Below, piece after piece: positions 1 to 64,000 of a DNA stretch of 64,000 nucleotides. How positions within the stretch are numbered: position 1 is the first letter of the stretch; every line of letters begins with the position of its first letter. The DNA is from Acidobacteriota bacterium. GTDB taxonomy: Bacteria; Acidobacteriota; UBA6911. Location of the stretch: positions 2,656,001 to 2,720,000 of the forward strand of contig OY761556.1 of assembly GCA_963664705.1 (NCBI GenBank), in the 5' to 3' direction. A program made the translations under genes and the position numbers. The notes beneath the pieces were generated by a model that saw only the letters and a program-made list of their open reading frames with translations, searched no databases and was not told the DNA's origin.

Positions 1-591
1 CGCCAGGATAGCAAATATTACCAGAAGCTGGATCCGTCCAAGTTTGCCGTATTCGGCCACAGTTGTGGAGGATTGCAGGCATTGGAGGTAGCACCCGATC
101 CCCGCATAGCCACTGTCCTGGTCATGGATAGCGGCATTTTTGGTCCGGGCGCCGCACCCAAAATGGGCATGCCGCCGGGCGCCCCGCCCAAGATGGACGC
201 GCCGCAAGGAGAAGCGCCGAAAACCGCCCCGCCCCAGGCAGGCGCTCCCAAGGTCCCCATGGGAGGCGCCATGTCCGTCGGGAAGGATGTCCTTCAAAAA
301 TTGCACACGCCCGTTATTTATATTATCGGCGGGGAAAAGGATATTGCATATCCACAGGCTATTGACGACTATGCCAAGATTGATAAAGTCCCGGTCGCAA
401 TAGCAAATCTGGACGTGGGCCACGGAGGCACCTATAGCCAACCCAATGGCGGCGAATTCGGGAGAGTTGCCGTGGCATGGCTCCAATGGCAGCTCAAGAA
501 GGATGAAACCGCGGGCAAGCTGTTTTCCGGTCAATCCTGCGGCCTGTGTAAAGACGAAAAATGGAAGTTTGAAAAAAAGAAGATGAATTAG
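1..591 (+). CDS. Alpha/beta hydrolase, GxSCG type (5'-truncated); paralogue of 29337-30335
   Basis: Frame 1 is open from base 1 (RQDSKYYQKLDPSKFAVFGHSCGGLQ). Nucleophile elbow GHSCG, acid motif GGEKDIAY, His motif DVGHGG. Confidence 0.85.
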   Translation, partial: RQDSKYYQKLDPSKFAVFGHSCGGLQALEVAPDPRIATVLVMDSGIFGPGAAPKMGMPPGAPPKMDAPQGEAPKTAPPQAGAPKVPMGGAMSVGKDVLQKLHTPVIYIIGGEKDIAYPQAIDDYAKIDKVPVAIANLDVGHGGTYSQPNGGEFGRVAVAWLQWQLKKDETAGKLFSGQSCGLCKDEKWKFEKKKMN

Positions 592-622
592 CGACACGAT
601 CTGAACACCTTGCATGCATCCG

Positions 623-674
623 GCGGGCGCGGGAGATGGGCAGTACGCCCATCTCCCGCGTCCGCTCGTTTTTT
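623..674 (+). terminator. Rho-independent terminator
   Basis: GC-rich stem GCGGGCGCGGGAGATGGGC-agtac-GCCCATCTCCCGCGTCCGC followed by a T-run, just after the stop at 591. Confidence 0.85.
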
Positions 675-741
675 AAAGAAGCCGGGAAACATTACAGCCG
701 ATCTAGTCAACTCGGGTTTAGCCGCTTAGGAGATTCGCACG

Positions 742-1698
742 ATGAAGGAATCGCTGTTTTCAATTATGCTGGCTTTGTGGATTGCACTTCCGGCCGTTTA
801 TTCCCAAACAAATAGCAATTCTGATGTTCGGCCAAAATCCATTATTTCTATCTGGCCCGGCAAAGCTCCCGGCTCAGAGGACTGGACTTTTGGCGAAAAA
901 GTCGTGGAAGGTCCTGGCGGATCGAAGACTTACTCAAACATAGTCAATCCCACGCTCACAGTCTATTTGCCTGATCCGGCTAAGGCGAATGGAACGGCGC
1001 TCATCCTCTGCCCTGGCGGTGCCATGAGATTTCTTGGCTTCGCCGAACCTGAACGAACGGCCGAGTGGCTGAACTCCAAGGGCATAGCCGCTTTCATTCT
1101 TAAATATAGAGTAGTACCGGATATTCAAGTCACGACCAATGAAGCAAAGCCTGCCGTTCCATCCAGGCAGGGATTTCCGATGATGGGAAACGAGCTTTCT
1201 TTTCGAGAAATCCTGAACCGGCGTGGAAATGCCAATCCCGCGCGAGACAATCTGGAGCATACGAAGGTTATTTCCATGGCCATCGCCGACGGCCAACAGG
1301 CTATTCGTATCCTCAGGCAGGATGCATCCAAATACCGCATCGATCCCAAGCGCATTGGCATCCTGGGATTTTCAGCGGGAGGAGGCGTTGCCGTCGCAAC
1401 GGCTGTAACGGAATCTTCCGACGGATATCCTGATTTTGTAGCCACAATCTATGGACCATCGCTCGTAGATGTTTCTGTGCCTAAACAAGGAGCTCCCCTA
1501 TTTATCGCGGTAATGGATGGGCATTTTAATGTAACCAATGGCTGCGCAGCGTTGTTTGCAATTTGGAAGGAGGCTGGACGCCCCGTGGAATTGCATGTAT
1601 ATGATCATGGATACGGTCCCGCATCGGGTATGCCGGTAGGGAGTTGGACCGATCGGCTTTATGACTGGCTCCGCGCGCGAAAGCTTGTAAACGACTAA
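742..1698 (+). CDS. Exported alpha/beta hydrolase (Aes/BD-FAE, acetyl esterase-like)
   Basis: Signal peptide, CPGGA oxyanion motif, GFSAGG elbow, ELHVYDHG; RBS AGGAG. Confidence 0.85.
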   Translation: MKESLFSIMLALWIALPAVYSQTNSNSDVRPKSIISIWPGKAPGSEDWTFGEKVVEGPGGSKTYSNIVNPTLTVYLPDPAKANGTALILCPGGAMRFLGFAEPERTAEWLNSKGIAAFILKYRVVPDIQVTTNEAKPAVPSRQGFPMMGNELSFREILNRRGNANPARDNLEHTKVISMAIADGQQAIRILRQDASKYRIDPKRIGILGFSAGGGVAVATAVTESSDGYPDFVATIYGPSLVDVSVPKQGAPLFIAVMDGHFNVTNGCAALFAIWKEAGRPVELHVYDHGYGPASGMPVGSWTDRLYDWLRARKLVND

Positions 1699-1868
1699 GC
1701 GCCTCCAGCTATAGCCAACATAATCCCAACGGGGTATAAGCCAATAATTCACGCTGAAGGGCAGGAAGGCAGTGTGCCCGGCAATCCACTAATTATTCCG
1801 ATCCCCTTTTCATGGTTGCGGGACAATCCCAAGCGCTTGGCCCCCAAAAAGCGATCATTGATCGCACT

Positions 1869-2657
1869 TCAACCAGAGACCTTTTCCCTATTCTCATCCA
1901 GGAAGAAATCCTGAATTTGATTCCTCAGCAGGGCTTCACGCTCCCAGTGGGAGTATTCTCTCAGTCGTTCTTGCCGGCTTGTCTGAACATGTTGGGATAC
2001 AGCCTGAACCGCCTTTTCGACATTTCCTTCCGTTATGGCGTGGATCATATCCATATGTTCTTTGTGGACTCGGGCCAGCGCGTCAGCATCGTGACCGGCA
2101 TGGCGCGCAGCAAAGACGCGAATCAAATACCTCACTTTGCTGAAAAATTTCAACGCGACGGCATTCTCGGCGATGCTCATGATAAAGGTATGGAAGCTGA
2201 TGTCCGCCATTTCGAATTCCCGCATCTGGCTGTCATTGAGCGTTTTTTTTCCGGACTTGATCAGCTGATTCCGTAACGTCTTTATTTCACCGGCAAGAGA
2301 ATGCAGCCGCTCAAGGTCCTTTTCATCCAGCGGATGCCCGGCTATTTTCGAGGCTGCGTGTGATTCCAACACCTCACGCATCTCATATAACTCAACAAAG
2401 TCCTGCCGGGACAGGCGCACTACTACGATACTGGAGTTGGAGTCTTCCTCCAGCAGACCTTCACCAAGCAATTGCCGGATGGCTTCATGCACCGGAGTAC
2501 GGCTGAGGCCGAGTTCGCCAGCCAGTGCAACTTCGGAAATTGCGCTTCCAGCCGAGATTTCGCGATCGGCTATCTTTTGCTGTATGCAGAAATAGGCTCT
2601 TTCCCGGGCCGATCGTTGATTGCCCTTTGCGGATTTTGATTTCAACAGTTTTGGCAT
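1869..2657 (-). CDS. GntR family regulator (FadR/FCD subfamily)
   Basis: wHTH motif SEVALAGELGLSRTPVHEAI; FCD motifs ELYEMREVLE, DISFH, EHMDMIHAI. Confidence 0.92.
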   Translation of the reverse strand: MPKLLKSKSAKGNQRSARERAYFCIQQKIADREISAGSAISEVALAGELGLSRTPVHEAIRQLLGEGLLEEDSNSSIVVVRLSRQDFVELYEMREVLESHAASKIAGHPLDEKDLERLHSLAGEIKTLRNQLIKSGKKTLNDSQMREFEMADISFHTFIMSIAENAVALKFFSKVRYLIRVFAARHAGHDADALARVHKEHMDMIHAITEGNVEKAVQAVSQHVQTSRQERLREYSHWEREALLRNQIQDFFLDENREKVSG

Positions 2658-2676
2658 GTAGCTATCCCAGACCGAG

Positions 2677-3807
2677 TCAACAGCAACGAACCCAACCTCT
2701 ATCCCATTCGAAACTGGCGTTAAGCGCGGCCTTCCTGGTTATCCGCTCAACATAGGCAGCAACCGATCGCCCCCGTTCATCATCCCCGCAAACTTCAGGC
2801 TGTCCTTTCGGGTTCACCCAGCACGGTATGTATCCCGCTGCACGCACTCCATCAGCGCCAACCTCACAAACAGCAATCATTGCATTTCGCGCCTCAGGAT
2901 GAAAGGGATATGTAGGATAATGGGAATCCGGTTCAAAACCGAACAATTCCCTGCGACGACGCGCCCATTCGAGGCGCTTGGGACTAGGGTTTGCCTCGAT
3001 ATTCAAGGCACGCGTCACAGTCACGAAGTTTCCCAAACCATGGTAGATCGGCCGGCCCTTATATATTTCAATGCCGCGTAAAATATGGGCATGATGCCCA
3101 ACCACAATGTCCGCCCCAGCATCGATAGCGAGTTTGGACAGAGGACGCTCATACATGGCCAGGGCACTGGGAATGTGCCCAATTCCCTTGTGGAGGGCGA
3201 CGACGAGAACGTCTACCTCCCGACGCAGTTTTTCCACATCGCTTAGCATGGCCTCCGTGCTGTCCGGTTCGGCAAACGTGTAGATGCGCGGGGGGCCGCC
3301 CGGAGAGGCGTGATCCAACTCATAGTGCGTGATAATCTGGATATAGGCGCACCCTGCGCGTTTATCGCCAGCCCAGCCATCTTTCGGACCAACACAATTG
3401 TAGCTCAGCGTCCCTACCTTCAGTCCACGTTGCGCTGCCACCGCAGGCTCCCGAGCCGCCGCAAGACACATTCCGGCCCCGGTTGTGACAATCCCCAACT
3501 GCTGAAGAGTTGCGACAGTATCTTCGATCCCATCAGGACCAACATCGGATATATGGTTGCCGGCTAGTGTCGCGACATGAAAACCGGCACGCTTTAAAGC
3601 AGACAGATTATCCGGGTCGCTTGGAGGCGCCGGAACGTCGGAGGTGTTTTCTCGTCCCCGCCGTGTATGTGGGACTTCGACGTGTCCGATCAAAACATCT
3701 GCAGTCTGCAGTGTGCTGCGCACGTAATCGAAAAATGAATCGGGCTCGGGCTCATCTAAGATCAAGTCACCAACCAGCATCAGTTTCAGGGTGGTCTCAT
3801 CCCTCAT
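2677..3807 (-). CDS. CapA (PGA_cap) family metallophosphoesterase-fold protein, no signal peptide
   Basis: Motifs VGDLIL, TLAGNHISDVG, VALHKG, GADIVVGHHAH, YHGLGNF. Start placed at ATG 3807, just after the upstream stop. Confidence 0.88.
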   Translation of the reverse strand: MRDETTLKLMLVGDLILDEPEPDSFFDYVRSTLQTADVLIGHVEVPHTRRGRENTSDVPAPPSDPDNLSALKRAGFHVATLAGNHISDVGPDGIEDTVATLQQLGIVTTGAGMCLAAAREPAVAAQRGLKVGTLSYNCVGPKDGWAGDKRAGCAYIQIITHYELDHASPGGPPRIYTFAEPDSTEAMLSDVEKLRREVDVLVVALHKGIGHIPSALAMYERPLSKLAIDAGADIVVGHHAHILRGIEIYKGRPIYHGLGNFVTVTRALNIEANPSPKRLEWARRRRELFGFEPDSHYPTYPFHPEARNAMIAVCEVGADGVRAAGYIPCWVNPKGQPEVCGDDERGRSVAAYVERITRKAALNASFEWDRGWVRCC

Positions 3808-3811
3808 ATAA

Positions 3812-5080
3812 TCAAATAACCTTTTTGTCCTTGAGTTCAGCAAGTTTTTGCATTGAATAACCTAAAACCTCACTGTACACCAAATCATTATGCTCGCCCA
3901 TTTCCGGAGGCGGCTGATCAAAACCGATTTTGGAGCCTGACAATGTAATCGGCATCCCCATGCCGTAAACATCCGCGACTTCTCCATATTTTGGATGCTG
4001 AAGCGGCACCGTTTCGCCACGCCGAATTACTCTAGGATCGCGCGTCGCGGTAAATGGATCACGAACTTCCGCTGCCGGCGCTCCAGCCCGTTCTAATCGG
4101 GCAACCGCCTCAGCCGAAGTCAATGAGCGGGTAAACTGCTCAATATAAGTATTGAGCTCCTGAAAGTTTTTAACTCGCGCATTGCGCGTAGCAAACCGCT
4201 CATCCTTGGACAGCTCTGGATGGCCGGTCGCTTCGAAAAAGCCGCGGGCCATTGCCTCGGTCGGCGCACAAATGGCGATGTAACCATCCTTGGTCGGGTA
4301 AATGCCGAATGGGGCAAGACGCGGAAGCGTTTGGCCAGTGCGCTGCGGTATTCCACAACGCTCGAGAAGATCGAAGGGTTCCACGGAAACCATCATCGTC
4401 AATACTCCGAGCATGGAAACATCTACATGCTGACCGACGCCCGTGCGCTTGGCCTGGTGTATGGCGGCCATTACTCCAATAATGCCGAACATGGGGGCAC
4501 AAAGATCCGCCATTGGGATGCCAACGCGAACGGGCGGATCCTGAGGCTCTCCCGATGTATACATCATTCCGCATTGAGCTTGAATAACAGTGTCCATCGC
4601 TTTGGCAGGACTCGATTGATCGTCACTTCCATATCCCGTAATGGAGCAGTAAACAAGTTTCGGATTCACTTCGTGCAGCCAGTTGTAACCCAAACCCAGA
4701 CGATCCAAAGTGCCGCGGCTGTAGTTTTCCACCAGCACATCACATTTTCTCACAAGATCGGCAAAGACAACCCGCGCTTCCGGACGCTTTAGGTCGAGCG
4801 TAATAGCAAGCTTGTTGCGCAGGCGGTTGATTGCCGAAACCGATACATCATCCGCGCCCCGGCGTACCAAGCTCGCGCCATCCGCTCCTAGATAAGGTGC
4901 ATTTTCCCGGCATTGATCCCCGCTGGTCGGATTTTCCAACTTGATGACGCGGGCGCCCAGGCCCGCAAGCAAAAAGGTGGCAAACGGCCCAGCCAGTGCA
5001 ACGGTCATATCCAGAACAGTAATATCTTCCAACGGCTTTGGCAGTGCTGCCGTTTCATCTGGCACGTATCTTTCGTCCAT
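3812..5080 (-). CDS. Class III CoA-transferase (CaiB/BaiF family)
   Basis: Motifs LEDITVLDMTVALAGP, LGARVIKLE, DVLVENY, VYCSITGYG; catalytic-Asp region KAMDTVIQA. Confidence 0.93.
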   Translation of the reverse strand: MDERYVPDETAALPKPLEDITVLDMTVALAGPFATFLLAGLGARVIKLENPTSGDQCRENAPYLGADGASLVRRGADDVSVSAINRLRNKLAITLDLKRPEARVVFADLVRKCDVLVENYSRGTLDRLGLGYNWLHEVNPKLVYCSITGYGSDDQSSPAKAMDTVIQAQCGMMYTSGEPQDPPVRVGIPMADLCAPMFGIIGVMAAIHQAKRTGVGQHVDVSMLGVLTMMVSVEPFDLLERCGIPQRTGQTLPRLAPFGIYPTKDGYIAICAPTEAMARGFFEATGHPELSKDERFATRNARVKNFQELNTYIEQFTRSLTSAEAVARLERAGAPAAEVRDPFTATRDPRVIRRGETVPLQHPKYGEVADVYGMGMPITLSGSKIGFDQPPPEMGEHNDLVYSEVLGYSMQKLAELKDKKVI

Positions 5081-5190
5081 ATATCTGCCCCTTGTTTTGG
5101 CTTTGGGCCAATGAATGCCGATTACGTTACGCTCCGACCGGCTTCACTCTACTTTATCTCATCAGATTTCCAGAAAAAACAATTTTATAA

Positions 5191-5216
5191 ATGCATATTG
5201 CATGCATATAGCATAT
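5191..5216. promoter_or_regulatory. Candidate operator of the FCD-type GntR, between divergent operons
   Basis: ATGCATATTGCATGCATATAGCATAT has four GCAT units symmetric about TGCATGCA, in an AT-rich divergent intergenic region. Confidence 0.5.
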
Positions 5217-5300
5217 TATCTGCGTTGTACTTTACAATCGTATCAGGACGAAATGGGACCAAGCGCTCACAAAAGCGTCTGCGAGTACAGATATCGTCCT

Positions 5301-6464
5301 ATGATGAAGCCTGAAAATAATACGATGGCTGGGAACATGACAGATCCAATCCAGCGGTTAGCATGGCATTATCAAAATCCTTCAGCGGAAGCCATAGCCT
5401 TCGCCGGAAACGGCGGCCCGGTAGTTGGGGTCACCTCAAACACTGTCCCTTGGGAACTCATTCGAGCCGCTGGAGCTTTTCCCTATGTACTCAGCTCCGG
5501 AGACGCACGCCACCCCGATATCCCGAACTTCATGGAAGAGGGAGTTTTCGAGGAACGCATACGTGCAATATTTGGCGCGGCAATATCGGGAGCTCTGCGG
5601 CACCTCAGCCTTTTGCTTATTCCCCGAACCTCAGAGCAGGAATACAAGCTGTATCTCTACCTCAGAGAAGTCGCACGCCAGGAACCCGAGCGCTGCATTC
5701 CGCCCGTTTACCTGTACGACCTGCTCCACACAAATACCCCTGAATCTCAAGCCTATGGGCTGGAGCGCACGCAATGCCTGAAAACCCGGCTCGAAGAACT
5801 GACCGGCCAAACCATTAGCAGGGATGCATTGCGGTGCGCCATTGATGAATCCAACTCCGCCCGGAAAGCAATCCGCATGATAACGGCCCTGCGTCAACCC
5901 GAGCCAAAGATCTGTGGAGCCGAAGCGCTGGCACTGATCGGGCCGGCTTTTTTTATTAACAGGGATGAATATTCCCGTCTTGCTCATCAAGCAGCGGCGA
6001 TCATCGCACGCAGGGATCCATATACCGGGAAAAAGATACTGCTAACAGGAGCCTCGTTGAACCATCAAAGACTGCACCAAGCCCTGGAAGCGCACGGTGC
6101 GGTTGTGGTAGCGGAAGATGACTGGTGGGGAGCCCGGAGTGCCGGTGAAGATATCGATACATCCGATGATTTGATAAAAGCGGTATTTAGTAAATATCAT
6201 TTTGATACGCCGAGCCCCCGGCGGTTTCCATTTACCAGAGCGGATGAGTGGTTTCAGCAGGCAGTCGTTCATGGGATTGATGGCGTTGTTTTCTATTTAC
6301 CTCCCGAGGATTGTGTAGCGGGATGGGATTACCCCAGACGTCGACGCTATCTTGACGAACAAGGCATTCCTCATTTGCTCATCCGGGAAGACGCGAGATC
6401 ATTATCGGAAACAAGCCATGAGCAACTCGAACAATTTGTCAGCAGCATTGGAGTTGCCCGATAG
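5301..6464 (+). CDS. 2-hydroxyacyl-CoA dehydratase (HGD-D / BcrBC-like) subunit
   Basis: Motifs VPWELIRAAGAFP, LEELTGQTISRDALRCAI, KILLTG, GAVVVAED, IDGVVF. Start uncertain (ATG 5301, 5325 or 5337); the 5115 extension is rejected. Confidence 0.85.
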   Translation: MMKPENNTMAGNMTDPIQRLAWHYQNPSAEAIAFAGNGGPVVGVTSNTVPWELIRAAGAFPYVLSSGDARHPDIPNFMEEGVFEERIRAIFGAAISGALRHLSLLLIPRTSEQEYKLYLYLREVARQEPERCIPPVYLYDLLHTNTPESQAYGLERTQCLKTRLEELTGQTISRDALRCAIDESNSARKAIRMITALRQPEPKICGAEALALIGPAFFINRDEYSRLAHQAAAIIARRDPYTGKKILLTGASLNHQRLHQALEAHGAVVVAEDDWWGARSAGEDIDTSDDLIKAVFSKYHFDTPSPRRFPFTRADEWFQQAVVHGIDGVVFYLPPEDCVAGWDYPRRRRYLDEQGIPHLLIREDARSLSETSHEQLEQFVSSIGVAR

Positions 6465-6470
6465 GAGACT

Positions 6471-7751
6471 ATGGCGGAGAAACAACTCGATTGCACCCTG
6501 GCAGCCAGCGAACACCAGAAAGCCCGGTTTGCCCAGCTTCGGAAGGATGTATTCGAAAATCAACGGCCTTATGCCATTATCCAGGCAGACATGCCGTTTG
6601 AGCTCTTCCATGTAATGGATGTTCCGGTCGTAAGCAACCAGTGGTGGGCCGCGATCATTGCAGCCAAACGGCTTTCAGCTCATTACCTCGACATCCTCAA
6701 TGCTCACGGATTCCATGAAGGGTTGTGCCGGTACTGCAGCCTGGCAGCCGCATCCACGTTGGCTAATGACCCGGATCATGCCCCGTGGGGCGGGCTGCCC
6801 AAACCGGCCCTGCTCTGCGCAAGACTTACCTGCGACTGCCTCCAGAGGGTATTTGGCATTTGGGCCGATGCCTTTGGGTCTGAATTTGTGTTTATGGATA
6901 ATCCTGGTGCCACGGAGTTGCCGCCGCGCTGGTGGGAGCTCAGCCGTTATCGCTGGCGCGAATTGTTTGAGGAACACCGTCTTCAGCTCACGGTAGCACA
7001 GCTCAAATACGTTATCCGGACACTTGAAGGAATTACCGGCAGACAATTCAATGTCGACCATCTGCATAATCTGATGGAACAAGTGAACCGACAGGAAGAG
7101 TACTTCGAAGAAGCGTGCCAATTGATCAGCTCTGCGCCTAAAACACCTGTACGCATGCACGAGCAGGTAGCCAATGTCATGGCCGCACAGTGGGAACGGG
7201 GCAGCACTTGGGCTGTCGAGCATGCGCGCACGTTCAGGGATCAGATCAAAAATCGTGTACAGCAGGGCATTGCGGCATGTGCCGGAGAGCGCCTTCGACT
7301 TATGTGGGTGGGCGCAGGACTTTGGCATGACACGGACTTCTACACGGCTTTCGAGGAGGAGTTTGGCGCCGTTTTTGTATGGTCGATGTATTTAGCTTTT
7401 GGACCCGATGGCTATATTCGCTATGGCCTGGAGGATCCGCTACTTGCGCTCGCCAGCCGGACAGTCAGTATGAATGAGCAGCTGCACAACCCGCCCTGGG
7501 CCAATGAATGGATCATCCATCAAGCCCAGCTCAATAGGATTGATGCAGCGCTCGTGTTGACACCTCTGGGAACAAGGCCTGCAGCCACCGGCAATCGATT
7601 CATCGAACGCGCATTGGAAAAAGCGGGTATCCCGGTTCTCCCCATAGTTGCCGACATGGTGGATGCCCGTGACTGGGATCCTTTGGCGATGCGCCAGAAG
7701 GTTTCGGAATTTCTGACCCACCGCGTGTTGCAGGGCCGCACTATGCCATGA
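6471..7751 (+). CDS. 2-hydroxyacyl-CoA dehydratase (HGD-D / BcrBC-like) second subunit
   Basis: Motifs PFELFHVMDVP, GLCRYC, GGLPKP, LTCDC, ERLRLMWVG, GIPVLPIVADMVD; RBS AGGAG. Confidence 0.88.
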   Translation: MAEKQLDCTLAASEHQKARFAQLRKDVFENQRPYAIIQADMPFELFHVMDVPVVSNQWWAAIIAAKRLSAHYLDILNAHGFHEGLCRYCSLAAASTLANDPDHAPWGGLPKPALLCARLTCDCLQRVFGIWADAFGSEFVFMDNPGATELPPRWWELSRYRWRELFEEHRLQLTVAQLKYVIRTLEGITGRQFNVDHLHNLMEQVNRQEEYFEEACQLISSAPKTPVRMHEQVANVMAAQWERGSTWAVEHARTFRDQIKNRVQQGIAACAGERLRLMWVGAGLWHDTDFYTAFEEEFGAVFVWSMYLAFGPDGYIRYGLEDPLLALASRTVSMNEQLHNPPWANEWIIHQAQLNRIDAALVLTPLGTRPAATGNRFIERALEKAGIPVLPIVADMVDARDWDPLAMRQKVSEFLTHRVLQGRTMP

Positions 7752-7779
7752 TCTTTCGTACTCATAAACTGAGGTGTTT

Positions 7780-9003
7780 ATGAAACAAGAGCAGAAAACG
7801 GACCGGGCCTGGATTATGCCATTCCTGGCAACCCTATTTGCGATGCTGACGCTTCAAATGTCCAGTTTGGGATTTGCGCCTCTATTGCCTGCAATCCAGA
7901 AGGAATTCTCGATGAGCTATACCCAAATCGGGCTCTTCACCGGAATGTACGGCCTGCTGGCGCTGGCACTGAGCGTCCCTGCCGGGATAGCGGCCAAGCA
8001 TTATGGAGAGAAGCGAGTTCTGATTACTGCCCTGCTTCTGGTAGGTTTGGGACTATTCATGCTGGGCAGGGCTAACGGGTTCTACGCCGCTTTCGCTTCG
8101 CGTGCTCTATGGATCGGCACATACCGATTTGCCTTCGTCTGTGTTCTGACCGCAATTGCCGTCACATCCCCACCGTCATGGAAGGGCGCCTCCATGGGAT
8201 TCCTCGGATCGGTTTCTTCCTTTGCTTCCGTAATCGGAGCTCCTTTTGGAAGCAAAATTGGTGAGAGTTTCGGATGGCGTGCTGGAATGACAGCCTACGG
8301 ATGTGCGGCGATTGCAGGCGCACTTGTTGTTTGGGCATTCTATCGTCACACTTCCGGCAAACCGGGGAATTTGCCAAACCACGGCACAGTGGTCTCCTCC
8401 TCAGGCGGACGAAGCGCCTTCAGAACACCTATTGTGTGGGCACTCGCGGTATTGGTGGGAATGATCGGAATGGCTTCCTACAGCGTAACCTTTTTTGTGC
8501 CGGCTGCCGCAGCTGCGGTCTTCAAAATGACTGCCGTTCAAACGTCTCTTGTGATTAGCACGGGGTACATCTGCGCAATATTTCTAAATCTGCTTCTCGG
8601 CTACCTCATGGATCACTGCAACCGATGGATCGTGCTGAGCACACTGGTTGCAATCCTGATACCGGCCTCACTGGCAATGGCCAGCGAGAATATTCTCGTT
8701 TTCCGAATCGCGACAACCATGGTGTTGGCCGGAAGCTTCGCCGCAACCAATCAGATTTACGGGGTCGCGGGAACATTGTTGAGCGGACGCGAAACAGGGA
8801 ACGTGATGGGCGTGGTTGGGCTTGGCGCCGGTATTTTCGGCTATGTCGGACCTCAAATGCTGGGAGTTCTGCGCGATCAGACGCAAGGATTCAGCGCCGG
8901 CTGGTACATGATGGCAGGCCTCGCACTTTTGACATTTATTGAATTATTGCTGCTTAAACAACACAGTGATAAACAGCACGCAGAGCCTGTTAACGCAGTT
9001 TGA
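7780..9003 (+). CDS. MFS transporter
   Basis: About 12 hydrophobic segments, motif-A-like GIAAKHYGEKR; RBS GAGG. Confidence 0.9.
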   Translation: MKQEQKTDRAWIMPFLATLFAMLTLQMSSLGFAPLLPAIQKEFSMSYTQIGLFTGMYGLLALALSVPAGIAAKHYGEKRVLITALLLVGLGLFMLGRANGFYAAFASRALWIGTYRFAFVCVLTAIAVTSPPSWKGASMGFLGSVSSFASVIGAPFGSKIGESFGWRAGMTAYGCAAIAGALVVWAFYRHTSGKPGNLPNHGTVVSSSGGRSAFRTPIVWALAVLVGMIGMASYSVTFFVPAAAAAVFKMTAVQTSLVISTGYICAIFLNLLLGYLMDHCNRWIVLSTLVAILIPASLAMASENILVFRIATTMVLAGSFAATNQIYGVAGTLLSGRETGNVMGVVGLGAGIFGYVGPQMLGVLRDQTQGFSAGWYMMAGLALLTFIELLLLKQHSDKQHAEPVNAV

Positions 9004-9028
9004 TGCAAAACCCGTAACCGGGAGATCA

Positions 9029-9970
9029 ATGAAGATGATGAACATAATTTCCGTTTATAAAAAGCGATTGCTGTTGGGTTCGCTTGCCGTTGTCGGGCTA
9101 TTCGCTGCCCTGTTAACAGCTCAAGCACCGCCACAGATAAAGTTCGGTTGCGCAATCAATGCGCAGGAGCAGGTTCGCGAATCGCAGGCGCTGGCAAAAA
9201 GTATCGCGTCTCCAGCGGATCCACAATGGCGGGCCAAAGGGGATCTTCACCGAAAATATGGTTTTGCCGCTGCCAATGCCGATATCCCCTATCGCCTATA
9301 TGTGCCCAGTTCCTGGGACGGCAAAGCACAACTGCCGCTAGTCGTGATGCTGCACGGTGCAGGATCGGATGAAAACTGGTATCTCGAGGCAAACGATAAG
9401 CTGCTTATTCGTTTGGCTGAGCAACATGGCTATATTTTGGCATCCCCATTGGGGTATACACGCATGGGCGCCTATGGAACCCCTTTGCGCCTCCCCGCGG
9501 TATTTGGAAATCCGGAGATAGCCGCAAAGCAGCGTGCCGGAGTTACGCCGGAACAAGAGCGAACGCTGGAACTCAGCGAAAAAGATGTGATCAACGTAAT
9601 TGAGATCGTGCTCCATGAATACCCGATAAAGCGCTCCGCCATGTTTCTTACCGGGCATTCGATGGGAAGCGGCGGCACATGGTACCTAGGCGCAAAATAT
9701 GCGCAGTACTGGGCGGCGATTGCTCCCATGTCGGGACCCTTTGTCGATGAAACCAATTATCCGTGGGACAACATACGCAAAATGCCCGTCTTTATGACGG
9801 AGGGAACGGGCGCCACTCCGTCGCTCGTCGGAAGCAAAGCGATGTTGGCCTGGATGAAGGAACGCGGTTTTAAGATTGAATATATGGAAGTGAATGCGGA
9901 TCATGGCGGCATGATCCCGCTGGTATTGCCCAGTGTATTCGATTTCTTTGATCGCTGCAAAGGCCAATAG
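9029..9970 (+). CDS. Exported alpha/beta hydrolase (PHB depolymerase / peptidase S9-like)
   Basis: Signal-like N-terminus, PLVVMLHGAG, GHSMGSGG elbow, ADHGG. Confidence 0.82.
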   Translation: MKMMNIISVYKKRLLLGSLAVVGLFAALLTAQAPPQIKFGCAINAQEQVRESQALAKSIASPADPQWRAKGDLHRKYGFAAANADIPYRLYVPSSWDGKAQLPLVVMLHGAGSDENWYLEANDKLLIRLAEQHGYILASPLGYTRMGAYGTPLRLPAVFGNPEIAAKQRAGVTPEQERTLELSEKDVINVIEIVLHEYPIKRSAMFLTGHSMGSGGTWYLGAKYAQYWAAIAPMSGPFVDETNYPWDNIRKMPVFMTEGTGATPSLVGSKAMLAWMKERGFKIEYMEVNADHGGMIPLVLPSVFDFFDRCKGQ

Positions 9971-10039
9971 TGTCACAAATGATGATGGACAATTTACGAA
10001 TTGTGTTCACTCGTAAATTGTCCATCATCATTCCGAAAT

Positions 10040-11614
10040 CTACTTCTTCGCCCGCGCTCTGCGATAGGAATAATACATATCGTAGGCCTTAAGCTTCTCC
10101 AGATTCGGTATCGGCTTCGCGCTTGTTTCTTTGTTAAAGAACAAAACCCGCTGATCCTTCTCCGTAAAGACCGGCCACTTTGGCAGGCCTGAACCATTCG
10201 GATCGCCAGTTCTGGCGAAATTGATCCAATAAGAACGAATCATATCGGATAAAGCAAGGTCCTCGGCATTGGGCGTCCCTCCACCGGAGCCTCCGAAATT
10301 TCCGAAAACATAGGAAACTTCCGCACCATGGTTTGCCCCGTCAGGAGAGGAAGGAGTTCGGTGGTCAAAGTAGTATACAAAAGCCCTGCCCTTCCCTTTT
10401 TGGGACTGCATCCGTGCCCAAGCCCATGTAGGCCAGGCAAAAGCGAATTCCCGGAAAACATCCGCCGCCGCGCGAGCCGCTTCTGCATCCGTGGCATGAG
10501 GATACGCAGCTAAAATAACATCGGCTCGATCACCATAGCCTGATCGAATCTGCTTCTCAAAAGCGGCCGGCGTGGTTGGTCCCCGCATGAAAAGTCCGCC
10601 TTCATTGGAATTTGTGCCGGCAAGGATAGGCGTGTCATTGAACCGGCCCTTTTCATAAAGCTCGTATGGATCTCCCGGCAAAACATATCCATCGGCAACG
10701 GGCCAGAAGCTCGCTCCACCGCCCATTCCGCCTCCGGCAGCTTTCTGAATCTGGTCCGCAGACAATGCCCTTGCGGCCTTAATGTCAGCAGCTCCAAGCT
10801 TTTTTAAAAAGCTCTCGCCGTTCGCTTCGCCGAGTTGCAGCGCTGCAACATTCTGGCCCGCCTCATTCGAAATCCTCGGCGGCGCAAACGACCCTCCACT
10901 TTCCGAAATTGCACGTTGAAACAGCCCCTTGGCTCCCGGCGCCGCCGAAAGCATACCGACGGCGATTCCGCCGGCTGACTCACCAAAAATTGTTACTCGG
11001 GATGGATCGCCACCAAACCGGGCAATGTTCGATTTCACCCATTTCAGGCTGGCAATCATATCCTGAATCCCATAGGCACCAGATCCTTTGTCGCTCTCGC
11101 GGCTGAGTTCCGGATGCGCCATGAAGCCAAAAACTCCCAACCGATATGCGACGCTTACCAGCACCACTCCTTTTTGGGCAAATTTCGTCCCATCAAACAT
11201 CGGTGTCCCCGTCATTCCACCGACAAACGCACCTCCGTGAATCCACACCATAACAGGCCGTTTTTCAGCGGCTGTTTTTGCTGCCGTCCACACGTTCAGG
11301 TACAAACAATCCTCACTTACATTTGGTGAAGATCCCATCATTTTGGACATACTCGCATCCTGCATGCAGCCAGCCGCATAGCTGTCAGCCTTCCGGATAC
11401 CGGTCCATGCTTTAGATGGCACAGGCGCCTTCCACCGCAGATCACCCACCGGCGGGGCAGCAAATGGGATCCCCTTAAACGAGGCCACCCCATCGGAGAC
11501 AACTCCCTGTAGCTGGCCACCTGTCGATTTGACATTTTGTATCTGTGAAAGCGCATACGGTACTCCCATAAGCATGACCGCCACAAATGCGCCAGCCATC
11601 AGACTCTTCCTCAT
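10040..11614 (-). CDS. Exported type-B carboxylesterase (COesterase)
   Basis: Motifs FKGIPFAAPPVGDLRW, SEDCLYLNVW, GESAGG, NSNEG, GANHGAE, YWINFARTGDPN. Confidence 0.95.
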   Translation of the reverse strand: MRKSLMAGAFVAVMLMGVPYALSQIQNVKSTGGQLQGVVSDGVASFKGIPFAAPPVGDLRWKAPVPSKAWTGIRKADSYAAGCMQDASMSKMMGSSPNVSEDCLYLNVWTAAKTAAEKRPVMVWIHGGAFVGGMTGTPMFDGTKFAQKGVVLVSVAYRLGVFGFMAHPELSRESDKGSGAYGIQDMIASLKWVKSNIARFGGDPSRVTIFGESAGGIAVGMLSAAPGAKGLFQRAISESGGSFAPPRISNEAGQNVAALQLGEANGESFLKKLGAADIKAARALSADQIQKAAGGGMGGGASFWPVADGYVLPGDPYELYEKGRFNDTPILAGTNSNEGGLFMRGPTTPAAFEKQIRSGYGDRADVILAAYPHATDAEAARAAADVFREFAFAWPTWAWARMQSQKGKGRAFVYYFDHRTPSSPDGANHGAEVSYVFGNFGGSGGGTPNAEDLALSDMIRSYWINFARTGDPNGSGLPKWPVFTEKDQRVLFFNKETSAKPIPNLEKLKAYDMYYSYRRARAKK

Positions 11615-11652
11615 GATTCTCCTCCAAATGGCAATTCTGTTTTAGTTATGCA

Positions 11653-11691
11653 TGTCACACTATTATGACATAATGTCATAACAGTGTGACG
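11653..11691. promoter_or_regulatory. Tandem pair of TGTCAYA-N4-TRTGACA operators (sites 1 and 2)
   Basis: TGTCACActatTATGACA (11653-11670) and TGTCATAacagTGTGACG (11674-11691), in a divergent promoter region. An extended -10, TGTTATAAT, lies at 11694-11702. Confidence 0.8.
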
Positions 11692-11845
11692 CATGTTATA
11701 ATAGCCTTTTCCAAATGAAGATAGCGTGCTTCCGGGCTAAATCACGTCCATGCACTGCATAATTGAGCTTAGATCCGGAAATACCGAGACAGCGGCGTAG
11801 CGTGCCCACATGGCAAATCGACTCCTTAAACCAGGTGACTGACCG

Positions 11846-13159
11846 ATGATATCCCGGAAAGAAATCTCGCAATATAAAAAAGAAAATCTCATTTTTAAAA
11901 AGCAGATCGAAGAGCAAACGGGAAAAACCATCCAGCAGCATTATGAGGAAAGGTCCAAACGAGTCCGGGACGTCATTGAGTTGAGAACTCCGGATCGAAT
12001 GCCCTTCATGGTATTGGTTGAACCGCACAGCTATGCGGGAATTTCCAAATCCGCCGCATTTTATGATCCGATCACGCTCAAGCGCACCATGAGAAAAATG
12101 GCAATGGACTTTCAGCCGGACATGAGTGAACCTGGCTTTCCATCCTGCGGCGCTGCCATGACGGAACTCGATGTGCAGAACTGCGTCTGGCCGGGCGGCC
12201 CCAAGCCGCCGGACTATGACTATCAGTTCATCGAAGGGGAATACATGAAGGAAGATGAGTACGACATGTTCCTGAATGACCCTTCCGGCTTCATGATCCG
12301 ACGCTATCTTCCGCGCATATACGCCGCCCTAAACCCATTGGCCAAACTCCCTCCTCTGGACAGTATGTTCATGGGGTTTGAAGCCTTGACCCCGTTGTTA
12401 TCCAGCTCCGAATTTCGAGGAATGGTCAAGCACATAGCCAAGGCAGGAAAGCACGTTCAGGAGTTCCGCAAGCTCGTCGGCGATGCTAATGAGGAATTGG
12501 CACAGTTGGGGTTTCCGCCATTTGCCCGCTTCGCACCAGGGGGCGTAGGGGGAGCACCCTTCGATACGCTTACAAGTTTCCTGCGCGGCATGAAAGGCTC
12601 CATGCTGGATATGTACCGTCGGCCCGACAAGCTGCTCCAGGCCTGCGAGAAGATTCTGGATCGGCGCATCGCTTGTGCTATTCCCGCAGATGCAACCTTA
12701 ATGGACTTTCCCCCAAGGGTAGGGCTGCCGCTCTGGAGAGGGGATCCGGTGTTTATGTCTGATGCCCAATTTAGGAAGTTTTACTGGCCCGGGCTCAAGA
12801 AGTCCCTGCAAACGCACGTGGACCTGGGCTACGTGCCGGTACCATTTTTCGAAGCACCATTCGGGGATAGACTTGAATGCCTTCTGGAGTTGCCGAAAGG
12901 AAAGATACTTGCTTCCATCGAAGCCGCAGATGCGGTTCGCGCCAAGGAAATTCTCGGCGGCCACACCAGCCTGTTGGTTCGTTGTCCGAATACCTGCAAG
13001 CTGTGGTCATTTGGTCAACTGGAATCCTTCATCAAGGATCTGATAAACAAATGCGGCAAAAACGGCGGACTCATCCTGGTTCTAAAGAAACCGGATTCAG
13101 TGGGAATTGATGAGATGCGGGCGCTGCTGAAATCCATGAATGAATATAGTCGGAATTAA
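11846..13159 (+). CDS. Uroporphyrinogen decarboxylase / MtaA-CmuA methyltransferase superfamily protein
   Basis: Motifs PDRMP, EGEYMKEDEYD, APFDTLTSFLRGMKGSMLDMYRRPDKL, FMSDAQFRKFYWP, CGKNGGLIL. Confidence 0.85.
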   Translation: MISRKEISQYKKENLIFKKQIEEQTGKTIQQHYEERSKRVRDVIELRTPDRMPFMVLVEPHSYAGISKSAAFYDPITLKRTMRKMAMDFQPDMSEPGFPSCGAAMTELDVQNCVWPGGPKPPDYDYQFIEGEYMKEDEYDMFLNDPSGFMIRRYLPRIYAALNPLAKLPPLDSMFMGFEALTPLLSSSEFRGMVKHIAKAGKHVQEFRKLVGDANEELAQLGFPPFARFAPGGVGGAPFDTLTSFLRGMKGSMLDMYRRPDKLLQACEKILDRRIACAIPADATLMDFPPRVGLPLWRGDPVFMSDAQFRKFYWPGLKKSLQTHVDLGYVPVPFFEAPFGDRLECLLELPKGKILASIEAADAVRAKEILGGHTSLLVRCPNTCKLWSFGQLESFIKDLINKCGKNGGLILVLKKPDSVGIDEMRALLKSMNEYSRN

Positions 13160-13387
13160 GGCCAACAAGGAAACTGGAAACCAGGCTATCCGTATACAGA
13201 GACCGTTGCAGATCGCCAGAAGCCGATTGGTTGGATCTGGAAGAATATAGACAAATTATGTCCATAGTCATGGCGATAGTATGTAATAGCAGGATGGCGG
13301 ATAGCGTATATACCCACATGCACCCATGATAGGATTTTCTCTGGCTTGGCCCCAAATTGTAATCAAATGCTCAAAGTGGAGGCAAAG

Positions 13388-14962
13388 ATGAGAAGGACAT
13401 TTCTCGCAATCTTTTTGACAATAGCGTTTGCGCAATTCTCCGTCTCCCAGATTCGCACGGCAAAGGTAACCGGCGGAAAAGTGCAGGGAGTGGTTTCTGA
13501 CAGTATTTCAGCATTCAAGGGAATCCCATTTGCCGCACCGCCGGTTGGAGATCTGCGCTGGAAAGCCCCCGCACCGCTGCTACCTTGGACAGGGGTCAAA
13601 AAGGCCGATGCTTTCGGGCCTGCCTGTATGCAAGCCTCCGGCGCAATGGGAAACACCGCACCGGTCAGCGAAGATTGCCTGTATCTGAATGTATGGACAC
13701 CCGCAAAAAAGCCTGGCGCAAAGATCCCGGTGATTGTTTGGATTTATGGAGGAGGCTTCAGCGGCGGATCAACCAGTACTTCCATGTATGACGGCATGGG
13801 CTTCGCCAAAAAGGGAGTAGTTCTGGTGAGTGTCGCGTATCGAGTCGGACCCTTCGGATTCATGGCCCATCCGGAACTGAGCCGTGAGAGCGGCAAGGGA
13901 TCGGGAAGCTACGGACTCGAGGATATGATTGCCGGGCTAAGATGGGTAAAGATGAATATTGCCCGGTTTGGAGGTGATCCCGGCAACGTGACAATTTTCG
14001 GGCACTCAGCCGGCGGCATGGCAGTCAACATGCTTGCAGCATCGCCTGTCACCAAGGGCCTTTTCCACCGCGCCATCTGCATGAGCGGAGGATCGTTTGC
14101 CCCGCTACAGTCTTCAAATGAAGGGGGAATCGATCTGGGAATTCCTACCCTAAAGCTGGCTGAATCAACCGGCGAAGCCTTTCTGAAGAGATTGGGCACT
14201 GCCGATATTAGGGCCGCGCGCGCGATCCCTGCGGAACAAATCCAAAAGAATATCGGGGGCGGAATGGGTGTCGGCGGATTCCGACCGCCTGCCGACGGAT
14301 ATGTTATTCCAAACGACCTGTACTCTATTTATCAGGCACGCCTTTTCAATGACACACCGGTTCTGGTGGGCAACACCTCGGATGAATTGGGATCATTCGG
14401 CAGTCGTGGACCGACCATTACGGCAGCAAGTTTTGAAGAGCAGATCAGGTCGCGATATGGGCCTCACGCCGATGCAATTTTGGGCGTATATCCGCATTCT
14501 AACGATGCTGAGGCTGCAAAGTCACAAAAAGGGCTTTCGCGCGAAAGCACGTTTTCCTGGAGCACGTGGACATGGGCTCGCATGCAAACAAAGCAAGGCA
14601 AGGGCAAGGCCTTTATTTACTATTATGATTTCCATGCGCCTAATGTAGACGGCTCGGGCCACGGCAGCGATGTCCCGTATGCATTTCAGACCCTGGGCGG
14701 GGGACGAGGCGGGGCCCCCAAACCGGAAGATATGAAGCTTTCCGAAGTAATCAGCTCCTATTGGGTCAATTTCGCAAAGACAGGCGATCCCAATGGACCC
14801 GGCCTCCCCAAGTGGCCTGCTTTCGCGGAGAGCAATCAGCAGGCGATGGTGTTCGATGCAACATCCGGAGCCAGACCCGTTCCCAATTTGGACAAGCTGA
14901 AAGCATTTGACTCCTATATTACATGGCGAAGAGAAGAAGAGAAGAAAAACGCCGGAAAATAA
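13388..14962 (+). CDS. Exported type-B carboxylesterase; close paralogue of 10040-11614
   Basis: Motifs SEDCLYLNVW, GHSAGG, NTSDE, GSGHGSD; RBS GGAGG before ATG 13388. Confidence 0.95.
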   Translation: MRRTFLAIFLTIAFAQFSVSQIRTAKVTGGKVQGVVSDSISAFKGIPFAAPPVGDLRWKAPAPLLPWTGVKKADAFGPACMQASGAMGNTAPVSEDCLYLNVWTPAKKPGAKIPVIVWIYGGGFSGGSTSTSMYDGMGFAKKGVVLVSVAYRVGPFGFMAHPELSRESGKGSGSYGLEDMIAGLRWVKMNIARFGGDPGNVTIFGHSAGGMAVNMLAASPVTKGLFHRAICMSGGSFAPLQSSNEGGIDLGIPTLKLAESTGEAFLKRLGTADIRAARAIPAEQIQKNIGGGMGVGGFRPPADGYVIPNDLYSIYQARLFNDTPVLVGNTSDELGSFGSRGPTITAASFEEQIRSRYGPHADAILGVYPHSNDAEAAKSQKGLSRESTFSWSTWTWARMQTKQGKGKAFIYYYDFHAPNVDGSGHGSDVPYAFQTLGGGRGGAPKPEDMKLSEVISSYWVNFAKTGDPNGPGLPKWPAFAESNQQAMVFDATSGARPVPNLDKLKAFDSYITWRREEEKKNAGK

Positions 14963-15020
14963 TTATGCCTGCTACCGGAAGCGCGCCGTCTCAGCGGCAT
15001 CAGCGTTGTGGGAACGGTAA

Positions 15021-16448
<1,428 letters not shown>

Positions 16449-16455
16449 TTCAATA

Positions 16456-16569
16456 GTCAGTGGTTGGTGGTTGGTGGTTGGTGGTTAGTAGCCAGTAGCC
16501 AGCAGTCGAGAGCCAGGAATCTGCAGGTAGTAATACCATGGACTCCTGGCTTCTGATTTCTGGCTTCTG
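16456..16569. repeat. Heptamer tandem repeat tract with a closing inverted repeat
   Basis: Nine 7-mers: GTCAGTG, GTTGGTG x3, GTTAGTA, GCCAGTA, GCCAGCA, GTCGAGA, GCCAGGA. Complementary 7-mers follow (ACTCCTG, GCTTCTG, ATTTCTG, GCTTCTG). Stem AGCCAGGA/TCCTGGCT. Confidence 0.8.
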
Positions 16570-16588
16570 CATTATGGAGGATTCAATT

Positions 16589-18307
16589 ATGCGAAAATTT
16601 TGGACGGCGCTTTCCATTGGAATTCTCGCCGTCCTGGCAGCCCAGGATTTATCCCGGGCTCAAGGGACTGCGGATTCCAAACTCAAGGCGCCTGATGCTC
16701 AATTTGAGGTTCTCAGCCCCTGGGCGGATGTTGATCCCATCCCGCTCCGCGGGATTTCCCCGAGAATTCAGACGCTCGCGGGAAAGAAGGTCGGATTGTT
16801 CGTCAATCCGAAGCGGGCGGCCAAGCCGATTTCCGAATCAATCGATAAAAGACTGAAGGCCATGTATCCCGATATCCAGACAATCGTCTTCAATTCTACC
16901 GAGGCGAATGTCAATGAAATCGAGACAAAGAACAAGGACAAATTCACGGCATGGGCAAAAGGACTTGACGCTGCCATTGCCGTCGTCGGTGATTGAGGGT
17001 CCTGCACAAAGTACCTCGCCTATAACACAATAGCGATCGAGGACTTTGGCAAGCCAGTCGTGTTACTGGCCAATAAGGGTTTTGTTACCGATGCTCAATC
17101 AGCTGCATCCAGCAAAGGCATGCCCGGCATCAGGATTGTAGGGGAATCTGTTGCCTGTGAATCCACTGTCAAATCTGAGATAGAAGAAGGCATAGCGGCA
17201 GCCATGAAAGATGTCGTGGAAGCTTTGACCAAGCCGCTGACCGCTGAAGAAAAAACTCCGAAACCACAAACGGGTAAAACTCCAAGGGTAGCATTCAAAG
17301 GAAGCCTTCAAGATGTAAACCGGTTTTACTACAGCAAGGGGTGGACCGACGGCCTTCCGATCATTCCGCCTACCGCGGAAGCTGTCGCAGAAATGCTAAC
17401 CGGAACGGATCTACCACCTGATCATATCGTGGCAACGATCATTCCGAGAAAGGGAAAGGCCACGGTCGAAAAGATTGCGATTAATGCAGTCATGGCAGGT
17501 GCTCTTCCGACTTACATGCCCGTCTTGATTGCTGCGGTACAGTCATTCGCCGATCCAAAAACGAGATTTGATACGTTTGAGGTGAGTACCGGTTCGTGGG
17601 CACCCTTCATTGCCATCAATGGCCGAATCCGAAACGACATCAACATCAATTGCAGTTCAGGCGCATTGAGTCCGGGGAATATCGCAAACTCAGCGCTTGG
17701 CCGGGCCGTTGGTTTGATCGTAAAGAACATCGGCGGAGCAAGAAAGGCTGTCGAGGATATGGGGGTCATCGGCAATCCGGGCAAATACAGCCTCGTAATC
17801 GGTGAAGATGAGGAATCCAGCCCCTGGGAATCCCTCAGTGTCGAGCGCGGCTACAAGAAAGAGGACAATACTCTGACTGTGTTCTTCCCCAACACTTTCA
17901 TCCAGACCGTCCCAACCGGAACAAACGCGCAAGGGATTCTGGATACGCTGGCCGGGATGACCACCAGCACTATGTCCAGCATCATTCTTATTCCTTCATG
18001 GGCCAGGGTGTTATCGAGTGAAGGATGGACCAAACAGAAGGTCAAGGAATACCTGGCGGCTCACGGGACTTCTATCCGCTCGAGTGTCGCTGGTTTTGGC
18101 AGCGATACGACTCTTCCGAAAATCCAGACAGACAGCCTTATGCTGCTGGTTGCCGGCGGGCCGGGCTCGTTTATCGCGGTGCTGAGAAGTGCGGGACCCG
18201 GGTTTTTCGAAAATGCCCTGGTCACGAAGAAGATTGAGTTGCCGAAGAATTGGGACAAGCTGGTAGCAAAGTACAAAGACATCAAACCGCATTACGAGAA
18301 GTACTAG
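16589..18307 (+). CDS. UGSC-family selenoprotein (Sec at TGA 16994-16996) with signal peptide, fused to a GWTDGLPIIPPT domain; 572 aa
   Basis: ORFs 16538-16996 and 17060-18307 are in the same frame. Reading through the TGA gives AIAVVGD-U-GSCTKYLAYNTIAIEDFGKPVVLLANKGF with no other stop. RBS GGAGG before ATG 16589; no obvious RBS before 17060. Confidence 0.88.
17003..17051 (+). promoter_or_regulatory. Candidate SECIS hairpin downstream of the UGA
   Basis: Nested pairs TGC/GCA, CAAAGT/ACTTTG, CCTCG/CGAGG and CTAT/ATAG close the loop AACACA (17024-17029). Confidence 0.6.
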
Positions 18308-18315
18308 AAGAGAAA

Positions 18316-18354
18316 GCCACGAATTTCACGGATAAGTTTCGTGAAATTCGTGGC
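18316..18354. terminator. Perfect 15-bp inverted repeat between convergent genes (probable bidirectional terminator)
   Basis: GCCACGAATTTCACG-N9-CGTGAAATTCGTGGC. Confidence 0.75.
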
Positions 18355-18366
18355 GGCTTTCCGATG

Positions 18367-20061
18367 TTAGGCCAACAGGATCTTGCGCACTTCACCTTCC
18401 GGATCGTCGACCATCCTACAGTTATTATCAAACACCATTGTCTGACACCGTGTCGGATCGAACGGTTCCCACGTCATCCCGGGCTGGCTGGGATTTCCGG
18501 TCCGGGCAAAATTCGCCCAGGCGGTGGACATCTTTTTTGCCAATGCCTGCGCTTCCGGACCGTTTCCGGTTCCCTGCTTGCACCGTTTTGTGTTATCAAA
18601 GCAAAAAGCCAATTCCGCCGTATGCCACGCGCCCGCATCTTCCAGCATTGGCGATTGCCATGAGAAATACCATAAAAATACTGGGGCACCCTTCAGCTGG
18701 TGTTTCATGGTAGCCATGCGAATGGCGTTGTTGCATATATTGAAAGTGTTCAAACCGCCGCCATTGCACATATACGACAGCTTACGAACGCTTTTATCCG
18801 GATGTACCTTTTTCATCGCCGCGACCAGTGCCGTAGCTTTGGCCTCGCCATAGCTCTTCGTCAGTGTGGCCATCCACTCAGCCTCCGTGGGCCGGGAGAG
18901 CATTGAATTCCCCTCCTCGCTCACCGAACCGATAAGCATAGGAATGTTCTTTGAGATTTCGGGGGCCGCATCGAAAAAGGACTTCATAGTAATGACGCGG
19001 CCATCCGCCGTTGGTCCCCATCCCACGCGCGGCTTTCCCGTTCCAGGCGGAGGAATCGGCCCGTAAACGCCCATTGGCGGGTTCATTTTGGCAGCGACAG
19101 CTTCGCCCAGCGCATTCAATTTAGCCCAATCCATTTTTTGGAGCGTGGCCATGTCGCGAACGCCTAATTCCGCGAAAACCCGTTTTGCATACTCGCTGGA
19201 TTGCTCAGCACTGGGAGCATCCCCGCCCCCACCGGACTGTGCGGATGCGCGATGAATCAAGCCTGCGGCCGAAGGCATGCCCAGAAGTGTCGTCACCTTG
19301 GAACCTCCGCCCGACTGGCCATAAATCATAATACAATCCGGATCGCCGCCGAAATTGGCGATGTTGTCCCGAACCCAGCGAAGCGCTGCCACAAGATCGA
19401 TCATCCCAACGTTCGACGATTCGGCATATGCCGTCCCGCCGATCGAGGACACATCTAGAAATCCGAGGATATTGAGGCGGTGATTGACCGTGACGGATAC
19501 GACGTCATGATGTCGGGCCATCTGCGCCCCGTCCTGGGAGGCAAGTTCGTACGCCGAGCCGAAAGAAAAACCGCCCCCATGGATATAGAACATCACCGGG
19601 CGCTTTCCCGTCAAACCGGGCGTCCAAATATTGACCTTCAGCATGTCCTCACTTTGCCAGCCATCCGTCCACTGCTGCAGAAACGTTTGCTCGCTGGACC
19701 AGTTATGCGGGTGCTGTGGACAATTAGGGCCATAGGTCAAAGCAGGGTATTCGCCATCCCACGGCGTCGGCGGTTTGGCCGGAAGCCACCTGTTTTCGCC
19801 TCCGGTATTTGCGCCATAGGGGACTCCCTTGAATGTCAGAATGCCATCCTCCACGTAGCCTCGCACCTTCCCGCATTGCGTATTTGCCACAGCGCTTCGC
19901 GGTGTGCTGCAGCTTGCCGCCGCCTGCGGCACCGCCGTATTTGCTCCGTTGCCTGAACCGCACGCAGCTGCAGCAAGCGCCGCTGCGCCCGCGGAAGCCG
20001 ATAGGATCAGGGCCTGTCGCCGGTTGAGTTTATTGCTGTCATTCGCATTCGATCTAGGCAT
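18367..20061 (-). CDS. Type-B carboxylesterase with Tat signal and possible lipobox
   Basis: Leader NRRQAL...AAAACG; motifs FKGVPYGA, SEDMLKVNIW, GQSGGG, SEEG, AWHTAE. Confidence 0.93.
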   Translation of the reverse strand: MPRSNANDSNKLNRRQALILSASAGAAALAAAACGSGNGANTAVPQAAASCSTPRSAVANTQCGKVRGYVEDGILTFKGVPYGANTGGENRWLPAKPPTPWDGEYPALTYGPNCPQHPHNWSSEQTFLQQWTDGWQSEDMLKVNIWTPGLTGKRPVMFYIHGGGFSFGSAYELASQDGAQMARHHDVVSVTVNHRLNILGFLDVSSIGGTAYAESSNVGMIDLVAALRWVRDNIANFGGDPDCIMIYGQSGGGSKVTTLLGMPSAAGLIHRASAQSGGGGDAPSAEQSSEYAKRVFAELGVRDMATLQKMDWAKLNALGEAVAAKMNPPMGVYGPIPPPGTGKPRVGWGPTADGRVITMKSFFDAAPEISKNIPMLIGSVSEEGNSMLSRPTEAEWMATLTKSYGEAKATALVAAMKKVHPDKSVRKLSYMCNGGGLNTFNICNNAIRMATMKHQLKGAPVFLWYFSWQSPMLEDAGAWHTAELAFCFDNTKRCKQGTGNGPEAQALAKKMSTAWANFARTGNPSQPGMTWEPFDPTRCQTMVFDNNCRMVDDPEGEVRKILLA

Positions 20062-20188
20062 TTTGCCTCCCCTTGGAGCATCGCGGCACTAGCAGCAAAC
20101 AAGCCTTCCCCGCGGCTCAGTGCCTGTATTGATTGCTGGTTCGTTTTTTGGATATCAATGTCGTTGTTTGTAACCTGGCCAAGCCCGC

Positions 20189-20243
20189 ATTATACATTGG
20201 ACCGGAAAAATACGTCCCTTGTTTGTGTCACATATTTGGGACA
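20189..20243 (-). promoter_or_regulatory. Operator site 3 plus TATAAT -10 box
   Basis: TGTCACAtattTGGGACA at 20226-20243. Minus-strand TATAAT at 20194-20189, 31 nt from the operator edge. The -35 position reads GGGACG (weak). Confidence 0.7.
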
Positions 20244-20376
20244 TCTTGATGCGGTTCTATCAGATGGATGTCAATCACAGAGCATTATGGCCGCAAAGCC
20301 TCCAGGATGTTTTGAATCCCGGAGGCTTTGGGATCTTGAGGTACTTGACCGGAGCAACCTCAAAAGCGATAGATTA

Positions 20377-21027
20377 TCAGTCGATCTTTTCGTGCCCAAG
20401 CATCTGCATGTAGCCGGTCTGGTAATACCCATTGAAATATGGCGACAGGAGTAGCGGCATGAATAGCAGCGGCTTCCCTACTCGCTTGATGTCCATCGGA
20501 TTGTGCTCAAATCCTCTTGGTATATAAAGGATACAGGGCTTGGTGATAATGTGCCTTTCATATTCCGGTCCGAGGAATATTTCAATTTCCGCATCGAAGT
20601 TCGCCGTCAAATCCGGCAGTTGGGCACCGAGGAAGAAAAGGTATTCATCCACATCGTGGTGATGGGACTGCAGCTCCATCTTGTATGGCTTGACATAATA
20701 GCGAAACCCAAAATTAATACCGGCACCGGGAAGGTCGCTGTTACCCCGAAAACTGATTGTCGGACTCAGAATTGTGTCGGTCAGCGGTTTCTCTTTAATT
20801 CTGTGACAAAACAGGTGGTCGTATTTGCTGCCCTCAGTCCCTTTGGGCCAAGGGGGAAGGTTTTTGGGCATTCGCAAATTCTCCAAGGGCTCCTTCTTCT
20901 CCTGGGCCATTGCCCCGGCCGGAGCGCCGACCTGGGCCATTGCCAATGCTGCAAGGGCGGTGGTTGCTGTTACATCGCTGAAAAATGCTCTGCGCGTTTT
21001 ATCGTTATTGTTAGTCCCTGAACTCAT
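20377..21027 (-). CDS. Tat-exported cupin-like protein of unknown function
   Basis: Leader TRRAFF; cupin-type motifs SHHHDVDEYLFF and LYIPRGFEHNP; RBS AAGGAG before ATG 21027. Confidence 0.75.
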   Translation of the reverse strand: MSSGTNNNDKTRRAFFSDVTATTALAALAMAQVGAPAGAMAQEKKEPLENLRMPKNLPPWPKGTEGSKYDHLFCHRIKEKPLTDTILSPTISFRGNSDLPGAGINFGFRYYVKPYKMELQSHHHDVDEYLFFLGAQLPDLTANFDAEIEIFLGPEYERHIITKPCILYIPRGFEHNPMDIKRVGKPLLFMPLLLSPYFNGYYQTGYMQMLGHEKID

Positions 21028-21055
21028 TGAACTTCTCCTTAGCATGTCTTCGAGC

Positions 21056-21103
21056 CTTTGAGCCTTTGAGAAAGAGGAGGGTGCAAAACTCAAAGGCTCA
21101 AAG
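21056..21103. repeat. REP-like octamer-based inverted repeat, copy 1
   Basis: CTTTGAGCCTTTGAG-N18-CTCAAAGGCTCAAAG; perfect 15-bp arms. Confidence 0.75.
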
Positions 21104-21115
21104 TCTCCGTAACAA

Positions 21116-24100
21116 CTAAAAACTATATTTCAGCCCGAACTGGATAATGCGCGGGTTAACCGTGGTTGCCGTAATGGTTCCAAAAGAAGCCGCGCTGTTT
21201 CTCTGAACCGCAGGATTTGCAAATTGCGCATGGTTGAAGGTATTGTAAAATTCGGTTCGGAACTGCAGCGTATGCCCTTCCCTGATTTTTGTTATCTTGT
21301 TCAGCGTGATGTCCCAGTTAAATTGGCCTGGTCCCCGCAAAATACCAACGCCGGAATTTCCAAAGCCGGTTCCATTGCCGTAGATACCTCCCGTAGGTGC
21401 TGCACAGAAAGCGCTCTTGTTGATATATCCGGTGCCGCCGCTGTTCCCGCCCAACCGATCCTGGATCGACCCTGATGTCTTAATGGACTCATGCGTCGCA
21501 TCGGCGCACATTTGAGCTCTGGCGGCAGTAACGCCATAGATCGTACCGGCAGCACTGTCGCTAATCGACACCGCTGTACCGCTTTGAATGGTGGTAATCC
21601 CCGCCACGCTCCAGCCCATAAGAAGCTTGCCCGACAGTCCCTGGTGCGCACCCAACGGAAGCTCATACTGGTAATTAAGGATGAAGCGCTGTGGACGGTC
21701 AAAATCCGTTACACCGTATTGCTGCTTAGGGTCTGCGGGATCGTTGCTGTTTTGCGCATAATACGATCCAGTGCCGACCTCGTCACTCAGGCTTTTGCTC
21801 CATGTATAGGATCCCTGAAATGAAAATCCGTAGGAAAAGCGTTTGCGCAGAGTGACCTGAAGGCTGTTGTAATTGGAATGCGCATTGAACTCTGTTCCTT
21901 TCAGTCCTTCGGTCTGATAACCGATAAAAGGAACCCTCAGGCCTCGATTCGCCAACGTATTCGCCGTTTGGCCGTTGATCGGGTTTGTCGCGGTGGCCAG
22001 GCGGGCTGCATTGATGTTGTGATATTCGTTGATCAAATGAGTCCCGGTTGATCCGACATAGCCTGCCTCCAACACCCAATTTCGGGCAAACTCATACCCA
22101 AGCATGAGTGTGTACTGGCGCATCAAGGGTGTGGCGACCTTTGTAGCCAGAAATTGAGCGGAAATATTGGAGGTAGTGCCGGTACAGTTGGTTCCATCCG
22201 GCAGGCATGTCAAATTGCTCCATCGGGATTGCCAGATTCCCGGAGATACATCGCGGAAAGGAGTCTGCAGCGTTTGGGTATTCCCCGAGCTGTAGTCTCC
22301 TCTGATCGCGTACGGTGATCCCTCCTGAACGCTCTGAATGAAGCTGCCGGCCCAGACTCGGTCGTAAAACAAACCAAATCCGCCGCGCAGAACCAGATTC
22401 CCTTTGGATGTCATCTGCCATGCGAATCCAATACGGGGACCAAAGTTGGTGTACGGAGGATGACCATCAATTGAGTGGCTGTTGCTCGCCCTCCGGACGC
22501 CATCGGGCAAAGGTTCATTGTCTTTGGAATTATTATCAGGAACAACCATCCCGACCAACCCTGGTCCAGATGTGGTCGGCCCGGTGGGCGGTATCGGCAC
22601 AGTTGCGATCAGGTCAGGCCAGGTATTTGTCAAATTGCCATACCTGTCACTGAAAACTCCCATATATTCCCACCGCAGCCCGAGGTTCAGAGTAAGCCTC
22701 TGGCTGAACTTCCAGTCATCCTGAATATAGCTGCCTATATTGTTCATTCGATAGCCATGAACAATGGTCCCCTTCGGGCCTCTTCCCTCTGAGCAGGCCG
22801 TACATGCAAACAGGTTTCCGGCCCTTCCCACAAGGAAATCATTGAAGCTGAGAACCGAAATATATCCGCGGGTAAATCCCGGGTTGGCAAAGTAATGAAC
22901 TCTTTCCCATTCAAATCCTGCACGCAGGGTGTGCTTGTTTCTGGACCATGCGATCTGGTCCGCTGCTTGAAAATGCTCCGATATGCTGAGCGCGGGGCTG
23001 AAGCTGTTAAACAACTGTGGCCCGCCGGTAATTGCAAATTGCGGCGGATCCGTCATATCGGCGACGGCCGGCGTCATCCCCAGTGCCTGCATGGTGGCGC
23101 CGGGAATAGTGTCTTCTAAAGCCTCACCATGGTTTCGCTGATACGATGCCCGGGCTTCGTTTGTGAAGGCATTGCTGACATACGTATTGAGCTTCATCAC
23201 TGCGTAGTTGTTTGTATAGTAATACTCCTTGAGCTGCCCCGGCAGTTTCCCGCCAAGCGTAATCTTCTGGGGATCACGAGTATAAAAATATCTCGTTTGC
23301 AGCGTGTACTTCGGATTGATAATGAAGTCGGCGTTGACGAGTACCTGGTCCCCCGAATAGCGCGACGGATCGCTGAATGCAATCGTCCTGTAACCGGCAG
23401 TACCGGACCCCGGAACATAATAGTTACCATTGGCAAGCTTTAGCTGCAGTATTTTGAGCGCCACCGGATTAACATTGGATCCGTCGCAGGCCAGCTTCGT
23501 CGGCCCGCTGGTCTGGAATGAACAGTTTGCAGCCGCCAGTGCCGCCGGAAATCCTGAGGCAGTACGATCTCCATCCGGAATCGGAGGCAGGTTAAAGCTA
23601 GCCAGCCCCTGGCTCGAAAGACCGTTTTTTTGTCTCGAACCCTGATAGCTTCCGAACAGGAAGAAGTGGTCCTTTACAACCGGGCCACCTAGAACAAAGC
23701 CAAACTGGTTCTGATTCAAAATCGGTTTCTTCGTTGCGGAGTTCGGATTATCCCGATTGTAAAAGAATGGATTGGCATTGAGCGATGTGTTACGTAGAAA
23801 TTCAAAAGCCGCACCATGGAGCCTGTTGCCTCCCGACTTTGTTACAACATTAACGTTTCCGCCCGGGTTCCGACCATAGCTTGCATCAAATGTCGAAGTC
23901 TGAACCTTAAATTCCTGGATGGCGTCCGGGCTGGGAACCCCTATCCCCGCTCCAGTGCTCTGATCGCCGGCGCTCCCATTCATACCGATGTTGACAACAC
24001 CTACCCCATCCATCTGATAGTTATTCTGCGCTGGAGTCGATCCATTAACGCTCGTGTACTGAGTCCCCTTTCCCATCACGGTCGCGTTGTTGACGCTGGC

Positions 24101-24616
24101 GGCAACACCGGTAGAGAGATCCAGAATTTGCGTGTAATTGCGACTTGTTAACGGTAAATCCGTGATGGTTTTGCTATCAACAAGGGTTCCCATTGTTGAG
24201 TTTGCCGTCTGAAGTATTTCGCTCTCAGACTGAACAACGAAGGTTTCGTTTGGCGCGCCAACCTCGAGCGTGCAGCTCAGAACAGTAATCTCGGTAACAT
24301 TAATTGTAATGGAGGGAAACTCGGAACTCTTGAACCCAGCCATGTCGATCTTGACCTTATACTTGCCAGGCTGCAAAAGGGAGAATCGAAAGCCACCACT
24401 CTCGCTTGTAGTTGCCGATTGGGACTTTCCAGTTGCCAGATTTGTGATACTCACCTGGGCCTTTACCACAACTGCCTTGGATGGATCGGTAACGGTCCCC
24501 GATAATGCCCCCGTGCTTGCTGTTTGTGCGTTTACGGACGGAGCGACTGCCACTGCAATCAGTAACATTGCAAGAGGAAAAACTAAAAACACTTGCAGTA
24601 CCCTACATTTGTTCAT
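21116..24616 (-). CDS. TonB-dependent outer-membrane receptor (Oar-like, carboxypeptidase-regulatory-like N-domain)
   Basis: Motifs ALSGTVTDPS, DLPLTSRNY, PSPDAIQEFKVQTS, YIQDDWK, NFGPRIGFAW; C-terminal PRIIQFGLKYSF. Confidence 0.95.
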   Translation of the reverse strand: MNKCRVLQVFLVFPLAMLLIAVAVAPSVNAQTASTGALSGTVTDPSKAVVVKAQVSITNLATGKSQSATTSESGGFRFSLLQPGKYKVKIDMAGFKSSEFPSITINVTEITVLSCTLEVGAPNETFVVQSESEILQTANSTMGTLVDSKTITDLPLTSRNYTQILDLSTGVAASVNNATVMGKGTQYTSVNGSTPAQNNYQMDGVGVVNIGMNGSAGDQSTGAGIGVPSPDAIQEFKVQTSTFDASYGRNPGGNVNVVTKSGGNRLHGAAFEFLRNTSLNANPFFYNRDNPNSATKKPILNQNQFGFVLGGPVVKDHFFLFGSYQGSRQKNGLSSQGLASFNLPPIPDGDRTASGFPAALAAANCSFQTSGPTKLACDGSNVNPVALKILQLKLANGNYYVPGSGTAGYRTIAFSDPSRYSGDQVLVNADFIINPKYTLQTRYFYTRDPQKITLGGKLPGQLKEYYYTNNYAVMKLNTYVSNAFTNEARASYQRNHGEALEDTIPGATMQALGMTPAVADMTDPPQFAITGGPQLFNSFSPALSISEHFQAADQIAWSRNKHTLRAGFEWERVHYFANPGFTRGYISVLSFNDFLVGRAGNLFACTACSEGRGPKGTIVHGYRMNNIGSYIQDDWKFSQRLTLNLGLRWEYMGVFSDRYGNLTNTWPDLIATVPIPPTGPTTSGPGLVGMVVPDNNSKDNEPLPDGVRRASNSHSIDGHPPYTNFGPRIGFAWQMTSKGNLVLRGGFGLFYDRVWAGSFIQSVQEGSPYAIRGDYSSGNTQTLQTPFRDVSPGIWQSRWSNLTCLPDGTNCTGTTSNISAQFLATKVATPLMRQYTLMLGYEFARNWVLEAGYVGSTGTHLINEYHNINAARLATATNPINGQTANTLANRGLRVPFIGYQTEGLKGTEFNAHSNYNSLQVTLRKRFSYGFSFQGSYTWSKSLSDEVGTGSYYAQNSNDPADPKQQYGVTDFDRPQRFILNYQYELPLGAHQGLSGKLLMGWSVAGITTIQSGTAVSISDSAAGTIYGVTAARAQMCADATHESIKTSGSIQDRLGGNSGGTGYINKSAFCAAPTGGIYGNGTGFGNSGVGILRGPGQFNWDITLNKITKIREGHTLQFRTEFYNTFNHAQFANPAVQRNSAASFGTITATTVNPRIIQFGLKYSF

Positions 24617-24880
24617 AATTCTCCTTTTTGCTCAGCAGCAGAAAAATGCTGCAAACCCCTTGTCATGCCGGGATTGTCCATTTCACATAAACAATGGCCC
24701 CGTCATACCAGCTATTGCCAATGCTCCACGCCACTGATATCAATATTGCTCACTGGAATAGCTGTTATCGCAGATCTGTGATGCACTCCTCCTCTTTCGA
24801 ATACATTTCTCTGTTGGATCTCACATCAATTCGATGCAATAAAGAGAAGCCCATCGCTCTGAAGGCCGTGGACAATGCTG

Positions 24881-24918
24881 CCTGAAACGAGCACCGGATA
24901 TTCGGCGCTCGTTTCAGG
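24881..24918 (-). other. Strong hairpin in the long leader of the TonB receptor gene
   Basis: CCTGAAACGAGC...GCTCGTTTCAGG; perfect 12-bp arms. Confidence 0.6.
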
Positions 24919-24990
24919 AATACAGCCCTGTGCCGCTTAATGCTCGTGCTTGCTTGCCAGATTCCATGCGTATAGTTGATTAATAGCGTC

Positions 24991-25047
24991 ATATTAGGTT
25001 TACCCAAGATCGCAAGTCAAGTAATATGTCACATATTTGTGACATAT
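24991..25047 (-). promoter_or_regulatory. Operator site 4 (perfect palindrome) plus sigma70-type promoter of the TonB receptor
   Basis: ATATGTCACAtattTGTGACATAT at 25024-25047. Minus strand reads TTGACT (25020-25015)-N18-TAATAT (24996-24991). Confidence 0.85.
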
Positions 25048-25266
25048 CGCCATTTCGAATTTGAACAGATTAGGGTTGGAATGCGGGATCGGATGACCGA
25101 TATTTCCAACCGTAATTGACTTTATGCACAAATATGTGCCAGCATTCATTTTTTGTGAGGCCGTCTGACAGGCTTTTCAGCCTGCATGCGGAGTCAGAGT
25201 GAATGTTATATGCGACTATTGTGTTCCGGTCAGATCACGCTCCTTATGATGCGATAAATAAATACT

Positions 25267-26214
25267 ATGGAATTTCAAATCCAAAAGAACAGTCCTGTCC
25301 CTGTAATCAAACAGATCCAGGAACAGATAAAGCTATCAATGGCGATGGGAGTTCTAAAGAGAGGCGATATTCTGCCCTCGATTCGCGAAGTCGAGAAACA
25401 GACGGGCGTGAACCGAGGACAGATTCATCGAGCCTACCTTGCTCTGCTTAAATCCGGGCTGCTTTCTCCAGCACCGGGAAAGCGGATTGCCGTTGCTGTA
25501 TCTGCCGCAGCTTCTGAAACCATCAATAACAAATGCCAAGAGTTGGCCAACGACATCATCAAACGGACCCGGAATATCGGAGTATCTCCGATGGCATTTG
25601 CAAGATATCTTAGCCGCAGTGTTCAGGAAAATGAACGCACGTCGCCGTTTATTGCATACGTGGATATGGATAAAACAGCCGCGGTCCGAAGGGCTGAGCA
25701 GGTATCCAAACTATGGCATGCTTCCATCGTGGCAATGACACTCGATGAGTTTAAGTTCGCGATCGCGCACGGGAGCAAACTCCGAAAAGTGCTCGTAAAC
25801 CATCTCGGTCTCGACAGCACTCGACGCATGCTGCGCGGAAAGAGAATTGATCTTATTCCAATCGAGATTTCCTACAACGAGCAAACGATCCGCGCATTGG
25901 AAAAAATAAAAGGCCCTTCGGTTCTCGTTCTCCTTCCGGATCATGCGCTTCGAAGCGCCAACTTCATAGTGGAACAGTTGCGCCGCTGGATTAAGAGCAA
26001 AGAAGCAACCATTTCCTGGTTAGCCGTGACTGATGTGAAAGACTTTAAAGAACTAAAAAATGATGCGAAGTATGAACGTATTCTGGTATCGCCAGGAGCA
26101 CGCAGCAAAGTACCCGTAGAATTGCACCGAAATTCCCGTTTTCTTCTGTTGGAGATGGATTTGGATCCGGAAGATCTGGAGATCGCCAGGATACGCGCGG
26201 GCGTTATTGTGTAG
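25267..26214 (+). CDS. GntR family regulator with YtrA/PlmA-like wHTH and a long uncharacterised C-domain
   Basis: N-terminus MEFQIQKNSPVPVIKQIQEQIK...GDILPSIRE...VNRGQIHRAY; 315 aa; no recognisable FCD or UTRA motifs. Confidence 0.88.
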   Translation: MEFQIQKNSPVPVIKQIQEQIKLSMAMGVLKRGDILPSIREVEKQTGVNRGQIHRAYLALLKSGLLSPAPGKRIAVAVSAAASETINNKCQELANDIIKRTRNIGVSPMAFARYLSRSVQENERTSPFIAYVDMDKTAAVRRAEQVSKLWHASIVAMTLDEFKFAIAHGSKLRKVLVNHLGLDSTRRMLRGKRIDLIPIEISYNEQTIRALEKIKGPSVLVLLPDHALRSANFIVEQLRRWIKSKEATISWLAVTDVKDFKELKNDAKYERILVSPGARSKVPVELHRNSRFLLLEMDLDPEDLEIARIRAGVIV

Positions 26215-27412
26215 CCTTTTGGACTCTTATTGCTTTGATATCTGGCGTGGGACAACGCACCTCACAGGCTCCGCAACCATTGCATTTCAGTGAATTGACC
26301 ACTGGATAAGATTCATAGGCTTCCTTGTCCCAAGTGACTTTTATGGCATCAAACGGGCAGGCGTTCACACAAGCATTGCAGTCGGAGATACCAAATAGGC
26401 ACAAGGCCCTGTCCAATTGAGCAGTGCCAATGATGTACTTCTGTTTCTGTTCAAGGTTCAAAGGTTGTAGCGCTCCGCTGGGACACACCTTCGTACAGGC
26501 ATTGCATTCTTTAGCACAAAATTCTGTCTCGAATCGGACAACGGGTGACAGCAATCCCATAATTCCGGATTGTCTCGTGTCGGGATGGATAATCTTGGAT
26601 GGACACACGCGTACGCAATTGCCGCACCGCAGGCATTGCCCGGTAAAAAGGTGCTCCTTAATCGCGCCGGGCGGTCTCAATGGAGGCTTTGATCTTGCCT
26701 GACCACTTTTCTGCGCCAATAGGCTGAATCCCAGGCCCGCTGCAATAGAAATGAACTGCCTCCTTGCTCCGACGAATGCATTTGCAGGCCTATTTGCCTT
26801 TTGAGGTTCTGTTCCGTTTGGCTTCCTGAGATTCCTGCAAAAAGAGCCAACCTCATTCAGTAGATCCTGCGTTGCTCCCAAAGGACACACACGGGCGCAC
26901 CAGAGGTCGCCGGAAGTGAACGCCACCAATAATAGTATGACTATTCCGAACAGCGACAATAGGATCGAGAGGGCATGTTTCGAGGCAAAAGCAGAGAATC
27001 CGTTGCTAAACAATGCCAGCGGATCCATCCACAATAAAAGCGGATACCCGAAAATCGCGCCCGCAACTGTTATCAATGCGATGTAATTGCCGATTGAAGG
27101 GATGCCTTTCCACCAGATCTTAATCGGCAGTTTCTTGCTGGAAACACCATCGAGAAGCAAGCCGACCGGGCACACATAACGGCAGAACAGTCTCTTTTTA
27201 ATCAGTGCCATTGCTGCAAAAAGCAGGCCCACGACGGACTGCACCGGGAATGTCCGCCCTGCCAGGATTGAGCATATTGCGATAAACGAGCTTGTTTGAA
27301 CAAATACCCTGGAAACGCCAGCCCAGAAAGGAAACGGCATCAGCAAAAGCACTGAAATAAGAAAGCAGCCCCATCTTATGGACAGGCGCAGCGTGCGCCT
27401 CTTGTTCACCAT
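26204..27412 (-). CDS. Membrane polyferredoxin (NapH/MauN-like membrane domain fused to NapG/MauM-like 4Fe-4S domain)
   Basis: FCRYVCPVG and WCARVCPLG in the hydrophobic half; LRPPGA, CLRCGNCVRVCP, CNACVNACP and CNGCGACEVRCP. Alternative start at 27439. Confidence 0.9.
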   Translation of the reverse strand: MVNKRRTLRLSIRWGCFLISVLLLMPFPFWAGVSRVFVQTSSFIAICSILAGRTFPVQSVVGLLFAAMALIKKRLFCRYVCPVGLLLDGVSSKKLPIKIWWKGIPSIGNYIALITVAGAIFGYPLLLWMDPLALFSNGFSAFASKHALSILLSLFGIVILLLVAFTSGDLWCARVCPLGATQDLLNEVGSFCRNLRKPNGTEPQKANRPANAFVGARRQFISIAAGLGFSLLAQKSGQARSKPPLRPPGAIKEHLFTGQCLRCGNCVRVCPSKIIHPDTRQSGIMGLLSPVVRFETEFCAKECNACTKVCPSGALQPLNLEQKQKYIIGTAQLDRALCLFGISDCNACVNACPFDAIKVTWDKEAYESYPVVNSLKCNGCGACEVRCPTPDIKAIRVQKATQ

Positions 27413-27452
27413 CCCGCCATATCTCCTGCCTAATACCATTCATTCTTCGCTC

Positions 27453-27501
27453 CTTTGAGCCCTTGCGCCAACCAGGGCAGCTGGACCTCAAAGGCTCAAA
27501 G
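27453..27501. repeat. REP-like octamer-based inverted repeat, copy 2
   Basis: CTTTGAGCCCTTGCG...CTCAAAGGCTCAAAG; the right arm is identical to 21089-21103. Confidence 0.7.
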
Positions 27502-27522
27502 ACGCGAAGTGAAAGGCTTCAT

Positions 27523-29028
27523 CTATCCGGGGAGAATTGCACCCTGCTTTTTCAGGCTTGCCTGCAAAGCTTTGATATTAATCTTTCTCAGGTCCACTTT
27601 GCTGCTGATCGCCTGAGCAGCAGCAATTCCCGCGGCCTCTCCAAGTGCAATACAATGCGGTATATAGTTGAAGAAGTTGTTCGCAACCGCATTGGACGAA
27701 AATGCGCGACAGGCAATGAGGAGATTATTGATTTTGCGCGGTATCATGCAGCGATACGGCATGTATGTTAGCGGTGATTTGATCGAATCCTGACCACGAT
27801 CGACGTCAGGGAATATGGCAATCGTGTCCTCGAAGGGAACGTTCGAATCCATATCCTTTTCCGTGAGCACGTATTCACCAACAATTCTCCTGGCGCCCCG
27901 GGTGCCGAGCTGCGGATTGGTAAGCACAATGTAGCTTTTTTCGAAACCTGGAATATTCTTTTTGTAATAGTCGTGACTCACCAACATTTCTTTTCGGCCC
28001 AGGAACTCTACCCTCGTCAGCTCCTCGACATCCACTTGACTGGAATTCGCGTATCGGGGGAAAACCCAAACCAGATCTTCCTGGTCTTTTAAATTGCTGG
28101 TTAGAAAACTGGCATGTCCACCTCGTTTTCGGATCTCGCGCATCTCTTCAACAAATTCTTTGGCATGCGCCTTTCTGTACTCTTCATATTTTTTCAAATC
28201 GACGTTTGCGATCCAGTATGAAAAGGACAGGTTGGCAATCCGCAGCGCAGGGTCGATGTCGCTTTTAAACTCAGCACCCGAACCGGGCAACAGGTCCCCA
28301 TCGCCAGTGGAATCGATGACAACTTTTGCCAGCACGGCCTGCCTTCCAGACTTGCTTTCGAAGATGACTCCCTTGACCTGGTTGCCATCCATTATGGGCT
28401 CAGTGCCCCATGAATGGAGGTAGGTCTTAACATTCGCTTCTTTCACCATTTCGTTCAGTATGCACTTGGATATCTCGGCATCGATGTGCGCTGAATAGAG
28501 AACCGTCTTCTCTTTAACATTAAAAAAGGACCGGTGATCGTAATACTCCACCAGTTTGGGATCTTTGGAACCCCAATGCTCCTTTTTCGGGAAATCCGTC
28601 GCATCCCTGCGCTTTAATCGATCTATCCACTCCTGGTTTATGCCGGCGATCTGTTGTTTCCCGCTAAAATCGCTCAAGTTGGGGATAATGGTAACCAGCC
28701 CGCCCGTACCCATACCTCCCAGGTATCCATACCGTTCAATCAGAACCGTATCCGCACCGCTTCTAGCCGCCGTCAGGGCCGCGCCTATACCTCCTGGGCC
28801 ACCGCCGACAACCACAACATCGGCTGTCCGGCATACACGCGTCTGCCTTAGAGCTTCGGTGACTGTCTTGCCGGAAATTTTCGCGGATGGCAATTTTGAC
28901 TGAGCGGTCACGGGCAGCGCAAAACTGCCAGCGCCGGCAGCAATAGCAGCCGCCGCTCCTTTCATAGCCGTATTCTGAAAAAACTTTCTGCGGGATATTC
29001 CGTTTTTCGCTTCTTCTGACAATTTCAT
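27523..29028 (-). CDS. Tat-exported FAD-dependent oxidoreductase (FAD_oxidored family)
   Basis: Leader SRRKFF; motifs DVVVVGGGPGG, LGGMGTGG, IDSTGDGD, RRIVGEYVLT, MPYRCMIP, GEAAGIAAA. Confidence 0.92.
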   Translation of the reverse strand: MKLSEEAKNGISRRKFFQNTAMKGAAAAIAAGAGSFALPVTAQSKLPSAKISGKTVTEALRQTRVCRTADVVVVGGGPGGIGAALTAARSGADTVLIERYGYLGGMGTGGLVTIIPNLSDFSGKQQIAGINQEWIDRLKRRDATDFPKKEHWGSKDPKLVEYYDHRSFFNVKEKTVLYSAHIDAEISKCILNEMVKEANVKTYLHSWGTEPIMDGNQVKGVIFESKSGRQAVLAKVVIDSTGDGDLLPGSGAEFKSDIDPALRIANLSFSYWIANVDLKKYEEYRKAHAKEFVEEMREIRKRGGHASFLTSNLKDQEDLVWVFPRYANSSQVDVEELTRVEFLGRKEMLVSHDYYKKNIPGFEKSYIVLTNPQLGTRGARRIVGEYVLTEKDMDSNVPFEDTIAIFPDVDRGQDSIKSPLTYMPYRCMIPRKINNLLIACRAFSSNAVANNFFNYIPHCIALGEAAGIAAAQAISSKVDLRKINIKALQASLKKQGAILPG

Positions 29029-29193
29029 TGCGGATTCTCCTCACCCTGGATTCGTAATGCTAAAACTACCTACCTCAAAAAGATAGTGTTTAAACCTGCC
29101 AGTGCGCCGACAAATCACCTACTGCATTCCGGAAAATCCGACGCATCGCTCTATGGGATACCTACGGAATGGGAGGGTGTAGCTCCAGCTGCC

Positions 29194-29248
29194 AAGCTAT
29201 CCGACCTGTTTGCCCCTTGTCAAGAAGTATTGTCATAGATATGTGACA
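29194..29248 (-). promoter_or_regulatory. Operator site 5 plus sigma70-type promoter
   Basis: TGTCATAgataTGTGACA at 29231-29248. Minus strand reads TTGACA (29223-29218)-N18-TAGCTT (29199-29194). Confidence 0.8.
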
Positions 29249-29336
29249 TCTCACGATCCCGCCTTCATTCCCGCTCCGCGGTCACCCGCTTAGACGGAAA
29301 CTGGGCATTTGCACAGGGGTTCAGTGTATCCCGCAG

Positions 29337-30335
29337 TTATTTCAGATTCTTCTTTTTTATTACCCAGTCCGGATCTTTGCACAAACGGCAGTCCAGGCCG
29401 ACGAATGCCTTGCCGGCCTCCTGTTCGCCCTTCAATTGCCACTGCAGCCACAGTCGAGCGGCCTGCGCCATCTTCCCACCAAAAGGCTTGCCCAGCGATC
29501 CATTGTGGCCAACGTTGCCAAGATTTGCATTAAACAGAGGAATGTCTTCAATTTGCTGATAGTCAATCTCGGCGTTTTTATAGGCGATATCTTTTTCGCC
29601 GCCGATCAGATAGATCACAGGTGTGTGCAGTCTCTTCAGTGTTTCCTCGGTAGCCGGAACAATAACTTTGATCGTTTTGCCGTCCGGTCCCTTCATCACG
29701 AATTCCTGCGGCGTACCGCGCATGATGCCGCTATTGAAAATAATGGCTGTCCTGACCCTCGGATCCACGGCGGCTTCGAGCGCCTCCAACGCGCCGCACG
29801 ACTGGCCGGATACCGCAATCGCATCCGTCGCAACCTTGCCATAGTACGGACTCTTCCGATCCCTATTCTGCGCCACGGCCCAGTCGATAGCCTCAAAAAG
29901 GTAACTTGTCTTCGAGCGTTCAGAACTTATCGCGCCCGCGGTGACGTCCGATGGCTGGCCCGCCGTCATCCCGTTCGCGTCTGGCCTTCCTTCCGGCCGA
30001 AACGCCGGCTGAATCGGTCCGCTCGCAATGACCAGGAAACCATAGGACGCAATCTCCGTAAGATAGGTCTCAAATGCGTTGCCGATCATCGAGCATCCGC
30101 CATTACCAAATGCCACAATGGGCAGCTTGCCTTTCACGGCCTTCATGTCGATGGGGCGATATATGGTGTGCCGGGCAAGTGACGGCTCCATCATTTCCTG
30201 CACTTTATAGGGCCCATTGGTCTGGAACACGGGCTCTTTCACGATCATCTCCTGACTCTGGGCCGCGGTTTGCTGCACATTCGCCTCGCCGCTATAAATG
30301 CTAATTACCGCCACAATCATTGGGAGCCATTTCAT
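29337..30335 (-). CDS. Exported alpha/beta hydrolase, GxSCG type (chlorophyllase/cutinase-like fold)
   Basis: Motifs HTIYRP, FGNGGC, GQSCGALE, GGEKDIAY, NVGHNG; C-terminal CRLC. Confidence 0.85.
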   Translation of the reverse strand: MKWLPMIVAVISIYSGEANVQQTAAQSQEMIVKEPVFQTNGPYKVQEMMEPSLARHTIYRPIDMKAVKGKLPIVAFGNGGCSMIGNAFETYLTEIASYGFLVIASGPIQPAFRPEGRPDANGMTAGQPSDVTAGAISSERSKTSYLFEAIDWAVAQNRDRKSPYYGKVATDAIAVSGQSCGALEALEAAVDPRVRTAIIFNSGIMRGTPQEFVMKGPDGKTIKVIVPATEETLKRLHTPVIYLIGGEKDIAYKNAEIDYQQIEDIPLFNANLGNVGHNGSLGKPFGGKMAQAARLWLQWQLKGEQEAGKAFVGLDCRLCKDPDWVIKKKNLK

Positions 30336-30368
30336 AGGGTTTTCCTTTCTCGCAACCTGTCGTGAATA

Positions 30369-30386
30369 TGTCACATATATATGACA
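30369..30386. promoter_or_regulatory. Operator site 6
   Basis: TGTCACAtataTATGACA between two divergent esterase genes. Confidence 0.8.
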
Positions 30387-30485
30387 ACTAATATGATAAA
30401 GTCTTGCTTCATCCGATTTAGAAAACGAATCATTCCATTATTGTCTCGGCGGTAAGCTAACAAATAACTATGGAGATTGCATGGC

Positions 30486-31808
30486 ATGAAAAAAATATTG
30501 GCAGTTACCTTCCTGACCGGCATGTTAGCTGCGGGAGTCTGTTTCGCCCAAGTCGCGGAGCAGGAACTGGTCCCTGCTCCGCTGCGCTCGGCCTCAGCAC
30601 CGGCGGTCGCGGCACATCCTTCACCTTACAATTTCCCGGGAGTTCAATTTCCCCGGATTGAAGCGGATTCGCGCGTCACGTTCCGTTTCAGTGCTCCTAA
30701 CGCACAAAAAGTACAGGTTGCCCTGGTTACCTCCGGATCGAATTCGCTTCAGCCGCTTCCGTTTGACATGGTAAAAGGCGAGGATGGCGTGTGGACCTAC
30801 ACAAGCACCCCGCAGAGTCCCGGCTACCACAATTACTGGATGCTGGTGGATGGCGCGGCCGTATTGGATCCGGCAACCAACGCTTTCATCGGTTACAGCC
30901 ATATGTGCAACGGGTTTGAGATTCCCGAACCGGGCGTCGATTATTATGATTTGAAAGATGTTCCACACGGCAATGTACTCATCAAAAATTACTTTGCGAA
31001 AACATTGAATACGTGGCGGCACATATTCGTCTATACGCCCCCGGGCTACGATAGCAACCCCTCCACCCGATATCCGGTGCTGTACCTGCAGCACGGGGGC
31101 GGAGAGGATGAGCGGGTGTGGATCGAAATGGGTCGGACGAACCTGATCCTCGACAACATGCTCGCGCAGGGCAAAGTCAAACCCTTGATTGTCGTCATGG
31201 AGACCAGTGCCGTTGGCGTTCCACCGAGCGCAGGTGCCCCTGCCCCCGGTGCGGGTCGTGGTCCCGGATTTGGATTCGGAGGGCCCGGAGGCGGCCCCTA
31301 TGGGCAGCTAATGACCAACGAGTTGATTCCATGGGTCGACAAAAACTTCCGTACGCTTGCCGACAAGGACCACAGGGCCATGGCAGGTCTTTCAATGGGC
31401 GGCATGCAGACGGCATCCGTCACCATGGCCAACCTCGATAAATTTTCATACATCGGCTTGTTCAGCGGTGGCGCGTCCATGGGATTTGTTCCCGGTAGTC
31501 AGTTCAGTCCTGCAAAACCGGTTCCCGGTACTGCTCCGGCGGCAGGGTCGGCACCGTTCGATATAAAAACAGTTTACAGCGGCGCCATGGCCAACCCTGC
31601 GGAATTTAATAAGAAGGTGAAGGTCCTCTTTATGAGTTTTGGCTCGGAACCACCGCTGGAGAATCCGCAAGGATTGAAGAAGCACCAGGAACAGCTTATT
31701 GCCGCCGGCATCAAGAACAGCTATGTCTATATTTCGCCTGGTACGTCGCATGAATGGCAGACCTGGCGAAGAAGTCTGTATGTTTTTGCTCCCCTTCTAT
31801 TCCGGTAG
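30486..31808 (+). CDS. Exported CE1-type esterase with N-terminal CBM48/E-set domain
   Basis: Motifs RVTFRFSAPNA, DVPHG, YPVLYLQHGGG, RAMAGLSMGG, GTSHEWQTWR. Confidence 0.92.
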   Translation: MKKILAVTFLTGMLAAGVCFAQVAEQELVPAPLRSASAPAVAAHPSPYNFPGVQFPRIEADSRVTFRFSAPNAQKVQVALVTSGSNSLQPLPFDMVKGEDGVWTYTSTPQSPGYHNYWMLVDGAAVLDPATNAFIGYSHMCNGFEIPEPGVDYYDLKDVPHGNVLIKNYFAKTLNTWRHIFVYTPPGYDSNPSTRYPVLYLQHGGGEDERVWIEMGRTNLILDNMLAQGKVKPLIVVMETSAVGVPPSAGAPAPGAGRGPGFGFGGPGGGPYGQLMTNELIPWVDKNFRTLADKDHRAMAGLSMGGMQTASVTMANLDKFSYIGLFSGGASMGFVPGSQFSPAKPVPGTAPAAGSAPFDIKTVYSGAMANPAEFNKKVKVLFMSFGSEPPLENPQGLKKHQEQLIAAGIKNSYVYISPGTSHEWQTWRRSLYVFAPLLFR

Positions 31809-31882
31809 TAGATGAAGCTGCAACTGAAGACTTGTGTTGAAGCGCGGTGGCTTGGAGCGCGTTGCCAAACCCGTTCTGTACC

Positions 31883-31914
31883 CCGTCGGAGGCCGGGACA
31901 CCGGCCTCCGACGG
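31883..31914. terminator. Perfect GC-rich hairpin between convergent genes (terminator or REP-like)
   Basis: CCGTCGGAGGCCGG-gaca-CCGGCCTCCGACGG. Confidence 0.65.
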
Positions 31915-32027
31915 TATGGGCTTATTGAAAACCGCATTCTTATGGCAGAGACGGAGGCGCTCAGCCAAACCCAGGCCGTTCACGAAATGCCCAAGTTCGA
32001 GACAACCTTCCTAGGTATGCACAAACC

Positions 32028-33692
32028 CTATTCCAGATAAGCCCCCTTATCGGCGCTTGTTACGTATTTTGCGAAATGCGCGAGATACCCTCTGGTGATC
32101 TTCGGTTCTGGCCTTTTCCAGGATTTCAGCCTTTGCTGAATATCCTCATTGCTCAACTCAATGGTCAGCTTTCGCGAAGGAATATCTATTTCGATCACAT
32201 CGCCATCTTGCAGAATTGCAATGGGTCCTCCGTCCATTGCCTCAGGTACAATATGACCCACGCATGGTCCGCCTGAAGTCCCCGAGAATCTTCCATCGGT
32301 AATGATGGCAACGGATCTATCAAGCCCCATATCTACGAGGAGCCAGGTGGCCATTACCATTTCCCGCATGCCCGGCCCACCCTTCGGGCCTTCGTACCGG
32401 ATCACCATGACATCTCCCTCTTTGACTCTGCCGGAAAGGAGAGCCTCTATGCAATCCTCCTCCTGCTCAAAAACTCTCGCCGGCCCTCGATGGGTGTGCA
32501 TTTCAGGCCGCACCGCAGTCTGTTTAACGACGGCAGTTCCCAAGTTGCCCTTCAGGATGGCAATGCCGCCATTCCGGCCCTTCGGCCTCGAAAGCGGGCG
32601 TATTATTTCCTCATCCCTGATATCCGCCATCAACAGATTTTCGGCTACGGTTTTTCCGCTTGCGGTGATTGCCTCTGTATCAAGAAGAGTCGCCATGGAT
32701 TTCATCACCGCTTGCGTGCCACCTGCACGTTCGAAATCCTCCATCAGGTACCTGGAATCAGAGGGCTTGATCTCCATTATCGATGGTGTCTGCCGACTGA
32801 TCTCTTCAAAATTATCAAGGGTAAATGGATACTCGAGTTCGTGAGCGATTGCGGGAAAGTGAAGGGTGAGATTCGTCGAACCGCTAGTCGCGCAGCATAC
32901 CTTTACGGCATTGGTGAATGCCGCCCGACTCATGACATCGCGGGCTTTGATATTCTTTTCCAGCAACTCCATAACTTTGCGTCCGGCTTCTTCCGCGAGC
33001 TTTTCCAGCGCAGGATCAGTCGCGCACAGAGCGGAGTTGCCGGGCAGTGAAAGGCCCAATGCCTCCGCAGCGATGCACATACTGTTTGCCGTACCCATAA
33101 GGCAGCATGCTCCAGGCCCTGGACACACCGCACCTTCCACTTCACGCAGCTCTTCTCTTGAGATCTTGCCTTGCCGGTGCATGACGAAATACTTACCCAT
33201 GGAAGAACAGTCTAATCTCTCGCCCTTGTAACGGCCCGAAGGCATATACCCCCCGGTGAAAAGGACGGTAGGCAGGTTGCATCGCGCAGCTGCCATGATC
33301 AGACCTGGTACAATCTTGTCGCAAGTACCGATCATGACGGCCGCATCGTAACTTGCATGCTCGATCATCATTTCAACCGAAGCGGCAATCAGGTCGCGGC
33401 TTGGCAGGATATATTTGAAACCCGCGTTGCCACTCCCCTGCCCGTCGCAGGGCGCAAGCACGTTGAAGACAGTCGCCATGCCGCCGGCCTCCTGGATGCC
33501 CCGTTTTACCGCAGCTGCAATCCGGTCGAGATGATAGGATCCAGGCAGTATTTCATTCCATGTATTCGCAATCGCCACCAGAGGCTTTTCAAGGTCTGCG
33601 TCGGTTGCCCCCATCGACTTGAAGAAAACCCTTCGCATATAGTATTGAGGGACATCTGGACTTAATGCTTTGCTTCTCAGTTTTGCACTCAT
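32028..33692 (-). CDS. ilvD: IlvD/Edd family Fe-S dehydratase (dihydroxy-acid or sugar-acid dehydratase)
   Basis: Motifs PCDG, SRDLIA, GTCDKIVPG, GACCLMGTANSM, SGSTN, YEGPKGGPGMREM, TDGRFSG. The operon context suggests a catabolic paralogue. Confidence 0.9.
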   Translation of the reverse strand: MSAKLRSKALSPDVPQYYMRRVFFKSMGATDADLEKPLVAIANTWNEILPGSYHLDRIAAAVKRGIQEAGGMATVFNVLAPCDGQGSGNAGFKYILPSRDLIAASVEMMIEHASYDAAVMIGTCDKIVPGLIMAAARCNLPTVLFTGGYMPSGRYKGERLDCSSMGKYFVMHRQGKISREELREVEGAVCPGPGACCLMGTANSMCIAAEALGLSLPGNSALCATDPALEKLAEEAGRKVMELLEKNIKARDVMSRAAFTNAVKVCCATSGSTNLTLHFPAIAHELEYPFTLDNFEEISRQTPSIMEIKPSDSRYLMEDFERAGGTQAVMKSMATLLDTEAITASGKTVAENLLMADIRDEEIIRPLSRPKGRNGGIAILKGNLGTAVVKQTAVRPEMHTHRGPARVFEQEEDCIEALLSGRVKEGDVMVIRYEGPKGGPGMREMVMATWLLVDMGLDRSVAIITDGRFSGTSGGPCVGHIVPEAMDGGPIAILQDGDVIEIDIPSRKLTIELSNEDIQQRLKSWKRPEPKITRGYLAHFAKYVTSADKGAYLE

Positions 33693-33701
33693 GTTACCGT
33701 C

Positions 33702-34859
33702 TCAAATATTGGGATTCATTTTGAATATGCTGAAATCTCTCTGATTCAGCCGCTCGGCCCTGGTCTCTTTGCCTGATGCGCAGGCAATTATCTCCTCGAA
33801 AACCCGTTTCCCCGCCTGGGAAATGGTTTCGTTTCCCCGGAGAACCCTGCTTACATCGAGATCCATGTTGTCCCTCATGTTAACGAAGGTGCTGCGGTTT
33901 CCCGTAATCTTGACGACCGGGGCGATAGGAGATCCGCAAGGAGTGCCTCGACCTGTCGTAAAAGCCACAATTTGAGCACCTCCTGCCACCATGGCGGTCA
34001 GCTGCTCGATGTCGTGTGCTGGAGTATCCATGTAGACCAGACCTTTTCTTGCGGGGTTACAGGCATAAGCGATTACTTCCTGGATCTGACTGCTCCCGGC
34101 CTTGTAGATACAACCCAGGGATTTCTCTTCAAGCGTTGTAATGCCTCCGGCGATATTGCCCGGTGAGGGATTGCTCTCTCGTATATTCTGGCCCGACGCG
34201 ATCGCCCTTTGCTCCCACCAAGCAACCGCTTCCACCAGCTGTTTCCCAATTTCCGGCGTTCGAGCTCTTTTCACAAGAAGGTGCTCGGCTCCGATAATTT
34301 CCGGAGTTTCAGAGAGAATTACGGTTCCTCCTTCTGCGACAATCAGGTCACTCGCAATCCCCACAGCAGGATTTGATGACAATCCTGAAGTGTAATCGGA
34401 CCCACCGCACTCTGTACCCAGGATCAATTCGGTAAGCGGTATCGGCTCACGTTCCAATCGAGCGGCCTCATTCAGCATTTCCTTTAGTATCTTTCTGCCT
34501 ACGGCTGTGGTTTTCTTCGTTCCCCTCGTTTCCTGGACTTTTATTACTTCCACCCTTTTGCCGCTGGGCGCAATTGCGTTTGCGATTTCCTCCGGTTGCA
34601 GTTCCTCACATCCATTCCCAACAACGAGAACGGAAAAGACGTTAGGACTCATTCCAAATCCGATAAGCGTCCTTCTCACCAGCGCTTTATCTTCTCCCAT
34701 CTGCCCGCAGCCCAGGGTATTGGGAAGATGAACCGCACCCTTTAATCCTCGCGCTATATCTCGTGCGCAACTCTGCGAGCAGCCAACGCTGGGAATGACC
34801 AGTACAAGGTTCCGCGTTCCCGCTCTCCCATCAGATCGACAGTAGCCATGGAAATTCAT
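33702..34859 (-). CDS. UxaA/GarD/SuyB family dehydratase or lyase, large subunit
   Basis: Motifs FHGYCRSDGRAGTRN, GNGCE, ECGGSD, SETPE, NPSPGNIAGG, EEKSLG, FTTGRG. Confidence 0.92.
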   Translation of the reverse strand: MNFHGYCRSDGRAGTRNLVLVIPSVGCSQSCARDIARGLKGAVHLPNTLGCGQMGEDKALVRRTLIGFGMSPNVFSVLVVGNGCEELQPEEIANAIAPSGKRVEVIKVQETRGTKKTTAVGRKILKEMLNEAARLEREPIPLTELILGTECGGSDYTSGLSSNPAVGIASDLIVAEGGTVILSETPEIIGAEHLLVKRARTPEIGKQLVEAVAWWEQRAIASGQNIRESNPSPGNIAGGITTLEEKSLGCIYKAGSSQIQEVIAYACNPARKGLVYMDTPAHDIEQLTAMVAGGAQIVAFTTGRGTPCGSPIAPVVKITGNRSTFVNMRDNMDLDVSRVLRGNETISQAGKRVFEEIIACASGKETRAERLNQRDFSIFKMNPNI

Positions 34860-35149
34860 GAGGGCTCTCCCTTGGACTGGCTCACCACATTGTGCACATG
34901 GACGTGCTCGCCACGCCGAATCGTTTTCGTGCTCCGGCCTATCATCTCTCCGTATTTAATCACGGCTTCACCCTGGTCAATATGCCTTATCGCGAATTTG
35001 TGGCCGCTGGGGATGTGAGAAATCAACGTTATCTTCTCGATATGTTGTTCTGGCCTAATTGAAACAGTTGTGCCCGCGGGAAGTTCCACCAATGTCACTG
35101 CGACGTTGTCCTGTTCGTTGATAACGATTATTCCCGTACTTGAACGCAT
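34856..35149 (-). CDS. UxaA/SuyA family small subunit (SAF domain)
   Basis: Motifs DNVAV, IPSGHKFA, IKYGEMIG, GEHVHVHN; 4-nt overlap with the large subunit. Confidence 0.9.
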   Translation of the reverse strand: MRSSTGIIVINEQDNVAVTLVELPAGTTVSIRPEQHIEKITLISHIPSGHKFAIRHIDQGEAVIKYGEMIGRSTKTIRRGEHVHVHNVVSQSKGEPS

Positions 35150-35381
35150 GACCCCTCTCAATAAATATGTTGAGCACGGTCAGTATTTTGGGCCATCCAA
35201 GACAACCATACAAACCGCTCGGGCTATGGACGAAAATACCAGACACATAAGTCCTCCCACATAGCCGCCTCCGTTAACCGATTCTGAAGATGATAATCCA
35301 GAAAGTTAAGACCGCAAGAGTTCTGTTCCACCAATGGAAATTATGGGTTTCTCCCGGACGTTACGCTGATAGAATGAATTA

Positions 35382-35399
35382 TGTCACATCTTTATGACA
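35382..35399. promoter_or_regulatory. Operator site 7
   Basis: TGTCACAtcttTATGACA in a divergent intergenic region. Confidence 0.8.
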
Positions 35400-35545
35400 C
35401 AGATCGTGTTAGAGTCGTGATAACAGAAGCATCCTGGACGTAATCGGCTGAAAACATGAGCGACCTGGCGACACCGGCGTTTTTTCCGTCCACGGTCAAC
35501 GCTGTCCCCAAAAAGCATGCTGGCGGCGAAGAGAGGCAATTCCAC

Positions 35546-37162
35546 ATGAAACGAGCTCTTTTATTCACAATGTGCGCAGTTCTTGTATCCGGCTTCTGCC
35601 TGGCACAGGCGCCAGCCCCTGTCACGATTGAGAGTGGATTGGTGCAAGGGACGGTTGAAGACAGCCTGACGGTTTACAGAGGCATCCCGTTTGCTGCGCC
35701 ACCAGTTGCCAACCTTCGATGGCGCGCTCCTCAGCCTGTGGCAAAATGGGATGGCGTGAAGGAAACCACGAAGTTTGCTCCTGCCTGCATACAGGGCATG
35801 ATGATGGGACCCAGCGGCAACGGCCCTGCGCCAAGCGAGGATTGCCTATATTTGAACATATGGAGTCCTGCAAAATCGGCGCGCGATCGCATCCCAGTAT
35901 TCGTATGGATCTATGGCGGTGGGTTTGCCATGGGATCCACTTCGGAAGCCACCTATAGCGGGGAGATGCTCGCCAAAAAGGGAGTGATGCTCGTAAGCAT
36001 CGCCTACCGCGTAGGACAAATGGGATTCTTCGTGCATCCGGAGCTGAGCGCCGAGACCCGAAACCGCGTATCGGGCAACTACGGCCTGCTGGATATGATT
36101 GCCGGCCTCCAGTGGATTCAAAAAAATATTGCTGCATTCGGCGGCGACCCACATCGCGTGACAATCTTCGGAGAGTCGGCCGGAGGAATCGCCGTCAGCA
36201 TGTTGTGTGCTTCGCCTTTGGCCAAAGGCCTGTTCCACGGCGCAATCTCGGAGAGCGGCGGATCGTTCGGACCACCAAGGCCCGCAACCATGCCCGGAGA
36301 GAACATGAAACGGCTGTCCGACGCGGAGCGATCGGGGACAGAAACGCTTAAATCGGCTGGCGTGGCATCCATTGCAGAGGCGAGGAAACTCCCTCCGGAC
36401 AAGCTTTCAGGCAACGGAGGCCGTGGTCCAAGCGGTTCGGCGGCTCGTGGCGGTGGCGGTCCGGCGGGTTTGACCAATTGGCCGATCGTCGACGGCTGGG
36501 CGATTCCGGATGATCAATACAAGCTATATGAATCGATGCGATATAACGATGTGCCAGTTCTAGTCGGCTACAATTCCGACGAGGGCTTGAGCTTCTCTCC
36601 TCCGCGGACGCCTGAAGAATATGTTGCCAATGTGAAGTCCCGATTCGGTCCGTTCGCCGACAAACTCATCGCGGCCTACCCTCCAGGAACAGGAACAGTA
36701 GCCAAGACTGCGCGCGACCTCATGCGCGATGCAGCATTTGGGTGGCAAACTTGGATTTGGGCGCGATTGCAATCAAAAACGGGCAAATCCAAGGTTTTCT
36801 ATTATTACTTTGATCAGCACCCGGAATATCCGGCCGACTCACCGCAGGCAGGTCGCGGATCGCCGCACGGACAGGAAGTGGCGTATGTATTTCGACATTT
36901 GAATCCGAGTCAGAAACCCACCAAATCGGATGAGACGATATCAGAGGCTATGGCTACCTACTGGACAAACTTCGCCAAATCCGGAAACCCCAATGGCACA
37001 GGCCTCCCGGAATGGCCGGCCTTCAGCGATTCCAATCCCACGCTAATGTACTTTGCTCAGACTCCTCATACAGGGCCGGTTCCAAGTGCGGATGCACTCA
37101 AAGTCATGGATCAATATTTCGCGTGGCGAAGGACTCCTGAGGGTGAAGCCTTTGTGAAATGA
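35546..37162 (+). CDS. Exported type-B carboxylesterase
   Basis: Signal peptide from ATG 35546; motifs SEDCLYLNIW, GESAGG, NSDEG, SPHGQE. Confidence 0.95.
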   Translation: MKRALLFTMCAVLVSGFCLAQAPAPVTIESGLVQGTVEDSLTVYRGIPFAAPPVANLRWRAPQPVAKWDGVKETTKFAPACIQGMMMGPSGNGPAPSEDCLYLNIWSPAKSARDRIPVFVWIYGGGFAMGSTSEATYSGEMLAKKGVMLVSIAYRVGQMGFFVHPELSAETRNRVSGNYGLLDMIAGLQWIQKNIAAFGGDPHRVTIFGESAGGIAVSMLCASPLAKGLFHGAISESGGSFGPPRPATMPGENMKRLSDAERSGTETLKSAGVASIAEARKLPPDKLSGNGGRGPSGSAARGGGGPAGLTNWPIVDGWAIPDDQYKLYESMRYNDVPVLVGYNSDEGLSFSPPRTPEEYVANVKSRFGPFADKLIAAYPPGTGTVAKTARDLMRDAAFGWQTWIWARLQSKTGKSKVFYYYFDQHPEYPADSPQAGRGSPHGQEVAYVFRHLNPSQKPTKSDETISEAMATYWTNFAKSGNPNGTGLPEWPAFSDSNPTLMYFAQTPHTGPVPSADALKVMDQYFAWRRTPEGEAFVK

Positions 37163-37231
37163 GTTGTGCAGCGGCGGTACGACTTTTGAGATTTGATTCG
37201 CTCAACAATTGTGGGAATAGGGGAAATTTGT

Positions 37232-39682
37232 ATGAAAACCCAGGTAAACGAAGATTGGCTCAGGGAAATTGACAATCTGGAATTGAGTGATCGAATCCGA
37301 CAATGGCAAAAGGCCATGAAAGCTTGCCCGAGCCAAATTTATGTCGATAGACAAAGACTCGCATTGGAGTCCTGGGTGGAAACAGAGGGCGAGGACATAG
37401 AAATCCGAAGGGCAAAACTATTCAAGAAGATCGTCGAAAATGTCCCAATAAAAATACACGATTTCGATGTTCTGGTAGGACGGCTTACACCGGGGGTTAT
37501 TGGCGCAAGCACAGCAATCGATATTGTGGGGGACTATATTCCTGCTATTTGGAATGATGACGGGAAAATTCGCATTTCAGTAACAAATGATGGGACTTTG
37601 TCTAAGGCGGATTTGGAAATACTGCGAGAGAGCGCCAGCTACTTCCGCGGAAAAACTGCGCCCGATTTGGCGTACAAAGCATTGCGCTCCCTGGTTGGCA
37701 CGTGGGCCGAAGATTACGAGAGTGCAAAGGGCAAGGACCCGGTCTTAAGTTCAGGGATTTTTCCCGGAACAAGCGCAACGGTGATGTGGAAGAAGATTTT
37801 GACAAAGGGTCTGAGAAGCATCATTGATGAGGCTAAGGAACACATAAAAAACTTTGCGGAAAAGCAGCAACACGGCATAGACAAGGTCATATTCTGGCAG
37901 GCAGCCGAGATCGTTTTGGAGGCTGCAATCAACCACGCCCACCGATATGCCACACTTGCGGAAAATATGGCCGAAAATGAGGAAAACACAATTCGGCGCG
38001 ATGAACTAAAAGAGATCGCCAGGATTTGCCGGTGGGTTCCGGAGTACCCGGCACGCACATTCCAAGAGGCGCTTCAATCGCTGGCTATTGTCGGCGTGTG
38101 CAAAAACTTTGAACACCCAATGCACTGTCACCCTCACCTTGCCAGGGCCGACGAATATCTATGGCCATATTTTGAACAGGATGTTAAGGGAGGAAAGCTG
38201 ACTCTGGGAAAGGCCGCAGAGCTGCTCGAAGAGATCATCGGTCGTTGGGGAAGCCAGATTTTTGTTGCGACTTCAAGCTTCCAGCAGACACATCAGATCA
38301 ATTATGGAATTCATAATGTAGTAGTGGGTGGCGTAGATGCGAACGGGAATGAGATATCAAACGAGTTGAGCTATCTCATTCTTCACATTATAGGATTATT
38401 AAGAATGTCTTCGCCGACCGTTAGCCTTCGCTGTAATAAAAACACGCCCGGCTGGCTCCTGGAAAAGGGATTAGAGACCAACACCAAGACAAGGGGCGGC
38501 ATTCCCCTCTTTCAGAATGAAGACCACGTGATCGACAGCTTCGTCCGTGACGGGGTACCGGTAGAGGAAGCCAGGGAGTGGTTCGGTCTCGGATGCGTGC
38601 AGCCTGTCGTCCCATCCAAAGTAAAGCACTCAGGATGCGAGGGCGCCGGAACAGTAAACGTTGCGCTTGTATTGGATTTGGCCCTCCATAACGGAGTGTG
38701 TGCCCTCACGGGCAAAAAGCTGGGCATCGAGACCGGCAACCCGCGCGATTTTAGGACCTTTACTGCCCTATACGATGCGTTTAAGCAGCAGTTTTCATTT
38801 ATTGCAACGAGAACGCTTTGGTTGGCTCGCACAGTCCGCGAGATAAATGAAAAACATCTGCGGCTTCCTTTCATGTCCAGCCTGATAACACAAGGCTGTA
38901 TGGACGCAGGAAAGGACGCTCTATGTCCGGACCCGTCTTTCCACATTTTCGTCATGCAAGATCGGGCAATTGTGGATACAGCAGATTCTCTCATGGCTAT
39001 TAAGAAACTTGTATTTGATGAAAAGAAATTGACTATGGATGAGCTGATGGGAGCGATTGACTCAAATTTCGAAGGCGTAAGCGGCGAACAAATTAGACGC
39101 ATGTGCTTGGCTGCTCCAAAATTCGGGAATGATATTGACGAAGTGGATCACATGGTACGAGACCTGGGCAAATTCACCTCCGGTGTGATTCGCTCGTATG
39201 ACAATCATCCATACAGCAACTATGGCGTCGTGCGGGAAGGTTTGTCGTGGCATTATTTCGGCGGATTGGGAGTAGGCGCCCTTCCCAATGGCCGCAAGGC
39301 AAAGGAACCGCTGAACGACGGCTCCATATCACCCATGCGCGGAGCGGATGTAAACGGTCCCACTGCCGTAATTCGGTCTGCAATAAAGGCAGGATTCGAC
39401 GAAGCACAGGCATCCGTTCTCAACCAGAAGTTTTCACCCTCCGCCGTTCAAAGTCCTGAGAGCAGGAAAAAAGTGGCGGCGTATACAGGTACATTTTTTC
39501 AGAACGGCGGTCAGCACATCCAGTTCAATATAGTGGACACTAAAGAATTGCTCGATGCGAAGACAAACCCCGAGAAATACAAGGATCTGATTGTCCGGGT
39601 GGGAGGCTTTAGCGCTTACTTTGTTCAACTCTCCCCAGAGATTCAGGATGACATCATCCTTCGCACCGAGCACTCGCTTTAA
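37232..39682 (+). CDS. Glycyl radical enzyme (PFL2-like), function unknown
   Basis: Motifs IRRAK, PARTFQEALQ, Cys loop FGLGCVQP, APKFGND, ALPNGRKA, HIQFNIV, Gly loop LIVRVGGFSAYF. Confidence 0.93.
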   Translation: MKTQVNEDWLREIDNLELSDRIRQWQKAMKACPSQIYVDRQRLALESWVETEGEDIEIRRAKLFKKIVENVPIKIHDFDVLVGRLTPGVIGASTAIDIVGDYIPAIWNDDGKIRISVTNDGTLSKADLEILRESASYFRGKTAPDLAYKALRSLVGTWAEDYESAKGKDPVLSSGIFPGTSATVMWKKILTKGLRSIIDEAKEHIKNFAEKQQHGIDKVIFWQAAEIVLEAAINHAHRYATLAENMAENEENTIRRDELKEIARICRWVPEYPARTFQEALQSLAIVGVCKNFEHPMHCHPHLARADEYLWPYFEQDVKGGKLTLGKAAELLEEIIGRWGSQIFVATSSFQQTHQINYGIHNVVVGGVDANGNEISNELSYLILHIIGLLRMSSPTVSLRCNKNTPGWLLEKGLETNTKTRGGIPLFQNEDHVIDSFVRDGVPVEEAREWFGLGCVQPVVPSKVKHSGCEGAGTVNVALVLDLALHNGVCALTGKKLGIETGNPRDFRTFTALYDAFKQQFSFIATRTLWLARTVREINEKHLRLPFMSSLITQGCMDAGKDALCPDPSFHIFVMQDRAIVDTADSLMAIKKLVFDEKKLTMDELMGAIDSNFEGVSGEQIRRMCLAAPKFGNDIDEVDHMVRDLGKFTSGVIRSYDNHPYSNYGVVREGLSWHYFGGLGVGALPNGRKAKEPLNDGSISPMRGADVNGPTAVIRSAIKAGFDEAQASVLNQKFSPSAVQSPESRKKVAAYTGTFFQNGGQHIQFNIVDTKELLDAKTNPEKYKDLIVRVGGFSAYFVQLSPEIQDDIILRTEHSL

Positions 39683-39923
39683 TAACAACCCCCCGGCCCT
39701 TCAGTCCTGGGATATCCGCTGTTCACTTGTTCCTCTGACCAGTGAGAGGCATGCTTTGAGCAGAAAAATGACCAAACCTAATCCCCATGGTATTGAATCT
39801 GTGATTCGAAGCAACTCTAAAGCCGGACACAAAGTCTTGCCTTCCGGCGGCAATGAAACGATCTTGACCAAGGTCGGATTTTTGCCTCCTTTAAGTCCAC
39901 AGCCTATGCGCAAACGAAAAGAC

Positions 39924-41372
39924 ATGGTTCAGGAGAAGGTATTCGGTTTCGAGATACCGCCAGAACCAATTCCTTCTCGTGACATTAAGAAAAATATCTA
40001 TGCTGAGGTAGTAGTGGTAGGCGGTGGGATAGCAGGGTTGAGTGCTGCCATTTCTGCAGCAGAGGCAGGAGCCAATACCGTCTTATTGGAGAAGACGGCA
40101 ACCATTCAAGCTCGCGGCCACGATAACGCTTTTATCGGTAGCCGGCTTCAGGAAAAGCTGGGAATAAAAATCGATAGAGACGAAGTCATACTAAATTTAG
40201 TGAAATATGGAGCCAATAAGCCTGACCAAAGACTAATCAGATTGTGGGCCGAAGGAAGCGGTAAAACTGCCGACTGGCTCATGGATATGACGGACGCCGC
40301 GGGTCTCGAGGTAATTATTAACCACTATCCCCCGCCTCCAGCTTTCACTCATGACAGGGAATACTATCCTCAATATTCAGTTACGCACCATTACCACAAT
40401 GAACGTCCAGTAGCCAGATGTTTACTGGATAATGCCCTCAAGAAAGGCGTTACTGCATATTTTAAAACCCGCGCAAAGCAGCTTCTGCGAAAGAAGAACG
40501 GCCGGGTCACCGGCGTTGTTGCCCAAAATGCGGATGGTGAATATCAGCAGTTCAATGCTTCCAAAGCCGTTATACTCTGCACCGGAGATTACAGCAACAA
40601 CGCTGAGATGATGGCTAAATACTGTCCGCAATCATCATACCTCGAATCCATGATACCCACTTCCAATGGAGACGGGCATATGATGGCGATGTGGGTTGGT
40701 GCAGTCATGGAACCCGGGCCGCATATACCGATGATCCACGGCCCCGCCGGTCCACTTCTCAGTTCGGCCTTCCTTCAAGTAAATCTCAAGGGAGAACGCT
40801 TTCAGAATGAAGATGTCCCAATTCAAAGTAATGTAAATGCCGTCGAGCGACAACCTGGCAGGATAGCCTGGCAGGTATTTGATTCGAAGTATCCGGAGGA
40901 ACTTCCATATCTTGGGATAGGCCTGGGGAAAATTATTATTGCAACTAAAACAATCCGGCAAAAAGTGGATAAAGCAGCAATAAAGGCCAACTCGATCGAA
41001 GAACTGGCAACGAAGATGAAAATACCGGTTGAAGCCTTTGTGGCCACCATCAGGAGATACAACGAACTGGCACGACTGGGAAGAGATCTGGACTTTGGCA
41101 AGCGGCCGGATCGCTTGTTTGCTATTGATAATCCCCCATATTGTGCGGGTAAAAGTGGTTACGAATTACTGGCTGTTTTGGGAGGCCTTAATATCAATTG
41201 GAAATTGCAGCCTCTGGATAAGGATTGGGAAATCATTCCAGGAATCTATCTTGCAGGAAATACAATGGGCAATCGCTTTGCCGTAGATTACCCAACGATG
41301 TGCCCCGGGCTTAGCCATGGAATGGCAATACACTTTGGCCGGGTTGCCGGGTTAAATGCTGCCTCGCAATAA
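39924..41372 (+). CDS. Flavoprotein of the fumarate reductase / flavocytochrome c (FAD_binding_2) superfamily
   Basis: Motifs VVVVGGGIAG, GRVTGVVA, AVILCTGDY, NGDGH, VNLKGERFQNE, IPGIYLAGN, GRVAG. Start at 39906 or 39924. Confidence 0.88.
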   Translation: MVQEKVFGFEIPPEPIPSRDIKKNIYAEVVVVGGGIAGLSAAISAAEAGANTVLLEKTATIQARGHDNAFIGSRLQEKLGIKIDRDEVILNLVKYGANKPDQRLIRLWAEGSGKTADWLMDMTDAAGLEVIINHYPPPPAFTHDREYYPQYSVTHHYHNERPVARCLLDNALKKGVTAYFKTRAKQLLRKKNGRVTGVVAQNADGEYQQFNASKAVILCTGDYSNNAEMMAKYCPQSSYLESMIPTSNGDGHMMAMWVGAVMEPGPHIPMIHGPAGPLLSSAFLQVNLKGERFQNEDVPIQSNVNAVERQPGRIAWQVFDSKYPEELPYLGIGLGKIIIATKTIRQKVDKAAIKANSIEELATKMKIPVEAFVATIRRYNELARLGRDLDFGKRPDRLFAIDNPPYCAGKSGYELLAVLGGLNINWKLQPLDKDWEIIPGIYLAGNTMGNRFAVDYPTMCPGLSHGMAIHFGRVAGLNAASQ

Positions 41373-41568
41373 TGACCTAGCAGCGATATGGCAAAGGCCA
41401 TCAGCTACATTTACGGCCGCCGGATGGACGACAACTCCGATGATTGCAGTCCACAGAGTCATCGCCAATTTGATTCGCTGAGTTCACGACGCCATTGGGC
41501 TTTCTTCCGCGCTAATATGCGTTGGCAGCCCGCATCTGCAATATTTGAAATCGGACAAATCAGACCTT

Positions 41569-43005
41569 TTAGAGAGATATGCCGATTCTGATTGGTTGTA
41601 TTTTTGTCAAATCAGAATACCCGGACTTGATCTGCAGACTCTCTGTAATAGAAAGGTATCGGTCGTCAGTCTCTTCCCAGGCCGGCCACTCGATAAGTCC
41701 CTTTACGCTTGGGTTTCCTGTTCTGGCAAATTGAGTCCATATGCGCATCATGGATTCTGAAACAGTTCTGTCAATATCCGAAATGGTTGGCACCGGGGAT
41801 TTGGCGCCGGAAAGCGCAAAACCCCCATAGTGAGCCTCCCAGGCTTCAGTAACGTCCAGGGATCCGAACATATAATGCAATTCCATCCCGTGGGCTGCAA
41901 CACAACCTTCGCTTCTCCAGTTATCCGGCACACGGTCAAAAACTGCAGCATATCCTCTCGAGTCGTCTTTGCTCGGAGCTTTTAGCATGGCTATATAGTC
42001 TGCAACCATCTTGTCCGCGATGACCAACCCCGGCCCCGTCAGTTCCCCCATGTCAGATACAACAAGATAAGGCACTTCATTGCGTTGACCGGTCCGGAAC
42101 ATATTGATGATTGAGTCCGGCAGGAACCATCCATCTTGAGCCACGCTCCAGGGCCCCATGAATTCATACTCTGCGCCCAAATCCTCATTCAAAGACTGTT
42201 CCACTTCGACAATTTTTTCCCAGGAAACAGCACGGGCTGCTGCAAGCGGATCCACTGCGCTGTCGACACCGAGTTTGGAGAAAAATCTCTCACCGAACGC
42301 TTCCAGCCTTTTCAGTTGCGTTGGTTCAAAGTCCTTCCCCCCGCTCTGGATGATGGCTCGATGAAACATTCCCTTTGCCAGAGGGGAGGCGACTAAGGCA
42401 GCTACCTTGAGCCCGCCTCCCGATTGACCAATGATCGTCACGCTATCCGGGTCGCCACCAAAAGCGGCGATATTTTTTCTGACCCATTGAAGGGAATCAA
42501 TCAAATCCAGAAAGAGATAATTACCGGATACTCCTTGGGGGGATTCACGAGATATTAGTTCGTGTGCGAACAAACCGAATATGCCGAGCCGGCTATTAAC
42601 AGTAACCAGCACAACATCGTGGCAGGGCAAACCGAGGCTGTTACTGATGGGAAGATTCCCATTTCCATATCGAGTACCGCCGCCATGAAACCAAACCATA
42701 ACCGGCAATTTTTCGCCCGCCTCTCTGGCGGGCGTCATCACATGGAGGTATAGACAATCTTCGCTCGAAGACAATGATTGCAATTTCCCCGAAGCATGAA
42801 CATCCGGATATTGGGCAGCCTGGTTGCTGTATTCTGTGCATCGGCGGATACCAGACCATGGGGCCGGCGGTTGCGCCGGCTTCCAGCGCAAAATTCCGAC
42901 AGGCGGAGCAGCATAGGGTATGCCCCTAAATATGGAGAGCTCCCGCTCCCCTTGTCTTACCTTCATGCCGGAAATGGAGCCGGTATTCAGCGTGACGCGA
43001 TCCAT
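41569..43005 (-). CDS. Type-B carboxylesterase without signal peptide
   Basis: Motifs FRGIPYAAPP, SEDCLYL, GQSGGG, AAHGME, WTQFARTGNP; RBS GAGGAGGAGG. Confidence 0.92.
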   Translation of the reverse strand: MDRVTLNTGSISGMKVRQGERELSIFRGIPYAAPPVGILRWKPAQPPAPWSGIRRCTEYSNQAAQYPDVHASGKLQSLSSSEDCLYLHVMTPAREAGEKLPVMVWFHGGGTRYGNGNLPISNSLGLPCHDVVLVTVNSRLGIFGLFAHELISRESPQGVSGNYLFLDLIDSLQWVRKNIAAFGGDPDSVTIIGQSGGGLKVAALVASPLAKGMFHRAIIQSGGKDFEPTQLKRLEAFGERFFSKLGVDSAVDPLAAARAVSWEKIVEVEQSLNEDLGAEYEFMGPWSVAQDGWFLPDSIINMFRTGQRNEVPYLVVSDMGELTGPGLVIADKMVADYIAMLKAPSKDDSRGYAAVFDRVPDNWRSEGCVAAHGMELHYMFGSLDVTEAWEAHYGGFALSGAKSPVPTISDIDRTVSESMMRIWTQFARTGNPSVKGLIEWPAWEETDDRYLSITESLQIKSGYSDLTKIQPIRIGISL

Positions 43006-43209
43006 CGCCTCCTCCTCTTTTTCCTATGCGCGCTGGTCTCCAACGAAATTCCTGATTCACACGCATAATGGGGTAGAGCCATTTCTTTGTTGCTATCGGG
43101 GTTTTGACGAGCGTACCAGGCCTTATTCCCGTGGCGTACTCCGATGCTCCTATGTGTCCTCCTGCGGAGTTTGCCCTACCCCCAGGAGTCTTTTTCGATT
43201 TCCAGACTG

Positions 43210-44055
43210 TCACTGTTTCGAAGCCGGAATTTTGGGACACCCGTTTGGACAAAGCGTAATGACGTGTACAAAGCGCAGCTTCCCATTTTCCAGTCGGAAA
43301 GTGTGTGCGTCGGGCAATCCTTTCTCGCCACCGAAGTCGATCTGTCCCATGACAGCTCCCAGGTCGACGTCCACTATGTAGCGTCGATTATTCATTGGCA
43401 CGCCCCCACCTTTGGGAACTCCTTCGGTGCAGGCTGGGTTTGGGTGGTTATCGGCGTTGGTGTAGTACCCGCCCTCAATACGGCTGCAAGGAATGCCCCA
43501 GGGCAATTTATTGAAGGCTGAATAATCCTGGAAAATGTCGAAATAATCGTCCGCGACCTTGATCAGTGCCTTACGATCCATGCGCTTATCGGACGGAATA
43601 ATTTCCCACTTCTCTGTGGACGAGTATTTCAGATAACTCTTTGCATCGAACAGCCAGTCTCGCTTATCGCTTGCAAGGCTTTCAATCTCGGCAATCCTGC
43701 CATCGGAGATTTTCAACCGGGTTCCGATGACCCATGGGTGATCGCTATTCGACTGAATGATCTCAGTGTAAGATTCGCAGATATCCACATCGTAAATGCT
43801 GCGACTGAAATCGATTGGGAAAGGCTTTTTCCAGAGGCCCTGTCCCAACGGAATTACCTTTCTTCTTTCGATATATTTTGCCTGAGTGACGAGAGGCATC
43901 AGAGATGGATCCCCTTTTTTCAAGGCACTTAGATATTTGTTGGTCACTTCCTGAAGTCCTGTTCGCGTGCATCCTTTGCCTGCTGAAGTCAGGACGGGCT
44001 CCGCCGAGGCAGGAATAGCAAAACAAAGCAGCAAAAACGAAATGATTATCCGCAT
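43210..44055 (-). CDS. Exported hypothetical protein (possibly NTF2-like fold)
   Basis: Signal peptide, RBS AAGGAG, co-oriented in the operon. The fold is a guess from the pattern GTRLKISDGRIAEIE / HTFRLENGKL. Confidence 0.7.
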   Translation of the reverse strand: MRIIISFLLLCFAIPASAEPVLTSAGKGCTRTGLQEVTNKYLSALKKGDPSLMPLVTQAKYIERRKVIPLGQGLWKKPFPIDFSRSIYDVDICESYTEIIQSNSDHPWVIGTRLKISDGRIAEIESLASDKRDWLFDAKSYLKYSSTEKWEIIPSDKRMDRKALIKVADDYFDIFQDYSAFNKLPWGIPCSRIEGGYYTNADNHPNPACTEGVPKGGGVPMNNRRYIVDVDLGAVMGQIDFGGEKGLPDAHTFRLENGKLRFVHVITLCPNGCPKIPASKQ

Positions 44056-44091
44056 CCTATCTCCTTTTTGTTGAGTTCGAATAGTTTTATC

Positions 44092-45198
44092 CTAACGTCT
44101 CGCCGGATGGCGTACTTCGGAAAGCGAGGAATCATTGGCCTGTAGCCGCAGGATTCGGTTGCCCTGGAAGCTGCCGACAAAAATAGAGCCTTTTAGCTGA
44201 AGAGCAACAGAGGCGCCCGCGATCAACGCACGCTTCCCATGAGAATCAAAAACGGTTTTAGCCTGCATTTTCACCGGATCAATTATTGCAACACCAAAAC
44301 CTTGGATACATGGCTCGCCACTGCCGCCAGGGCAATCACCCTGCACTCCCTTGATTCCAGCTGCGAGTATTTGCCCCTTGGCAGTCCAGGAGAGGTTATC
44401 CGGCATGAATTCCAACCTAATTACGGAAATATCGCGGCCTGCGGCGAGATCATATTTGTGCACTTCCCTAGCGGTCCACGCCGCATAGTATATGTAGCGG
44501 CCTTGTGAATCAGCGATAACTCCATTCGGATAACCGAATTTCGTTCCTGACAGTTCCGTTTCGCCTTTTCCCGCGGTCCACCGAGCCACAACACCGCTGG
44601 GTTTTCCGCTGATAAGATCCGGGCCTTTGATACCCATCGCGTTTGGATGGGTTGCGACGAAACCGCCGTCGGGGAGCGTGGCGACGTCATTATAATCATT
44701 ATTTGCAATAACACAGCCGTGCCACACAAGTCCCCAGACACCTGCCGTCCGTTTCACTTCGAACATTTCTATCGATTCGCGGCCGCCGTGATTGACAACA
44801 TACAGCTGTATAACGCCACTTGGCCTTTTCGACAATGAGATACCGTGAGGGGCAAATCTGTCACCCGCATCTCCGGGACACGCGGGATCGCCCCAATCCT
44901 TACGGGGTTCCACCGTAACCTTCATTTCGGTAAAACTATTTTGTTTTGGATCGTATAGTGCGATTCCGCCACGCGAGCTGTCCCTGCCTGCCATCTGACT
45001 CACGATCAGCCGTCGACCATCGGGTGCGGGTTCCATATCCTCCGGAGAGTGAGTGCCACATATAACTTCCGCAACACCAGCCGCCCCGCACTCTATTAGC
45101 GCTGGCTGCGGCTCCGGGCTGCGTTGCTGAGCATGCATGGCAGTTGCATATACAGCCATAACCAAGGCCATCCTGTGGAATATTGATCTGGCTTTCAT
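44092..45198 (-). CDS. Exported six-bladed beta-propeller (paraoxonase / SMP-30 lactonase-like)
   Basis: Motifs SPEDM, FAPHGIS, LYVVNHG, YNDV, YPNGV, MPDNL. Confidence 0.82.
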   Translation of the reverse strand: MKARSIFHRMALVMAVYATAMHAQQRSPEPQPALIECGAAGVAEVICGTHSPEDMEPAPDGRRLIVSQMAGRDSSRGGIALYDPKQNSFTEMKVTVEPRKDWGDPACPGDAGDRFAPHGISLSKRPSGVIQLYVVNHGGRESIEMFEVKRTAGVWGLVWHGCVIANNDYNDVATLPDGGFVATHPNAMGIKGPDLISGKPSGVVARWTAGKGETELSGTKFGYPNGVIADSQGRYIYYAAWTAREVHKYDLAAGRDISVIRLEFMPDNLSWTAKGQILAAGIKGVQGDCPGGSGEPCIQGFGVAIIDPVKMQAKTVFDSHGKRALIAGASVALQLKGSIFVGSFQGNRILRLQANDSSLSEVRHPARR

Positions 45199-45282
45199 TC
45201 CGTTCTCCTATTTACCAAGGTATCCATCGAGCCGCAGTGGGCTTGATCAGATACAGGCCCGCATTTCCAATGCCTCAATCAC

Positions 45283-47259
45283 TTATCTGTGAGTCACCGG
45301 GTTTTTGTAATGGAATGGGGCGACAAAGGTCGCAGGGTACGAATCATACGCATCCGTCGGCGGCCGATCCGGTAGGAACGTCTTCTCCGGATGGGTATTC
45401 GGCAACGCACTCTTACCCCACCCCTCCGCATAAGGTGTGCAGAACCTGGAGTAGGCGTGCAACGCTTTGATCTTCCAGATCGCACCCTCCTTAACATATT
45501 CATTTTCATAGGTGCCGCCGCCCCAGCTTGCAGATTTCAGATGTTCACCAATTTCGTTGAGAAATCGCCAGCGGCCTTTAGCGGTCATCCCGCCGGGAGC
45601 GACGTCAACGATGGGCTGCAGCTGAATATGGTTATAAAGCGTACCTCGTGCCAGACCATCCGGAGAAATCCGGACAAGGTACTCAAGCACTCTTGACTTG
45701 CCGGCAAATACACCCTTCCCACCCATTTCGAGAGTTCCGTCATCAGCGAAAAGGTCGGCGGCTTCTTTCCAGAGCTGCTTGTCGATATAAAAACCATAGA
45801 TCCGTTGCAGATTTTCGATCGCCCTCTCGTCTTCGAGCTGTAGTATACGGTTGCTTACGCGAATGTACGCGGCTCGCAATTCCTCCGGGATCGGCAATGC
45901 CGCTATTTCAGATTTCTCCGGCTTGCTTTGAACCGCGGTTGGATTCTTATAGTGAAACGGAGGAATATAGATCCCCGGGAAACTTTCATAGGTTTCGCTG
46001 GGTGGCTTGTCTGGAGGGATTTTGTCGCTGCGCTTAGGTGCCTCACGCGGGGCCATAGCCCAACCCTTATCGTATGGAGCAAAGAAAGTAGTGTAGAGGT
46101 GATCCTTTTTAAACTTCCAGTTGCCCCCTTCCATGACAAGCTCGTTCTCGTATACGCTGTCGCCCCAAATCCCGGTGCTTCCGAAAGTACCTAGCTGGCT
46201 AAGAGCTCGGCTGCGCACATTCGCGTGTTGTCCATCCGGAGCCAGATGAATGACCGGTTGCATTTGGATGTGATTGTGTAAGTGGCCCGGCTCAATATTC
46301 TGCGGTCCGAACAATTCCCACGCACGTCTCACGCCCTTTTTGCCAACATAAATGCCGCGCTGAGAAATTTCCATGGTCGAATCTTCAACAAACAGATCCG
46401 TGAGTTGGGCCCATTGCTGTTTGTCGAGATAGTACCCATACATAGAAACAAGGTTTTCAATTTCCTCAATGTCTTGAAGACTTCTGATGCGGCGGGCCAT
46501 TGCCTCGAGAGCCGCATCAGTTTCAATCGCTTTTCCTGAAGAAGCATGCGCTGAGGTTTGGTAGTGGTAAGGTGGCGTATACACACCAGGCCACACTTCA
46601 TACTGTTCGCTTGGAGGTCGATCCGGAGGAAGCTGCGTTGAAACATGGATTCCGTTCGTGCTATCCCTGTTTGCGGCCCATCCACCTTGATAGGGCACCA
46701 TGAAAGTCTGATACCAATGCAGTTTGCTGATCTTCCAGATTCCGTTATGTTTGATGTACTCATTCTCGTAAACGCCTTCACCCCAAAAAGCGCTTTTATT
46801 CAGCTGTCCCGACATGATGACCGCGCGCCAGCGCGCCTTCGCCGTGTGGCCTTCGTCCGAGACATGCACTACCGGCTGGAGTATAAAATGTTCGTTGAGC
46901 TGGCCATGTCTCAAACCATCGCGACCACCGCCATAAGCCAGCAAGTATTGGCGAATTCGTTTCTGGCCGACATAGATCCCATCAAGGCCGATTTCGATTG
47001 TGCCTTGTGGCGCAAAAAGATCCGCAGCCTGATTCCACATTCCGCAATCGAGGTAATATCCATAGGCACGCTGCAAGCGCTTCAGATCGCTTACATCTCG
47101 AATGCGATCAACCTCCTTTTCGAGCTGCTCGAGTTGTCTCCGGAAAACGACATCCTTTTCCCGGTCTTCTGCTTTATTGCGCGATTGCCCGTTGTCGGCA
47201 CCTGTATGTATCCACACGGCTGCAAGCATTGTGACCCCGATGCAAAGTAGAGGTTTCAT
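45283..47259 (-). CDS. Exported protein with three tandem SnoaL_4 (NTF2-like) domains
   Basis: Three copies of YG(Y/F)Y.D..W...DLF...H...QP(V/I)...YENE...WK...GW...PD(R/K)PP...P(Y/F)HY. Confidence 0.88.
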   Translation of the reverse strand: MKPLLCIGVTMLAAVWIHTGADNGQSRNKAEDREKDVVFRRQLEQLEKEVDRIRDVSDLKRLQRAYGYYLDCGMWNQAADLFAPQGTIEIGLDGIYVGQKRIRQYLLAYGGGRDGLRHGQLNEHFILQPVVHVSDEGHTAKARWRAVIMSGQLNKSAFWGEGVYENEYIKHNGIWKISKLHWYQTFMVPYQGGWAANRDSTNGIHVSTQLPPDRPPSEQYEVWPGVYTPPYHYQTSAHASSGKAIETDAALEAMARRIRSLQDIEEIENLVSMYGYYLDKQQWAQLTDLFVEDSTMEISQRGIYVGKKGVRRAWELFGPQNIEPGHLHNHIQMQPVIHLAPDGQHANVRSRALSQLGTFGSTGIWGDSVYENELVMEGGNWKFKKDHLYTTFFAPYDKGWAMAPREAPKRSDKIPPDKPPSETYESFPGIYIPPFHYKNPTAVQSKPEKSEIAALPIPEELRAAYIRVSNRILQLEDERAIENLQRIYGFYIDKQLWKEAADLFADDGTLEMGGKGVFAGKSRVLEYLVRISPDGLARGTLYNHIQLQPIVDVAPGGMTAKGRWRFLNEIGEHLKSASWGGGTYENEYVKEGAIWKIKALHAYSRFCTPYAEGWGKSALPNTHPEKTFLPDRPPTDAYDSYPATFVAPFHYKNPVTHR

Positions 47260-47365
47260 GGCCAACCCTCACCAGGCGTGAAAGTTCCTGCATTTATGGT
47301 TCCTTTGTACTGCATGTGGCCGGAAATCGAAGAGTTGTCTAAAAGCGATACCTTAGCACAATTGT

Positions 47366-47419
47366 TGTCACATAGCTGTGACAATATTCTTGACAAGGCG
47401 CGGACAGCTCAGATAGTAA
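47366..47419 (+). promoter_or_regulatory. Operator site 8 (perfect palindrome) plus sigma70-type promoter of the ABC operon
   Basis: TGTCACAtagcTGTGACA at 47366-47383, then TTGACA (47390-47395)-N18-TAGTAA (47414-47419). Confidence 0.85.
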
Positions 47420-47462
47420 GGACTCACGCAAGTTCCTAAATGTATCAAGAAAGGGCAAGGAC

Positions 47463-48809
47463 ATGGTTCGGTTGAAAGGCTGTGTTTCTTCAAGGTTGGC
47501 AGTTGCGCTGCTGTGTATCGTTTGCGCTATGCTCTTCGGCCAATGTTCAAAGAACAATGCCAGAGCGCCTGAAATCCACCTACTGTTAAACCGCCATCCC
47601 TTTACCGAGGCAATCTTGCGATTCATACCGGAATATGAGCAAAAAACGGGAATCAAGGTTAATATGCTGCTTCTTTCCGAAGAGGAGTACTTTGAAAAGT
47701 TAATCACAGAGCTTTCCAGCCGCAGTTCATATTACGATTTGTTCATGCTGGGTTTTCCGCATATATGGCAGTATGCCAAGGCAGGATGGCTCGAACCACT
47801 GAATCCATACATCCAAAATACCAACCTTACACCGACAGACTGGGATCGCGATGATTTTTTCCCGGAACTCATTGCTTGCTCCAGATGGAATCTTAAACAA
47901 GGCACGGGTTTGGGTGAAGGCCCTCTATGGGCGCTCCCGGTAAACGAAGAAGCTTACGTGATTTTCTATCGCAAGGATCTGTTCGAGCGTTTCCACATTA
48001 AACCGCCCGCTACCTATGAGGATGTTTACAAAGCAGCAAAGGCCCTGACTCGCAATGTGGACGGCCAGCAAATCTATGGATTCGGTCATAGGGGCGTGCG
48101 GAGCTGGTCAACAATCCATCCGGGATACCTGACTGCCTTTGCCACCTGGGGAGCGAGGGATTTTGACGACTCGATGCGTTGCGTGATCGATAGTCGCCAA
48201 GGCGTCGAAATCACGGATCTGTTCATCCGGACTTTGAAAGAAGGCGGGCCGCCCGGTTGGCCTAGCTATACCTGGTATGAAGGTAAAGAGGCATTCCTTT
48301 CAGGCAAATTCGCAATGTGGTTCGACGCAAATCATCAGGCGGCAGCGTTTGAGAACCCCACCAAATCTCAGGTATCTGGTAAAGTCGGGTATTTGCTTCC
48401 TCCAGCGGGACCGGATGGCGAGATTAAGTCCAGCACATGGGTGTGGAGTCTAGCGATGAATGCCGCATCAAAAAACAAAGAAACAGCCTGGAGATTTCTC
48501 GCATGGGCAACTACCAAGGAAATGCTGCAGCGAACCGTTCCCTATGAAAACATCAATCCTACGCGCAGATCCGTATGGGAAGATCCTAGAACCGTTGCGG
48601 CCACAAATTGGGCAGGGGGTGAGTATCGTCGCACGGCTCAGTTGCTCCTCTCGAAGTATGCCAGAATCCGATGGACTCCCTCGACCTATGTCACACAGGC
48701 CGGAGACCGCTGGGCCGCAGCGCTGCAGGAAGCATTCGAAGGCACTCGGACCACCGAACAGGCTTTAAAAAGCGCAGCGGAGGATATCAATCAGCTGGTG
48801 AGGAAGTAA
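47463..48809 (+). CDS. CUT1 (sugar/polyol) ABC transporter substrate-binding protein
   Basis: Signal peptide with Cys; motifs YEQKTGIKV, AGWLEPL, FYRKDLFE, FLSGKFAMW, AWRFLAWAT. Confidence 0.92.
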   Translation: MVRLKGCVSSRLAVALLCIVCAMLFGQCSKNNARAPEIHLLLNRHPFTEAILRFIPEYEQKTGIKVNMLLLSEEEYFEKLITELSSRSSYYDLFMLGFPHIWQYAKAGWLEPLNPYIQNTNLTPTDWDRDDFFPELIACSRWNLKQGTGLGEGPLWALPVNEEAYVIFYRKDLFERFHIKPPATYEDVYKAAKALTRNVDGQQIYGFGHRGVRSWSTIHPGYLTAFATWGARDFDDSMRCVIDSRQGVEITDLFIRTLKEGGPPGWPSYTWYEGKEAFLSGKFAMWFDANHQAAAFENPTKSQVSGKVGYLLPPAGPDGEIKSSTWVWSLAMNAASKNKETAWRFLAWATTKEMLQRTVPYENINPTRRSVWEDPRTVAATNWAGGEYRRTAQLLLSKYARIRWTPSTYVTQAGDRWAAALQEAFEGTRTTEQALKSAAEDINQLVRK

Positions 48810-48814
48810 TCCGC

Positions 48815-49717
48815 ATGGCCGATTACGCTTTACGCACGAAACGCCGGGAACCGCTTCATAAAAGCTTGCCCTATCTTATGACTTTTCCCGCGCTCGCCGC
48901 GCTGATCGGTATTCTGTATCCCTTTGTTTTGGGTGTGTACTACACATTCACAAATTACACTCTGACTGAACCCGATAATATCGGCTGGATAGGCCTGACA
49001 AACTATGTCGCGATTTTTAAAAATCCCGATTTCTGGAAGGCCTTCAGTTTGACCTTTGTTTTTGCCGGATCGGTGGTGGTTATCGAATTGGCCATGGGGC
49101 TGGGAGTTGCTTTGCTCCTTAAGGACCCATTCCCCGGAGTTCGCCTTCTGCGATCTTTTCTGGTTATCCCGATGATGATCCCGCCCATTGTCAGTGCGCT
49201 GATGTGGAAGGTTATTCTTCTTCCCACGGACCAAGGCGTGCTGAACCACATTCTGAGTTTTGTGCGAATCAAGCCTATCGCGTGGCTGGGCGACTCTTCT
49301 ACGGCACTTCTTTCGCTGATCATTATCGATGTTTGGATTTACTCGCCATTTGCGATCATGATTTTCCTGGCCGGATTGCAGTCTCTGCCCAAAGAACCCT
49401 ATGAGGCAGCGCAGGTAGACGGAGCATCAGGCTGGTTTGCCTTCCGTAAGCTTACGCTGCCGTTGCTCACTCCCTGCATTGTTCTTGTCACGCTCTTCCG
49501 ACTGATCGATTCACTCAAGGTTTTTGATATTGTTTATGCCACTACCAAGGGCGGCCCTGCGGGAGCTACCACAACGCTGCATATCCAAAGCTATTTTGAG
49601 GCCATCCGGTGGTTCAGGATGGGCAGGGGTATGGTTTACCTTTTTGTCCTTTGGTTTCTGTGTTTCATTCTTTCCAAAACTCTATCCAGGCTTTGGACCA
49701 GGGTTCTGATCAGATGA
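48815..49717 (+). CDS. ABC permease (MalF-like)
   Basis: EAA loop LAGLQSLPKEPYEAAQVDGAS. Confidence 0.93.
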   Translation: MADYALRTKRREPLHKSLPYLMTFPALAALIGILYPFVLGVYYTFTNYTLTEPDNIGWIGLTNYVAIFKNPDFWKAFSLTFVFAGSVVVIELAMGLGVALLLKDPFPGVRLLRSFLVIPMMIPPIVSALMWKVILLPTDQGVLNHILSFVRIKPIAWLGDSSTALLSLIIIDVWIYSPFAIMIFLAGLQSLPKEPYEAAQVDGASGWFAFRKLTLPLLTPCIVLVTLFRLIDSLKVFDIVYATTKGGPAGATTTLHIQSYFEAIRWFRMGRGMVYLFVLWFLCFILSKTLSRLWTRVLIR

Positions 49718-50571
49718 CGCGCTCAAGTAAACTCATGGGCATTCTAAGAATTCTGGGGCTTGCCGCATATTTCACCTTTGCGCTGGGACCCATCATTTGG
49801 ATAGCCATGATGTCCTTGAAGAACCCCAACGACGTCATCGCCAGTCCTCCAAAGTTTTTATTCACGCCCACCGCAGAGAACTATAAAGCGATTACCGTTG
49901 GCCAGCATGGGCAGAGAACGGAAACGGTGAAACCTGATTATCCAAAATACTTTTTGAACACCCTGATTATTGCATCTGCCACAGTAGCGGTTTCTCTGCT
50001 ACTGGGAACATTTGCGGCATACAGCCTGGCTCGATTTTCTTTCCGATTCAAAGAGGACATCGCCTTCACTTTTCTGAGCTTCCGGTTCGCCCCGGAACTC
50101 ATGGTTATTCTCCCGCTGTATGTCGTTTTCCAAAAAACAGGCCTGATCGATTCATATTCCGGCCTTACTGCAGCCTATCAGCTGATTACTTTGCCATTCA
50201 TGATTTGGGTACTGCGAGGATTCTTCGAAGATATTCCTCGAGAGATCGAACAGGCTGCACGAGTGGATGGCTATACCTGGCACGGCGTTTTCCGCAAGAT
50301 CTCGCTGCCTTTGGTTAAGCCCGGAATCGCTGCGGTGGTAATTCTTTCATTCATCTTCGCGTGGAATAATTTCATATTTTCTATGATCCTCGGAGGAGAA
50401 CGCACCCAAACCATCACCTTGGGTATTTTGGGATTTATCGGATACGAGCGGGTTCTTTGGGGACAAATGGCTGCTGCCACCATGATCTGCGTTATCCCGG
50501 AGCTTATCCTGGCGTTTTTTGTGCAGAGTTACATTGTGCGCGGACTCACTTTCGGTGCGCTAAAGAGGTAA
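49714..50571 (+). CDS. ABC permease (MalG-like)
   Basis: Motifs FFEDIPREIEQAARVDG and FIFAWNNF; ATGA overlap with the previous gene. Confidence 0.93.
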   Translation: MTRSSKLMGILRILGLAAYFTFALGPIIWIAMMSLKNPNDVIASPPKFLFTPTAENYKAITVGQHGQRTETVKPDYPKYFLNTLIIASATVAVSLLLGTFAAYSLARFSFRFKEDIAFTFLSFRFAPELMVILPLYVVFQKTGLIDSYSGLTAAYQLITLPFMIWVLRGFFEDIPREIEQAARVDGYTWHGVFRKISLPLVKPGIAAVVILSFIFAWNNFIFSMILGGERTQTITLGILGFIGYERVLWGQMAAATMICVIPELILAFFVQSYIVRGLTFGALKR

Positions 50572-50574
50572 TCG

Positions 50575-51681
50575 GTGGCGAATATCATTTTTCAGCATGT
50601 CCGAAAATGCTATGGCGATCACGAGGTCATTGATGATCTGAACCTGGAAATCCGGGACAGGGAGTTCTTTGTAATTCTCGGCGAATCCGGTGCCGGGAAA
50701 ACCACTATTCTCAAAATGATCGCCGGTGTCGAGCCCGTTACATCAGGCACAATCATTCTTGACGGGCAGCCGATCGAAAACCTGGCTCCTGAAAAGCGGG
50801 ATTGTGCCATGGTTTTTGAAACATATGCTCTGTATCCACACCTGTCCGTATTTGAAAACATTGCCTTTCCGCTTCGAGCTCCCGGGCGCCGGATCGATGA
50901 AGATCGGATCAAGCAGGCTGTAGTCCGGGTAGCCCGTACTCTGGGAATCGAGGCCTTTCTTGACCGCAGGCCGGCCGCCCTGAGTGGAGGTCAAAGACAA
51001 CGCGTATCTCTGGGACGTGCCCTGGTTCGGCAACCTGCCGTCTTTCTCATGGATGAACCACTCTCTCATCTGGATGCACGACTGCGCAACGAAATGAGAA
51101 CCGAGATCAAAACCATGCGAGAGTCTTTCGGGACCACAATTGTCTATGTTACACACGACTATAGTGAGGCTTTGGCCCTGGGAGATCGAATAGCAATTCT
51201 GCATCAGGGGCGCATTGAGCAGGTAGGGACGCCATCCCAGGTATTCCGTCGGCCCGCAAATCGCCTGGTGGCTGAATCCTTAGGCGATCCCCCAATGAAT
51301 TTTCTTTCAGGCATAATAGAATTCGATCAAAACCGAGCTTTGTTTGCGACCGGGAATCTGCAAATTCCCTTGTTCGATAACGCTCGACTTCGGGCGTATG
51401 AGGGAGAAAAAGTCTGGCTCGGACTCAGGCCGCAGCATATCCGACTGGAGCGCAACAGGCCGGACAATCCCTTCAACTTACCTTCAAAGCTATTTGTTCA
51501 AGAACTGATGGGAGACCATACCGTGGCTTCCGTTTTGGTAGAAGACCGCCTGTTCACCGCCTTGTGTAAACCCGCTCAGGTTTATCACATCGACGAGCCT
51601 CTGTATTTGGAATGGGCCCCTGAGCATCTATACCTGTTTTTGGAAGAGACAGGCGAGACACTGCTGGCAGAGGGCGACTGA
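50575..51681 (+). CDS. ABC ATPase (MalK-like) 1
   Basis: Walker A GESGAGKT, signature LSGGQ, Walker B FLMDEP, VTHD. Confidence 0.95.
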   Translation: MANIIFQHVRKCYGDHEVIDDLNLEIRDREFFVILGESGAGKTTILKMIAGVEPVTSGTIILDGQPIENLAPEKRDCAMVFETYALYPHLSVFENIAFPLRAPGRRIDEDRIKQAVVRVARTLGIEAFLDRRPAALSGGQRQRVSLGRALVRQPAVFLMDEPLSHLDARLRNEMRTEIKTMRESFGTTIVYVTHDYSEALALGDRIAILHQGRIEQVGTPSQVFRRPANRLVAESLGDPPMNFLSGIIEFDQNRALFATGNLQIPLFDNARLRAYEGEKVWLGLRPQHIRLERNRPDNPFNLPSKLFVQELMGDHTVASVLVEDRLFTALCKPAQVYHIDEPLYLEWAPEHLYLFLEETGETLLAEGD

Positions 51682-52793
51682 TGGCTGAGATAATTCTAAG
51701 CCACATAAGCAAGCGTTATGGCAAGGCGCACGGGTCTTTTGCCGTAAATGACTTATCACTCAGGATACGAGACAAGGAGTTTATTGTGCTCCTGGGACCT
51801 TCTGGCTGCGGCAAAACCTCCACTTTACGAATGATTGCAGGACTGGAGGAAATTTCCGAGGGAAACCTATCCTTTGACGGCAAGCGCATCAACGATCTTC
51901 CGCCCCAATCCAGAGATATTGCCATGGCCTTCGAGAATTATGCACTGTATCCCACGCTCGACGTTAAAGATAACATAGCGTTTCCGCTCATAATTCGCCG
52001 CTGGCCACAATCGCGAATAGATGAAAAAATCGCGTGGGTGGCTCAGGCGGTACAGATCACCGATATTCTCCACCGAAAACCGGTCGAACTGAGCGGCGGA
52101 CAACAACAGCGAGTTTCCCTGGCTCGCGCCCTCGTTCGGGAACCGCAGGTATTCCTGTTCGACGAACCCCTTTCACATTTAGACACAAAACAAAGACAAA
52201 CGATGCGCGCGCTGATCAAAAGGCTGCATTCCCAACTCCGGAAGACAGTGGTTTATGTCACTCACGACCAGAATGAAGCGATGGCTCTGGCAGACAGGAT
52301 TGCCATCATGCACCAGGGAGAACTTCAGCAGGTGGGCACCCCCGAGGAAATTCTGAACGAACCAGCGAATGCTTTTGTGGCCGCATTTGTGGGAGAGCCT
52401 GCCATGAATTTTCTGGATATTGAGATATTATCGGAGGATGACGGGGCGGCATGGGTCACTCATGCCGGCAACCGTTTGGCAGCCCTGCCCCTGACAATGA
52501 ATATGAAAGATCGGAAAGCACCCTTCGAGCCTTTGCAGGCTGGAATCCGTCCCCATCACATTGAGTTTTCCGAAACCAAGATGCGAGCCACAGATATTGC
52601 CGCGGAGGTCGGCACATACGAATCTCTTGGAGAAAGGGGCGTATTGACGATGCACGTCCAATCTCAAGACCTAACCATTCTGACACTCCCGGATATGCCA
52701 TTTCGGAAAGCCCAGCAGCTATGGATCCATTATCCTTTTGAACATATGCATTTCTTCTTTAAGGGAACAGGGGAAAGATTTCGTTGGATTTGA
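51681..52793 (+). CDS. ABC ATPase (MalK-like) 2
   Basis: Walker A GPSGCGKT, signature LSGGQ, Walker B FLFDEP, VTHD. Confidence 0.95.
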   Translation: MAEIILSHISKRYGKAHGSFAVNDLSLRIRDKEFIVLLGPSGCGKTSTLRMIAGLEEISEGNLSFDGKRINDLPPQSRDIAMAFENYALYPTLDVKDNIAFPLIIRRWPQSRIDEKIAWVAQAVQITDILHRKPVELSGGQQQRVSLARALVREPQVFLFDEPLSHLDTKQRQTMRALIKRLHSQLRKTVVYVTHDQNEAMALADRIAIMHQGELQQVGTPEEILNEPANAFVAAFVGEPAMNFLDIEILSEDDGAAWVTHAGNRLAALPLTMNMKDRKAPFEPLQAGIRPHHIEFSETKMRATDIAAEVGTYESLGERGVLTMHVQSQDLTILTLPDMPFRKAQQLWIHYPFEHMHFFFKGTGERFRWI

Positions 52794-52836
52794 TCAACAG
52801 TGGAAATGACTTCATGAAAAAGAGGGAGCAGGCCAA

Positions 52837-54891
52837 ATGAAAATGCGCTGCAGATGGAGTATGAATATTTTGCCTCTAGTTTGGTTGTTGTGCTTCTCTG
52901 TGAATCCATCCATGGCGCAAGTATCAAAACCGGGTGAATACAATGGATATTCATCGATACTGTATTCCGAAACAGTCCGCACTTCACAATATGTCGCCGC
53001 TCGAGATGGCACGAAACTGGCAGTAGACATATTAAGACCAGCCCAAAACGGGCTTGCGGTCAGCACACCTTATCCAGTGCTCTGGGTATATAACTGGGGA
53101 GGCAGATCGGCAAACGGCCGTCATGCAGTTGACAATTATGCGGAACTTGTTAAGCACGGATATGTTGTTGCATTTGCCGATGCCAGAGGAACGGGAGCGT
53201 CCTTTGGCGCCATGATTGGAAGTTATGCCCGTACCGAAGCCCGGGATGCTTACGATCTGACCGAATGGCTTGGAACTCAGCCTTGGAGCAATGGGAAAGT
53301 AGGCATGATGGGGTGTTCGCACTCCGGTCAAATAGAATGGCATGCAGCCAGCATGAGGCCGCCCCATCTCAAGGCAATCTTCCCGCAGTGTTACAGCTTC
53401 GATTATTACTTCGGGAAATCTCAGGGCGGTATTCACGGCACATTCCGCTCCGCAAACTCGTACGATCGCGAGAAAACGCTGGCCCCTGTAGATGAGGACC
53501 CGACCGGTGCCATGCGCGACGAAGCCATTGAACAACACAAAAAGGGCAAATCGGATCATGACGTTTTCAATTCCTTGCCCTTCAGGGACAGCTATTCTGC
53601 AATAACCAAGAGCAAGCCATGGGAAGAATCCAGTCCCGGCACCTACCTCAAAGACATCCAGTCGGCAGGAATTCCCATTTATCAGTGGGCAAGCTGGAAT
53701 GATTTTGCAACCAAGGTCATGCGGGATGCTTTCATATACCGGGCGAATGTATCCAGCGTCTATAAAACCAGCATTGGTCCGCTCGGGCATTGTGGATTTG
53801 GAAATTTCAACATTCTTGCCGAAGAGCGCCGCTGGTTCGACTACTGGCTTAAGGGAATTGACAACGGCATAACGAATGAGCCACCAATCTATTTCAATAT
53901 TTTGAATGCAGAAGCAGGCAAAGAATGGGAATTTTCCTGGAAATGGCCCTTGCCGAATGAAAAACGTGTAACCTATTATCTTGCGCAGGGGCCATCAGGA
54001 AGCGCAAATGCCGGTGCAAATGACGGCATGTTAAGTCCAACTGCTTCAGAGAGCCTGTCAGCCAAAGACAGCCTCCCGGCCAATTACAAAATTGCCGCAG
54101 CCAACCGGGATGCATTGGGAACTACTTATACCACGGCAGCTTTTACATCCGACACAGCGCTTATAGGTTATGTGCGTGCGGAGCTCTGGGCGTCCTCTTC
54201 AGCCGCGGACCAGGATTTCTTCGCCTTTCTTGAAGACATTGACGGGACTGGCAAAGCTTCAGTTATCACGCAATTCCAATTGAGAGCATCCCATCGAGCC
54301 CTCAGCAAACCCCAATTCAATAATTTGGGACTTCCCTGGCGAGCCAATCTCGAATCAGAAGCTGCACCGCTCGCACCAAATCAACCGGTAGAACTGGTAT
54401 TTGATCCCATGCCGGTTTCGTACATTGTCAAAGCCGGCCGCCGTATTCGGCTGACGATTGTCAATGCATACCCGGCATCCGCGTTCCTTACGCCTGAAGA
54501 TGCGATCGTCAATATTTACCGAGATGCGCGGCACACTTCCCGCATTTCCCTGCCAATCGCTACGGATCCTATAAAGGTGGACATTGAGGTTAAGCCGGAA
54601 ACCCTCAACCTTAACAGCAATGGAGAATTCAGTATTTCCATATTGCCATCACCCAAATTGGGCAAAGGATACACAGCCGAGGATATTGATGTCGCGTCTT
54701 TACGATGTAATGGCGCCGGAGCGGTGAGTTCGAAGGTGATTCGACATTCCCTTGTAGCAAGGTTTAGGATACGGGACCTTGGCAAATTGTCATCGGGCCT
54801 CCCGCTTAAGTTGGATTTGGCCGGAAAGTTTCGCTACGACATTCCTTTCGCGGGCAACACAACTGTGCATGTGCCAGGCCCGAATAGATAG
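52837..54891 (+). CDS. Exported CocE/NonD family hydrolase with an extra C-terminal domain
   Basis: Motifs RDGTKLAVDILRP, DARGTGASFG, QPWSNGKVGMMGCSHSG, PPHLKAIFP, RWFDYWLKG; tail DIEVKPETLNL. Confidence 0.92.
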   Translation: MKMRCRWSMNILPLVWLLCFSVNPSMAQVSKPGEYNGYSSILYSETVRTSQYVAARDGTKLAVDILRPAQNGLAVSTPYPVLWVYNWGGRSANGRHAVDNYAELVKHGYVVAFADARGTGASFGAMIGSYARTEARDAYDLTEWLGTQPWSNGKVGMMGCSHSGQIEWHAASMRPPHLKAIFPQCYSFDYYFGKSQGGIHGTFRSANSYDREKTLAPVDEDPTGAMRDEAIEQHKKGKSDHDVFNSLPFRDSYSAITKSKPWEESSPGTYLKDIQSAGIPIYQWASWNDFATKVMRDAFIYRANVSSVYKTSIGPLGHCGFGNFNILAEERRWFDYWLKGIDNGITNEPPIYFNILNAEAGKEWEFSWKWPLPNEKRVTYYLAQGPSGSANAGANDGMLSPTASESLSAKDSLPANYKIAAANRDALGTTYTTAAFTSDTALIGYVRAELWASSSAADQDFFAFLEDIDGTGKASVITQFQLRASHRALSKPQFNNLGLPWRANLESEAAPLAPNQPVELVFDPMPVSYIVKAGRRIRLTIVNAYPASAFLTPEDAIVNIYRDARHTSRISLPIATDPIKVDIEVKPETLNLNSNGEFSISILPSPKLGKGYTAEDIDVASLRCNGAGAVSSKVIRHSLVARFRIRDLGKLSSGLPLKLDLAGKFRYDIPFAGNTTVHVPGPNR

Positions 54892-54942
54892 TGATCGGAG
54901 AAACGTCAACGTAGATTTTGCAGATCGACCACACCCGCATTT

Positions 54943-56148
54943 TTACTGATTATTCCGCCACAGGTTGGGCAGAAATCTATAGTAGAGAAGGTGCCGCCAC
55001 GTAGCCCAGTCGTGGCCTCCGTAGCCGCCTACATAGTATTCGTGCCGAATATTGTGCTTCAAGAGAGCTTCATGCAGTGCTGTGCACCGGGCCCCCATCG
55101 GCCCTTTGGCCTCTTCCGATCCCTGCCCTACAAACAAATAGACTAGCTTCTTGTTTACCTCTGGATCGTTAAGGAACTTGGCTATGCCCTTTTCTGCATC
55201 CACATCCCCTGCGCTGAGAACACCGAAGGAAGCGAACAAATCAAGCGAACGAAATCCAACAAACATCGTGTGTCGACCACCCATCGAAAGACCCGACAGT
55301 GCGCGGCCTTGAGGATTTTTTCGCACGCTATAGTTTGCCTCTACGAGCGGGATGACATGCTTGCGCATCTCTGCCTCAAACAGGTCAAACGTAAGCTCGG
55401 CGTGCTTGGGATGATTTCTGTGCAGCATCTGGTTATTTGGAATTGCAATCACCATCGGTACGGCCTTGCCCTCAGTCAGCAGATTATCCAGCATGAAATT
55501 GGCGCGGCCTTCATATATCCAGTTGTGAGGCAAATCGCCGCTGCCACCCACAAGATAGAGTGTTGGATAGGCCTTCGTGTGATCGTAGCCCGGCGGAGTA
55601 TAGACATACAACTCACGCTCACCCTTTGTCACATCGGAGTAGTAGACATGGCGTGTTACCAAACCATGAGGAATGTTGCGGGCATCATAATAGGCGGGGC
55701 CATCTCCATGCACCACCAGTGTGCTGAAAGGCGGCATCGCGGTAAACCCGGCCACCGTGTTGTTGGGATCGGCAATTCTGACTCCGTCCACAATGAAGTG
55801 ATACTGGTACATATCAGGCCTCAGCGGTCCCACAGTTAATGCCCACACGTCATTCTCGCCTTTCGTAAAAGGCACGGCTTTGTTCCCAGCCCCAAGCGCC
55901 GTAAGCAACGCAACACCCGATAATGAAACCTCCTTGGCAGCCGGGGCAGTCAGACGAAAAGTAACCGTCCGATCGTCACGAACTTCCGGAGAATTGGCGG
56001 CCGCACTGAACGGTATGAGGTTCTCGATGTTCTTCTGCGGATTGTAATCCAGGTTGACGTTCGCCTGCTGGGCCCTAAGAAGGCACGGCCCGATCAGGCA
56101 AACAATGGTAAAAGCGGCCACTCTTAGTCGAATAGGCATCAGATCCAT
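54943..56148 (-). CDS. Exported CE1-type esterase with CBM48/E-set domain
   Basis: Motifs RTVTFRL, NIPHG, YVYTPPGY, RALSGLSMGG, GGHDWATWR. Confidence 0.9.
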   Translation of the reverse strand: MDLMPIRLRVAAFTIVCLIGPCLLRAQQANVNLDYNPQKNIENLIPFSAAANSPEVRDDRTVTFRLTAPAAKEVSLSGVALLTALGAGNKAVPFTKGENDVWALTVGPLRPDMYQYHFIVDGVRIADPNNTVAGFTAMPPFSTLVVHGDGPAYYDARNIPHGLVTRHVYYSDVTKGERELYVYTPPGYDHTKAYPTLYLVGGSGDLPHNWIYEGRANFMLDNLLTEGKAVPMVIAIPNNQMLHRNHPKHAELTFDLFEAEMRKHVIPLVEANYSVRKNPQGRALSGLSMGGRHTMFVGFRSLDLFASFGVLSAGDVDAEKGIAKFLNDPEVNKKLVYLFVGQGSEEAKGPMGARCTALHEALLKHNIRHEYYVGGYGGHDWATWRHLLYYRFLPNLWRNNQ

Positions 56149-56204
56149 GACCTCCAATCGGGCTCAGACAGTTTATAGGTATTCACCTTACCCGTATTCT
56201 TCAT

Positions 56205-56253
56205 TGTATTATATCTGCATTATTATTGCATTTTACTTGCATATATGTTGCAT
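56205..56253. promoter_or_regulatory. Five TG(C/T)AT direct repeats at exact 11-bp spacing (candidate operator array)
   Basis: TGTAT at 56205; TGCAT at 56216, 56227, 56238 and 56249; divergent intergenic region. Confidence 0.65.
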
Positions 56254-56320
56254 TTGTATTTTCCCATGCCTGACACTTTGCTCAGAGGTGCAAACCTATT
56301 CGCTATAAAAGGAGATCGAC

Positions 56321-58174
56321 ATGATGAAACGATACTCTGTGTTGATGAGCCTAATTCTGTGCATTCATGTTTTTGCATCGGGGGGCAATACGAACAATGC
56401 TCCCGGTGCTGCAAACGTGAACACCAACGCAGGGACTGGAAACTCCGAGTCCAACTCGTCAGCAAGTAATCGCGTCTCCAAACCTGGCCAATATGCCGGC
56501 TATGGCGATGCGGTTTACGATGATAAATACGAGCTTATCTCTCAGTACGTCCCAGTGAGCGATGGAGTAAGGCTCGCCGTAGATATATATCGTCCCAAGG
56601 ACAAAAATACAGGCAAGGTGGTCGATACCAGACTTCCGGTTCTGTGGATGCATACCCCTTACAACCGCAGATATAGCAGCGACAAGGTGCTGACAGGAGA
56701 GGGCTACCCGGGAACGGCAGCCAAGCTGGTAAAATATGGATACGTGGTCGCCATTGTTGACTTTCGCGGACTATACGCTTCTTACGGACATAACGTCGCG
56801 TATAATCGTGGCGAATGGCTCACAGCTGCGCGCCGGGATGCATACGACATCACCGAATGGCTTGCCAAACAATCATGGAGCAACGGCAATATCGGCATGT
56901 GGGGCTGTTCGGCCACCGGCGGGAGCCAACTGCAGGCTGCGACCACTGCGCCTCCTCACCTGAAGGCGATATTTCCAATGAGCTGCGAGTTCGACGCCTA
57001 TTCGTTCCGTGTGCCAGGTGGAATGGCGCCAGCCATAAATACCGGAACCAATCCTCCACCCAAAATTCAATCCGGTCAAAAATCCCGCGATGCCTCGGCG
57101 GAACCGGTAGATGGCGACACCGATCGATCACAGCTGAATCAGGCGATTGCGGATCATGCCGGCACCGTTGAAAACGAGGGCTATGCTCCCTACAGAGACA
57201 GCTTCGCAGACGCCATCGTTGATACAGGCTCCCAACCGTGGTGGATCAAAAGCAGCCCTCATGCCTACATTGTACAGATCAAGGCATCTAAAACCGCCAT
57301 GTACCTCGCAGCCAACTGGGACGAAGGAGCCACCAAGCACGGCGCATTCTTTACGTTCAACAATGTAACCAACCCGGCAAAACTGATCATAGGTCCCGGA
57401 GGACACTGCGGCTGGTCCATGGTTCAGAGCCAAACGAAGTTTGACATCACCATTGAAGAACGTCGCTTTTTTGATTACTGGCTGAAGGGTATCGACAACG
57501 GCGTCATGAAGGAAGATCCCGTATATTTCTATACGTATAATGCTCCGCCCGGTTCCGAGTGGCAATCGGCGAAACAATGGCCGCTGCCTAACGAGAAAAG
57601 AACCAAATACTACCTGGAAAAAAACTCATTGACCTCGGCAGCGCCAACGGGAATTGACCAAAAAGACACAATCGCGGTCGATTACGCGGTTGCTCCCGCA
57701 AACACGACGGCCAAGGGCCTTGTATACACAACCGCTCCGCTTGGTTCCGATGTTCAAGTCACCGGACATCCTTCCGTCAATTTGTGGGCGTCTTCAACTG
57801 CCAATGACGGAGACTTCATTGCCACCATTCAGGACGTCGCCCCTGACGGTACCGCCACATCGTATAATGTAAACGGAAGGCTGCGCGCGTCGTTGCGCAA
57901 GCTGAAAAACTCGCCGTACAACAATCTCGGACTTCCCTGGCATGGCTTTGAAAAGGCAGACGCCGCTCCTTTGGATCCGGGCAAGCCAACCGAGCTCGTA
58001 TTCGAAATATTGCCGATATCAATGATATTTAGGGCCGGCCACAGCATACGGCTGGTGATAACTTTTGCCGATGCAAGGTCAACCCCAAGGCTTGATCCGG
58101 CGCCGAATGTTACGATTTATCGCGATTCAACTCACAGATCCTATGTTACGTTGCCAATTATCGAAGCAAGGTAG
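56321..58174 (+). CDS. Exported CocE/NonD family hydrolase; paralogue of 52837-54891
   Basis: Motifs SDGVRLAVDIYRP, HTPYNR, WSNGNIGMWGCSATG, PPHLKAIFP, GPGGHCG, RFFDYWLKG. Confidence 0.93.
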   Translation: MMKRYSVLMSLILCIHVFASGGNTNNAPGAANVNTNAGTGNSESNSSASNRVSKPGQYAGYGDAVYDDKYELISQYVPVSDGVRLAVDIYRPKDKNTGKVVDTRLPVLWMHTPYNRRYSSDKVLTGEGYPGTAAKLVKYGYVVAIVDFRGLYASYGHNVAYNRGEWLTAARRDAYDITEWLAKQSWSNGNIGMWGCSATGGSQLQAATTAPPHLKAIFPMSCEFDAYSFRVPGGMAPAINTGTNPPPKIQSGQKSRDASAEPVDGDTDRSQLNQAIADHAGTVENEGYAPYRDSFADAIVDTGSQPWWIKSSPHAYIVQIKASKTAMYLAANWDEGATKHGAFFTFNNVTNPAKLIIGPGGHCGWSMVQSQTKFDITIEERRFFDYWLKGIDNGVMKEDPVYFYTYNAPPGSEWQSAKQWPLPNEKRTKYYLEKNSLTSAAPTGIDQKDTIAVDYAVAPANTTAKGLVYTTAPLGSDVQVTGHPSVNLWASSTANDGDFIATIQDVAPDGTATSYNVNGRLRASLRKLKNSPYNNLGLPWHGFEKADAAPLDPGKPTELVFEILPISMIFRAGHSIRLVITFADARSTPRLDPAPNVTIYRDSTHRSYVTLPIIEAR

Positions 58175-58271
58175 ATAATCGCTCTTAAACATAGGCAATC
58201 GCATCTCGACGAATTGGGAATTACGATAGTCGATCTCTTCGTCAATCTTCAGTTTTAAGCCGACAAATAGT

Positions 58272-59894
58272 TCATCTGCCGGAATCAAGCAGGATTTGGC
58301 GTATCTCCCGATAGGGATCGTTCTGTATCGTACTGTTGAGATTAAAAATCATCGTTGCACGGCTCTTAAGATCGTAAGGCTTCCACGGCGGCAGGCCTGT
58401 CGCATTCGGATTCCCTAATCGGGCGAAAGCAATCCAAGCGGCGCTCATTTGATCTGCAACCTTTTGCGGTTCCGATCCCGGTCCAACCATACTGCGCGAG
58501 GTCTCAACATTATTGAAAACCAGTGGAAGATCGAGCGCATGGTGAGCCCGGAGGCGCCCTCCATCCACCGGTGTTTCCCATGCCAGCATGTACACATAAG
58601 CCGGGGCTGCATTTTGAGCCGCTTTGCGTTCCGCCTGAAGCACCGTGGCGATCCAATAACCTTTCAAGGTCTCTACAACCGTAATCAGATGGCTAGGGGA
58701 ATAGTCAGGAAAAGTCTTACGCAATACGGGTATCAATGCCTCCGCTTTTCCGGGAAGCTGTTTGCGCATGTATTCCGCAAAATCCTCATACGTGGCAGCG
58801 CCGAACTTCGGATCTCGAGCCCGGAAGATGGTCATTTCATCCTTATTTGAACCGATGAGCATCGGGATCCCCGCGGAAATGGGAGGACCGTCCGGTATAA
58901 ATGGCTTTCGCGGCAAAGCAATTCCGTCCACGCATGGAACAAAGCCGCTGATCGGCATTGTCAATTGACCGGCCGGCGATGCCGCAGGAGGCAATACAGG
59001 TTGAGCATCGAAGATCTTCTGTGTGCTGGCTCGTTTAAGGGCCTCTTGATCACCTTCCGCAATTCCAAGTTTCTTTAATAATTCCCGTCCCAAAGTGACC
59101 GCTTCTTCTGCGGAAGGGGCGTCCAGTCCGGAGCCGCTTTGAATAATGGCTTTGTGGAACAGTCCCCTTGCCGCTGGCATTGCCATCAACATAGGAACCT
59201 TGCGGGCGCCTCCGCTTTCCCCGAATATGGTTACATTGGCAGGATTGCCACCAAAACGAGAGATGTTGTCGCGCACCCATTCAAGGCTCAAGACAATATC
59301 CAGCATTCCGGCCTGCCCTGATGAAGCATACTCAGGCCCCCACTCCTTGCCGAGCTGGAGATAACCAAAAACATTCAACCTATGGTTTACTGAAACAATC
59401 ACCACATCGCCTTTGAGGGCAAGATTTCCACCCTCTGTAATGGCGTCTCCACCTGAGCCTGATGAAAATCCGCCGCCATGCAGCCAGACCATCACGGGTC
59501 TCCTTTTGTTGTCGATCCCGGGCGTCCATACGTTGAGAAACAGGCAGTCTTCGCTCATCCCTGGAGTGCCAACCTCAGCCGATGGCCCGCTGGAAGTCTG
59601 AACCGCACGTGCTCCAAATTTAGATGCATCCGCAATATTGGTCCAGGGTTCAGGTTTGCGGGGAGGCTTGAAACGTAGATTGCCTAGAGGCGGGGCGCCA
59701 TAGCGCACACCCTTAAAAACATGGAGTCCCCTATTGTCCGCATATCCGCGGACAGGTCCGTTTGAGGTTTTCACAATCTGCGTGGGAGATTCTGTTTCCA
59801 CGGCGCTGCTGGCATATCCTGCAAGCACGATGACCATCAGGATTGCTGCCATCCGGAGTACTCTTTTCCGGCAACTGAAAGTTGATTGCATCAT
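58272..59894 (-). CDS. Exported type-B carboxylesterase
   Basis: Motifs FKGVRYGAPP, SEDCLFLNVW, GESGGA, NKDE, AHHALD. Confidence 0.95.
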   Translation of the reverse strand: MMQSTFSCRKRVLRMAAILMVIVLAGYASSAVETESPTQIVKTSNGPVRGYADNRGLHVFKGVRYGAPPLGNLRFKPPRKPEPWTNIADASKFGARAVQTSSGPSAEVGTPGMSEDCLFLNVWTPGIDNKRRPVMVWLHGGGFSSGSGGDAITEGGNLALKGDVVIVSVNHRLNVFGYLQLGKEWGPEYASSGQAGMLDIVLSLEWVRDNISRFGGNPANVTIFGESGGARKVPMLMAMPAARGLFHKAIIQSGSGLDAPSAEEAVTLGRELLKKLGIAEGDQEALKRASTQKIFDAQPVLPPAASPAGQLTMPISGFVPCVDGIALPRKPFIPDGPPISAGIPMLIGSNKDEMTIFRARDPKFGAATYEDFAEYMRKQLPGKAEALIPVLRKTFPDYSPSHLITVVETLKGYWIATVLQAERKAAQNAAPAYVYMLAWETPVDGGRLRAHHALDLPLVFNNVETSRSMVGPGSEPQKVADQMSAAWIAFARLGNPNATGLPPWKPYDLKSRATMIFNLNSTIQNDPYREIRQILLDSGR

Positions 59895-59931
59895 CTCAGA
59901 TTCTCCTCAATTCGAACGCAAACCCGACGGA

Positions 59932-61365
59932 CTAATCGATAGCCGCCAATACATCGGCACAAAACTTCTCGATTTTAAAACCGGCGCCGGCATCGAAGCC
60001 GCGCCGTACGATCACGGCCTTGTGTGATGGGATAATCATCGCATATTGTCCCTGGCCGCCGCTCGGGGAGTAGGCGTCTGCGGGAAGTCCTTCAATTCCG
60101 CCATAAATCCAGAATTGAGCACCATATCGTGCGCCCTTGCCTTCGGGCTGAACCGGTCCCATGGTTGAAACAAATTTCGACCAACCTTCCGGCAGAATGC
60201 GATTACCGTTCCATATGCCATCATTTAGATAGAGCAACCCAAATCTTGCGAAGTCCCGCGCAGAAGAATATGTTTGGCCAGACATCAAAAAGTCGCCATT
60301 CCAATCACTCGCAGGAGTGGTTCGCGTCATGCCTATTTTCCAGAAAAACTGCTGAAATGGCATCGCCCAAAAAGTTTTGTCATCTTTGACCGCCTCGCGC
60401 ACTGCACGCATCAGGAGCATCGTATCGGGCGGATTATAAAGAAAACGAGTGCCGGGCAGGGTATCGAGCATATTGGTAACTGCGCGGTCCGCAACGGTGG
60501 CACCACCGGCATAAATATCCGCCTGCGGACTGCCATCGCCTTCGCCATATAGCCCACTCGACATGTGGAGCAGATGACGCGCTGTGATGGCACTTCGCGG
60601 ATCGCCCGGTTTGCGCCACTCCTCAAGCGCTCCCGGGCGGTCGAGATTGAGTCCATATTTCCAGGTTGCGATCCCGACCAGTGAAGCCGCGAAGCTTTTG
60701 GCCGCCGAATGCGTTTGCGCTGACTGATGCATGTCGAAACCCATTGCATAGCGCTCTGCAACGATCTTGCCGTTTTTGACAACGATGATGCTCCAGGTGC
60801 GTCCCCCATAGGTCTTGCCGTCAAAGCCTGCTTCCACGATTGAGTTGAGCGTTCGCTGCTTCGTCTCCGGCAAATGGCCTATAGCGTTCGCATCTCCAAT
60901 AGGCCAATCTTGTGCGTCAAAATCCGGGCGCACAACATTTGCCGCCACCTGCGGCACAAATCGCAAATCGTCTTCGACCGCACCGATCGGCAACTGAACA
61001 CAGCCAAGAACCGGACGCCATGCCACAATGCGCGGCGGCATAACATCGGAATACCGGATAGAAACTATTTTATGCGAATAGTCGATATCGGTCTTCATGG
61101 ATTCCGTGCCGCCTGGGCCTCCATTGTCGGCATCGATCTGTTCGATACTTCGTCCGCCGTTCCACAGGCCGCTGCACAGCGCCACCGCCCGCGTTGCCGC
61201 CTGCGATGCTGCGAGCCGTCGAGCCGTGGGCCGGCCGCCGATGCCGAATGTGGTTTGTCCGGCCGCCGGAGGAGTTGGGCGCAAGGGATCTTGCTGCGCG
61301 CCGGTTACGCCAATGACACAAAAAAAAGCTGCAACACAAATACCGGCTCTGCGCACGGGATGCAT
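59932..61365 (-). CDS. Exported serine hydrolase, beta-lactamase class C / NylB-like fold
   Basis: SxxK motif SAAK, HLLHMSSGL, PGTRFLYN, RDFARFGLLYLNDG. Confidence 0.9.
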   Translation of the reverse strand: MHPVRRAGICVAAFFCVIGVTGAQQDPLRPTPPAAGQTTFGIGGRPTARRLAASQAATRAVALCSGLWNGGRSIEQIDADNGGPGGTESMKTDIDYSHKIVSIRYSDVMPPRIVAWRPVLGCVQLPIGAVEDDLRFVPQVAANVVRPDFDAQDWPIGDANAIGHLPETKQRTLNSIVEAGFDGKTYGGRTWSIIVVKNGKIVAERYAMGFDMHQSAQTHSAAKSFAASLVGIATWKYGLNLDRPGALEEWRKPGDPRSAITARHLLHMSSGLYGEGDGSPQADIYAGGATVADRAVTNMLDTLPGTRFLYNPPDTMLLMRAVREAVKDDKTFWAMPFQQFFWKIGMTRTTPASDWNGDFLMSGQTYSSARDFARFGLLYLNDGIWNGNRILPEGWSKFVSTMGPVQPEGKGARYGAQFWIYGGIEGLPADAYSPSGGQGQYAMIIPSHKAVIVRRGFDAGAGFKIEKFCADVLAAID

Positions 61366-61458
61366 AATGCCTCCAAATCAGGTTTCAGAATAATTGGATC
61401 TGCCGTTTGTATCCCTTCTTCAATCCGAATCGCTTTTTCGCGAGCCCGGGCGTCATAC

Positions 61459-63414
61459 TCACGGCCGTGGTCCATAGTGCGGAAGAGGCTGATCGACTTC
61501 ATACGCACCCAGGTCCGGCGCACGTCCAGTGAAATCGTCATTAATGTTTTGGAGTCGAGTCCCGCCATCCACGGCCGCCGCTCCCGGTCGGAGCCGGAAA
61601 TCAAATGCCTCGGGTTTATAGATTTTTTGCGGGTCGGCCGGATCTGGTGCCGAAATCCTCTGAAATACATCGTAATCGATCAGAATGCTGTGCTTGTCCT
61701 GGCCAGTGGCCTGGGTGAAAGCCTGGAGCGTTTTGAACTTCCGCTCTTCCCGTTTCGAAGTAAAATCCGCACGCGTCCCGAAAGGAGGAGAATTCCACAT
61801 GAAAGAAACATCGGCGTCCTCATTGGGACGGAACCCATTGTAGTCAGAGCTCGAGTAGTTGGTAAATGTATCAACCGTGAAAATTTCTGCGACTTCGCTT
61901 CGGCTGAGAATCAGGTTGTTGCGGAAATGCAAATTGGATACAGCCGAAAGCATCCATCGCGCAGGCGCAATCAGCGTGTTGTGATAGACCAGGATTCCCG
62001 ACGATCCATACATGAACTTCAAAGCTCCACCTTCCGGGACGTGGTACACAACATTGCGCATGAAGTACACCGGGCCGCCAAAGACAGGTTGAGTACTCAG
62101 CGCGCGATGAGCATCATTGAAGCACCGGTTGCGAAATACCCGGATGTTATGGGCAGCGCCGTCGGCCTCGATGCAGTTGTCGTCGACATTTGTGATGTCG
62201 TTATTGTAAAAATCTATCGAAACCGGCAGCCGGTCCCGAATCGGATTCGGCGTACCGTCCGGGTCGCCGTACGTGGCGTGATCGATCCCGTCATGAAAAT
62301 TGGCAACATAGTTATATGCAACCACATGGCCTGAACCATAAACCTTCACGGCAAACTCAGAAAGCATCCGGTTGGGAAACCCCGGGAGATTTCTCCAGGT
62401 ATTTCCGATCCAGCCCATCAGCACGTCGGATCTGTTCCTACCGACAAAAATATTGTCTGCGATATAATAGTCTTTTGAGCCGGACCAGTCGGTGTATATT
62501 CCACGGCCGATGTTTTCGAAGCGGCATTTCTTAACAGTAAGACCGCTGGAACCCGCAATATTCTTCAGCCCCGCCACAAATGCAATATCGGTATTGCGGA
62601 TGGTCAACCCCTCGAAGTAGTTGTAATTTGCGGCCATCACATTGAACAAGGTATGCGCCCCGTCGCCATCGAATATCACCTCTCCATCACCTGCAGACTT
62701 AATGACGATGGGTTTGTCGGCCGTTCCGCTTTGCGTCAGGAAAAACGTTCCATCCGATGGAGCGGTGCCCGCATCACCTCCCTGCGCGTAGGAAAACCGG
62801 TTGTCTTTGTATAAACCCGCATGCACAAGAATCGTATCGCCAGGCCTCACGCGTGGCGGAAACGTATTGTGATTATCCGTGTGCGAGGAGCCCATGAAAT
62901 ATGCGGCTCCCAATCCAGTGAAGGCTGGTATCTCTTTCGGGCCCTTATAGCCTCCAGGGTAGACATGATAAACCTGTCCTCCCGCGAATGGCATTGGTTC
63001 CGGGCGTGTGCGCACAGCAATCAGGTATTCCGCTTTTCCTCTAACGCCATCAGGATCGCTCAACACAAATCGGCACTCATATTCGGCTCCCGGGGTTAAA
63101 TCAAAGATGCTCCCAGCGAACATATTGGGCGCGGTATAGGACATGGGGCCGCTGATGGTCGGCTCGCGCTGCAGCCGCAATAATGGCAGCCCCTGTTTCC
63201 ATTCCTTTTTCCCCATCTGCCGATAAAAAACGGCGACTCCCGCATTTCGGTTATCATCGCCGTCTATCTGCCACTCAAATCCGAGGGAAATCAGGGTTGG
63301 AGGCTCCGCGATGAATTCTTTGGAAACAACGCCATCGCCCGCTTCAAGAGCATGTGCGAGAAACGGCAGAATGGACAATAGGATCGCGATTCGGCATTGT
63401 GCAAATATTCGCAT
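61459..63414 (-). CDS. Exported protein with Fn3-like N-domain and right-handed beta-helix (pectin-lyase-like fold)
   Basis: Motifs GSIFDLTPGAEYE, PGDTILVHAGLY, GTADKPIVIKSAG, repeated xxNN strands; C-terminal DFRLRPGAAAVDGG...APDLGAYE. Confidence 0.8.
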   Translation of the reverse strand: MRIFAQCRIAILLSILPFLAHALEAGDGVVSKEFIAEPPTLISLGFEWQIDGDDNRNAGVAVFYRQMGKKEWKQGLPLLRLQREPTISGPMSYTAPNMFAGSIFDLTPGAEYECRFVLSDPDGVRGKAEYLIAVRTRPEPMPFAGGQVYHVYPGGYKGPKEIPAFTGLGAAYFMGSSHTDNHNTFPPRVRPGDTILVHAGLYKDNRFSYAQGGDAGTAPSDGTFFLTQSGTADKPIVIKSAGDGEVIFDGDGAHTLFNVMAANYNYFEGLTIRNTDIAFVAGLKNIAGSSGLTVKKCRFENIGRGIYTDWSGSKDYYIADNIFVGRNRSDVLMGWIGNTWRNLPGFPNRMLSEFAVKVYGSGHVVAYNYVANFHDGIDHATYGDPDGTPNPIRDRLPVSIDFYNNDITNVDDNCIEADGAAHNIRVFRNRCFNDAHRALSTQPVFGGPVYFMRNVVYHVPEGGALKFMYGSSGILVYHNTLIAPARWMLSAVSNLHFRNNLILSRSEVAEIFTVDTFTNYSSSDYNGFRPNEDADVSFMWNSPPFGTRADFTSKREERKFKTLQAFTQATGQDKHSILIDYDVFQRISAPDPADPQKIYKPEAFDFRLRPGAAAVDGGTRLQNINDDFTGRAPDLGAYEVDQPLPHYGPRP

Positions 63415-63694
63415 GGTTCAAAACCTCCTATGTTTCGAGTCCTGCTCGCCCAAGGGGACCGCTGAACCGCGCTGCAAACGCCTGGAACCCGGCATCCTCA
63501 GCGGTTAATCCATCATCGATAGCGCGGGATGCCGATTCAAAATCTTTTCGTAGCCCGGTGCCAAAGTCACCATGGAATGCGGGTTCCCCGGAGCGCCTCC
63601 GTCTCAGCGGCCAGGCGCTCCGGCTTTGGGGCTGAAGCAAAACCCCAGGGACTCCACCTCCGGCAAGACACTTCTGTGTGCCGGCGACTACCGT

Positions 63695-64000
63695 TTACTT
63701 TGCCGATGTGCGCTTTTCGTTCTCCATAAACACATCGCAGACTGGCCGTCTCAAGCCTTCTTTGACAACCGGCCCGGCATCCATGAAATCAACATAAGCG
63801 CGCCTGGTTGCATCGAACTTCGGCCATTTCACCAGGCTTGCCCCGTTAGGATCGCCGGTCTTGGCAAAGTTGATCCAATACTGGCGTAGCATCTTCCCAT
63901 ATTGCTGATCCGAATCGTCGTAATGCCGCATTTGTTGCCACACGGAAAAGGTACCGAAAATAAATGGGATTTCAGAGGCGTGAGCGGCGCCCTGAGCTTC
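63695..64000 (-). CDS. C-terminal part of a type-B carboxylesterase (runs off the window end)
   Basis: Frame is open to the window edge: EAQGAAHASEIPFIFG...YWINFAKTGDPNG. Confidence 0.9.
   Translation of the reverse strand, partial: EAQGAAHASEIPFIFGTFSVWQQMRHYDDSDQQYGKMLRQYWINFAKTGDPNGASLVKWPKFDATRRAYVDFMDAGPVVKEGLRRPVCDVFMENEKRTSAK

What the first reader, a model, noticed from the sequence alone, without database searches (positions are those of the whole stretch)
11653..47383. Candidate undescribed regulon: palindrome TGTCAYA-N4-TRTGACA at 8 intergenic sites
Seen: sites at 11653, 11674, 20226, 25027, 29231, 30369, 35382 and 47366, each within one mismatch of the consensus and all upstream of gene starts. 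I noticed no full copy inside a CDS. They front the carboxylesterase/URO-D pair, the Tat esterase, the TonB receptor/GntR pair, the Tat flavoprotein-polyferredoxin operon, two divergent esterases, the UxaA-IlvD and esterase-GRE operons, and the SnoaL and ABC operons. Known: the arm order is inverted relative to CRP (TGTGA-N6-TCACA) and differs from Rex (TTGTGAA-N4-TTCACAA). Inference: one regulator ties these functions into a single catabolic system. The best candidate is the YtrA/PlmA-like GntR at 25267, which sits beside the longest perfect site.
Basis: partly seen in the sequence, partly recalled or inferred. Interest (0 to 1): 0.85.

Follow-up and report, generated by a model that had tools for sequence, protein, structure and literature searches.

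The report
New GntR-type regulon in uncultured Acidobacteria
An 18-base DNA palindrome marks about twenty promoters of ester-, sugar- and redox-enzyme genes in an uncultured acidobacterium and its relatives, and is likely the binding site of a neighbouring, unstudied type of GntR regulator that is predicted to switch these genes on while holding its own gene down.

Summary
All 8 sites are real (chance 0.37). The genome has 23 sites with at most one mismatch. All are intergenic and 18 lie in a 146-kb block. The motif is found in 21 of 28 same-genus genomes and in none of 33 other relatives searched.

The 315-aa GntR at 25267 is the likely binder. It agrees with the motif in 26 of 28 genomes (three neighbouring regulators: 19, 17, 9). 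The site precedes 22 of 41 homologues sharing its recognition helix. Distant homologues with another helix carry a same-length variant, TGTTT-N8-AAACA (12 of 24; shuffle 0.3).

New here is fixed promoter geometry: the site ends 6 bp before a TTGACA -35 box, or 10 bp before an extended -10, at target genes, but covers the -35/spacer before the regulator's own gene in relatives. This suggests activation of targets plus autorepression.

The protein is not YtrA proper: it has a YtrA-like helix-turn-helix plus a predicted two-lobed sensor domain. Binding, sign of control and ligand are untested. No paper or earlier scan note describing it was found.

The parts
11653..11670 (.). Operator, perfect match; first of a tandem pair 21 bp apart, between the carboxylesterase (-) and the CdmB-like gene (+)
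11674..11691 (.). Operator, 1 mismatch; an extended -10 (TG-n-TATAAT, hexamer 11697-11702, +) begins 5 bp after it (class B5, repressor-like position)
20226..20243 (.). Operator, 1 mismatch, upstream of the Tat-type carboxylesterase 18367-20061 (-); fits none of the three exact classes, TATAAT begins 31 bp from it on the - strand
24991..25020 (-). Predicted sigma70 promoter of the TonB-dependent receptor operon: -35 TTGACT (25015-25020), 18-bp spacer, -10 TAATAT (24991-24996); operator ends 6 bp upstream (class A)
   Evidence: sequence
25027..25044 (.). Operator, perfect, 10-bp paired arms; between the TonB-dependent receptor (-) and the GntR gene (+), 240 bp before the GntR ATG
25267..26214 (+). 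Likely cognate regulator, 315 aa: GntR winged HTH (15-76), two long helices (84-125), two-lobed alpha/beta C-terminal domain (129-315)
29231..29248 (.). Operator, perfect; TTGACA lies 7 bp away on the - strand (29218-29223), facing the Tat FAD-oxidoreductase / polyferredoxin operon
30369..30386 (.). Operator, perfect, between two divergent hydrolase genes; extended -10 hexamer begins 10 bp after it on + (class B10)
35382..35399 (.). Operator, perfect, between the UxaA-IlvD operon (-) and the esterase / glycyl-radical enzyme / flavoprotein operon (+); class B10 on +
47366..47383 (.). Operator, perfect; class A on + (TTGACA 47390-47395, sugar ABC operon) and class B10 on - (SnoaL operon)
10040..18307 (.). 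Predicted targets of 11653/11674: carboxylesterase (-); CdmB-like gene followed by two esterases and a split UGSC gene pair (+)
   Evidence: operon extent inferred
18367..24616 (-). Predicted targets of 25027 and 20226: TonB-dependent receptor, a 238-aa gene without family hit, Tat-type carboxylesterase
   Evidence: operon extent inferred
26204..31808 (.). Predicted targets of 29231 and 30369: polyferredoxin, FAD oxidoreductase, a hydrolase-like gene without Pfam hit, Esterase+CBM48 protein
32028..41372 (.). Predicted targets of 35382: IlvD-family and UxaA-family dehydratases (-); carboxylesterase, unassigned glycyl-radical enzyme, flavocytochrome-c-like protein (+)
41569..54891 (.). Predicted targets of 47366: SnoaL, SGL-like, unknown and esterase genes (-); sugar ABC transporter and S15 hydrolase (+)
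   Evidence: operon extent inferred
1869..2657 (-). FCD-type GntR, used as negative control; not part of the system

Best explanation
The palindrome TGTCAYA-N4-TRTGACA is likely the operator of the 315-aa GntR encoded at 25267, which is predicted to bind it as a dimer, activate about twenty catabolic promoters and repress its own gene. SHOWN: the sites, their intergenic position, their restriction to one genus among the genomes searched, their co-occurrence with this gene, the change of motif with the recognition helix among homologues, and three fixed distances to promoter-like boxes. INFERRED: (1) direct binding (about 0.88). (2) Activation where the site ends 6 bp before TTGACA (spanning about -60 to -43, 18-bp spacer to a weak -10) and where it ends 10 bp before an extended -10 and replaces the -35 (about -40 to -23); these two centres are 20 bp apart, on one helix face (about 0.6). 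(3) Repression where it ends 5 bp before an extended -10 (about -35 to -18), the position seen before the regulator gene in relatives (about 0.65). (4) A small ligand bound between the two C-terminal lobes switches activity, most plausibly a product of plant ester breakdown such as a phenolic or sugar acid (about 0.35). One site between divergent genes often serves both, class A on one strand and B10 on the other.
For: Co-occurrence in 28 same-genus genomes: 19 have motif and orthologue (51% identity or more), 7 have neither, 2 have the motif only, 0 the orthologue only (Fisher p 3e-5; kin are not independent). Controls agree in 19 (FCD GntR), 17 (TetR) and 9 (LacI) of 28. 17 genomes of other genera of the family have neither motif nor gene. 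Footprint: 11 of 16 orthologue loci have a site within 1.5 kb upstream although flanking genes differ; 22 of 41 de-duplicated upstream regions of 'xRG'-helix homologues have an exact TGTCAY-N6-RTGACA (shuffle 0.0). A separate paralogue clade at 45-51% identity with the same helix has it in 6 of 7 rows. Distant homologues (27-38%) have TGTTT-N8-AAACA in 8 of 24 exact and 12 of 24 within one mismatch (shuffle 0.3; spacers N6, N7, N9, N10 give 0-1). The genome's own paralogue operon has TGTTTCT-N4-AGAAACA 6 bp before TTGACA. The motif fits the GntR rule NyGTNxACNy with GT and AC far from the centre (PMC4494728 passages). Geometry: in 132 distinct sites from relatives TTGAC starts at offset 6 in 62 cases, 7 in 5, 5 in 1; an extended -10 starts at offset 10 in 40 and 5 in 15; in this genome offset 6 occurs at 13 of 23 sites. 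The spacer is 18 bp in 49 of 54 class A promoters with a TAnnnT (of 75), whereas intergenic TTGAC[AT] genome-wide favours 17 (83 vs 59). Class B5 faces a family GntR gene in 13 of 15 cases, and none of 37 GntR-facing site directions is class A or B10. Precedent: the 323-aa PlmA-type GntR PMM1637 raises expression from a 21-22-bp palindrome starting at -55 to -57 (PMC6191309, results).
Against: There are no binding, transcript or start-site data; -35 and -10 boxes are pattern matches. In this genome the 25027 site is class A toward the receptor and shows no B5 geometry toward the GntR gene; the B5 site (11674) faces the CdmB-like gene. 44 of 132 sites in relatives fit none of the three classes. 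5 of 16 orthologue loci lack an upstream site. Paralogue groups NRA (0 of 11), NRS (1 of 12 for each pattern) and HHS (1 of 7) mostly show no site within 600 bp, and one NRS paralogue (L042) carries TGTCAY-type sites, against a strict helix code. G009 and G023 have one site but no orthologue found. The 51% cut-off and the TGTTT pattern were chosen after seeing the data (a 59% cut-off gives 25 of 28). Class A promoters are partly related by descent: 27 clusters at 60% identity, the largest 19 and 17 of 75. Loci were fetched around GntR genes, which over-samples GntR-facing sites. A consensus -35 box is unusual for a promoter that needs an activator (own knowledge), and characterised YtrA proteins are repressors (PMC6746942). 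C-terminal fold matches are middling (Z 8-10) and name no ligand.
Confidence: 0.6

Rival explanations
1. The same GntR binds the sites but is only a repressor: it blocks the alpha-CTD/UP region at class A promoters and the -35 region at class B promoters, and an inducer releases it.
For: All co-occurrence and footprint evidence applies equally. Class A promoters have a consensus TTGACA; class B10 sites overlap the -35 region, a usual repressor position (own knowledge). YtrA-type relatives repress (PMC6746942 passages). Fixed spacing could partly reflect copied promoters.
Against: Exact 6-bp spacing holds across 27 unrelated promoter clusters and 26 different downstream best-hit genes, and also in paralogue operons with different arms (those 4 cases were selected on that feature). 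Class A has a suboptimal 18-bp spacer. The regulator's own promoter uses a different geometry. PlmA-type precedent for activation.
Confidence: 0.27
2. An unlinked regulator of another family (CRP/FNR-, Fis/NtrC- or similar) binds the motif, and the GntR gene is just one of its targets.
For: TGTCA...TGACA arms resemble the CooA-type site (PMC545781 table). I could not scan whole proteomes of relatives, so only four regulators were tested for co-occurrence. Two genomes have a site without an orthologue found.
Against: The motif changes with the GntR recognition helix while keeping 18 bp, which an unrelated binder would not explain. CooA-, CRP-, Rex- and GlnR-like spacings are not enriched in the block (1, 0, 0 and 2 hits against 15; patterns recalled except CooA). 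None of the other site-fronted genes that I annotated is a regulator (several had no family hit).
Confidence: 0.09
3. The repeats are passive copies of a mobile promoter cassette, or chromosome-organising sites like matS, and carry no transcription-factor signal.
For: 18 of 23 sites cluster in 146 kb. Some promoters are clearly paralogous (30 of 38 and 28 of 38 identical flank bases in two pairs).
Against: Arms are conserved at 98-100% while the centre and flanks vary. Most promoter pairs share only background identity. All sites are intergenic and promoter-phased. The block lies 0.6-0.76 Mb from the GC-skew terminus, and the matS pattern occurs once in the genome.
Confidence: 0.04

Closest known systems
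YtrA subfamily of GntR (e.g. Sulfolobus YtrA, PDB 6sbs)
   Same: Winged HTH is closest to YtrA (Z 14.4, rmsd 0.9 A, 76 aligned; profile E 2e-22), followed by two long helices; palindrome with GT and AC far apart.
   Different: An extra domain of about 190 aa. An 18-bp site against a typical 24 bp (PMC6746942). About 20 promoters, many divergent and some tandem, against single ABC-transporter operons with single sites (PMC4494728). Predicted activator.
PlmA subfamily (PMM1637 of Prochlorococcus, PlmA of Anabaena and Synechococcus)
   Same: Similar length (323 vs 315 aa), YtrA-related N-terminus, palindrome just upstream of the -35 region, positive control shown in an E. coli reporter (PMC6191309).
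   Different: Reported as cyanobacteria-only (PMC5083789). Its site is 21-22 bp with GTTG/GTTA flanks, and it does not bind its own promoter. No PlmA sequence was available to me, so C-terminal homology is untested.
GntR + Pfam PF27163 'YmtS_Ross' proteins
   Same: A full-length homologue (P0244, E 6.9e-10, residues 1-308) carries PF00392+PF27163. The close and distant alignments match over 308 columns (hhalign 100%; the distant set came from the query's own hits). Atlas neighbours at 0.95-0.96 have this architecture. Members occur in Deinococcus, Rhizobium, Sulfitobacter, Calothrix and Peptoclostridium plasmid records.
   Different: The query and its close orthologues are not annotated with PF27163, and the model was not available. 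I found no paper giving a function or motif for YmtS. That the name comes from an ORF beside glutamate mutase mutS is my guess.
AraR (GntR HTH fused to a LacI-type sensor)
   Same: The predicted C-terminal domain aligns over its whole length to LacI/periplasmic-binding-protein type I folds (3e61: Z 8.5, rmsd 4.4 A, 184 aligned) and to the PrpR sensor (2pju: Z 7.8, 169 aligned).
   Different: No Peripla_BP/LacI Pfam hit. The domain is about 190 aa against about 240-290 for those matches, and YtrA-like helices intervene.
CRP, Rex, CooA and GlnR/TnrA motifs
   Same: Dyad sites of 16-18 bp with TGT...ACA ends.
   Different: Different arm order or spacing, and not enriched in this block (CooA site from PMC545781, the others recalled).

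Membership tests
GntR family | N-terminal winged HTH (PF00392) | tested here: met
   32.1 bits against cut-off 27, residues 15-76; fold matches
GntR family | Operator fits NyGTNxACNy | tested here: met
   T-GT-N12-AC-A against the rule in PMC4494728; assumes the assignment of site to protein
YtrA subfamily | Reduced C-terminal domain of two helices, about 50 aa | tested here: not met
   Two helices (84-125) are followed by a 190-aa alpha/beta domain
YtrA subfamily | Gene in an operon with an ABC transporter; regulon of one operon | tested here: not met
   Stand-alone gene, varied neighbours, 21-23 sites
YtrA subfamily | Conserved GT and AC far from the dyad centre | tested here: met
   12 bp between GT and AC; shorter than the typical 24-bp site
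PlmA subfamily | At least 200 aa overlap and 38% identity to PlmA | not testable with these tools
   No PlmA sequence obtained; the paper's alignment is a picture; no PlmA model appeared among the NCBIfam hits
PlmA subfamily | Restricted to cyanobacteria | tested here: not met
   Close orthologues are in Acidobacteriota records
GntR + YmtS_Ross (PF27163) | C-terminal PF27163 hit | tested here: inconclusive
   Present on distant full-length homologues, not on the query's close group; model unavailable
AraR subfamily | C-terminal domain homologous to GalR/LacI | tested here: inconclusive
   No Pfam hit; whole-domain fold match at Z about 8 only
FadR, HutC and MocR subfamilies | FCD, UTRA or aminotransferase C-terminal domain | tested here: not met
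   Only the HTH region matches these models
CRP/FNR, Rex, GlnR regulons | Their arm order and spacing | tested here: not met
   Only spacer N4 of this motif is enriched; look-alike patterns give 0-2 hits in the block
MatP/matS-type macrodomain sites | 13-bp matS sites spread over the terminus region regardless of genes | tested here: not met
   matS pattern (recalled) occurs once; block is off the terminus; all sites are promoter-phased

The most novel reading that the evidence does not exclude
This is the first operator and regulon for an uncharacterised, cross-phylum GntR subfamily (YtrA-type HTH plus a compact two-lobed sensor). Its members read an 18-bp TGT-N12-ACA dyad whose inner bases follow a recognition-helix code (NRG to TGTCAY, HHS/SRN to TGTTT). 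In this acidobacterial genus one member has become a master activator of plant-ester catabolism, using one site to drive two divergent promoters by two different geometries (about -51 and -31) while repressing itself from a third.
Probability: 0.4. Interest if true: 0.68.

Novelty: new variant of a known kind. Interest (0 to 1): 0.5.

Why it matters
I found no described regulon for Acidobacteria of this kind. This one groups about 20 operons, many with genes of unknown function (an unassigned glycyl-radical enzyme, CdmB-like and URO-D-family proteins, UGSC selenoproteins, flavocytochrome-like reductases, many esterases), into one testable programme in an uncultured lineage from peat, sediment and digester-type samples. 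It gives a widespread but unstudied GntR architecture its first candidate DNA site, a natural paralogue series for testing a recognition code, and a sharp prediction of dual activation and repression that can be tested in E. coli. It is a new regulator type within a known family, not a new kind of mechanism.

Tried and rejected
Single-protein scan of metagenome contigs found no relative; the alignment scan did. No RNA holder was listed for window 20000-29500, so start sites could not be checked; this says nothing on expression. Homodimer prediction was not obtained. No solved structure matches the C-terminal domain by sequence beyond a faint designed Rossmann protein (E 0.0016); fold searches gave only middling matches. 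A search for longer fused forms of the C-terminal domain returned 11 proteins, all GntR (weak test). A C-terminal-only profile barely detects the named distant members (best E 0.008), though full-length profiles do (E 1e-24 to 1e-54). TGT...ACA dyads upstream of five named distant members: one 18-bp TGTCA-N8-TGACA in Rhizobium, which can equally be two divergent -35 boxes, one 21-bp dyad in Calothrix far from the gene, none in three (the Deinococcus operon head lay outside the locus), so the 18-bp rule is not extended beyond the acidobacteria-rich set. The idea that TTGACA at +6 is a third half-site was considered and disfavoured: it is followed by a -10-like box at 18 bp, and is kept in paralogue operons whose arms are AAACA. 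A sigma54-like reading of the conserved TGTGCCAGC upstream of the GntR gene was rejected because the -12 element is not kept. The careful tree did not finish; the quick tree is used only for grouping (80 of 120 rows kept after removing short, stop-containing, over-90%-identical and under-300-bp-upstream rows). Literature searches without a description of this motif, regulator or regulon; RegPrecise could not be searched. Earlier-finding look-ups by place, sequence and words gave nothing on it.


Full report
OBSERVATION. The pattern TGTCAYA-N4-TRTGACA matches the window exactly 8 times at up to 2 mismatches, at the stated coordinates; shuffles give 0.37. The window is C1:2656001-2720000 of a 6.89-Mb single-contig genome. 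The genome has 16 perfect, 7 one-mismatch and 20 two-mismatch sites; 0.08 perfect sites are expected, and only the N4 spacer is enriched. With my own dicodon gene calls (5378 genes, 14.7% intergenic) all 23 sites with at most 1 mismatch are intergenic, while 13 of 20 two-mismatch hits are in genes. 18 of the 23 lie between 2,617,658 and 2,763,413; five lie elsewhere. A matrix built only from relatives' sites finds 21 sites at 20 bits or more, all intergenic.

HOST. Named records with 59-75% identical orthologues are titled Acidobacteriota MAGs. The accession of one named record with a 43% paralogue (L195) is given as a family UBA6911 (group 18) genome in bioRxiv 10.1101/2021.04.09.439258 (passages), so the host is likely of that family (inference).

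DISTRIBUTION. Perfect sites occur in 21 of 28 same-genus genomes (1-12 each), in 0 of 17 genomes of other genera of the family, and in 0 of 16 of other families in the class.

WHICH PROTEIN. The genome has six PF00392 matches; two are full-length members of the family discussed here, 25267 and a 40% paralogue at C1:4766079. (a) Co-occurrence: orthologue (51% or more, counting one frameshifted and one contig-cut copy) and motif agree in 26 of 28 genomes (19 both, 7 neither, 2 motif only). The FCD GntR agrees in 19, the nearby TetR in 17, the nearby LacI in 9. Genomes are incomplete and related, so this is support, not a formal test. (b) Footprint: 11 of 16 orthologue loci have a site upstream, often as a tandem pair 21 bp apart, while the neighbours vary. 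The divergent promoter of the FCD GntR operon has none in the window or in the four relatives' loci that include it. (c) Co-variation: among 120 distinct homologue loci, those with at least 300 bp upstream were de-duplicated and grouped by the start of the recognition helix. The xRG group has exact TGTCAY-N6-RTGACA in 22 of 41 (25 within one mismatch; shuffle 0.0 and 0.2). The distant S/G-RN group has none of these but has TGTTT-N8-AAACA in 8 of 24 exact and 12 of 24 within one mismatch (shuffle 0.0 and 0.3), with 0-1 for four other spacers. Intermediate groups mostly show nothing within 600 bp (NRA 0 of 11; NRS 1 of 12 for each pattern; HHS 1 of 7); some HHS and NRN genes lie at the end of receptor operons whose head carries a TGTT- or TGTCT-type dyad. 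On a quick tree the TGTCAY label falls on the orthologue clade, on a separate 45-51% paralogue clade (6 of 7 rows) and on one NRS row; TGTTT falls on 9 of 19 rows of the distant clade. The TGTTT pattern was chosen after viewing; the 18-bp length was fixed beforehand by the original motif.

THE PROTEIN. The AlphaFold model (89 sequences, pLDDT 89.4) shows a winged HTH closest to YtrA, two long helices, and a two-lobed alpha/beta domain (alone: pLDDT 91.8). That domain aligns end to end with LacI-type and periplasmic binding proteins (Z 8.0-8.5, about 180 residues) and the PrpR sensor, and lobe-wise with PTS IIB and receiver domains (Z up to 9.8). These scores suggest a ligand cleft but no ligand. 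Full-length relatives of about 320 aa number at least 115 clusters or fragments at E 1e-10 or better; the distant ones carry Pfam PF27163 YmtS_Ross and occur in several phyla.

In 132 distinct sites from relatives and 23 from this genome, three distances recur. Class A: TTGAC starts exactly 6 bp after the site (62 and 13 cases; 5 and 1 at 7 bp), with a TAnnnT 18 bp further in 49 of 54 cases where one is seen; the site then spans about -60 to -43. Class B10: TGnTAnnnT with the hexamer 10 bp after the site (40 and 6); the site spans about -40 to -23. Class B5: hexamer 5 bp after the site (15 and 2); the site spans about -35 to -18. 25 sites in relatives are A on one strand and B10 on the other; 44 fit no class. 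Class A faces 26 different best-hit genes, B10 mostly esterases, and B5 a family GntR gene in 13 of 15 cases. That a gene lies forward of a class (58 of 60 for A) is weak evidence, as unclassified directions do too (119 of 144). The 75 class A promoters form 27 clusters at 60% identity, so the spacing is not one copied cassette, though two large clusters share descent. I read A and B10 as activation positions and B5 as repression. The PlmA-type PMM1637 is a precedent for activation from just upstream of the -35 region (PMC6191309: passages, first part of the results section and the text of the supplementary figures; its alignments are pictures and were not visible). In this genome itself the GntR gene shows no B5 site, so autorepression rests on relatives.

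TARGETS. Site-fronted operons encode many carboxylesterases, three tannase/feruloyl-esterase-family genes (at C1:1135179, 2636069, 2738101), Esterase+CBM48 and GDSL proteins, GH3 glycosidases, two TonB-dependent receptors, MFS and ABC transporters, FAD_binding_2 flavoproteins, UxaA- and IlvD-family dehydratases, an unassigned glycyl-radical enzyme, CdmB-like and URO-D-family proteins, UGSC proteins and a glycerol-uptake operon. Operon extents are inferred from gene order. Breakdown of plant-derived esters with anaerobic use of the products is the simplest theme, but no substrate is shown, and none of the NCBIfam equivalogs for the radical enzyme or the flavoprotein was reached.

COMPARISON AND NOVELTY. 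It is a GntR-family regulon. It fails YtrA membership (large C-terminal domain, large regulon), could not be tested against PlmA by sequence, and is nearest to the uncharacterised GntR+YmtS_Ross architecture. Papers seen as passages: PMC4494728, PMC5083789, PMC545781, PMC6746942. Nine searches found no description of this motif, protein group or regulon; the library omits most subscription papers, and RegPrecise was not available. Verdict: a real, apparently undescribed regulon with a well-supported candidate regulator of an unstudied GntR type and a testable dual-mode prediction; new variant of a known kind; interest 0.5.

Noticed in passing
window 16538-18307 (+), TGA at 16994-16996: The two ORFs read through as ...VGD-TGA-GSC..., a UGSC-family selenoprotein split at a selenocysteine codon. 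Similar pairs occur at C1:2633620 and C1:4763554, and unsplit UGSC genes at C1:2728377 and 2730410.
   Followed up: partly
L073 (G000:C1:4766079-4772050): The paralogous GntR lies behind a TonB-dependent receptor whose promoter has TGTTTCT-N4-AGAAACA 6 bp before TTGACA, the only perfect copy in the genome. Imperfect repeats of roughly 130-200 bp fill the gap between the two genes.
   Followed up: partly
L074 (G000:C1:2909034-2909500): A short, true YtrA-type gene with its own long palindrome just upstream, ahead of two co-oriented genes that may be an ABC transporter (neighbours not annotated).
   Followed up: no
window 25115-25145 and orthologue loci L054, L055, L083, L100: A second conserved element upstream of the GntR gene, TTGACT then TGTGCCAGCA, followed in some relatives by another operator; possibly a second promoter under repression.
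   Followed up: partly
G000:C1:1130028 with window 47366; C1:2617658 with C1:2727555: Pairs of near-identical promoters (30 of 38 and 28 of 38 flank bases) in front of unrelated genes, suggesting promoter cassettes were copied between loci.
   Followed up: partly
window 37193-39682 and G000:C1:2614069-2616324: Two glycyl-radical enzymes that could not be assigned; the window one is below every NCBIfam cut-off (best HpsG-like 462 of 1000 bits).
   Followed up: no
window 1869-9970: A conserved divergent cluster (PGA_cap-like gene, CoA-transferase III, FCD GntR; two 2-hydroxyacyl-CoA dehydratase subunits, MFS, esterase) found intact in several relatives, without the motif.
   Followed up: partly
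L310 (NZ_CP007453.1), L307, L309, L312, L313: Distant family members sit between citrate lyase and glutamate mutase genes in Peptoclostridium, and in peptide-ABC / creatininase-family operons in Deinococcus and Sulfitobacter: cultured hosts for studying the family.
   Followed up: partly
G000 GC skew: Origin near 5.29 Mb with two parS-like sites at 5.41 Mb, terminus near 2.0 Mb.
   Followed up: no

Follow-up and report, generated by a model that had tools for sequence, protein, structure and literature searches.

The window, a stretch of 64,000 nucleotides of contig OY761556.1 from an Acidobacteriota bacterium (UBA6911), holds on its forward strand a single frame of 572 codons whose sole internal stop is a TGA at codon 136, in the translated context AIAVVGD-U-GSCTKY (Table 1). 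With translation table 11, two ORFs are called in this frame, one of 152 aa (16538-16996) and one of 415 aa (17060-18307, GTG start), with 21 sense codons between them. An earlier note on this DNA had proposed that the two ORFs are one gene broken by a UGA and that read-through yields a UxxC motif after a strand. The single frame with its one TGA was confirmed, and the motif was found as VVGD-U-GSC, after strand 3 in the structure model. Contigs of runs X2 and X4, which may be the source data of the assembly, show no alternative letter at the TGA. Neither a promoter nor a clear terminator was found around the gene.

Table 1. Coordinates of the gene, its RNA elements and the regions encoding parts of the predicted product.
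Feature	Position	Strand	Basis
Shine-Dalgarno-like GGAGGA, 7-12 nt 5' of ATG 16589	16576..16582	+	Sequence
Whole gene, UGA136 as Sec (predicted)	16589..18307	+	Translation; orthologues and paralogues
Predicted Sec-type signal peptide, residues 1-24, putative cut after S-R-A	16589..16660	+	Hydrophobicity heuristic
UGSC domain, about residues 39-214, alternating beta/alpha	16703..17230	+	PF24696 (residues 49-214); structure model; HHalign to GrdB/PrdB Sec domain
In-frame TGA, putative Sec136 of U136-G-S-C139	16994..16996	+	Conservation across homologues and paralogues
Hairpin 1, long (arms 17003-17018 and 17038-17051, variable apex), putative spacer looping out ~45 nt	17003..17051	+	Alignment pairing
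Hairpin 2, GCCAGT-CGTGTT-ACTGGC, putative displaced SECIS	17053..17070	+	Alignment pairing
Partner domain, residues 225-572	17261..18304	+	Conservation; model; 'Unknown_1' of Zhang and Gladyshev 2008

A selenocysteine codon in a gene of the UGSC family

The read-through product contains the U-G-S-C motif and matches Pfam PF24696 (UGSC) across the TGA with 83 bits against a cut-off of 25, so that the family named in the earlier note was the right one. The same model matches 26 of 26 members of family alignment A1. The NCBIfam model NF041046 scores 67.6 bits, below its equivalog cut-off of 125, and the gene is thus a diverged long form and not the stand-alone equivalog. The basic finding is already known: the UGSC family is in print, as is a 'UGSC/Unknown_1' fusion, described in 2008 (Zhang and Gladyshev, PMC2398784, Fig. 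S1A), the splitting of such genes at the UGA has been published (PMC2398784, PMC1976440, PMC13188914), and UGSC is among the most abundant selenoproteins of the GOS survey (PMC2398784). What is new here is the displaced putative SECIS of one clade, the relationship to GrdB/PrdB and the genus-specific expansion. In the literature, mostly its openly readable part, we found no report of a distant bacterial SECIS, of UGSC-GrdB/PrdB homology or of this expansion, and the main text of a preprint on the UBA6911 family (10.1101/2021.04.09.439258) does not mention selenium.

A profile search of the genome, a single contig of 6.89 Mb, returned 35 paralogous loci (36 rows, two of which are one ORF). Thirty-one carry TGA at the Sec column, all 31 as U-x-x-C, and the remaining four have neither Sec nor Cys there. 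Full-length orthologues with at least 57% identity come from 24 genomes of the genus; each of those listed contains exactly one TGA and continues past it, and homologues ending at the UGA, which the earlier note had held to be damaging to read-through, were not what we found. Coverage of the query by the best 120 homologues in the database is limited to 67-75%, which is what truncation at the UGA by gene callers would produce. The relatives that carry names are MAGs of Acidobacteriota, one of them under the label UBA6911, together with one Desulfatiglans and a deltaproteobacterial bin. We also examined the 150 best representatives (50% clustering), 75 of which are full-length and span the Sec column: 35 have Cys at this position, 30 of them as CxxC and many as D-C-G-S-C, and 40 have neither Cys nor Sec. 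These 40 representatives, together with the four paralogues, indicate that a selenol is not needed by every family member.

Moreover, the genome encodes selA, selB, selD and tRNA-Sec (selC), two of each and all above cut-offs; one of the two selD genes has a TGA of its own. Sec or Cys at the aligned column and Sec machinery in the genome, whose absence the earlier note had named as fatal to its proposal, are therefore both present. From the single frame, the conserved TGA, the Cys homologues and the Sec machinery, we infer that UGA136 is almost certainly read as selenocysteine. A nonsense pseudogene or two independent genes, to which the separate database entries for the two halves would correspond, has next to no probability. 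What effectively refutes it already is that 31 paralogues and dozens of orthologues share this TGA, with neither TAA nor TAG at the column among those listed, together with the conserved RNA structure and the Sec machinery. A codon-bias screen for the whole selenoproteome gave 715 candidates, too noisy for a count.

Two conserved hairpins downstream of the UGA

In 34 orthologues, synonymous identity averages 0.79 over residues 137-160, compared with 0.47 elsewhere. The best of 449 windows begins at residue 137, the first codon after the UGA, and reaches a Z of 1.96 against 0.36 for the best non-overlapping window. This synonymous freeze indicates that the RNA structure after the UGA is real, and it lies far above chance. 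The multi-stem hairpin described there by the earlier note therefore stands as a structure, but the part that it saw is probably a spacer, and the likely SECIS is a second hairpin (Table 1).

For the structure itself, we aligned 59 distinct sequences of the clade with D-U-G-S/G-C-T-K. Hairpin 1 spans +7 to +55 after the UGA and has 14 pairs, with 95.9% of cells paired over the 59 sequences and two-sided change at 2 pairs; its pairing probability in this gene is 0.99. Hairpin 2 lies directly 3' of hairpin 1, its loop starting 62 nt past the UGA. It is found in 57 of the 59 sequences, with 7 pairs, 98.1% pairing and two-sided change at 3 pairs, and its loop reads CGUGNU in 55 of them. Pair 83-102 occurs as CG (27), AU (22) and GC (4), pair 84-101 as GC (55) and AU (3), and the third as UA (57) and CG (1). 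None of 500 shuffles reached the covariation score, and slid registers paired 27-44% of cells against 96.6%, both controls leaving relatedness in. A quick ML protein tree with 10 sister sequences, from which the hairpin region was left out (two short rows were kept and the careful search is unfinished), makes the clade monophyletic against these sisters. On this tree, AU at 83-102 falls in at least five places, GC there in one and AU at 84-101 in three, and in several of the changes in hairpin 2, a substitution that alters the amino acid in one arm is matched by a synonymous one in the opposite arm. Rfam gave no match to the region.

In this gene, hairpin 2 has an A-C mismatch in place of its outer pair, which leaves 6 pairs and an energy of -7.7 kcal/mol. 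Its pairing probability is 0.43 when unconstrained and 0.96 when the first 9-12 nt are held open, a ribosome-like setting in which both hairpins form at 0.96-0.99. The alignment is equally compatible with an alternative helix in which the UGA is hidden, although this helix is not favoured energetically.

The bSECIS model places 16-37 nt between the UGA and the apical loop (PMC13188914, section 5), and the same review adds that some genes fail this model and that other classes must exist. We counted G-loop hairpins with an energy of -4 kcal/mol or below, as canonical when they lay at +15 to +23 and as displaced when they lay at +55 to +70; ordinary TGA stops give a background of 14% and 10%, respectively. 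Canonical hairpins were found in 20 of the 26 other Sec paralogues and displaced ones in none of them, the other 6 having no good canonical hairpin by this simple test. The five paralogues of the clade gave the opposite result (canonical 0/5, +62 hairpin 5/5), as did the orthologue set (canonical 2/59, displaced 57/59), and this gene has no qualifying hairpin in the canonical window. Outside the clade, each of 20 additional UGSC genes has a canonical hairpin, which in four carries an identical CGUGU loop at +20, and the selD, formate-dehydrogenase-like and thioredoxin-like Sec candidates of this genome have canonical hairpins as well. A search for the displaced pattern, confined to the family, found it in 27 of the 29 other genomes of the genus and in none of 21 genomes from elsewhere in the taxonomic family.

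Hairpin 2 thus resembles a canonical bSECIS in being a small coding-region stem-loop whose 6-nt loop, CGTGTT, has G then U early; it differs in the 62 nt that separate its loop from the UGA, and in the conserved 14-pair hairpin that precedes it. We consider it probable that hairpin 2 is the SelB-binding SECIS and hairpin 1 a spacer, which would be looped out so that hairpin 2 is brought near the ribosome at the UGA. In another arrangement, hairpin 1 would itself be a non-canonical SECIS and hairpin 2 would control an internal start, producing a Sec-independent cytoplasmic partner-domain protein. Hairpin 1 indeed starts 7-11 nt past the UGA, the canonical stem distance, and Sec-less members and partner-domain-only genes exist. 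Furthermore, the loop of hairpin 2 holds GTG 17060, the called start of the 415-aa ORF, and GTG or TTG occupies this position in 59/59 sequences, with an invariant third base and TTG as the sole exception to GTG. We nevertheless regard this arrangement as unlikely, since the apex of hairpin 1 is variable and has no conserved G in a small loop, the sole SD-like sequence, GAGGA, lies 16 nt away from the GTG within a paired part of hairpin 1, a start at 17060 would fall within strand 4 of the N-domain and not at a domain boundary, and canonical hairpins of the sister clade have the same loop sequence as hairpin 2. A need for a second SelB was considered and rejected, because a single full-length selB is present in most genomes of the genus that carry the displaced element.

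If hairpin 2 is a true SECIS, it breaks the 16-37 nt rule underlying SECIS-based gene finding. It is a concrete candidate for the 'other classes' demanded by the 2026 review (PMC13188914), and it would ease a limit on selenoprotein engineering, as the SECIS would not have to be built from the codons that directly follow Sec. Because the same loop is found in canonical elements of one clade and in displaced elements of its sister, the family offers a natural control pair.

Export and the two domains of the predicted product

Judged from the sequence and a hydrophobicity heuristic, the N-terminus, MRKFWTALSIGILAVLAAQDLSRA, shows the n/h/c organisation typical of Sec-type signal peptides. The heuristic is positive in all 57 members of the clade whose start is intact, but it is permissive, and as 35% of the long ORFs of the genome are likewise positive, these clade-wide scores are suggestive only. 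Among the paralogues, 27 of 35 score as signal peptides and one more has a twin-arginine motif by the same approach; export, which the earlier note had thought unusual, is thus not exceptional within the family and genus. The stand-alone UGSC proteins of other Acidobacteriota start right at the first strand, without a leader. We regard export of the predicted product by the Sec pathway as very probable.

The mature protein was modelled with a pLDDT of 85.7 and a pTM of 0.86. In the N-domain model, five strands alternate with helices and U-x-x-C follows strand 3; in a thioredoxin fold, the motif comes after strand 1. Its best structural matches are Rossmann- or flavodoxin-like and generic (Z up to 10.9, rmsd 4.5, 139 aligned), and no thioredoxin-fold chain is among the best 50 structural matches of the full model, which by itself does not speak against such a fold. 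HHalign of the N-domain profile against 22 PF07355 proteins from Acidobacteriota gave 94% with E 1.5e-7 over 97 columns, Sec on Sec, against 0.64% at most in 20 reversed or shuffled controls. Two Cys homologues (P0161 and P0212) match glycine/sarcosine reductase selenoprotein B models at E 5e-5 to 7e-7, and a GrdB-like protein matches NF041046 weakly. PF07355 itself has no match on this protein or anywhere in the genome, and PDB sequence searches with this protein, alignments A1 and A4 and a PrdB-like protein returned nothing significant. These profile comparisons mark the UGSC Sec domain as a distant homologue of the GrdB/PrdB Sec domain, the first chemical lead for the UGSC family.

The partner domain carries GWTDGLPIIPPT at residues 251-262 of the read-through product and is near-invariant at D254, P261, T262, M302-A-G304, S/T333, N367, R372, N380, E406 and W413. 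Over 127 sequences, E406 is conserved in 126, R372 in 121 and N367 in 118, and position 333 is S in 89, T in 27 and G in 4. The domain was modelled with a pLDDT of 94 and a pTM of 0.93. Against 48,161 chains, no match exceeded Z 3.3, and Foldseek gave none at E <=0.001, results by which neither a new nor a different fold is shown; the highest-scoring chains, themselves weak matches within noise, belong to class I fumarate hydratases (Z 3.3, rmsd 5.3, 176 aligned; Foldseek E 5e-3). HHalign of the partner domain with one GrdE gave 2.6%, aligned on the N-domain, a comparison with a single sequence and therefore weak for remote homology. PF09338, the GrdE/PrdA pyruvoyl partner, has no match in this genome. 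Pyruvoyl chemistry is not supported, as the partner domain shows no GrdE/PrdA homology. The idea had come from S/T333 lying in a low-confidence loop of the first model, and it was dropped because the loop is confident in a deeper model, Thr and Gly are common at this position and GrdE homology is lacking.

Elsewhere in the Acidobacteriota, a gene of its own encodes the partner domain and lies directly 5' of a stand-alone UGSC gene. Such separate genes often have an N-terminal AhpC/TSA-redoxin domain with CxxC (Pfam match in 4 of 5 ORFs tested), so that a dithiol, the partner domain and the selenol come together in one unit. Tandem proteins of ~710 aa made of partner domains only also exist.

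Genus-wide expansion, proposed chemistry and known systems

The UGSC family is expanded in one Acidobacteriota genus. A query with the second domain found 9-41 matches in each of 29/29 genomes of the genus (at least this many in two of them), compared with 0-2 in each of 21 genomes from 10 other genera of the family; outside the family, 14 of 199 genomes of the phylum match. The 35 paralogues of this genome share 24-83% identity. According to PMC13188914, record whole selenoproteomes hold 57-63 selenoproteins; here, one family contributes 31 Sec genes to one genome, all hidden from annotation.

The earlier note had also described the gene as co-oriented with upstream esterases. This holds as local synteny in three of the closest named orthologue loci listed (L074, L076 and L095) and does not extend to a family-wide association: a carboxylesterase lies within 4 kb of 2 of the 35 paralogues, against 0.8 expected, and a functional link to the neighbouring esterases is not supported. 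Other neighbours include tungsten aldehyde oxidoreductases (6/35) and TonB receptors (11/35), counts that are biased in that these families were chosen from the neighbours themselves.

Judged from sequence and models, the predicted product is an exported two-domain enzyme, likely a one-chain version of a GrdB/PrdB-type reductase. In D-proline reductase, the alpha carbon of D-proline bound to the partner is attacked by the Sec of PrdB (PMC11229817). By analogy, the partner domain would bind and activate a small substrate, the Sec136 selenolate would attack it and cleave a carbon-heteroatom or S-X bond, and Cys139 would resolve the adduct to a selenenylsulfide, which a thioredoxin-type dithiol (a DsbD-fed, TlpA-like periplasmic protein) would re-reduce. 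One DsbD-type gene and 9 AhpC-TSA domains above cut-off were found in the genome. As a whole, this cycle, from partner-bound substrate to re-reduction by a redoxin, is a tentative proposal to which we give somewhat less than even weight.

The earlier note had predicted a 572-aa periplasmic thiol/selenol oxidoreductase, which is plausible but generic, the evidence pointing to a GrdB/PrdB-related domain. In its generic form, the UxxC would undergo exchange with disulfides of proteins or with peroxides, and the second domain would be no more than a scaffold. UxxC and CxxC do interchange among homologues, a redoxin is fused in the two-gene form, and UGSC has been grouped in print with thioredoxin-like proteins (PMC2398784, PMC13188914). 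However, the homology of the N-domain to GrdB/PrdB, the position of the motif after the third strand and the flavodoxin- and Rossmann-like structural matches speak against such a role, as do a partner domain conserved like an active site at E406, R372 and N367 and a set of paralogues so numerous and diverged that it exceeds housekeeping needs. We therefore hold it to be unlikely. A second possibility is that the partner domain catalyses a non-redox reaction of the lyase or hydratase type, with Sec or Cys as a metal ligand or auxiliary nucleophile that is dispensable in some members. This would agree with the intact members that have neither residue, with the tandem partner-domain-only proteins and with the fumarate hydratases as best fold matches. 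These matches are within noise, though, U and the second Cys occur together in 31/31 Sec paralogues, and the redoxin fusion points to redox turnover, which makes a non-redox function improbable in our view.

Taken jointly, UGA as Sec, a displaced SECIS, export and a selenol redox enzyme with a substrate-binding partner domain form the combination towards which we lean on balance. The 35 diverged paralogues would, we infer, differ in substrate specificity and, as an array, let an anaerobic Acidobacteriota genus scavenge organic compounds reductively. A more far-reaching picture is speculative. It would comprise a second class of bacterial SECIS, with a hairpin ~60 nt from the UGA, a spacer hairpin restoring the geometry and the same SelB as for canonical elements. 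In it, UGSC would be a pyruvoyl-free branch of the glycine/proline-reductase selenoenzymes, with a partner domain of undescribed fold; here it would be exported, and its ~30 selenoenzymes per genome would probably make it the largest expansion of a single selenoprotein family in a bacterium.

Compared with what is in print, the UGSC/Unknown_1 fusion of PMC2398784 has the same U-G-S-C motif and the same partner domain, the Unknown_1 alignment given there (A.N.VMAGC.P.Y.P.L.A...NG) being the partner domain of this gene. This gene differs from published UGSC in its predicted signal peptide and in the displaced putative SECIS of its clade, and the genome differs in its 31 Sec copies of the family, against one in Olavius (PMC1976440). 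A thioredoxin-like fold was supposed in PMC2398784, whereas the present data point to a GrdB/PrdB relative.

With GrdB/GrdF/GrdH (TIGR01917/TIGR01918) and PrdB (TIGR04483; PF07355), the UGSC domain shares a strand-UxxC-helix-(L/I)ExxGxP-strand core, aligned Sec on Sec, and, like these proteins, it would work with a dedicated partner encoded upstream. Known GrdB/PrdB-type enzymes are cytoplasmic multi-subunit complexes. In contrast, the UGSC protein studied here has a partner domain that is not detectably related to GrdE/PrdA, is fused to it in one chain and is predicted to be exported.

Neighbours and paralogues of the UGSC gene

The window forms an esterase island, made up of exported carboxylesterases together with PF00756 esterases, and also holds a family III CoA-transferase gene and the further genes listed in the table. 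Short intergenic repeats lie on both sides of the gene studied; the upstream one consists of GGTTGGT/AGCCAGT runs and the downstream one is an imperfect palindrome with further copies elsewhere in the genome.

Eight of the UGSC paralogues in the source genome (G000, contig C1) are adjoined by a small exported DUF4352-like protein, accounting for 8 of its 9 copies there, and it is likely a partner of these paralogues. It does not adjoin the gene studied. Two paralogues (G000:C1:3995147-3996931 and 6758057-6759841) are 99.5% identical to each other, indicating that the expansion is still going on. Short-read assemblies break at window 16993-17062, because the paralogues are almost identical across the hairpin-coding stretch.

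Coordinates of features in the window and the source genome (L, locus)
Feature	Position	Strand
2-Hydroxyacyl-CoA dehydratase pair	window 5115-7748
Exported carboxylesterases and PF00756 esterases	window 8939-20061, 35456-37159, 41572-43005, 58275-59894
Upstream repeat	window 16460-16500
Downstream repeat	window 18316-18354
TonB-dependent receptor	window 21119-24616
Glycyl-radical enzyme	window 37193-39679
Likely Sec codon, formate-dehydrogenase-like	G000:C1 4401710	-
Likely Sec codon, rhodanese C-T-U	G000:C1 4666877	-
Likely Sec codon, rhodanese C-T-U	G000:C1 4399622	-
Likely Sec codon, thioredoxin-like U-P-Y-C	G000:C1 4261972	-
Likely Sec codon, exported C-G-U	G000:C1 2412510	+
Likely Sec codon, selD	G000:C1 2046822	+
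Second Sec cluster (selB, selA, selD, tRNA-Sec)	G000:C1:3072623-3078309 (L073)
DUF4352-like genes	L023:3406-3969, L033:3427-3996, L039:5751-6362, L069:5751-6362, L069:11594-12124, L071:5739-6353

Probable further Sec codons and a second Sec gene set

Six further Sec codons are likely in the genome. In both rhodanese genes, the canonical-position hairpins are weak and a G-loop hairpin occurs at +79, which is possibly another displaced element. The second Sec cluster is compact, whereas the first set is dispersed, and the two share only 34–48% identity. Its selD is fused to a CMD domain and lacks a TGA, and corrinoid/URO-D/RACo genes adjoin the cluster. Two full-length selB matches were found in none of the 24 other genomes of the genus.

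The family in other organisms

The exported clade with the displaced hairpin also occurs at L082:1251-2981 and L084:3164-4870, in bins labelled Desulfatiglans and Deltaproteobacteria/Myxococcota, which would reflect either transfer or mis-binning. Six proteins of ~710 aa (P0150, P0158, P0185, P0195, P0202 and P0257) carry two tandem partner domains and no UGSC domain. Export of the family recurs elsewhere, as indicated by three long Cys-type (C-G-L-C) homologues (P0161, P0162 and P0212) that carry signal peptides together with an LPXTG or a copper-amine-oxidase-N anchor.

PrdB-like U/CxxC proteins were found in 29 of 121 Acidobacteriota genomes (L137-L160), and a GrdE/PrdA-type partner in 1 of 201. 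The PrdB-like proteins would be orphan selenoproteins that act with a partner other than the GrdE/PrdA type.

Follow-up and report, generated by a model that had tools for sequence, protein, structure and literature searches.

Which reaction a glycyl radical enzyme (GRE) with Gln in its Cys loop might catalyse, and which activase would switch it on, are the questions raised by this locus. A preliminary description of the window, that is, the whole stretch of 64,000 nucleotides analysed (C1:2656001-2720000), had read the gene as an orphan GRE of possibly new, non-eliminase chemistry, activated in trans and acting on an acid released by esterases. In this study, we found that this reading was supported in part. 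The enzyme is intact, distinct and, judged by its substitution rates, under selection, and activation in trans is plausible, but the link to PhdB through the Gln did not hold. Neither the Gln loop nor the orphan state is as special as first thought, and the clade and its strand-8 Glu have become the lead.

The gene and its relation to characterised GREs

The open reading frame at 37232-39682 was uninterrupted, with zero internal stops on translation of the window. The Cys loop GLGCVQP (context WFGLGCVQP) and the Gly loop RVGGFS (context RVGGFSA) of the preliminary description were both read in this intact 816-aa frame. As shown in Table 1, they carry Cys455 and Gly792. Both Pfam domains were over their cut-offs (PF02901, 437 bits; PF01228, 99 bits). 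The predicted structure, modelled from a 27-sequence alignment, had a pTM of 0.86 and matched GRE structures in Foldseek with TM 0.82-0.87. A PFL-like barrel and, at the C-terminus, a glycyl radical domain were both present by Pfam, model and Foldseek, and the predicted model confirmed only the fold. One public contig, which may itself be the source of the DNA, matched 33500-43500 with zero differences, and the gene layout is therefore not an assembly artefact unless that contig is the source. Run X5 covered only scattered short pieces of the window. A promoter and terminator scan gave counts inside the shuffled range (3 vs 6.7 +/- 3.0 and 11 vs 8.2 +/- 2.3).

Table 1. Features of the GRE locus, in window positions. 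Residue counts refer to the best 120 of 607 homologues.
Feature	Positions	Strand	Basis
Type-B carboxylesterase, signal-peptide-like N-terminus, likely co-transcribed	35546..37162	+	PF00135, 377 bits
Ribosome-binding-site-like AGGGG, G-rich	37219..37223	+	8 nt before ATG; read from sequence
Glycyl radical enzyme of 816 aa; non-CxE clade, Gln subtype	37232..39682	+	ORF, Pfam, homologues, tree, fold
His354-Gln355, clade-invariant	38291..38296	+	120/120
Cys loop GCVQP; Cys455, predicted thiyl radical site	38591..38605	+	Cys in 120/120
Asp577-Arg578, end of strand 7	38960..38965	+	120/120
Strand-8 motif REGLSWH, includes Glu669	39233..39253	+	Homologues; ungapped alignments to 8yjo, 9rco, 8id0, 5ymr, 6vxc
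Gly loop RVGGFS; Gly792, predicted radical store	39596..39613	+	Gly in 120/120
Flavocytochrome-c/fumarate-reductase-type flavoprotein	39768..41372	+	PF00890 (FAD_binding_2)

The relationship of the window GRE to characterised GREs was examined by sequence and by fold. Identities to solved GREs in the fold search were 21-30%. The best matches in both respects were glycerol and 1,2-propanediol dehydratases, CutC, IseG/IslA and HypD (1r8w, 5i2g, 9rco, 5ymr, 6vxc), led by CutC (387 bits) and glycerol dehydratase (383 bits). The GRE 1,2-eliminases share the length and barrel of the window GRE, with at most 387 bits and TM 0.84-0.87. However, they are only 26-30% identical to it, their equivalog models are matched far under cut-off, they carry the CxE motif of eliminases and isomerases where the window GRE has Gln457, and on strand 8 the Glu of the window GRE is replaced in them by Tyr, Val, Leu or Ile. 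HPAD was 21% identical, and the benzylsuccinate and methylalkylsuccinate synthases (BSS and MASS) were 24-26% identical. These synthases share a non-Glu Cys loop (Ser in BssA), whereas the small-subunit genes of X-succinate synthases are not adjacent to the window GRE, where the gaps are 69 and 85 bp. AAD (7e7l) reached 309 bits, below several eliminases, while clade members among the best 120 of 607 homologues exceeded 1090 bits. HPAD, IAD and AAD have the GRE fold in common with the window GRE and possibly also a similar role for an acid, namely protonation of the Cys thiolate or of the substrate. HPAD and IAD carry CxE according to PMC7079210, and the window GRE does not. At the presumed position in the strand-1 region (residues 176-186), there was no Arg like IAD Arg226.

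All 12 NCBIfam matches fell below their cut-offs. The scores were 488 bits against 678 for TIGR01774, 462 against 1000 for HpsG, 429 against 1100 for HypD, 383 against 1100 for IAD, 382 against 1050 for CutC, 358 against 1000 for HpfG, 356 against 1109 for the PflD type and 279 against 1150 for HPAD. The PFL model TIGR01255 scored 83 bits against a cut-off of 994, and the loop has a single Cys and lacks the Cys-Cys pair. The database label of the homologues, formate C-acetyltransferase, is unsupported. With at most about 30% identity to any characterised GRE and a score under every NCBIfam GRE cut-off, the window GRE is confirmed as a real, intact and uncharacterised enzyme without CxE, as had been proposed.

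The clade, its Gln subtype and the strand-8 glutamate

Of 7998 candidates in a homologue search, 607 proteins passed E <= 1e-50. Residue counts were made on the best 120 of these 607, which include the host genome's own paralogue. The motif R[VI]GGFS was found in all of the best 120, and RVGGF is thus common to the clade. Ranks 1-4 were 83-90% identical to the window GRE and all GCVQ, and ranks 5-120 were 57-69% identical. At residue 457 (Cys+2), the best 120 had Tyr in 107, Gln in four, Thr in four, and Asn, Ser, Met, Arg and Trp in one each; Glu was found there in none of the 120. We then examined a midpoint-rooted FastTree tree of 120 rows with no characterised GRE among them (the window GRE, 19 of the best 120 proteins, 85 named or metagenome-locus GREs, eight of the 27 genus loci and seven other GREs of the host genome). 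The seven Gln rows formed one branch (support 1.0) within a core clade of support 0.997. The sisters of this core read CSQ, CSY and CIN, and the wider clade of core and sisters (support 1.0) lacked the Cys-loop Glu. Read from this tree, Gln at Cys+2 is a derived state of a small subclade nested in a mostly GCVY clade.

The named records of the core clade were, by title, from Acidobacteriota, Dehalococcoidia, Desulfobacteraceae, Spirochaetes, Coriobacteriaceae and gut Oscillospiraceae, and the clade proteins of the host genus clustered in the tree with records titled Acidobacteriota. Clade relatives in contigs were found by an alignment-based scan, and a single-protein scan found none. No further Gln-type copy was seen in a 401-genome sample of the phylum in which two candidates were scored per genome. 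In the database, there were four Gln-type clusters with 38, 4, 7 and 1 members (about 50 in total), and every listed member of sufficient length kept all the catalytic motifs. Compared with the Tyr type, the Gln subtype has His instead of Asn at 361, Val instead of Gly at 574 and Gln instead of Ser at 576. These differences suggest another substrate on the same core, and residue 457 may tune substrate choice together with these co-varying pocket positions. No paper on this clade was found in the literature outside subscription papers, among which is the AAD paper. The covered sections of a 2026 review (PMC13450708) name no such class and note that entire GRE clades lack validation. The clade, one of oxygen-sensitive radical enzymes, is large, widespread and uncharacterised.

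Glu669 was present in 119 of the best 120 of the 607 homologues, and Arg668, Trp673, His674 and the strand-6 residue Gly471 in all 120. In the tree alignment, Glu669 was kept in 82 of 84 core rows, and the 21 outgroup GREs mostly had Tyr, Ile or Phe there. The sister clades had Asn or Gln at 669, with the Cys-loop Glu absent. Asp577-Arg578 was also present in the sister clades and missing from the 21 outgroup GREs, and this is a candidate anion-binding or structural pair. In ungapped alignments, Glu669 fell on a Tyr in both PflD and propanediol dehydratase, and in IseG on Val678, which equals IslA Val680. The strand-8 register was checked by Leu671, which fell on IslA Phe682 and HypD Thr645, positions called equivalent in PMC8473560. 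This paper gives a distance of about 3 A between IslA Val680 and the catalytic Cys468, and it warns that strand shifts complicate such residue-position predictions. Since Glu669 aligns with this Val near the catalytic Cys, an acid is predicted beside Cys455, and Glu669 quite probably lies there. Its placement rests on the alignments, because the pLDDT of the model was below 50 at residues 670-699. These results suggest that Glu669 may be a catalytic acid that has left the Cys loop for strand 8. The earlier label of non-eliminase is weakened accordingly, since a clade Glu at a strand-8 site by the Cys could stand in for the CxE Glu.

The preliminary description had given PhdB a Gln at Cys+2, and this was correct: PhdB has a CXQ loop according to PMC7079210. 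In that paper, Gln484, Trp495 and Tyr691 of PhdB are all needed, and the essential Tyr691, near Cys482, is proposed as proton donor. We compared PhdB by the residue contexts in primers of the PMC7079210 supplement. Like PhdB (PAD), the window GRE is a single-chain, PFL-like enzyme and has Gln at Cys+2. However, Pro follows CVQ in the window GRE, and Ser follows it in PhdB; the window GRE also differs in having no activase next to it. At the place five residues ahead of the conserved Asn that follows the Cys loop, PhdB has Trp495 and the window GRE Gly471; five residues ahead of the conserved strand-8 His, they have Tyr691 and Glu669, respectively. Window His300 is five residues before a conserved Arg, like PhdB His327, and 86 of the best 120 of 607 homologues have Asn there. 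There was no PhdB entry among the PDB or NCBIfam matches of the window GRE. A degenerate pattern from the PhdB Cys loop to the Trp matched 3 of 137 genomes of the class and was rejected, as two matches had in-frame stops and the third was unlike the PhdB loop. Because the tree places the Gln inside another clade, the GCVY clade, and because Trp495 and Tyr691 are replaced, we conclude that the shared Gln is probably convergent; the PhdB link drawn from it is not upheld.

Activation in trans and selection

No GRE activase was found in the window, which held none of the genome's 12 PF13353 matches. The preliminary description was right on this point, but it had also reported no CxxxCxxC, and this motif occurs twice in open reading frames of at least 80 aa, in a 4Fe-4S protein (26204-27439) and a 91-aa frame, both without the activase motif. 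The host genome has eight PFL-like GREs and four GRE activases, at C1:4685502, 2612910, 1832224 and 1559922. One of the GREs, at C1:4683002-4685446, is a GCVY paralogue 57% identical to the window GRE, with the Gly loop RIGGFS. Its activase (C1:4685502-4686416) lies directly upstream of it and 2 Mb from the window GRE. A single match was obtained from 27 of 29 genomes of the same genus and two from the host genome, and none of 31 non-genus genomes had a match at 1e-150. All 27 genus copies were GCVY, and 22 of these loci had an activase in their 1.5-kb flanks. By its sequence relationships, the window GRE is an accessory paralogue of the genus-wide GCVY GRE.

The activase tree mirrored the GRE tree, and C1:4685502 sat in the clade's own activase branch. 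The glycyl domain of the window GRE was 67% identical to that of the paralogue, compared with 36-52% for the six other host GREs, and the two Gly loops differ by one V/I exchange. Reported cross-activation goes with conserved Gly loops (PMC13450708, section 2.5). Among 51 named core-clade loci, 32 had an activase within 1.5 kb, 12 had none with full flanks and seven were too short. At L033, two clade GREs that are 64% alike flank a single activase, and activase sharing thus occurs in the clade. Five genomes with an orphan clade GRE were searched for activases, typed by identity: three had one of 56-64% elsewhere, and in the other two (MAGs of about 2 Mb) the best was 41-45%. A second candidate came from the Gln-type metagenome locus L031 (88%), whose GRE is followed, at 1 kb, by an activase. 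This activase shares 83% identity with host activase C1:2612910, 79 kb left of the window GRE. This type is outside the clade's activases, groups with activases that neighbour Asp-type GREs, and in both L031 and the host genome stands immediately ahead of a GRE of that type; it was therefore judged less likely as the cognate. The activation in trans that had been suggested is plausible, and the clade-type activase at C1:4685502 probably activates the window GRE.

Nei-Gojobori dN/dS was 0.068 against L031 and 0.067 against L030, the Gln-type orthologues, and 0.044-0.079 for four GCVY pairs. At about 0.07, this is the value of a gene under purifying selection.

The neighbourhood and the candidate reactions

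As described earlier, the GRE lies between a putatively exported esterase and a flavoprotein (Table 1). The carboxylesterase is upstream by 69 bp and is closest among solved structures to the fumonisin B1 esterase 8s6d (285 bits). The flavoprotein, 85 bp downstream, had PDB matches 1d4c and 6t85 (116-124 bits) and vinyl phenol reductase as its best NCBIfam match (175 of 600 bits). It is likely an ene-reductase. The order esterase-GRE-flavoprotein was kept at L031, with the flavoprotein cut to an 86-aa 5' stub, and the other Gln-type locus, L030, had a different gene upstream and no esterase. In a survey of 31 clade loci, 97 of 122 picked neighbours were run through Pfam. In raw counts, ester hydrolases were near the GRE in five of the 31 (L037, L038, L055, L056, L081) and flavin oxidoreductases in six (L049, L054, L056, L078, L088, L094). 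SDR and flavin reductases recur beside clade GREs, and the neighbours otherwise vary widely. The window is an ester-hydrolase island: it holds six of the genome's 16 carboxylesterase matches at E <= 1e-30, with further esterases and two CocE-type hydrolases. It also has sugar-acid dehydratases and a sugar-type ABC transporter. Since the window is so rich in esterases, esterase adjacency alone means little. The earlier proposal that the acid comes from the esterases thus has weak to moderate support, from an esterase in one of two Gln-type loci and five of 31 clade loci. A small unannotated protein family, with no Pfam match at 1e-6, recurred: it was seen in 16 of 69 loci, next to the paralogue and in the window itself at 20377-21093.

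Pyruvate formate-lyase acts on a carboxylate by C-C chemistry. The same holds for the GREs without CxE, PhdB and BssA, and CxE is present in structurally characterised GRE eliminases and isomerases (PMC13450708). PflB and BssA have Ser at Cys+2 (PMC7079210). We therefore consider C-C cleavage of a carboxylic acid the most likely option for the reaction, at somewhat less than even odds, because the characterised GREs without CxE (PhdB, BssA, PflB) do C-C chemistry on acids, described eliminases and isomerases keep CxE, and the neighbours point to esters and enoates. Against a decarboxylase, the solved GREs that come closest in sequence and in fold are eliminases and not decarboxylases. Our reading of the whole, with a probability of about 0.4, is an accessory GRE activated in trans by the paralogue's activase that uses the Cys455 thiyl and Glu669 to decarboxylate an ester-released acid. 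The esterase would free an organic acid, and the flavoprotein would reduce or oxidise its C=C bond. The activase at C1:4685502 would switch on the GRE, which would abstract a hydrogen atom through a thiyl radical on Cys455, and CO2 would be released, the proton coming from Glu669. According to PMC9248008, radical decarboxylations in other families begin beta to the carboxylate. From this comes a bolder and quite unlikely version, in which the clade is a new GRE class with a strand-8 acid that would decarboxylate 3-arylpropionates to ethylphenols or ethylbenzene via a benzylic radical. Here, the substrates would be ester-released, flavin-reduced hydroxycinnamates, Cys+2 (Tyr/Trp/Thr/Gln) would set ring specificity, and one activase would serve several paralogues. 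PMC13232127, in its available part, has no bearing on the choice between reactions.

The main rival to decarboxylation is a 1,2-eliminase or ring-opening isomerase, with Glu669 replacing the CxE Glu as base. It would act on the alcohol half of the ester (a polyol, cyclitol or sugar), and its carbonyl or enone product would then be reduced by neighbouring reductases. We consider this doubtful. The closest solved relatives (the glycerol and propanediol dehydratases, CutC, IseG and HypD), a near-invariant Glu669 at a site predicted beside the Cys, the recurrent SDR and flavin reductases, and the sugar-acid dehydratases and sugar-type transporter of the window all agree with it. However, structurally characterised eliminases and isomerases retain CxE, His164 of glycerol dehydratase (its role taken from PMC13450708) aligns with Ser/Thr or a gap, and in the sister clades residue 669 is Asn or Gln and the Cys loop lacks Glu, so that the wider lineage works without either acid. 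Another C-C route, either enoate addition like that of benzylsuccinate synthase or formate-lyase-like, is unlikely. Non-Glu loops accompany C-C chemistry, as with the Ser of BssA and PflB, the invariant Arg578 and Arg668 could serve as a binding site for a dicarboxylate, and Gly471 opens a strand-6 pocket position, but identity to BSS and MASS is low, the flanking gaps are too small for small-subunit genes, and the absence of a second Cys and the poor PFL score (83 of 994 bits) speak against a formate-lyase.

A true PhdB-type phenylacetate decarboxylase, forming toluene, is most improbable. The common CVQ loop, the spacing of His300 from the conserved Arg and the clustering of the host genus with records titled Acidobacteriota would fit it, but the Gln arose inside the GCVY clade, the essential Trp495 and Tyr691 are replaced, and His300 is Asn in most of the best 120 homologues. 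The gene could also be a recently orphaned, never-activated and non-functional copy, which we regard as very improbable. It has no activase in cis, a second, window-type copy occurs in no other of the 29 genus genomes, and the flavoprotein is truncated in L031. Moreover, residue 401 is Cys where all of the best 120 of 607 homologues have Trp, a possible sign of recent decay that would be invisible to pairwise dN/dS. Against this stand the full-length frame, the low dN/dS and the roughly 50 database members, whose catalytic motifs are kept where listed members are long enough to show them.

If decarboxylation or another of these reactions is catalysed by the clade, it would be a new anaerobic radical step, in an enzyme that 27 of 29 genomes of the genus encode and that is often mislabelled as pyruvate formate-lyase. 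The host genome is a good test bed, as it has the GCVY enzyme, its activase and the GCVQ variant in three genes. Should Glu669 take over the part of the CxE Glu, the rule that the absence of CxE means no eliminase would need revision.

Gene neighborhoods of related GREs

Recurrent genes surround the GREs of the CSY sister clade and those of a few members of the core clade, the mostly GCVY enzymes grouping with the study gene (GRE-bearing loci L068, L070, L074, L039, and L048), and some of these neighbors bear methyltransferase-system domains, namely MttB in L039 and RACo in L048. One protein family lacking annotation, roughly 430 aa long and present at three listed positions in the genome carrying the window (G000), also lies close to clade or sister GREs at six other loci (L041, L044, L052, L066, L073, and L106). 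A Pfam search with the window copy at 1e-6 returned no match.

Other GREs and split frames

As shown in the GRE tree, two further Asp-type GREs of G000 form a separate branch of their own. Another GRE of this genome has the Cys loop GCQE. In L105, a record titled Bathyarchaeia, the Gly-loop Gly of a GRE-like protein is replaced by Ala (RVAAY) and an activase adjoins the gene, which resembles the aminoacyl radical enzymes described in PMC13450708. The GCVY GRE of L028 (contig C13 of genome G017) is broken across two frames, which may reflect a frameshift or a sequencing error. A relative of the window flavoprotein in G000 is split into two overlapping frames.

Ester-hydrolase island and other metabolic genes

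The window contains a densely packed ester-hydrolase island, with type-B carboxylesterases (six), "putative esterases" (four), CocE-type hydrolases (two), one BD-FAE-like protein, and one beta-lactamase-fold protein. Dehydratase genes run divergently to the esterase-GRE unit; the UxaA/GarD-type enzyme comprises two genes, an SAF subunit and a large subunit. The island also holds a second predicted system of the radical type, made up of the CoA-transferase and the 2-hydroxyacyl-CoA dehydratase subunits.

Coordinates of the features
Feature	Location	Strand	Motif or Pfam
Ester-hydrolase island	window 742-61365		
Family-III CoA-transferase adjoining two 2-hydroxyacyl-CoA dehydratase D-type subunits	window 3812-7751		PF02515; PF06050 x2
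IlvD/Edd-family and UxaA/GarD-type dehydratases	window 32028-35161	-	
Unannotated family	window 17060-18307		
Unannotated family	G000 C1:2634034-2635419		
Unannotated family	G000 C1:2644649-2645914		
Uncharacterised GREs, Asp two residues after the Cys-loop Cys	G000 C1:2613934-2616324; C1:1562528-1564990		GCVD, GCID
GCQE GRE	G000 C1:6260435		
Flavoprotein relative	G000 C1:2638878-2640631	-	
GRE-like protein	L105:1-1854
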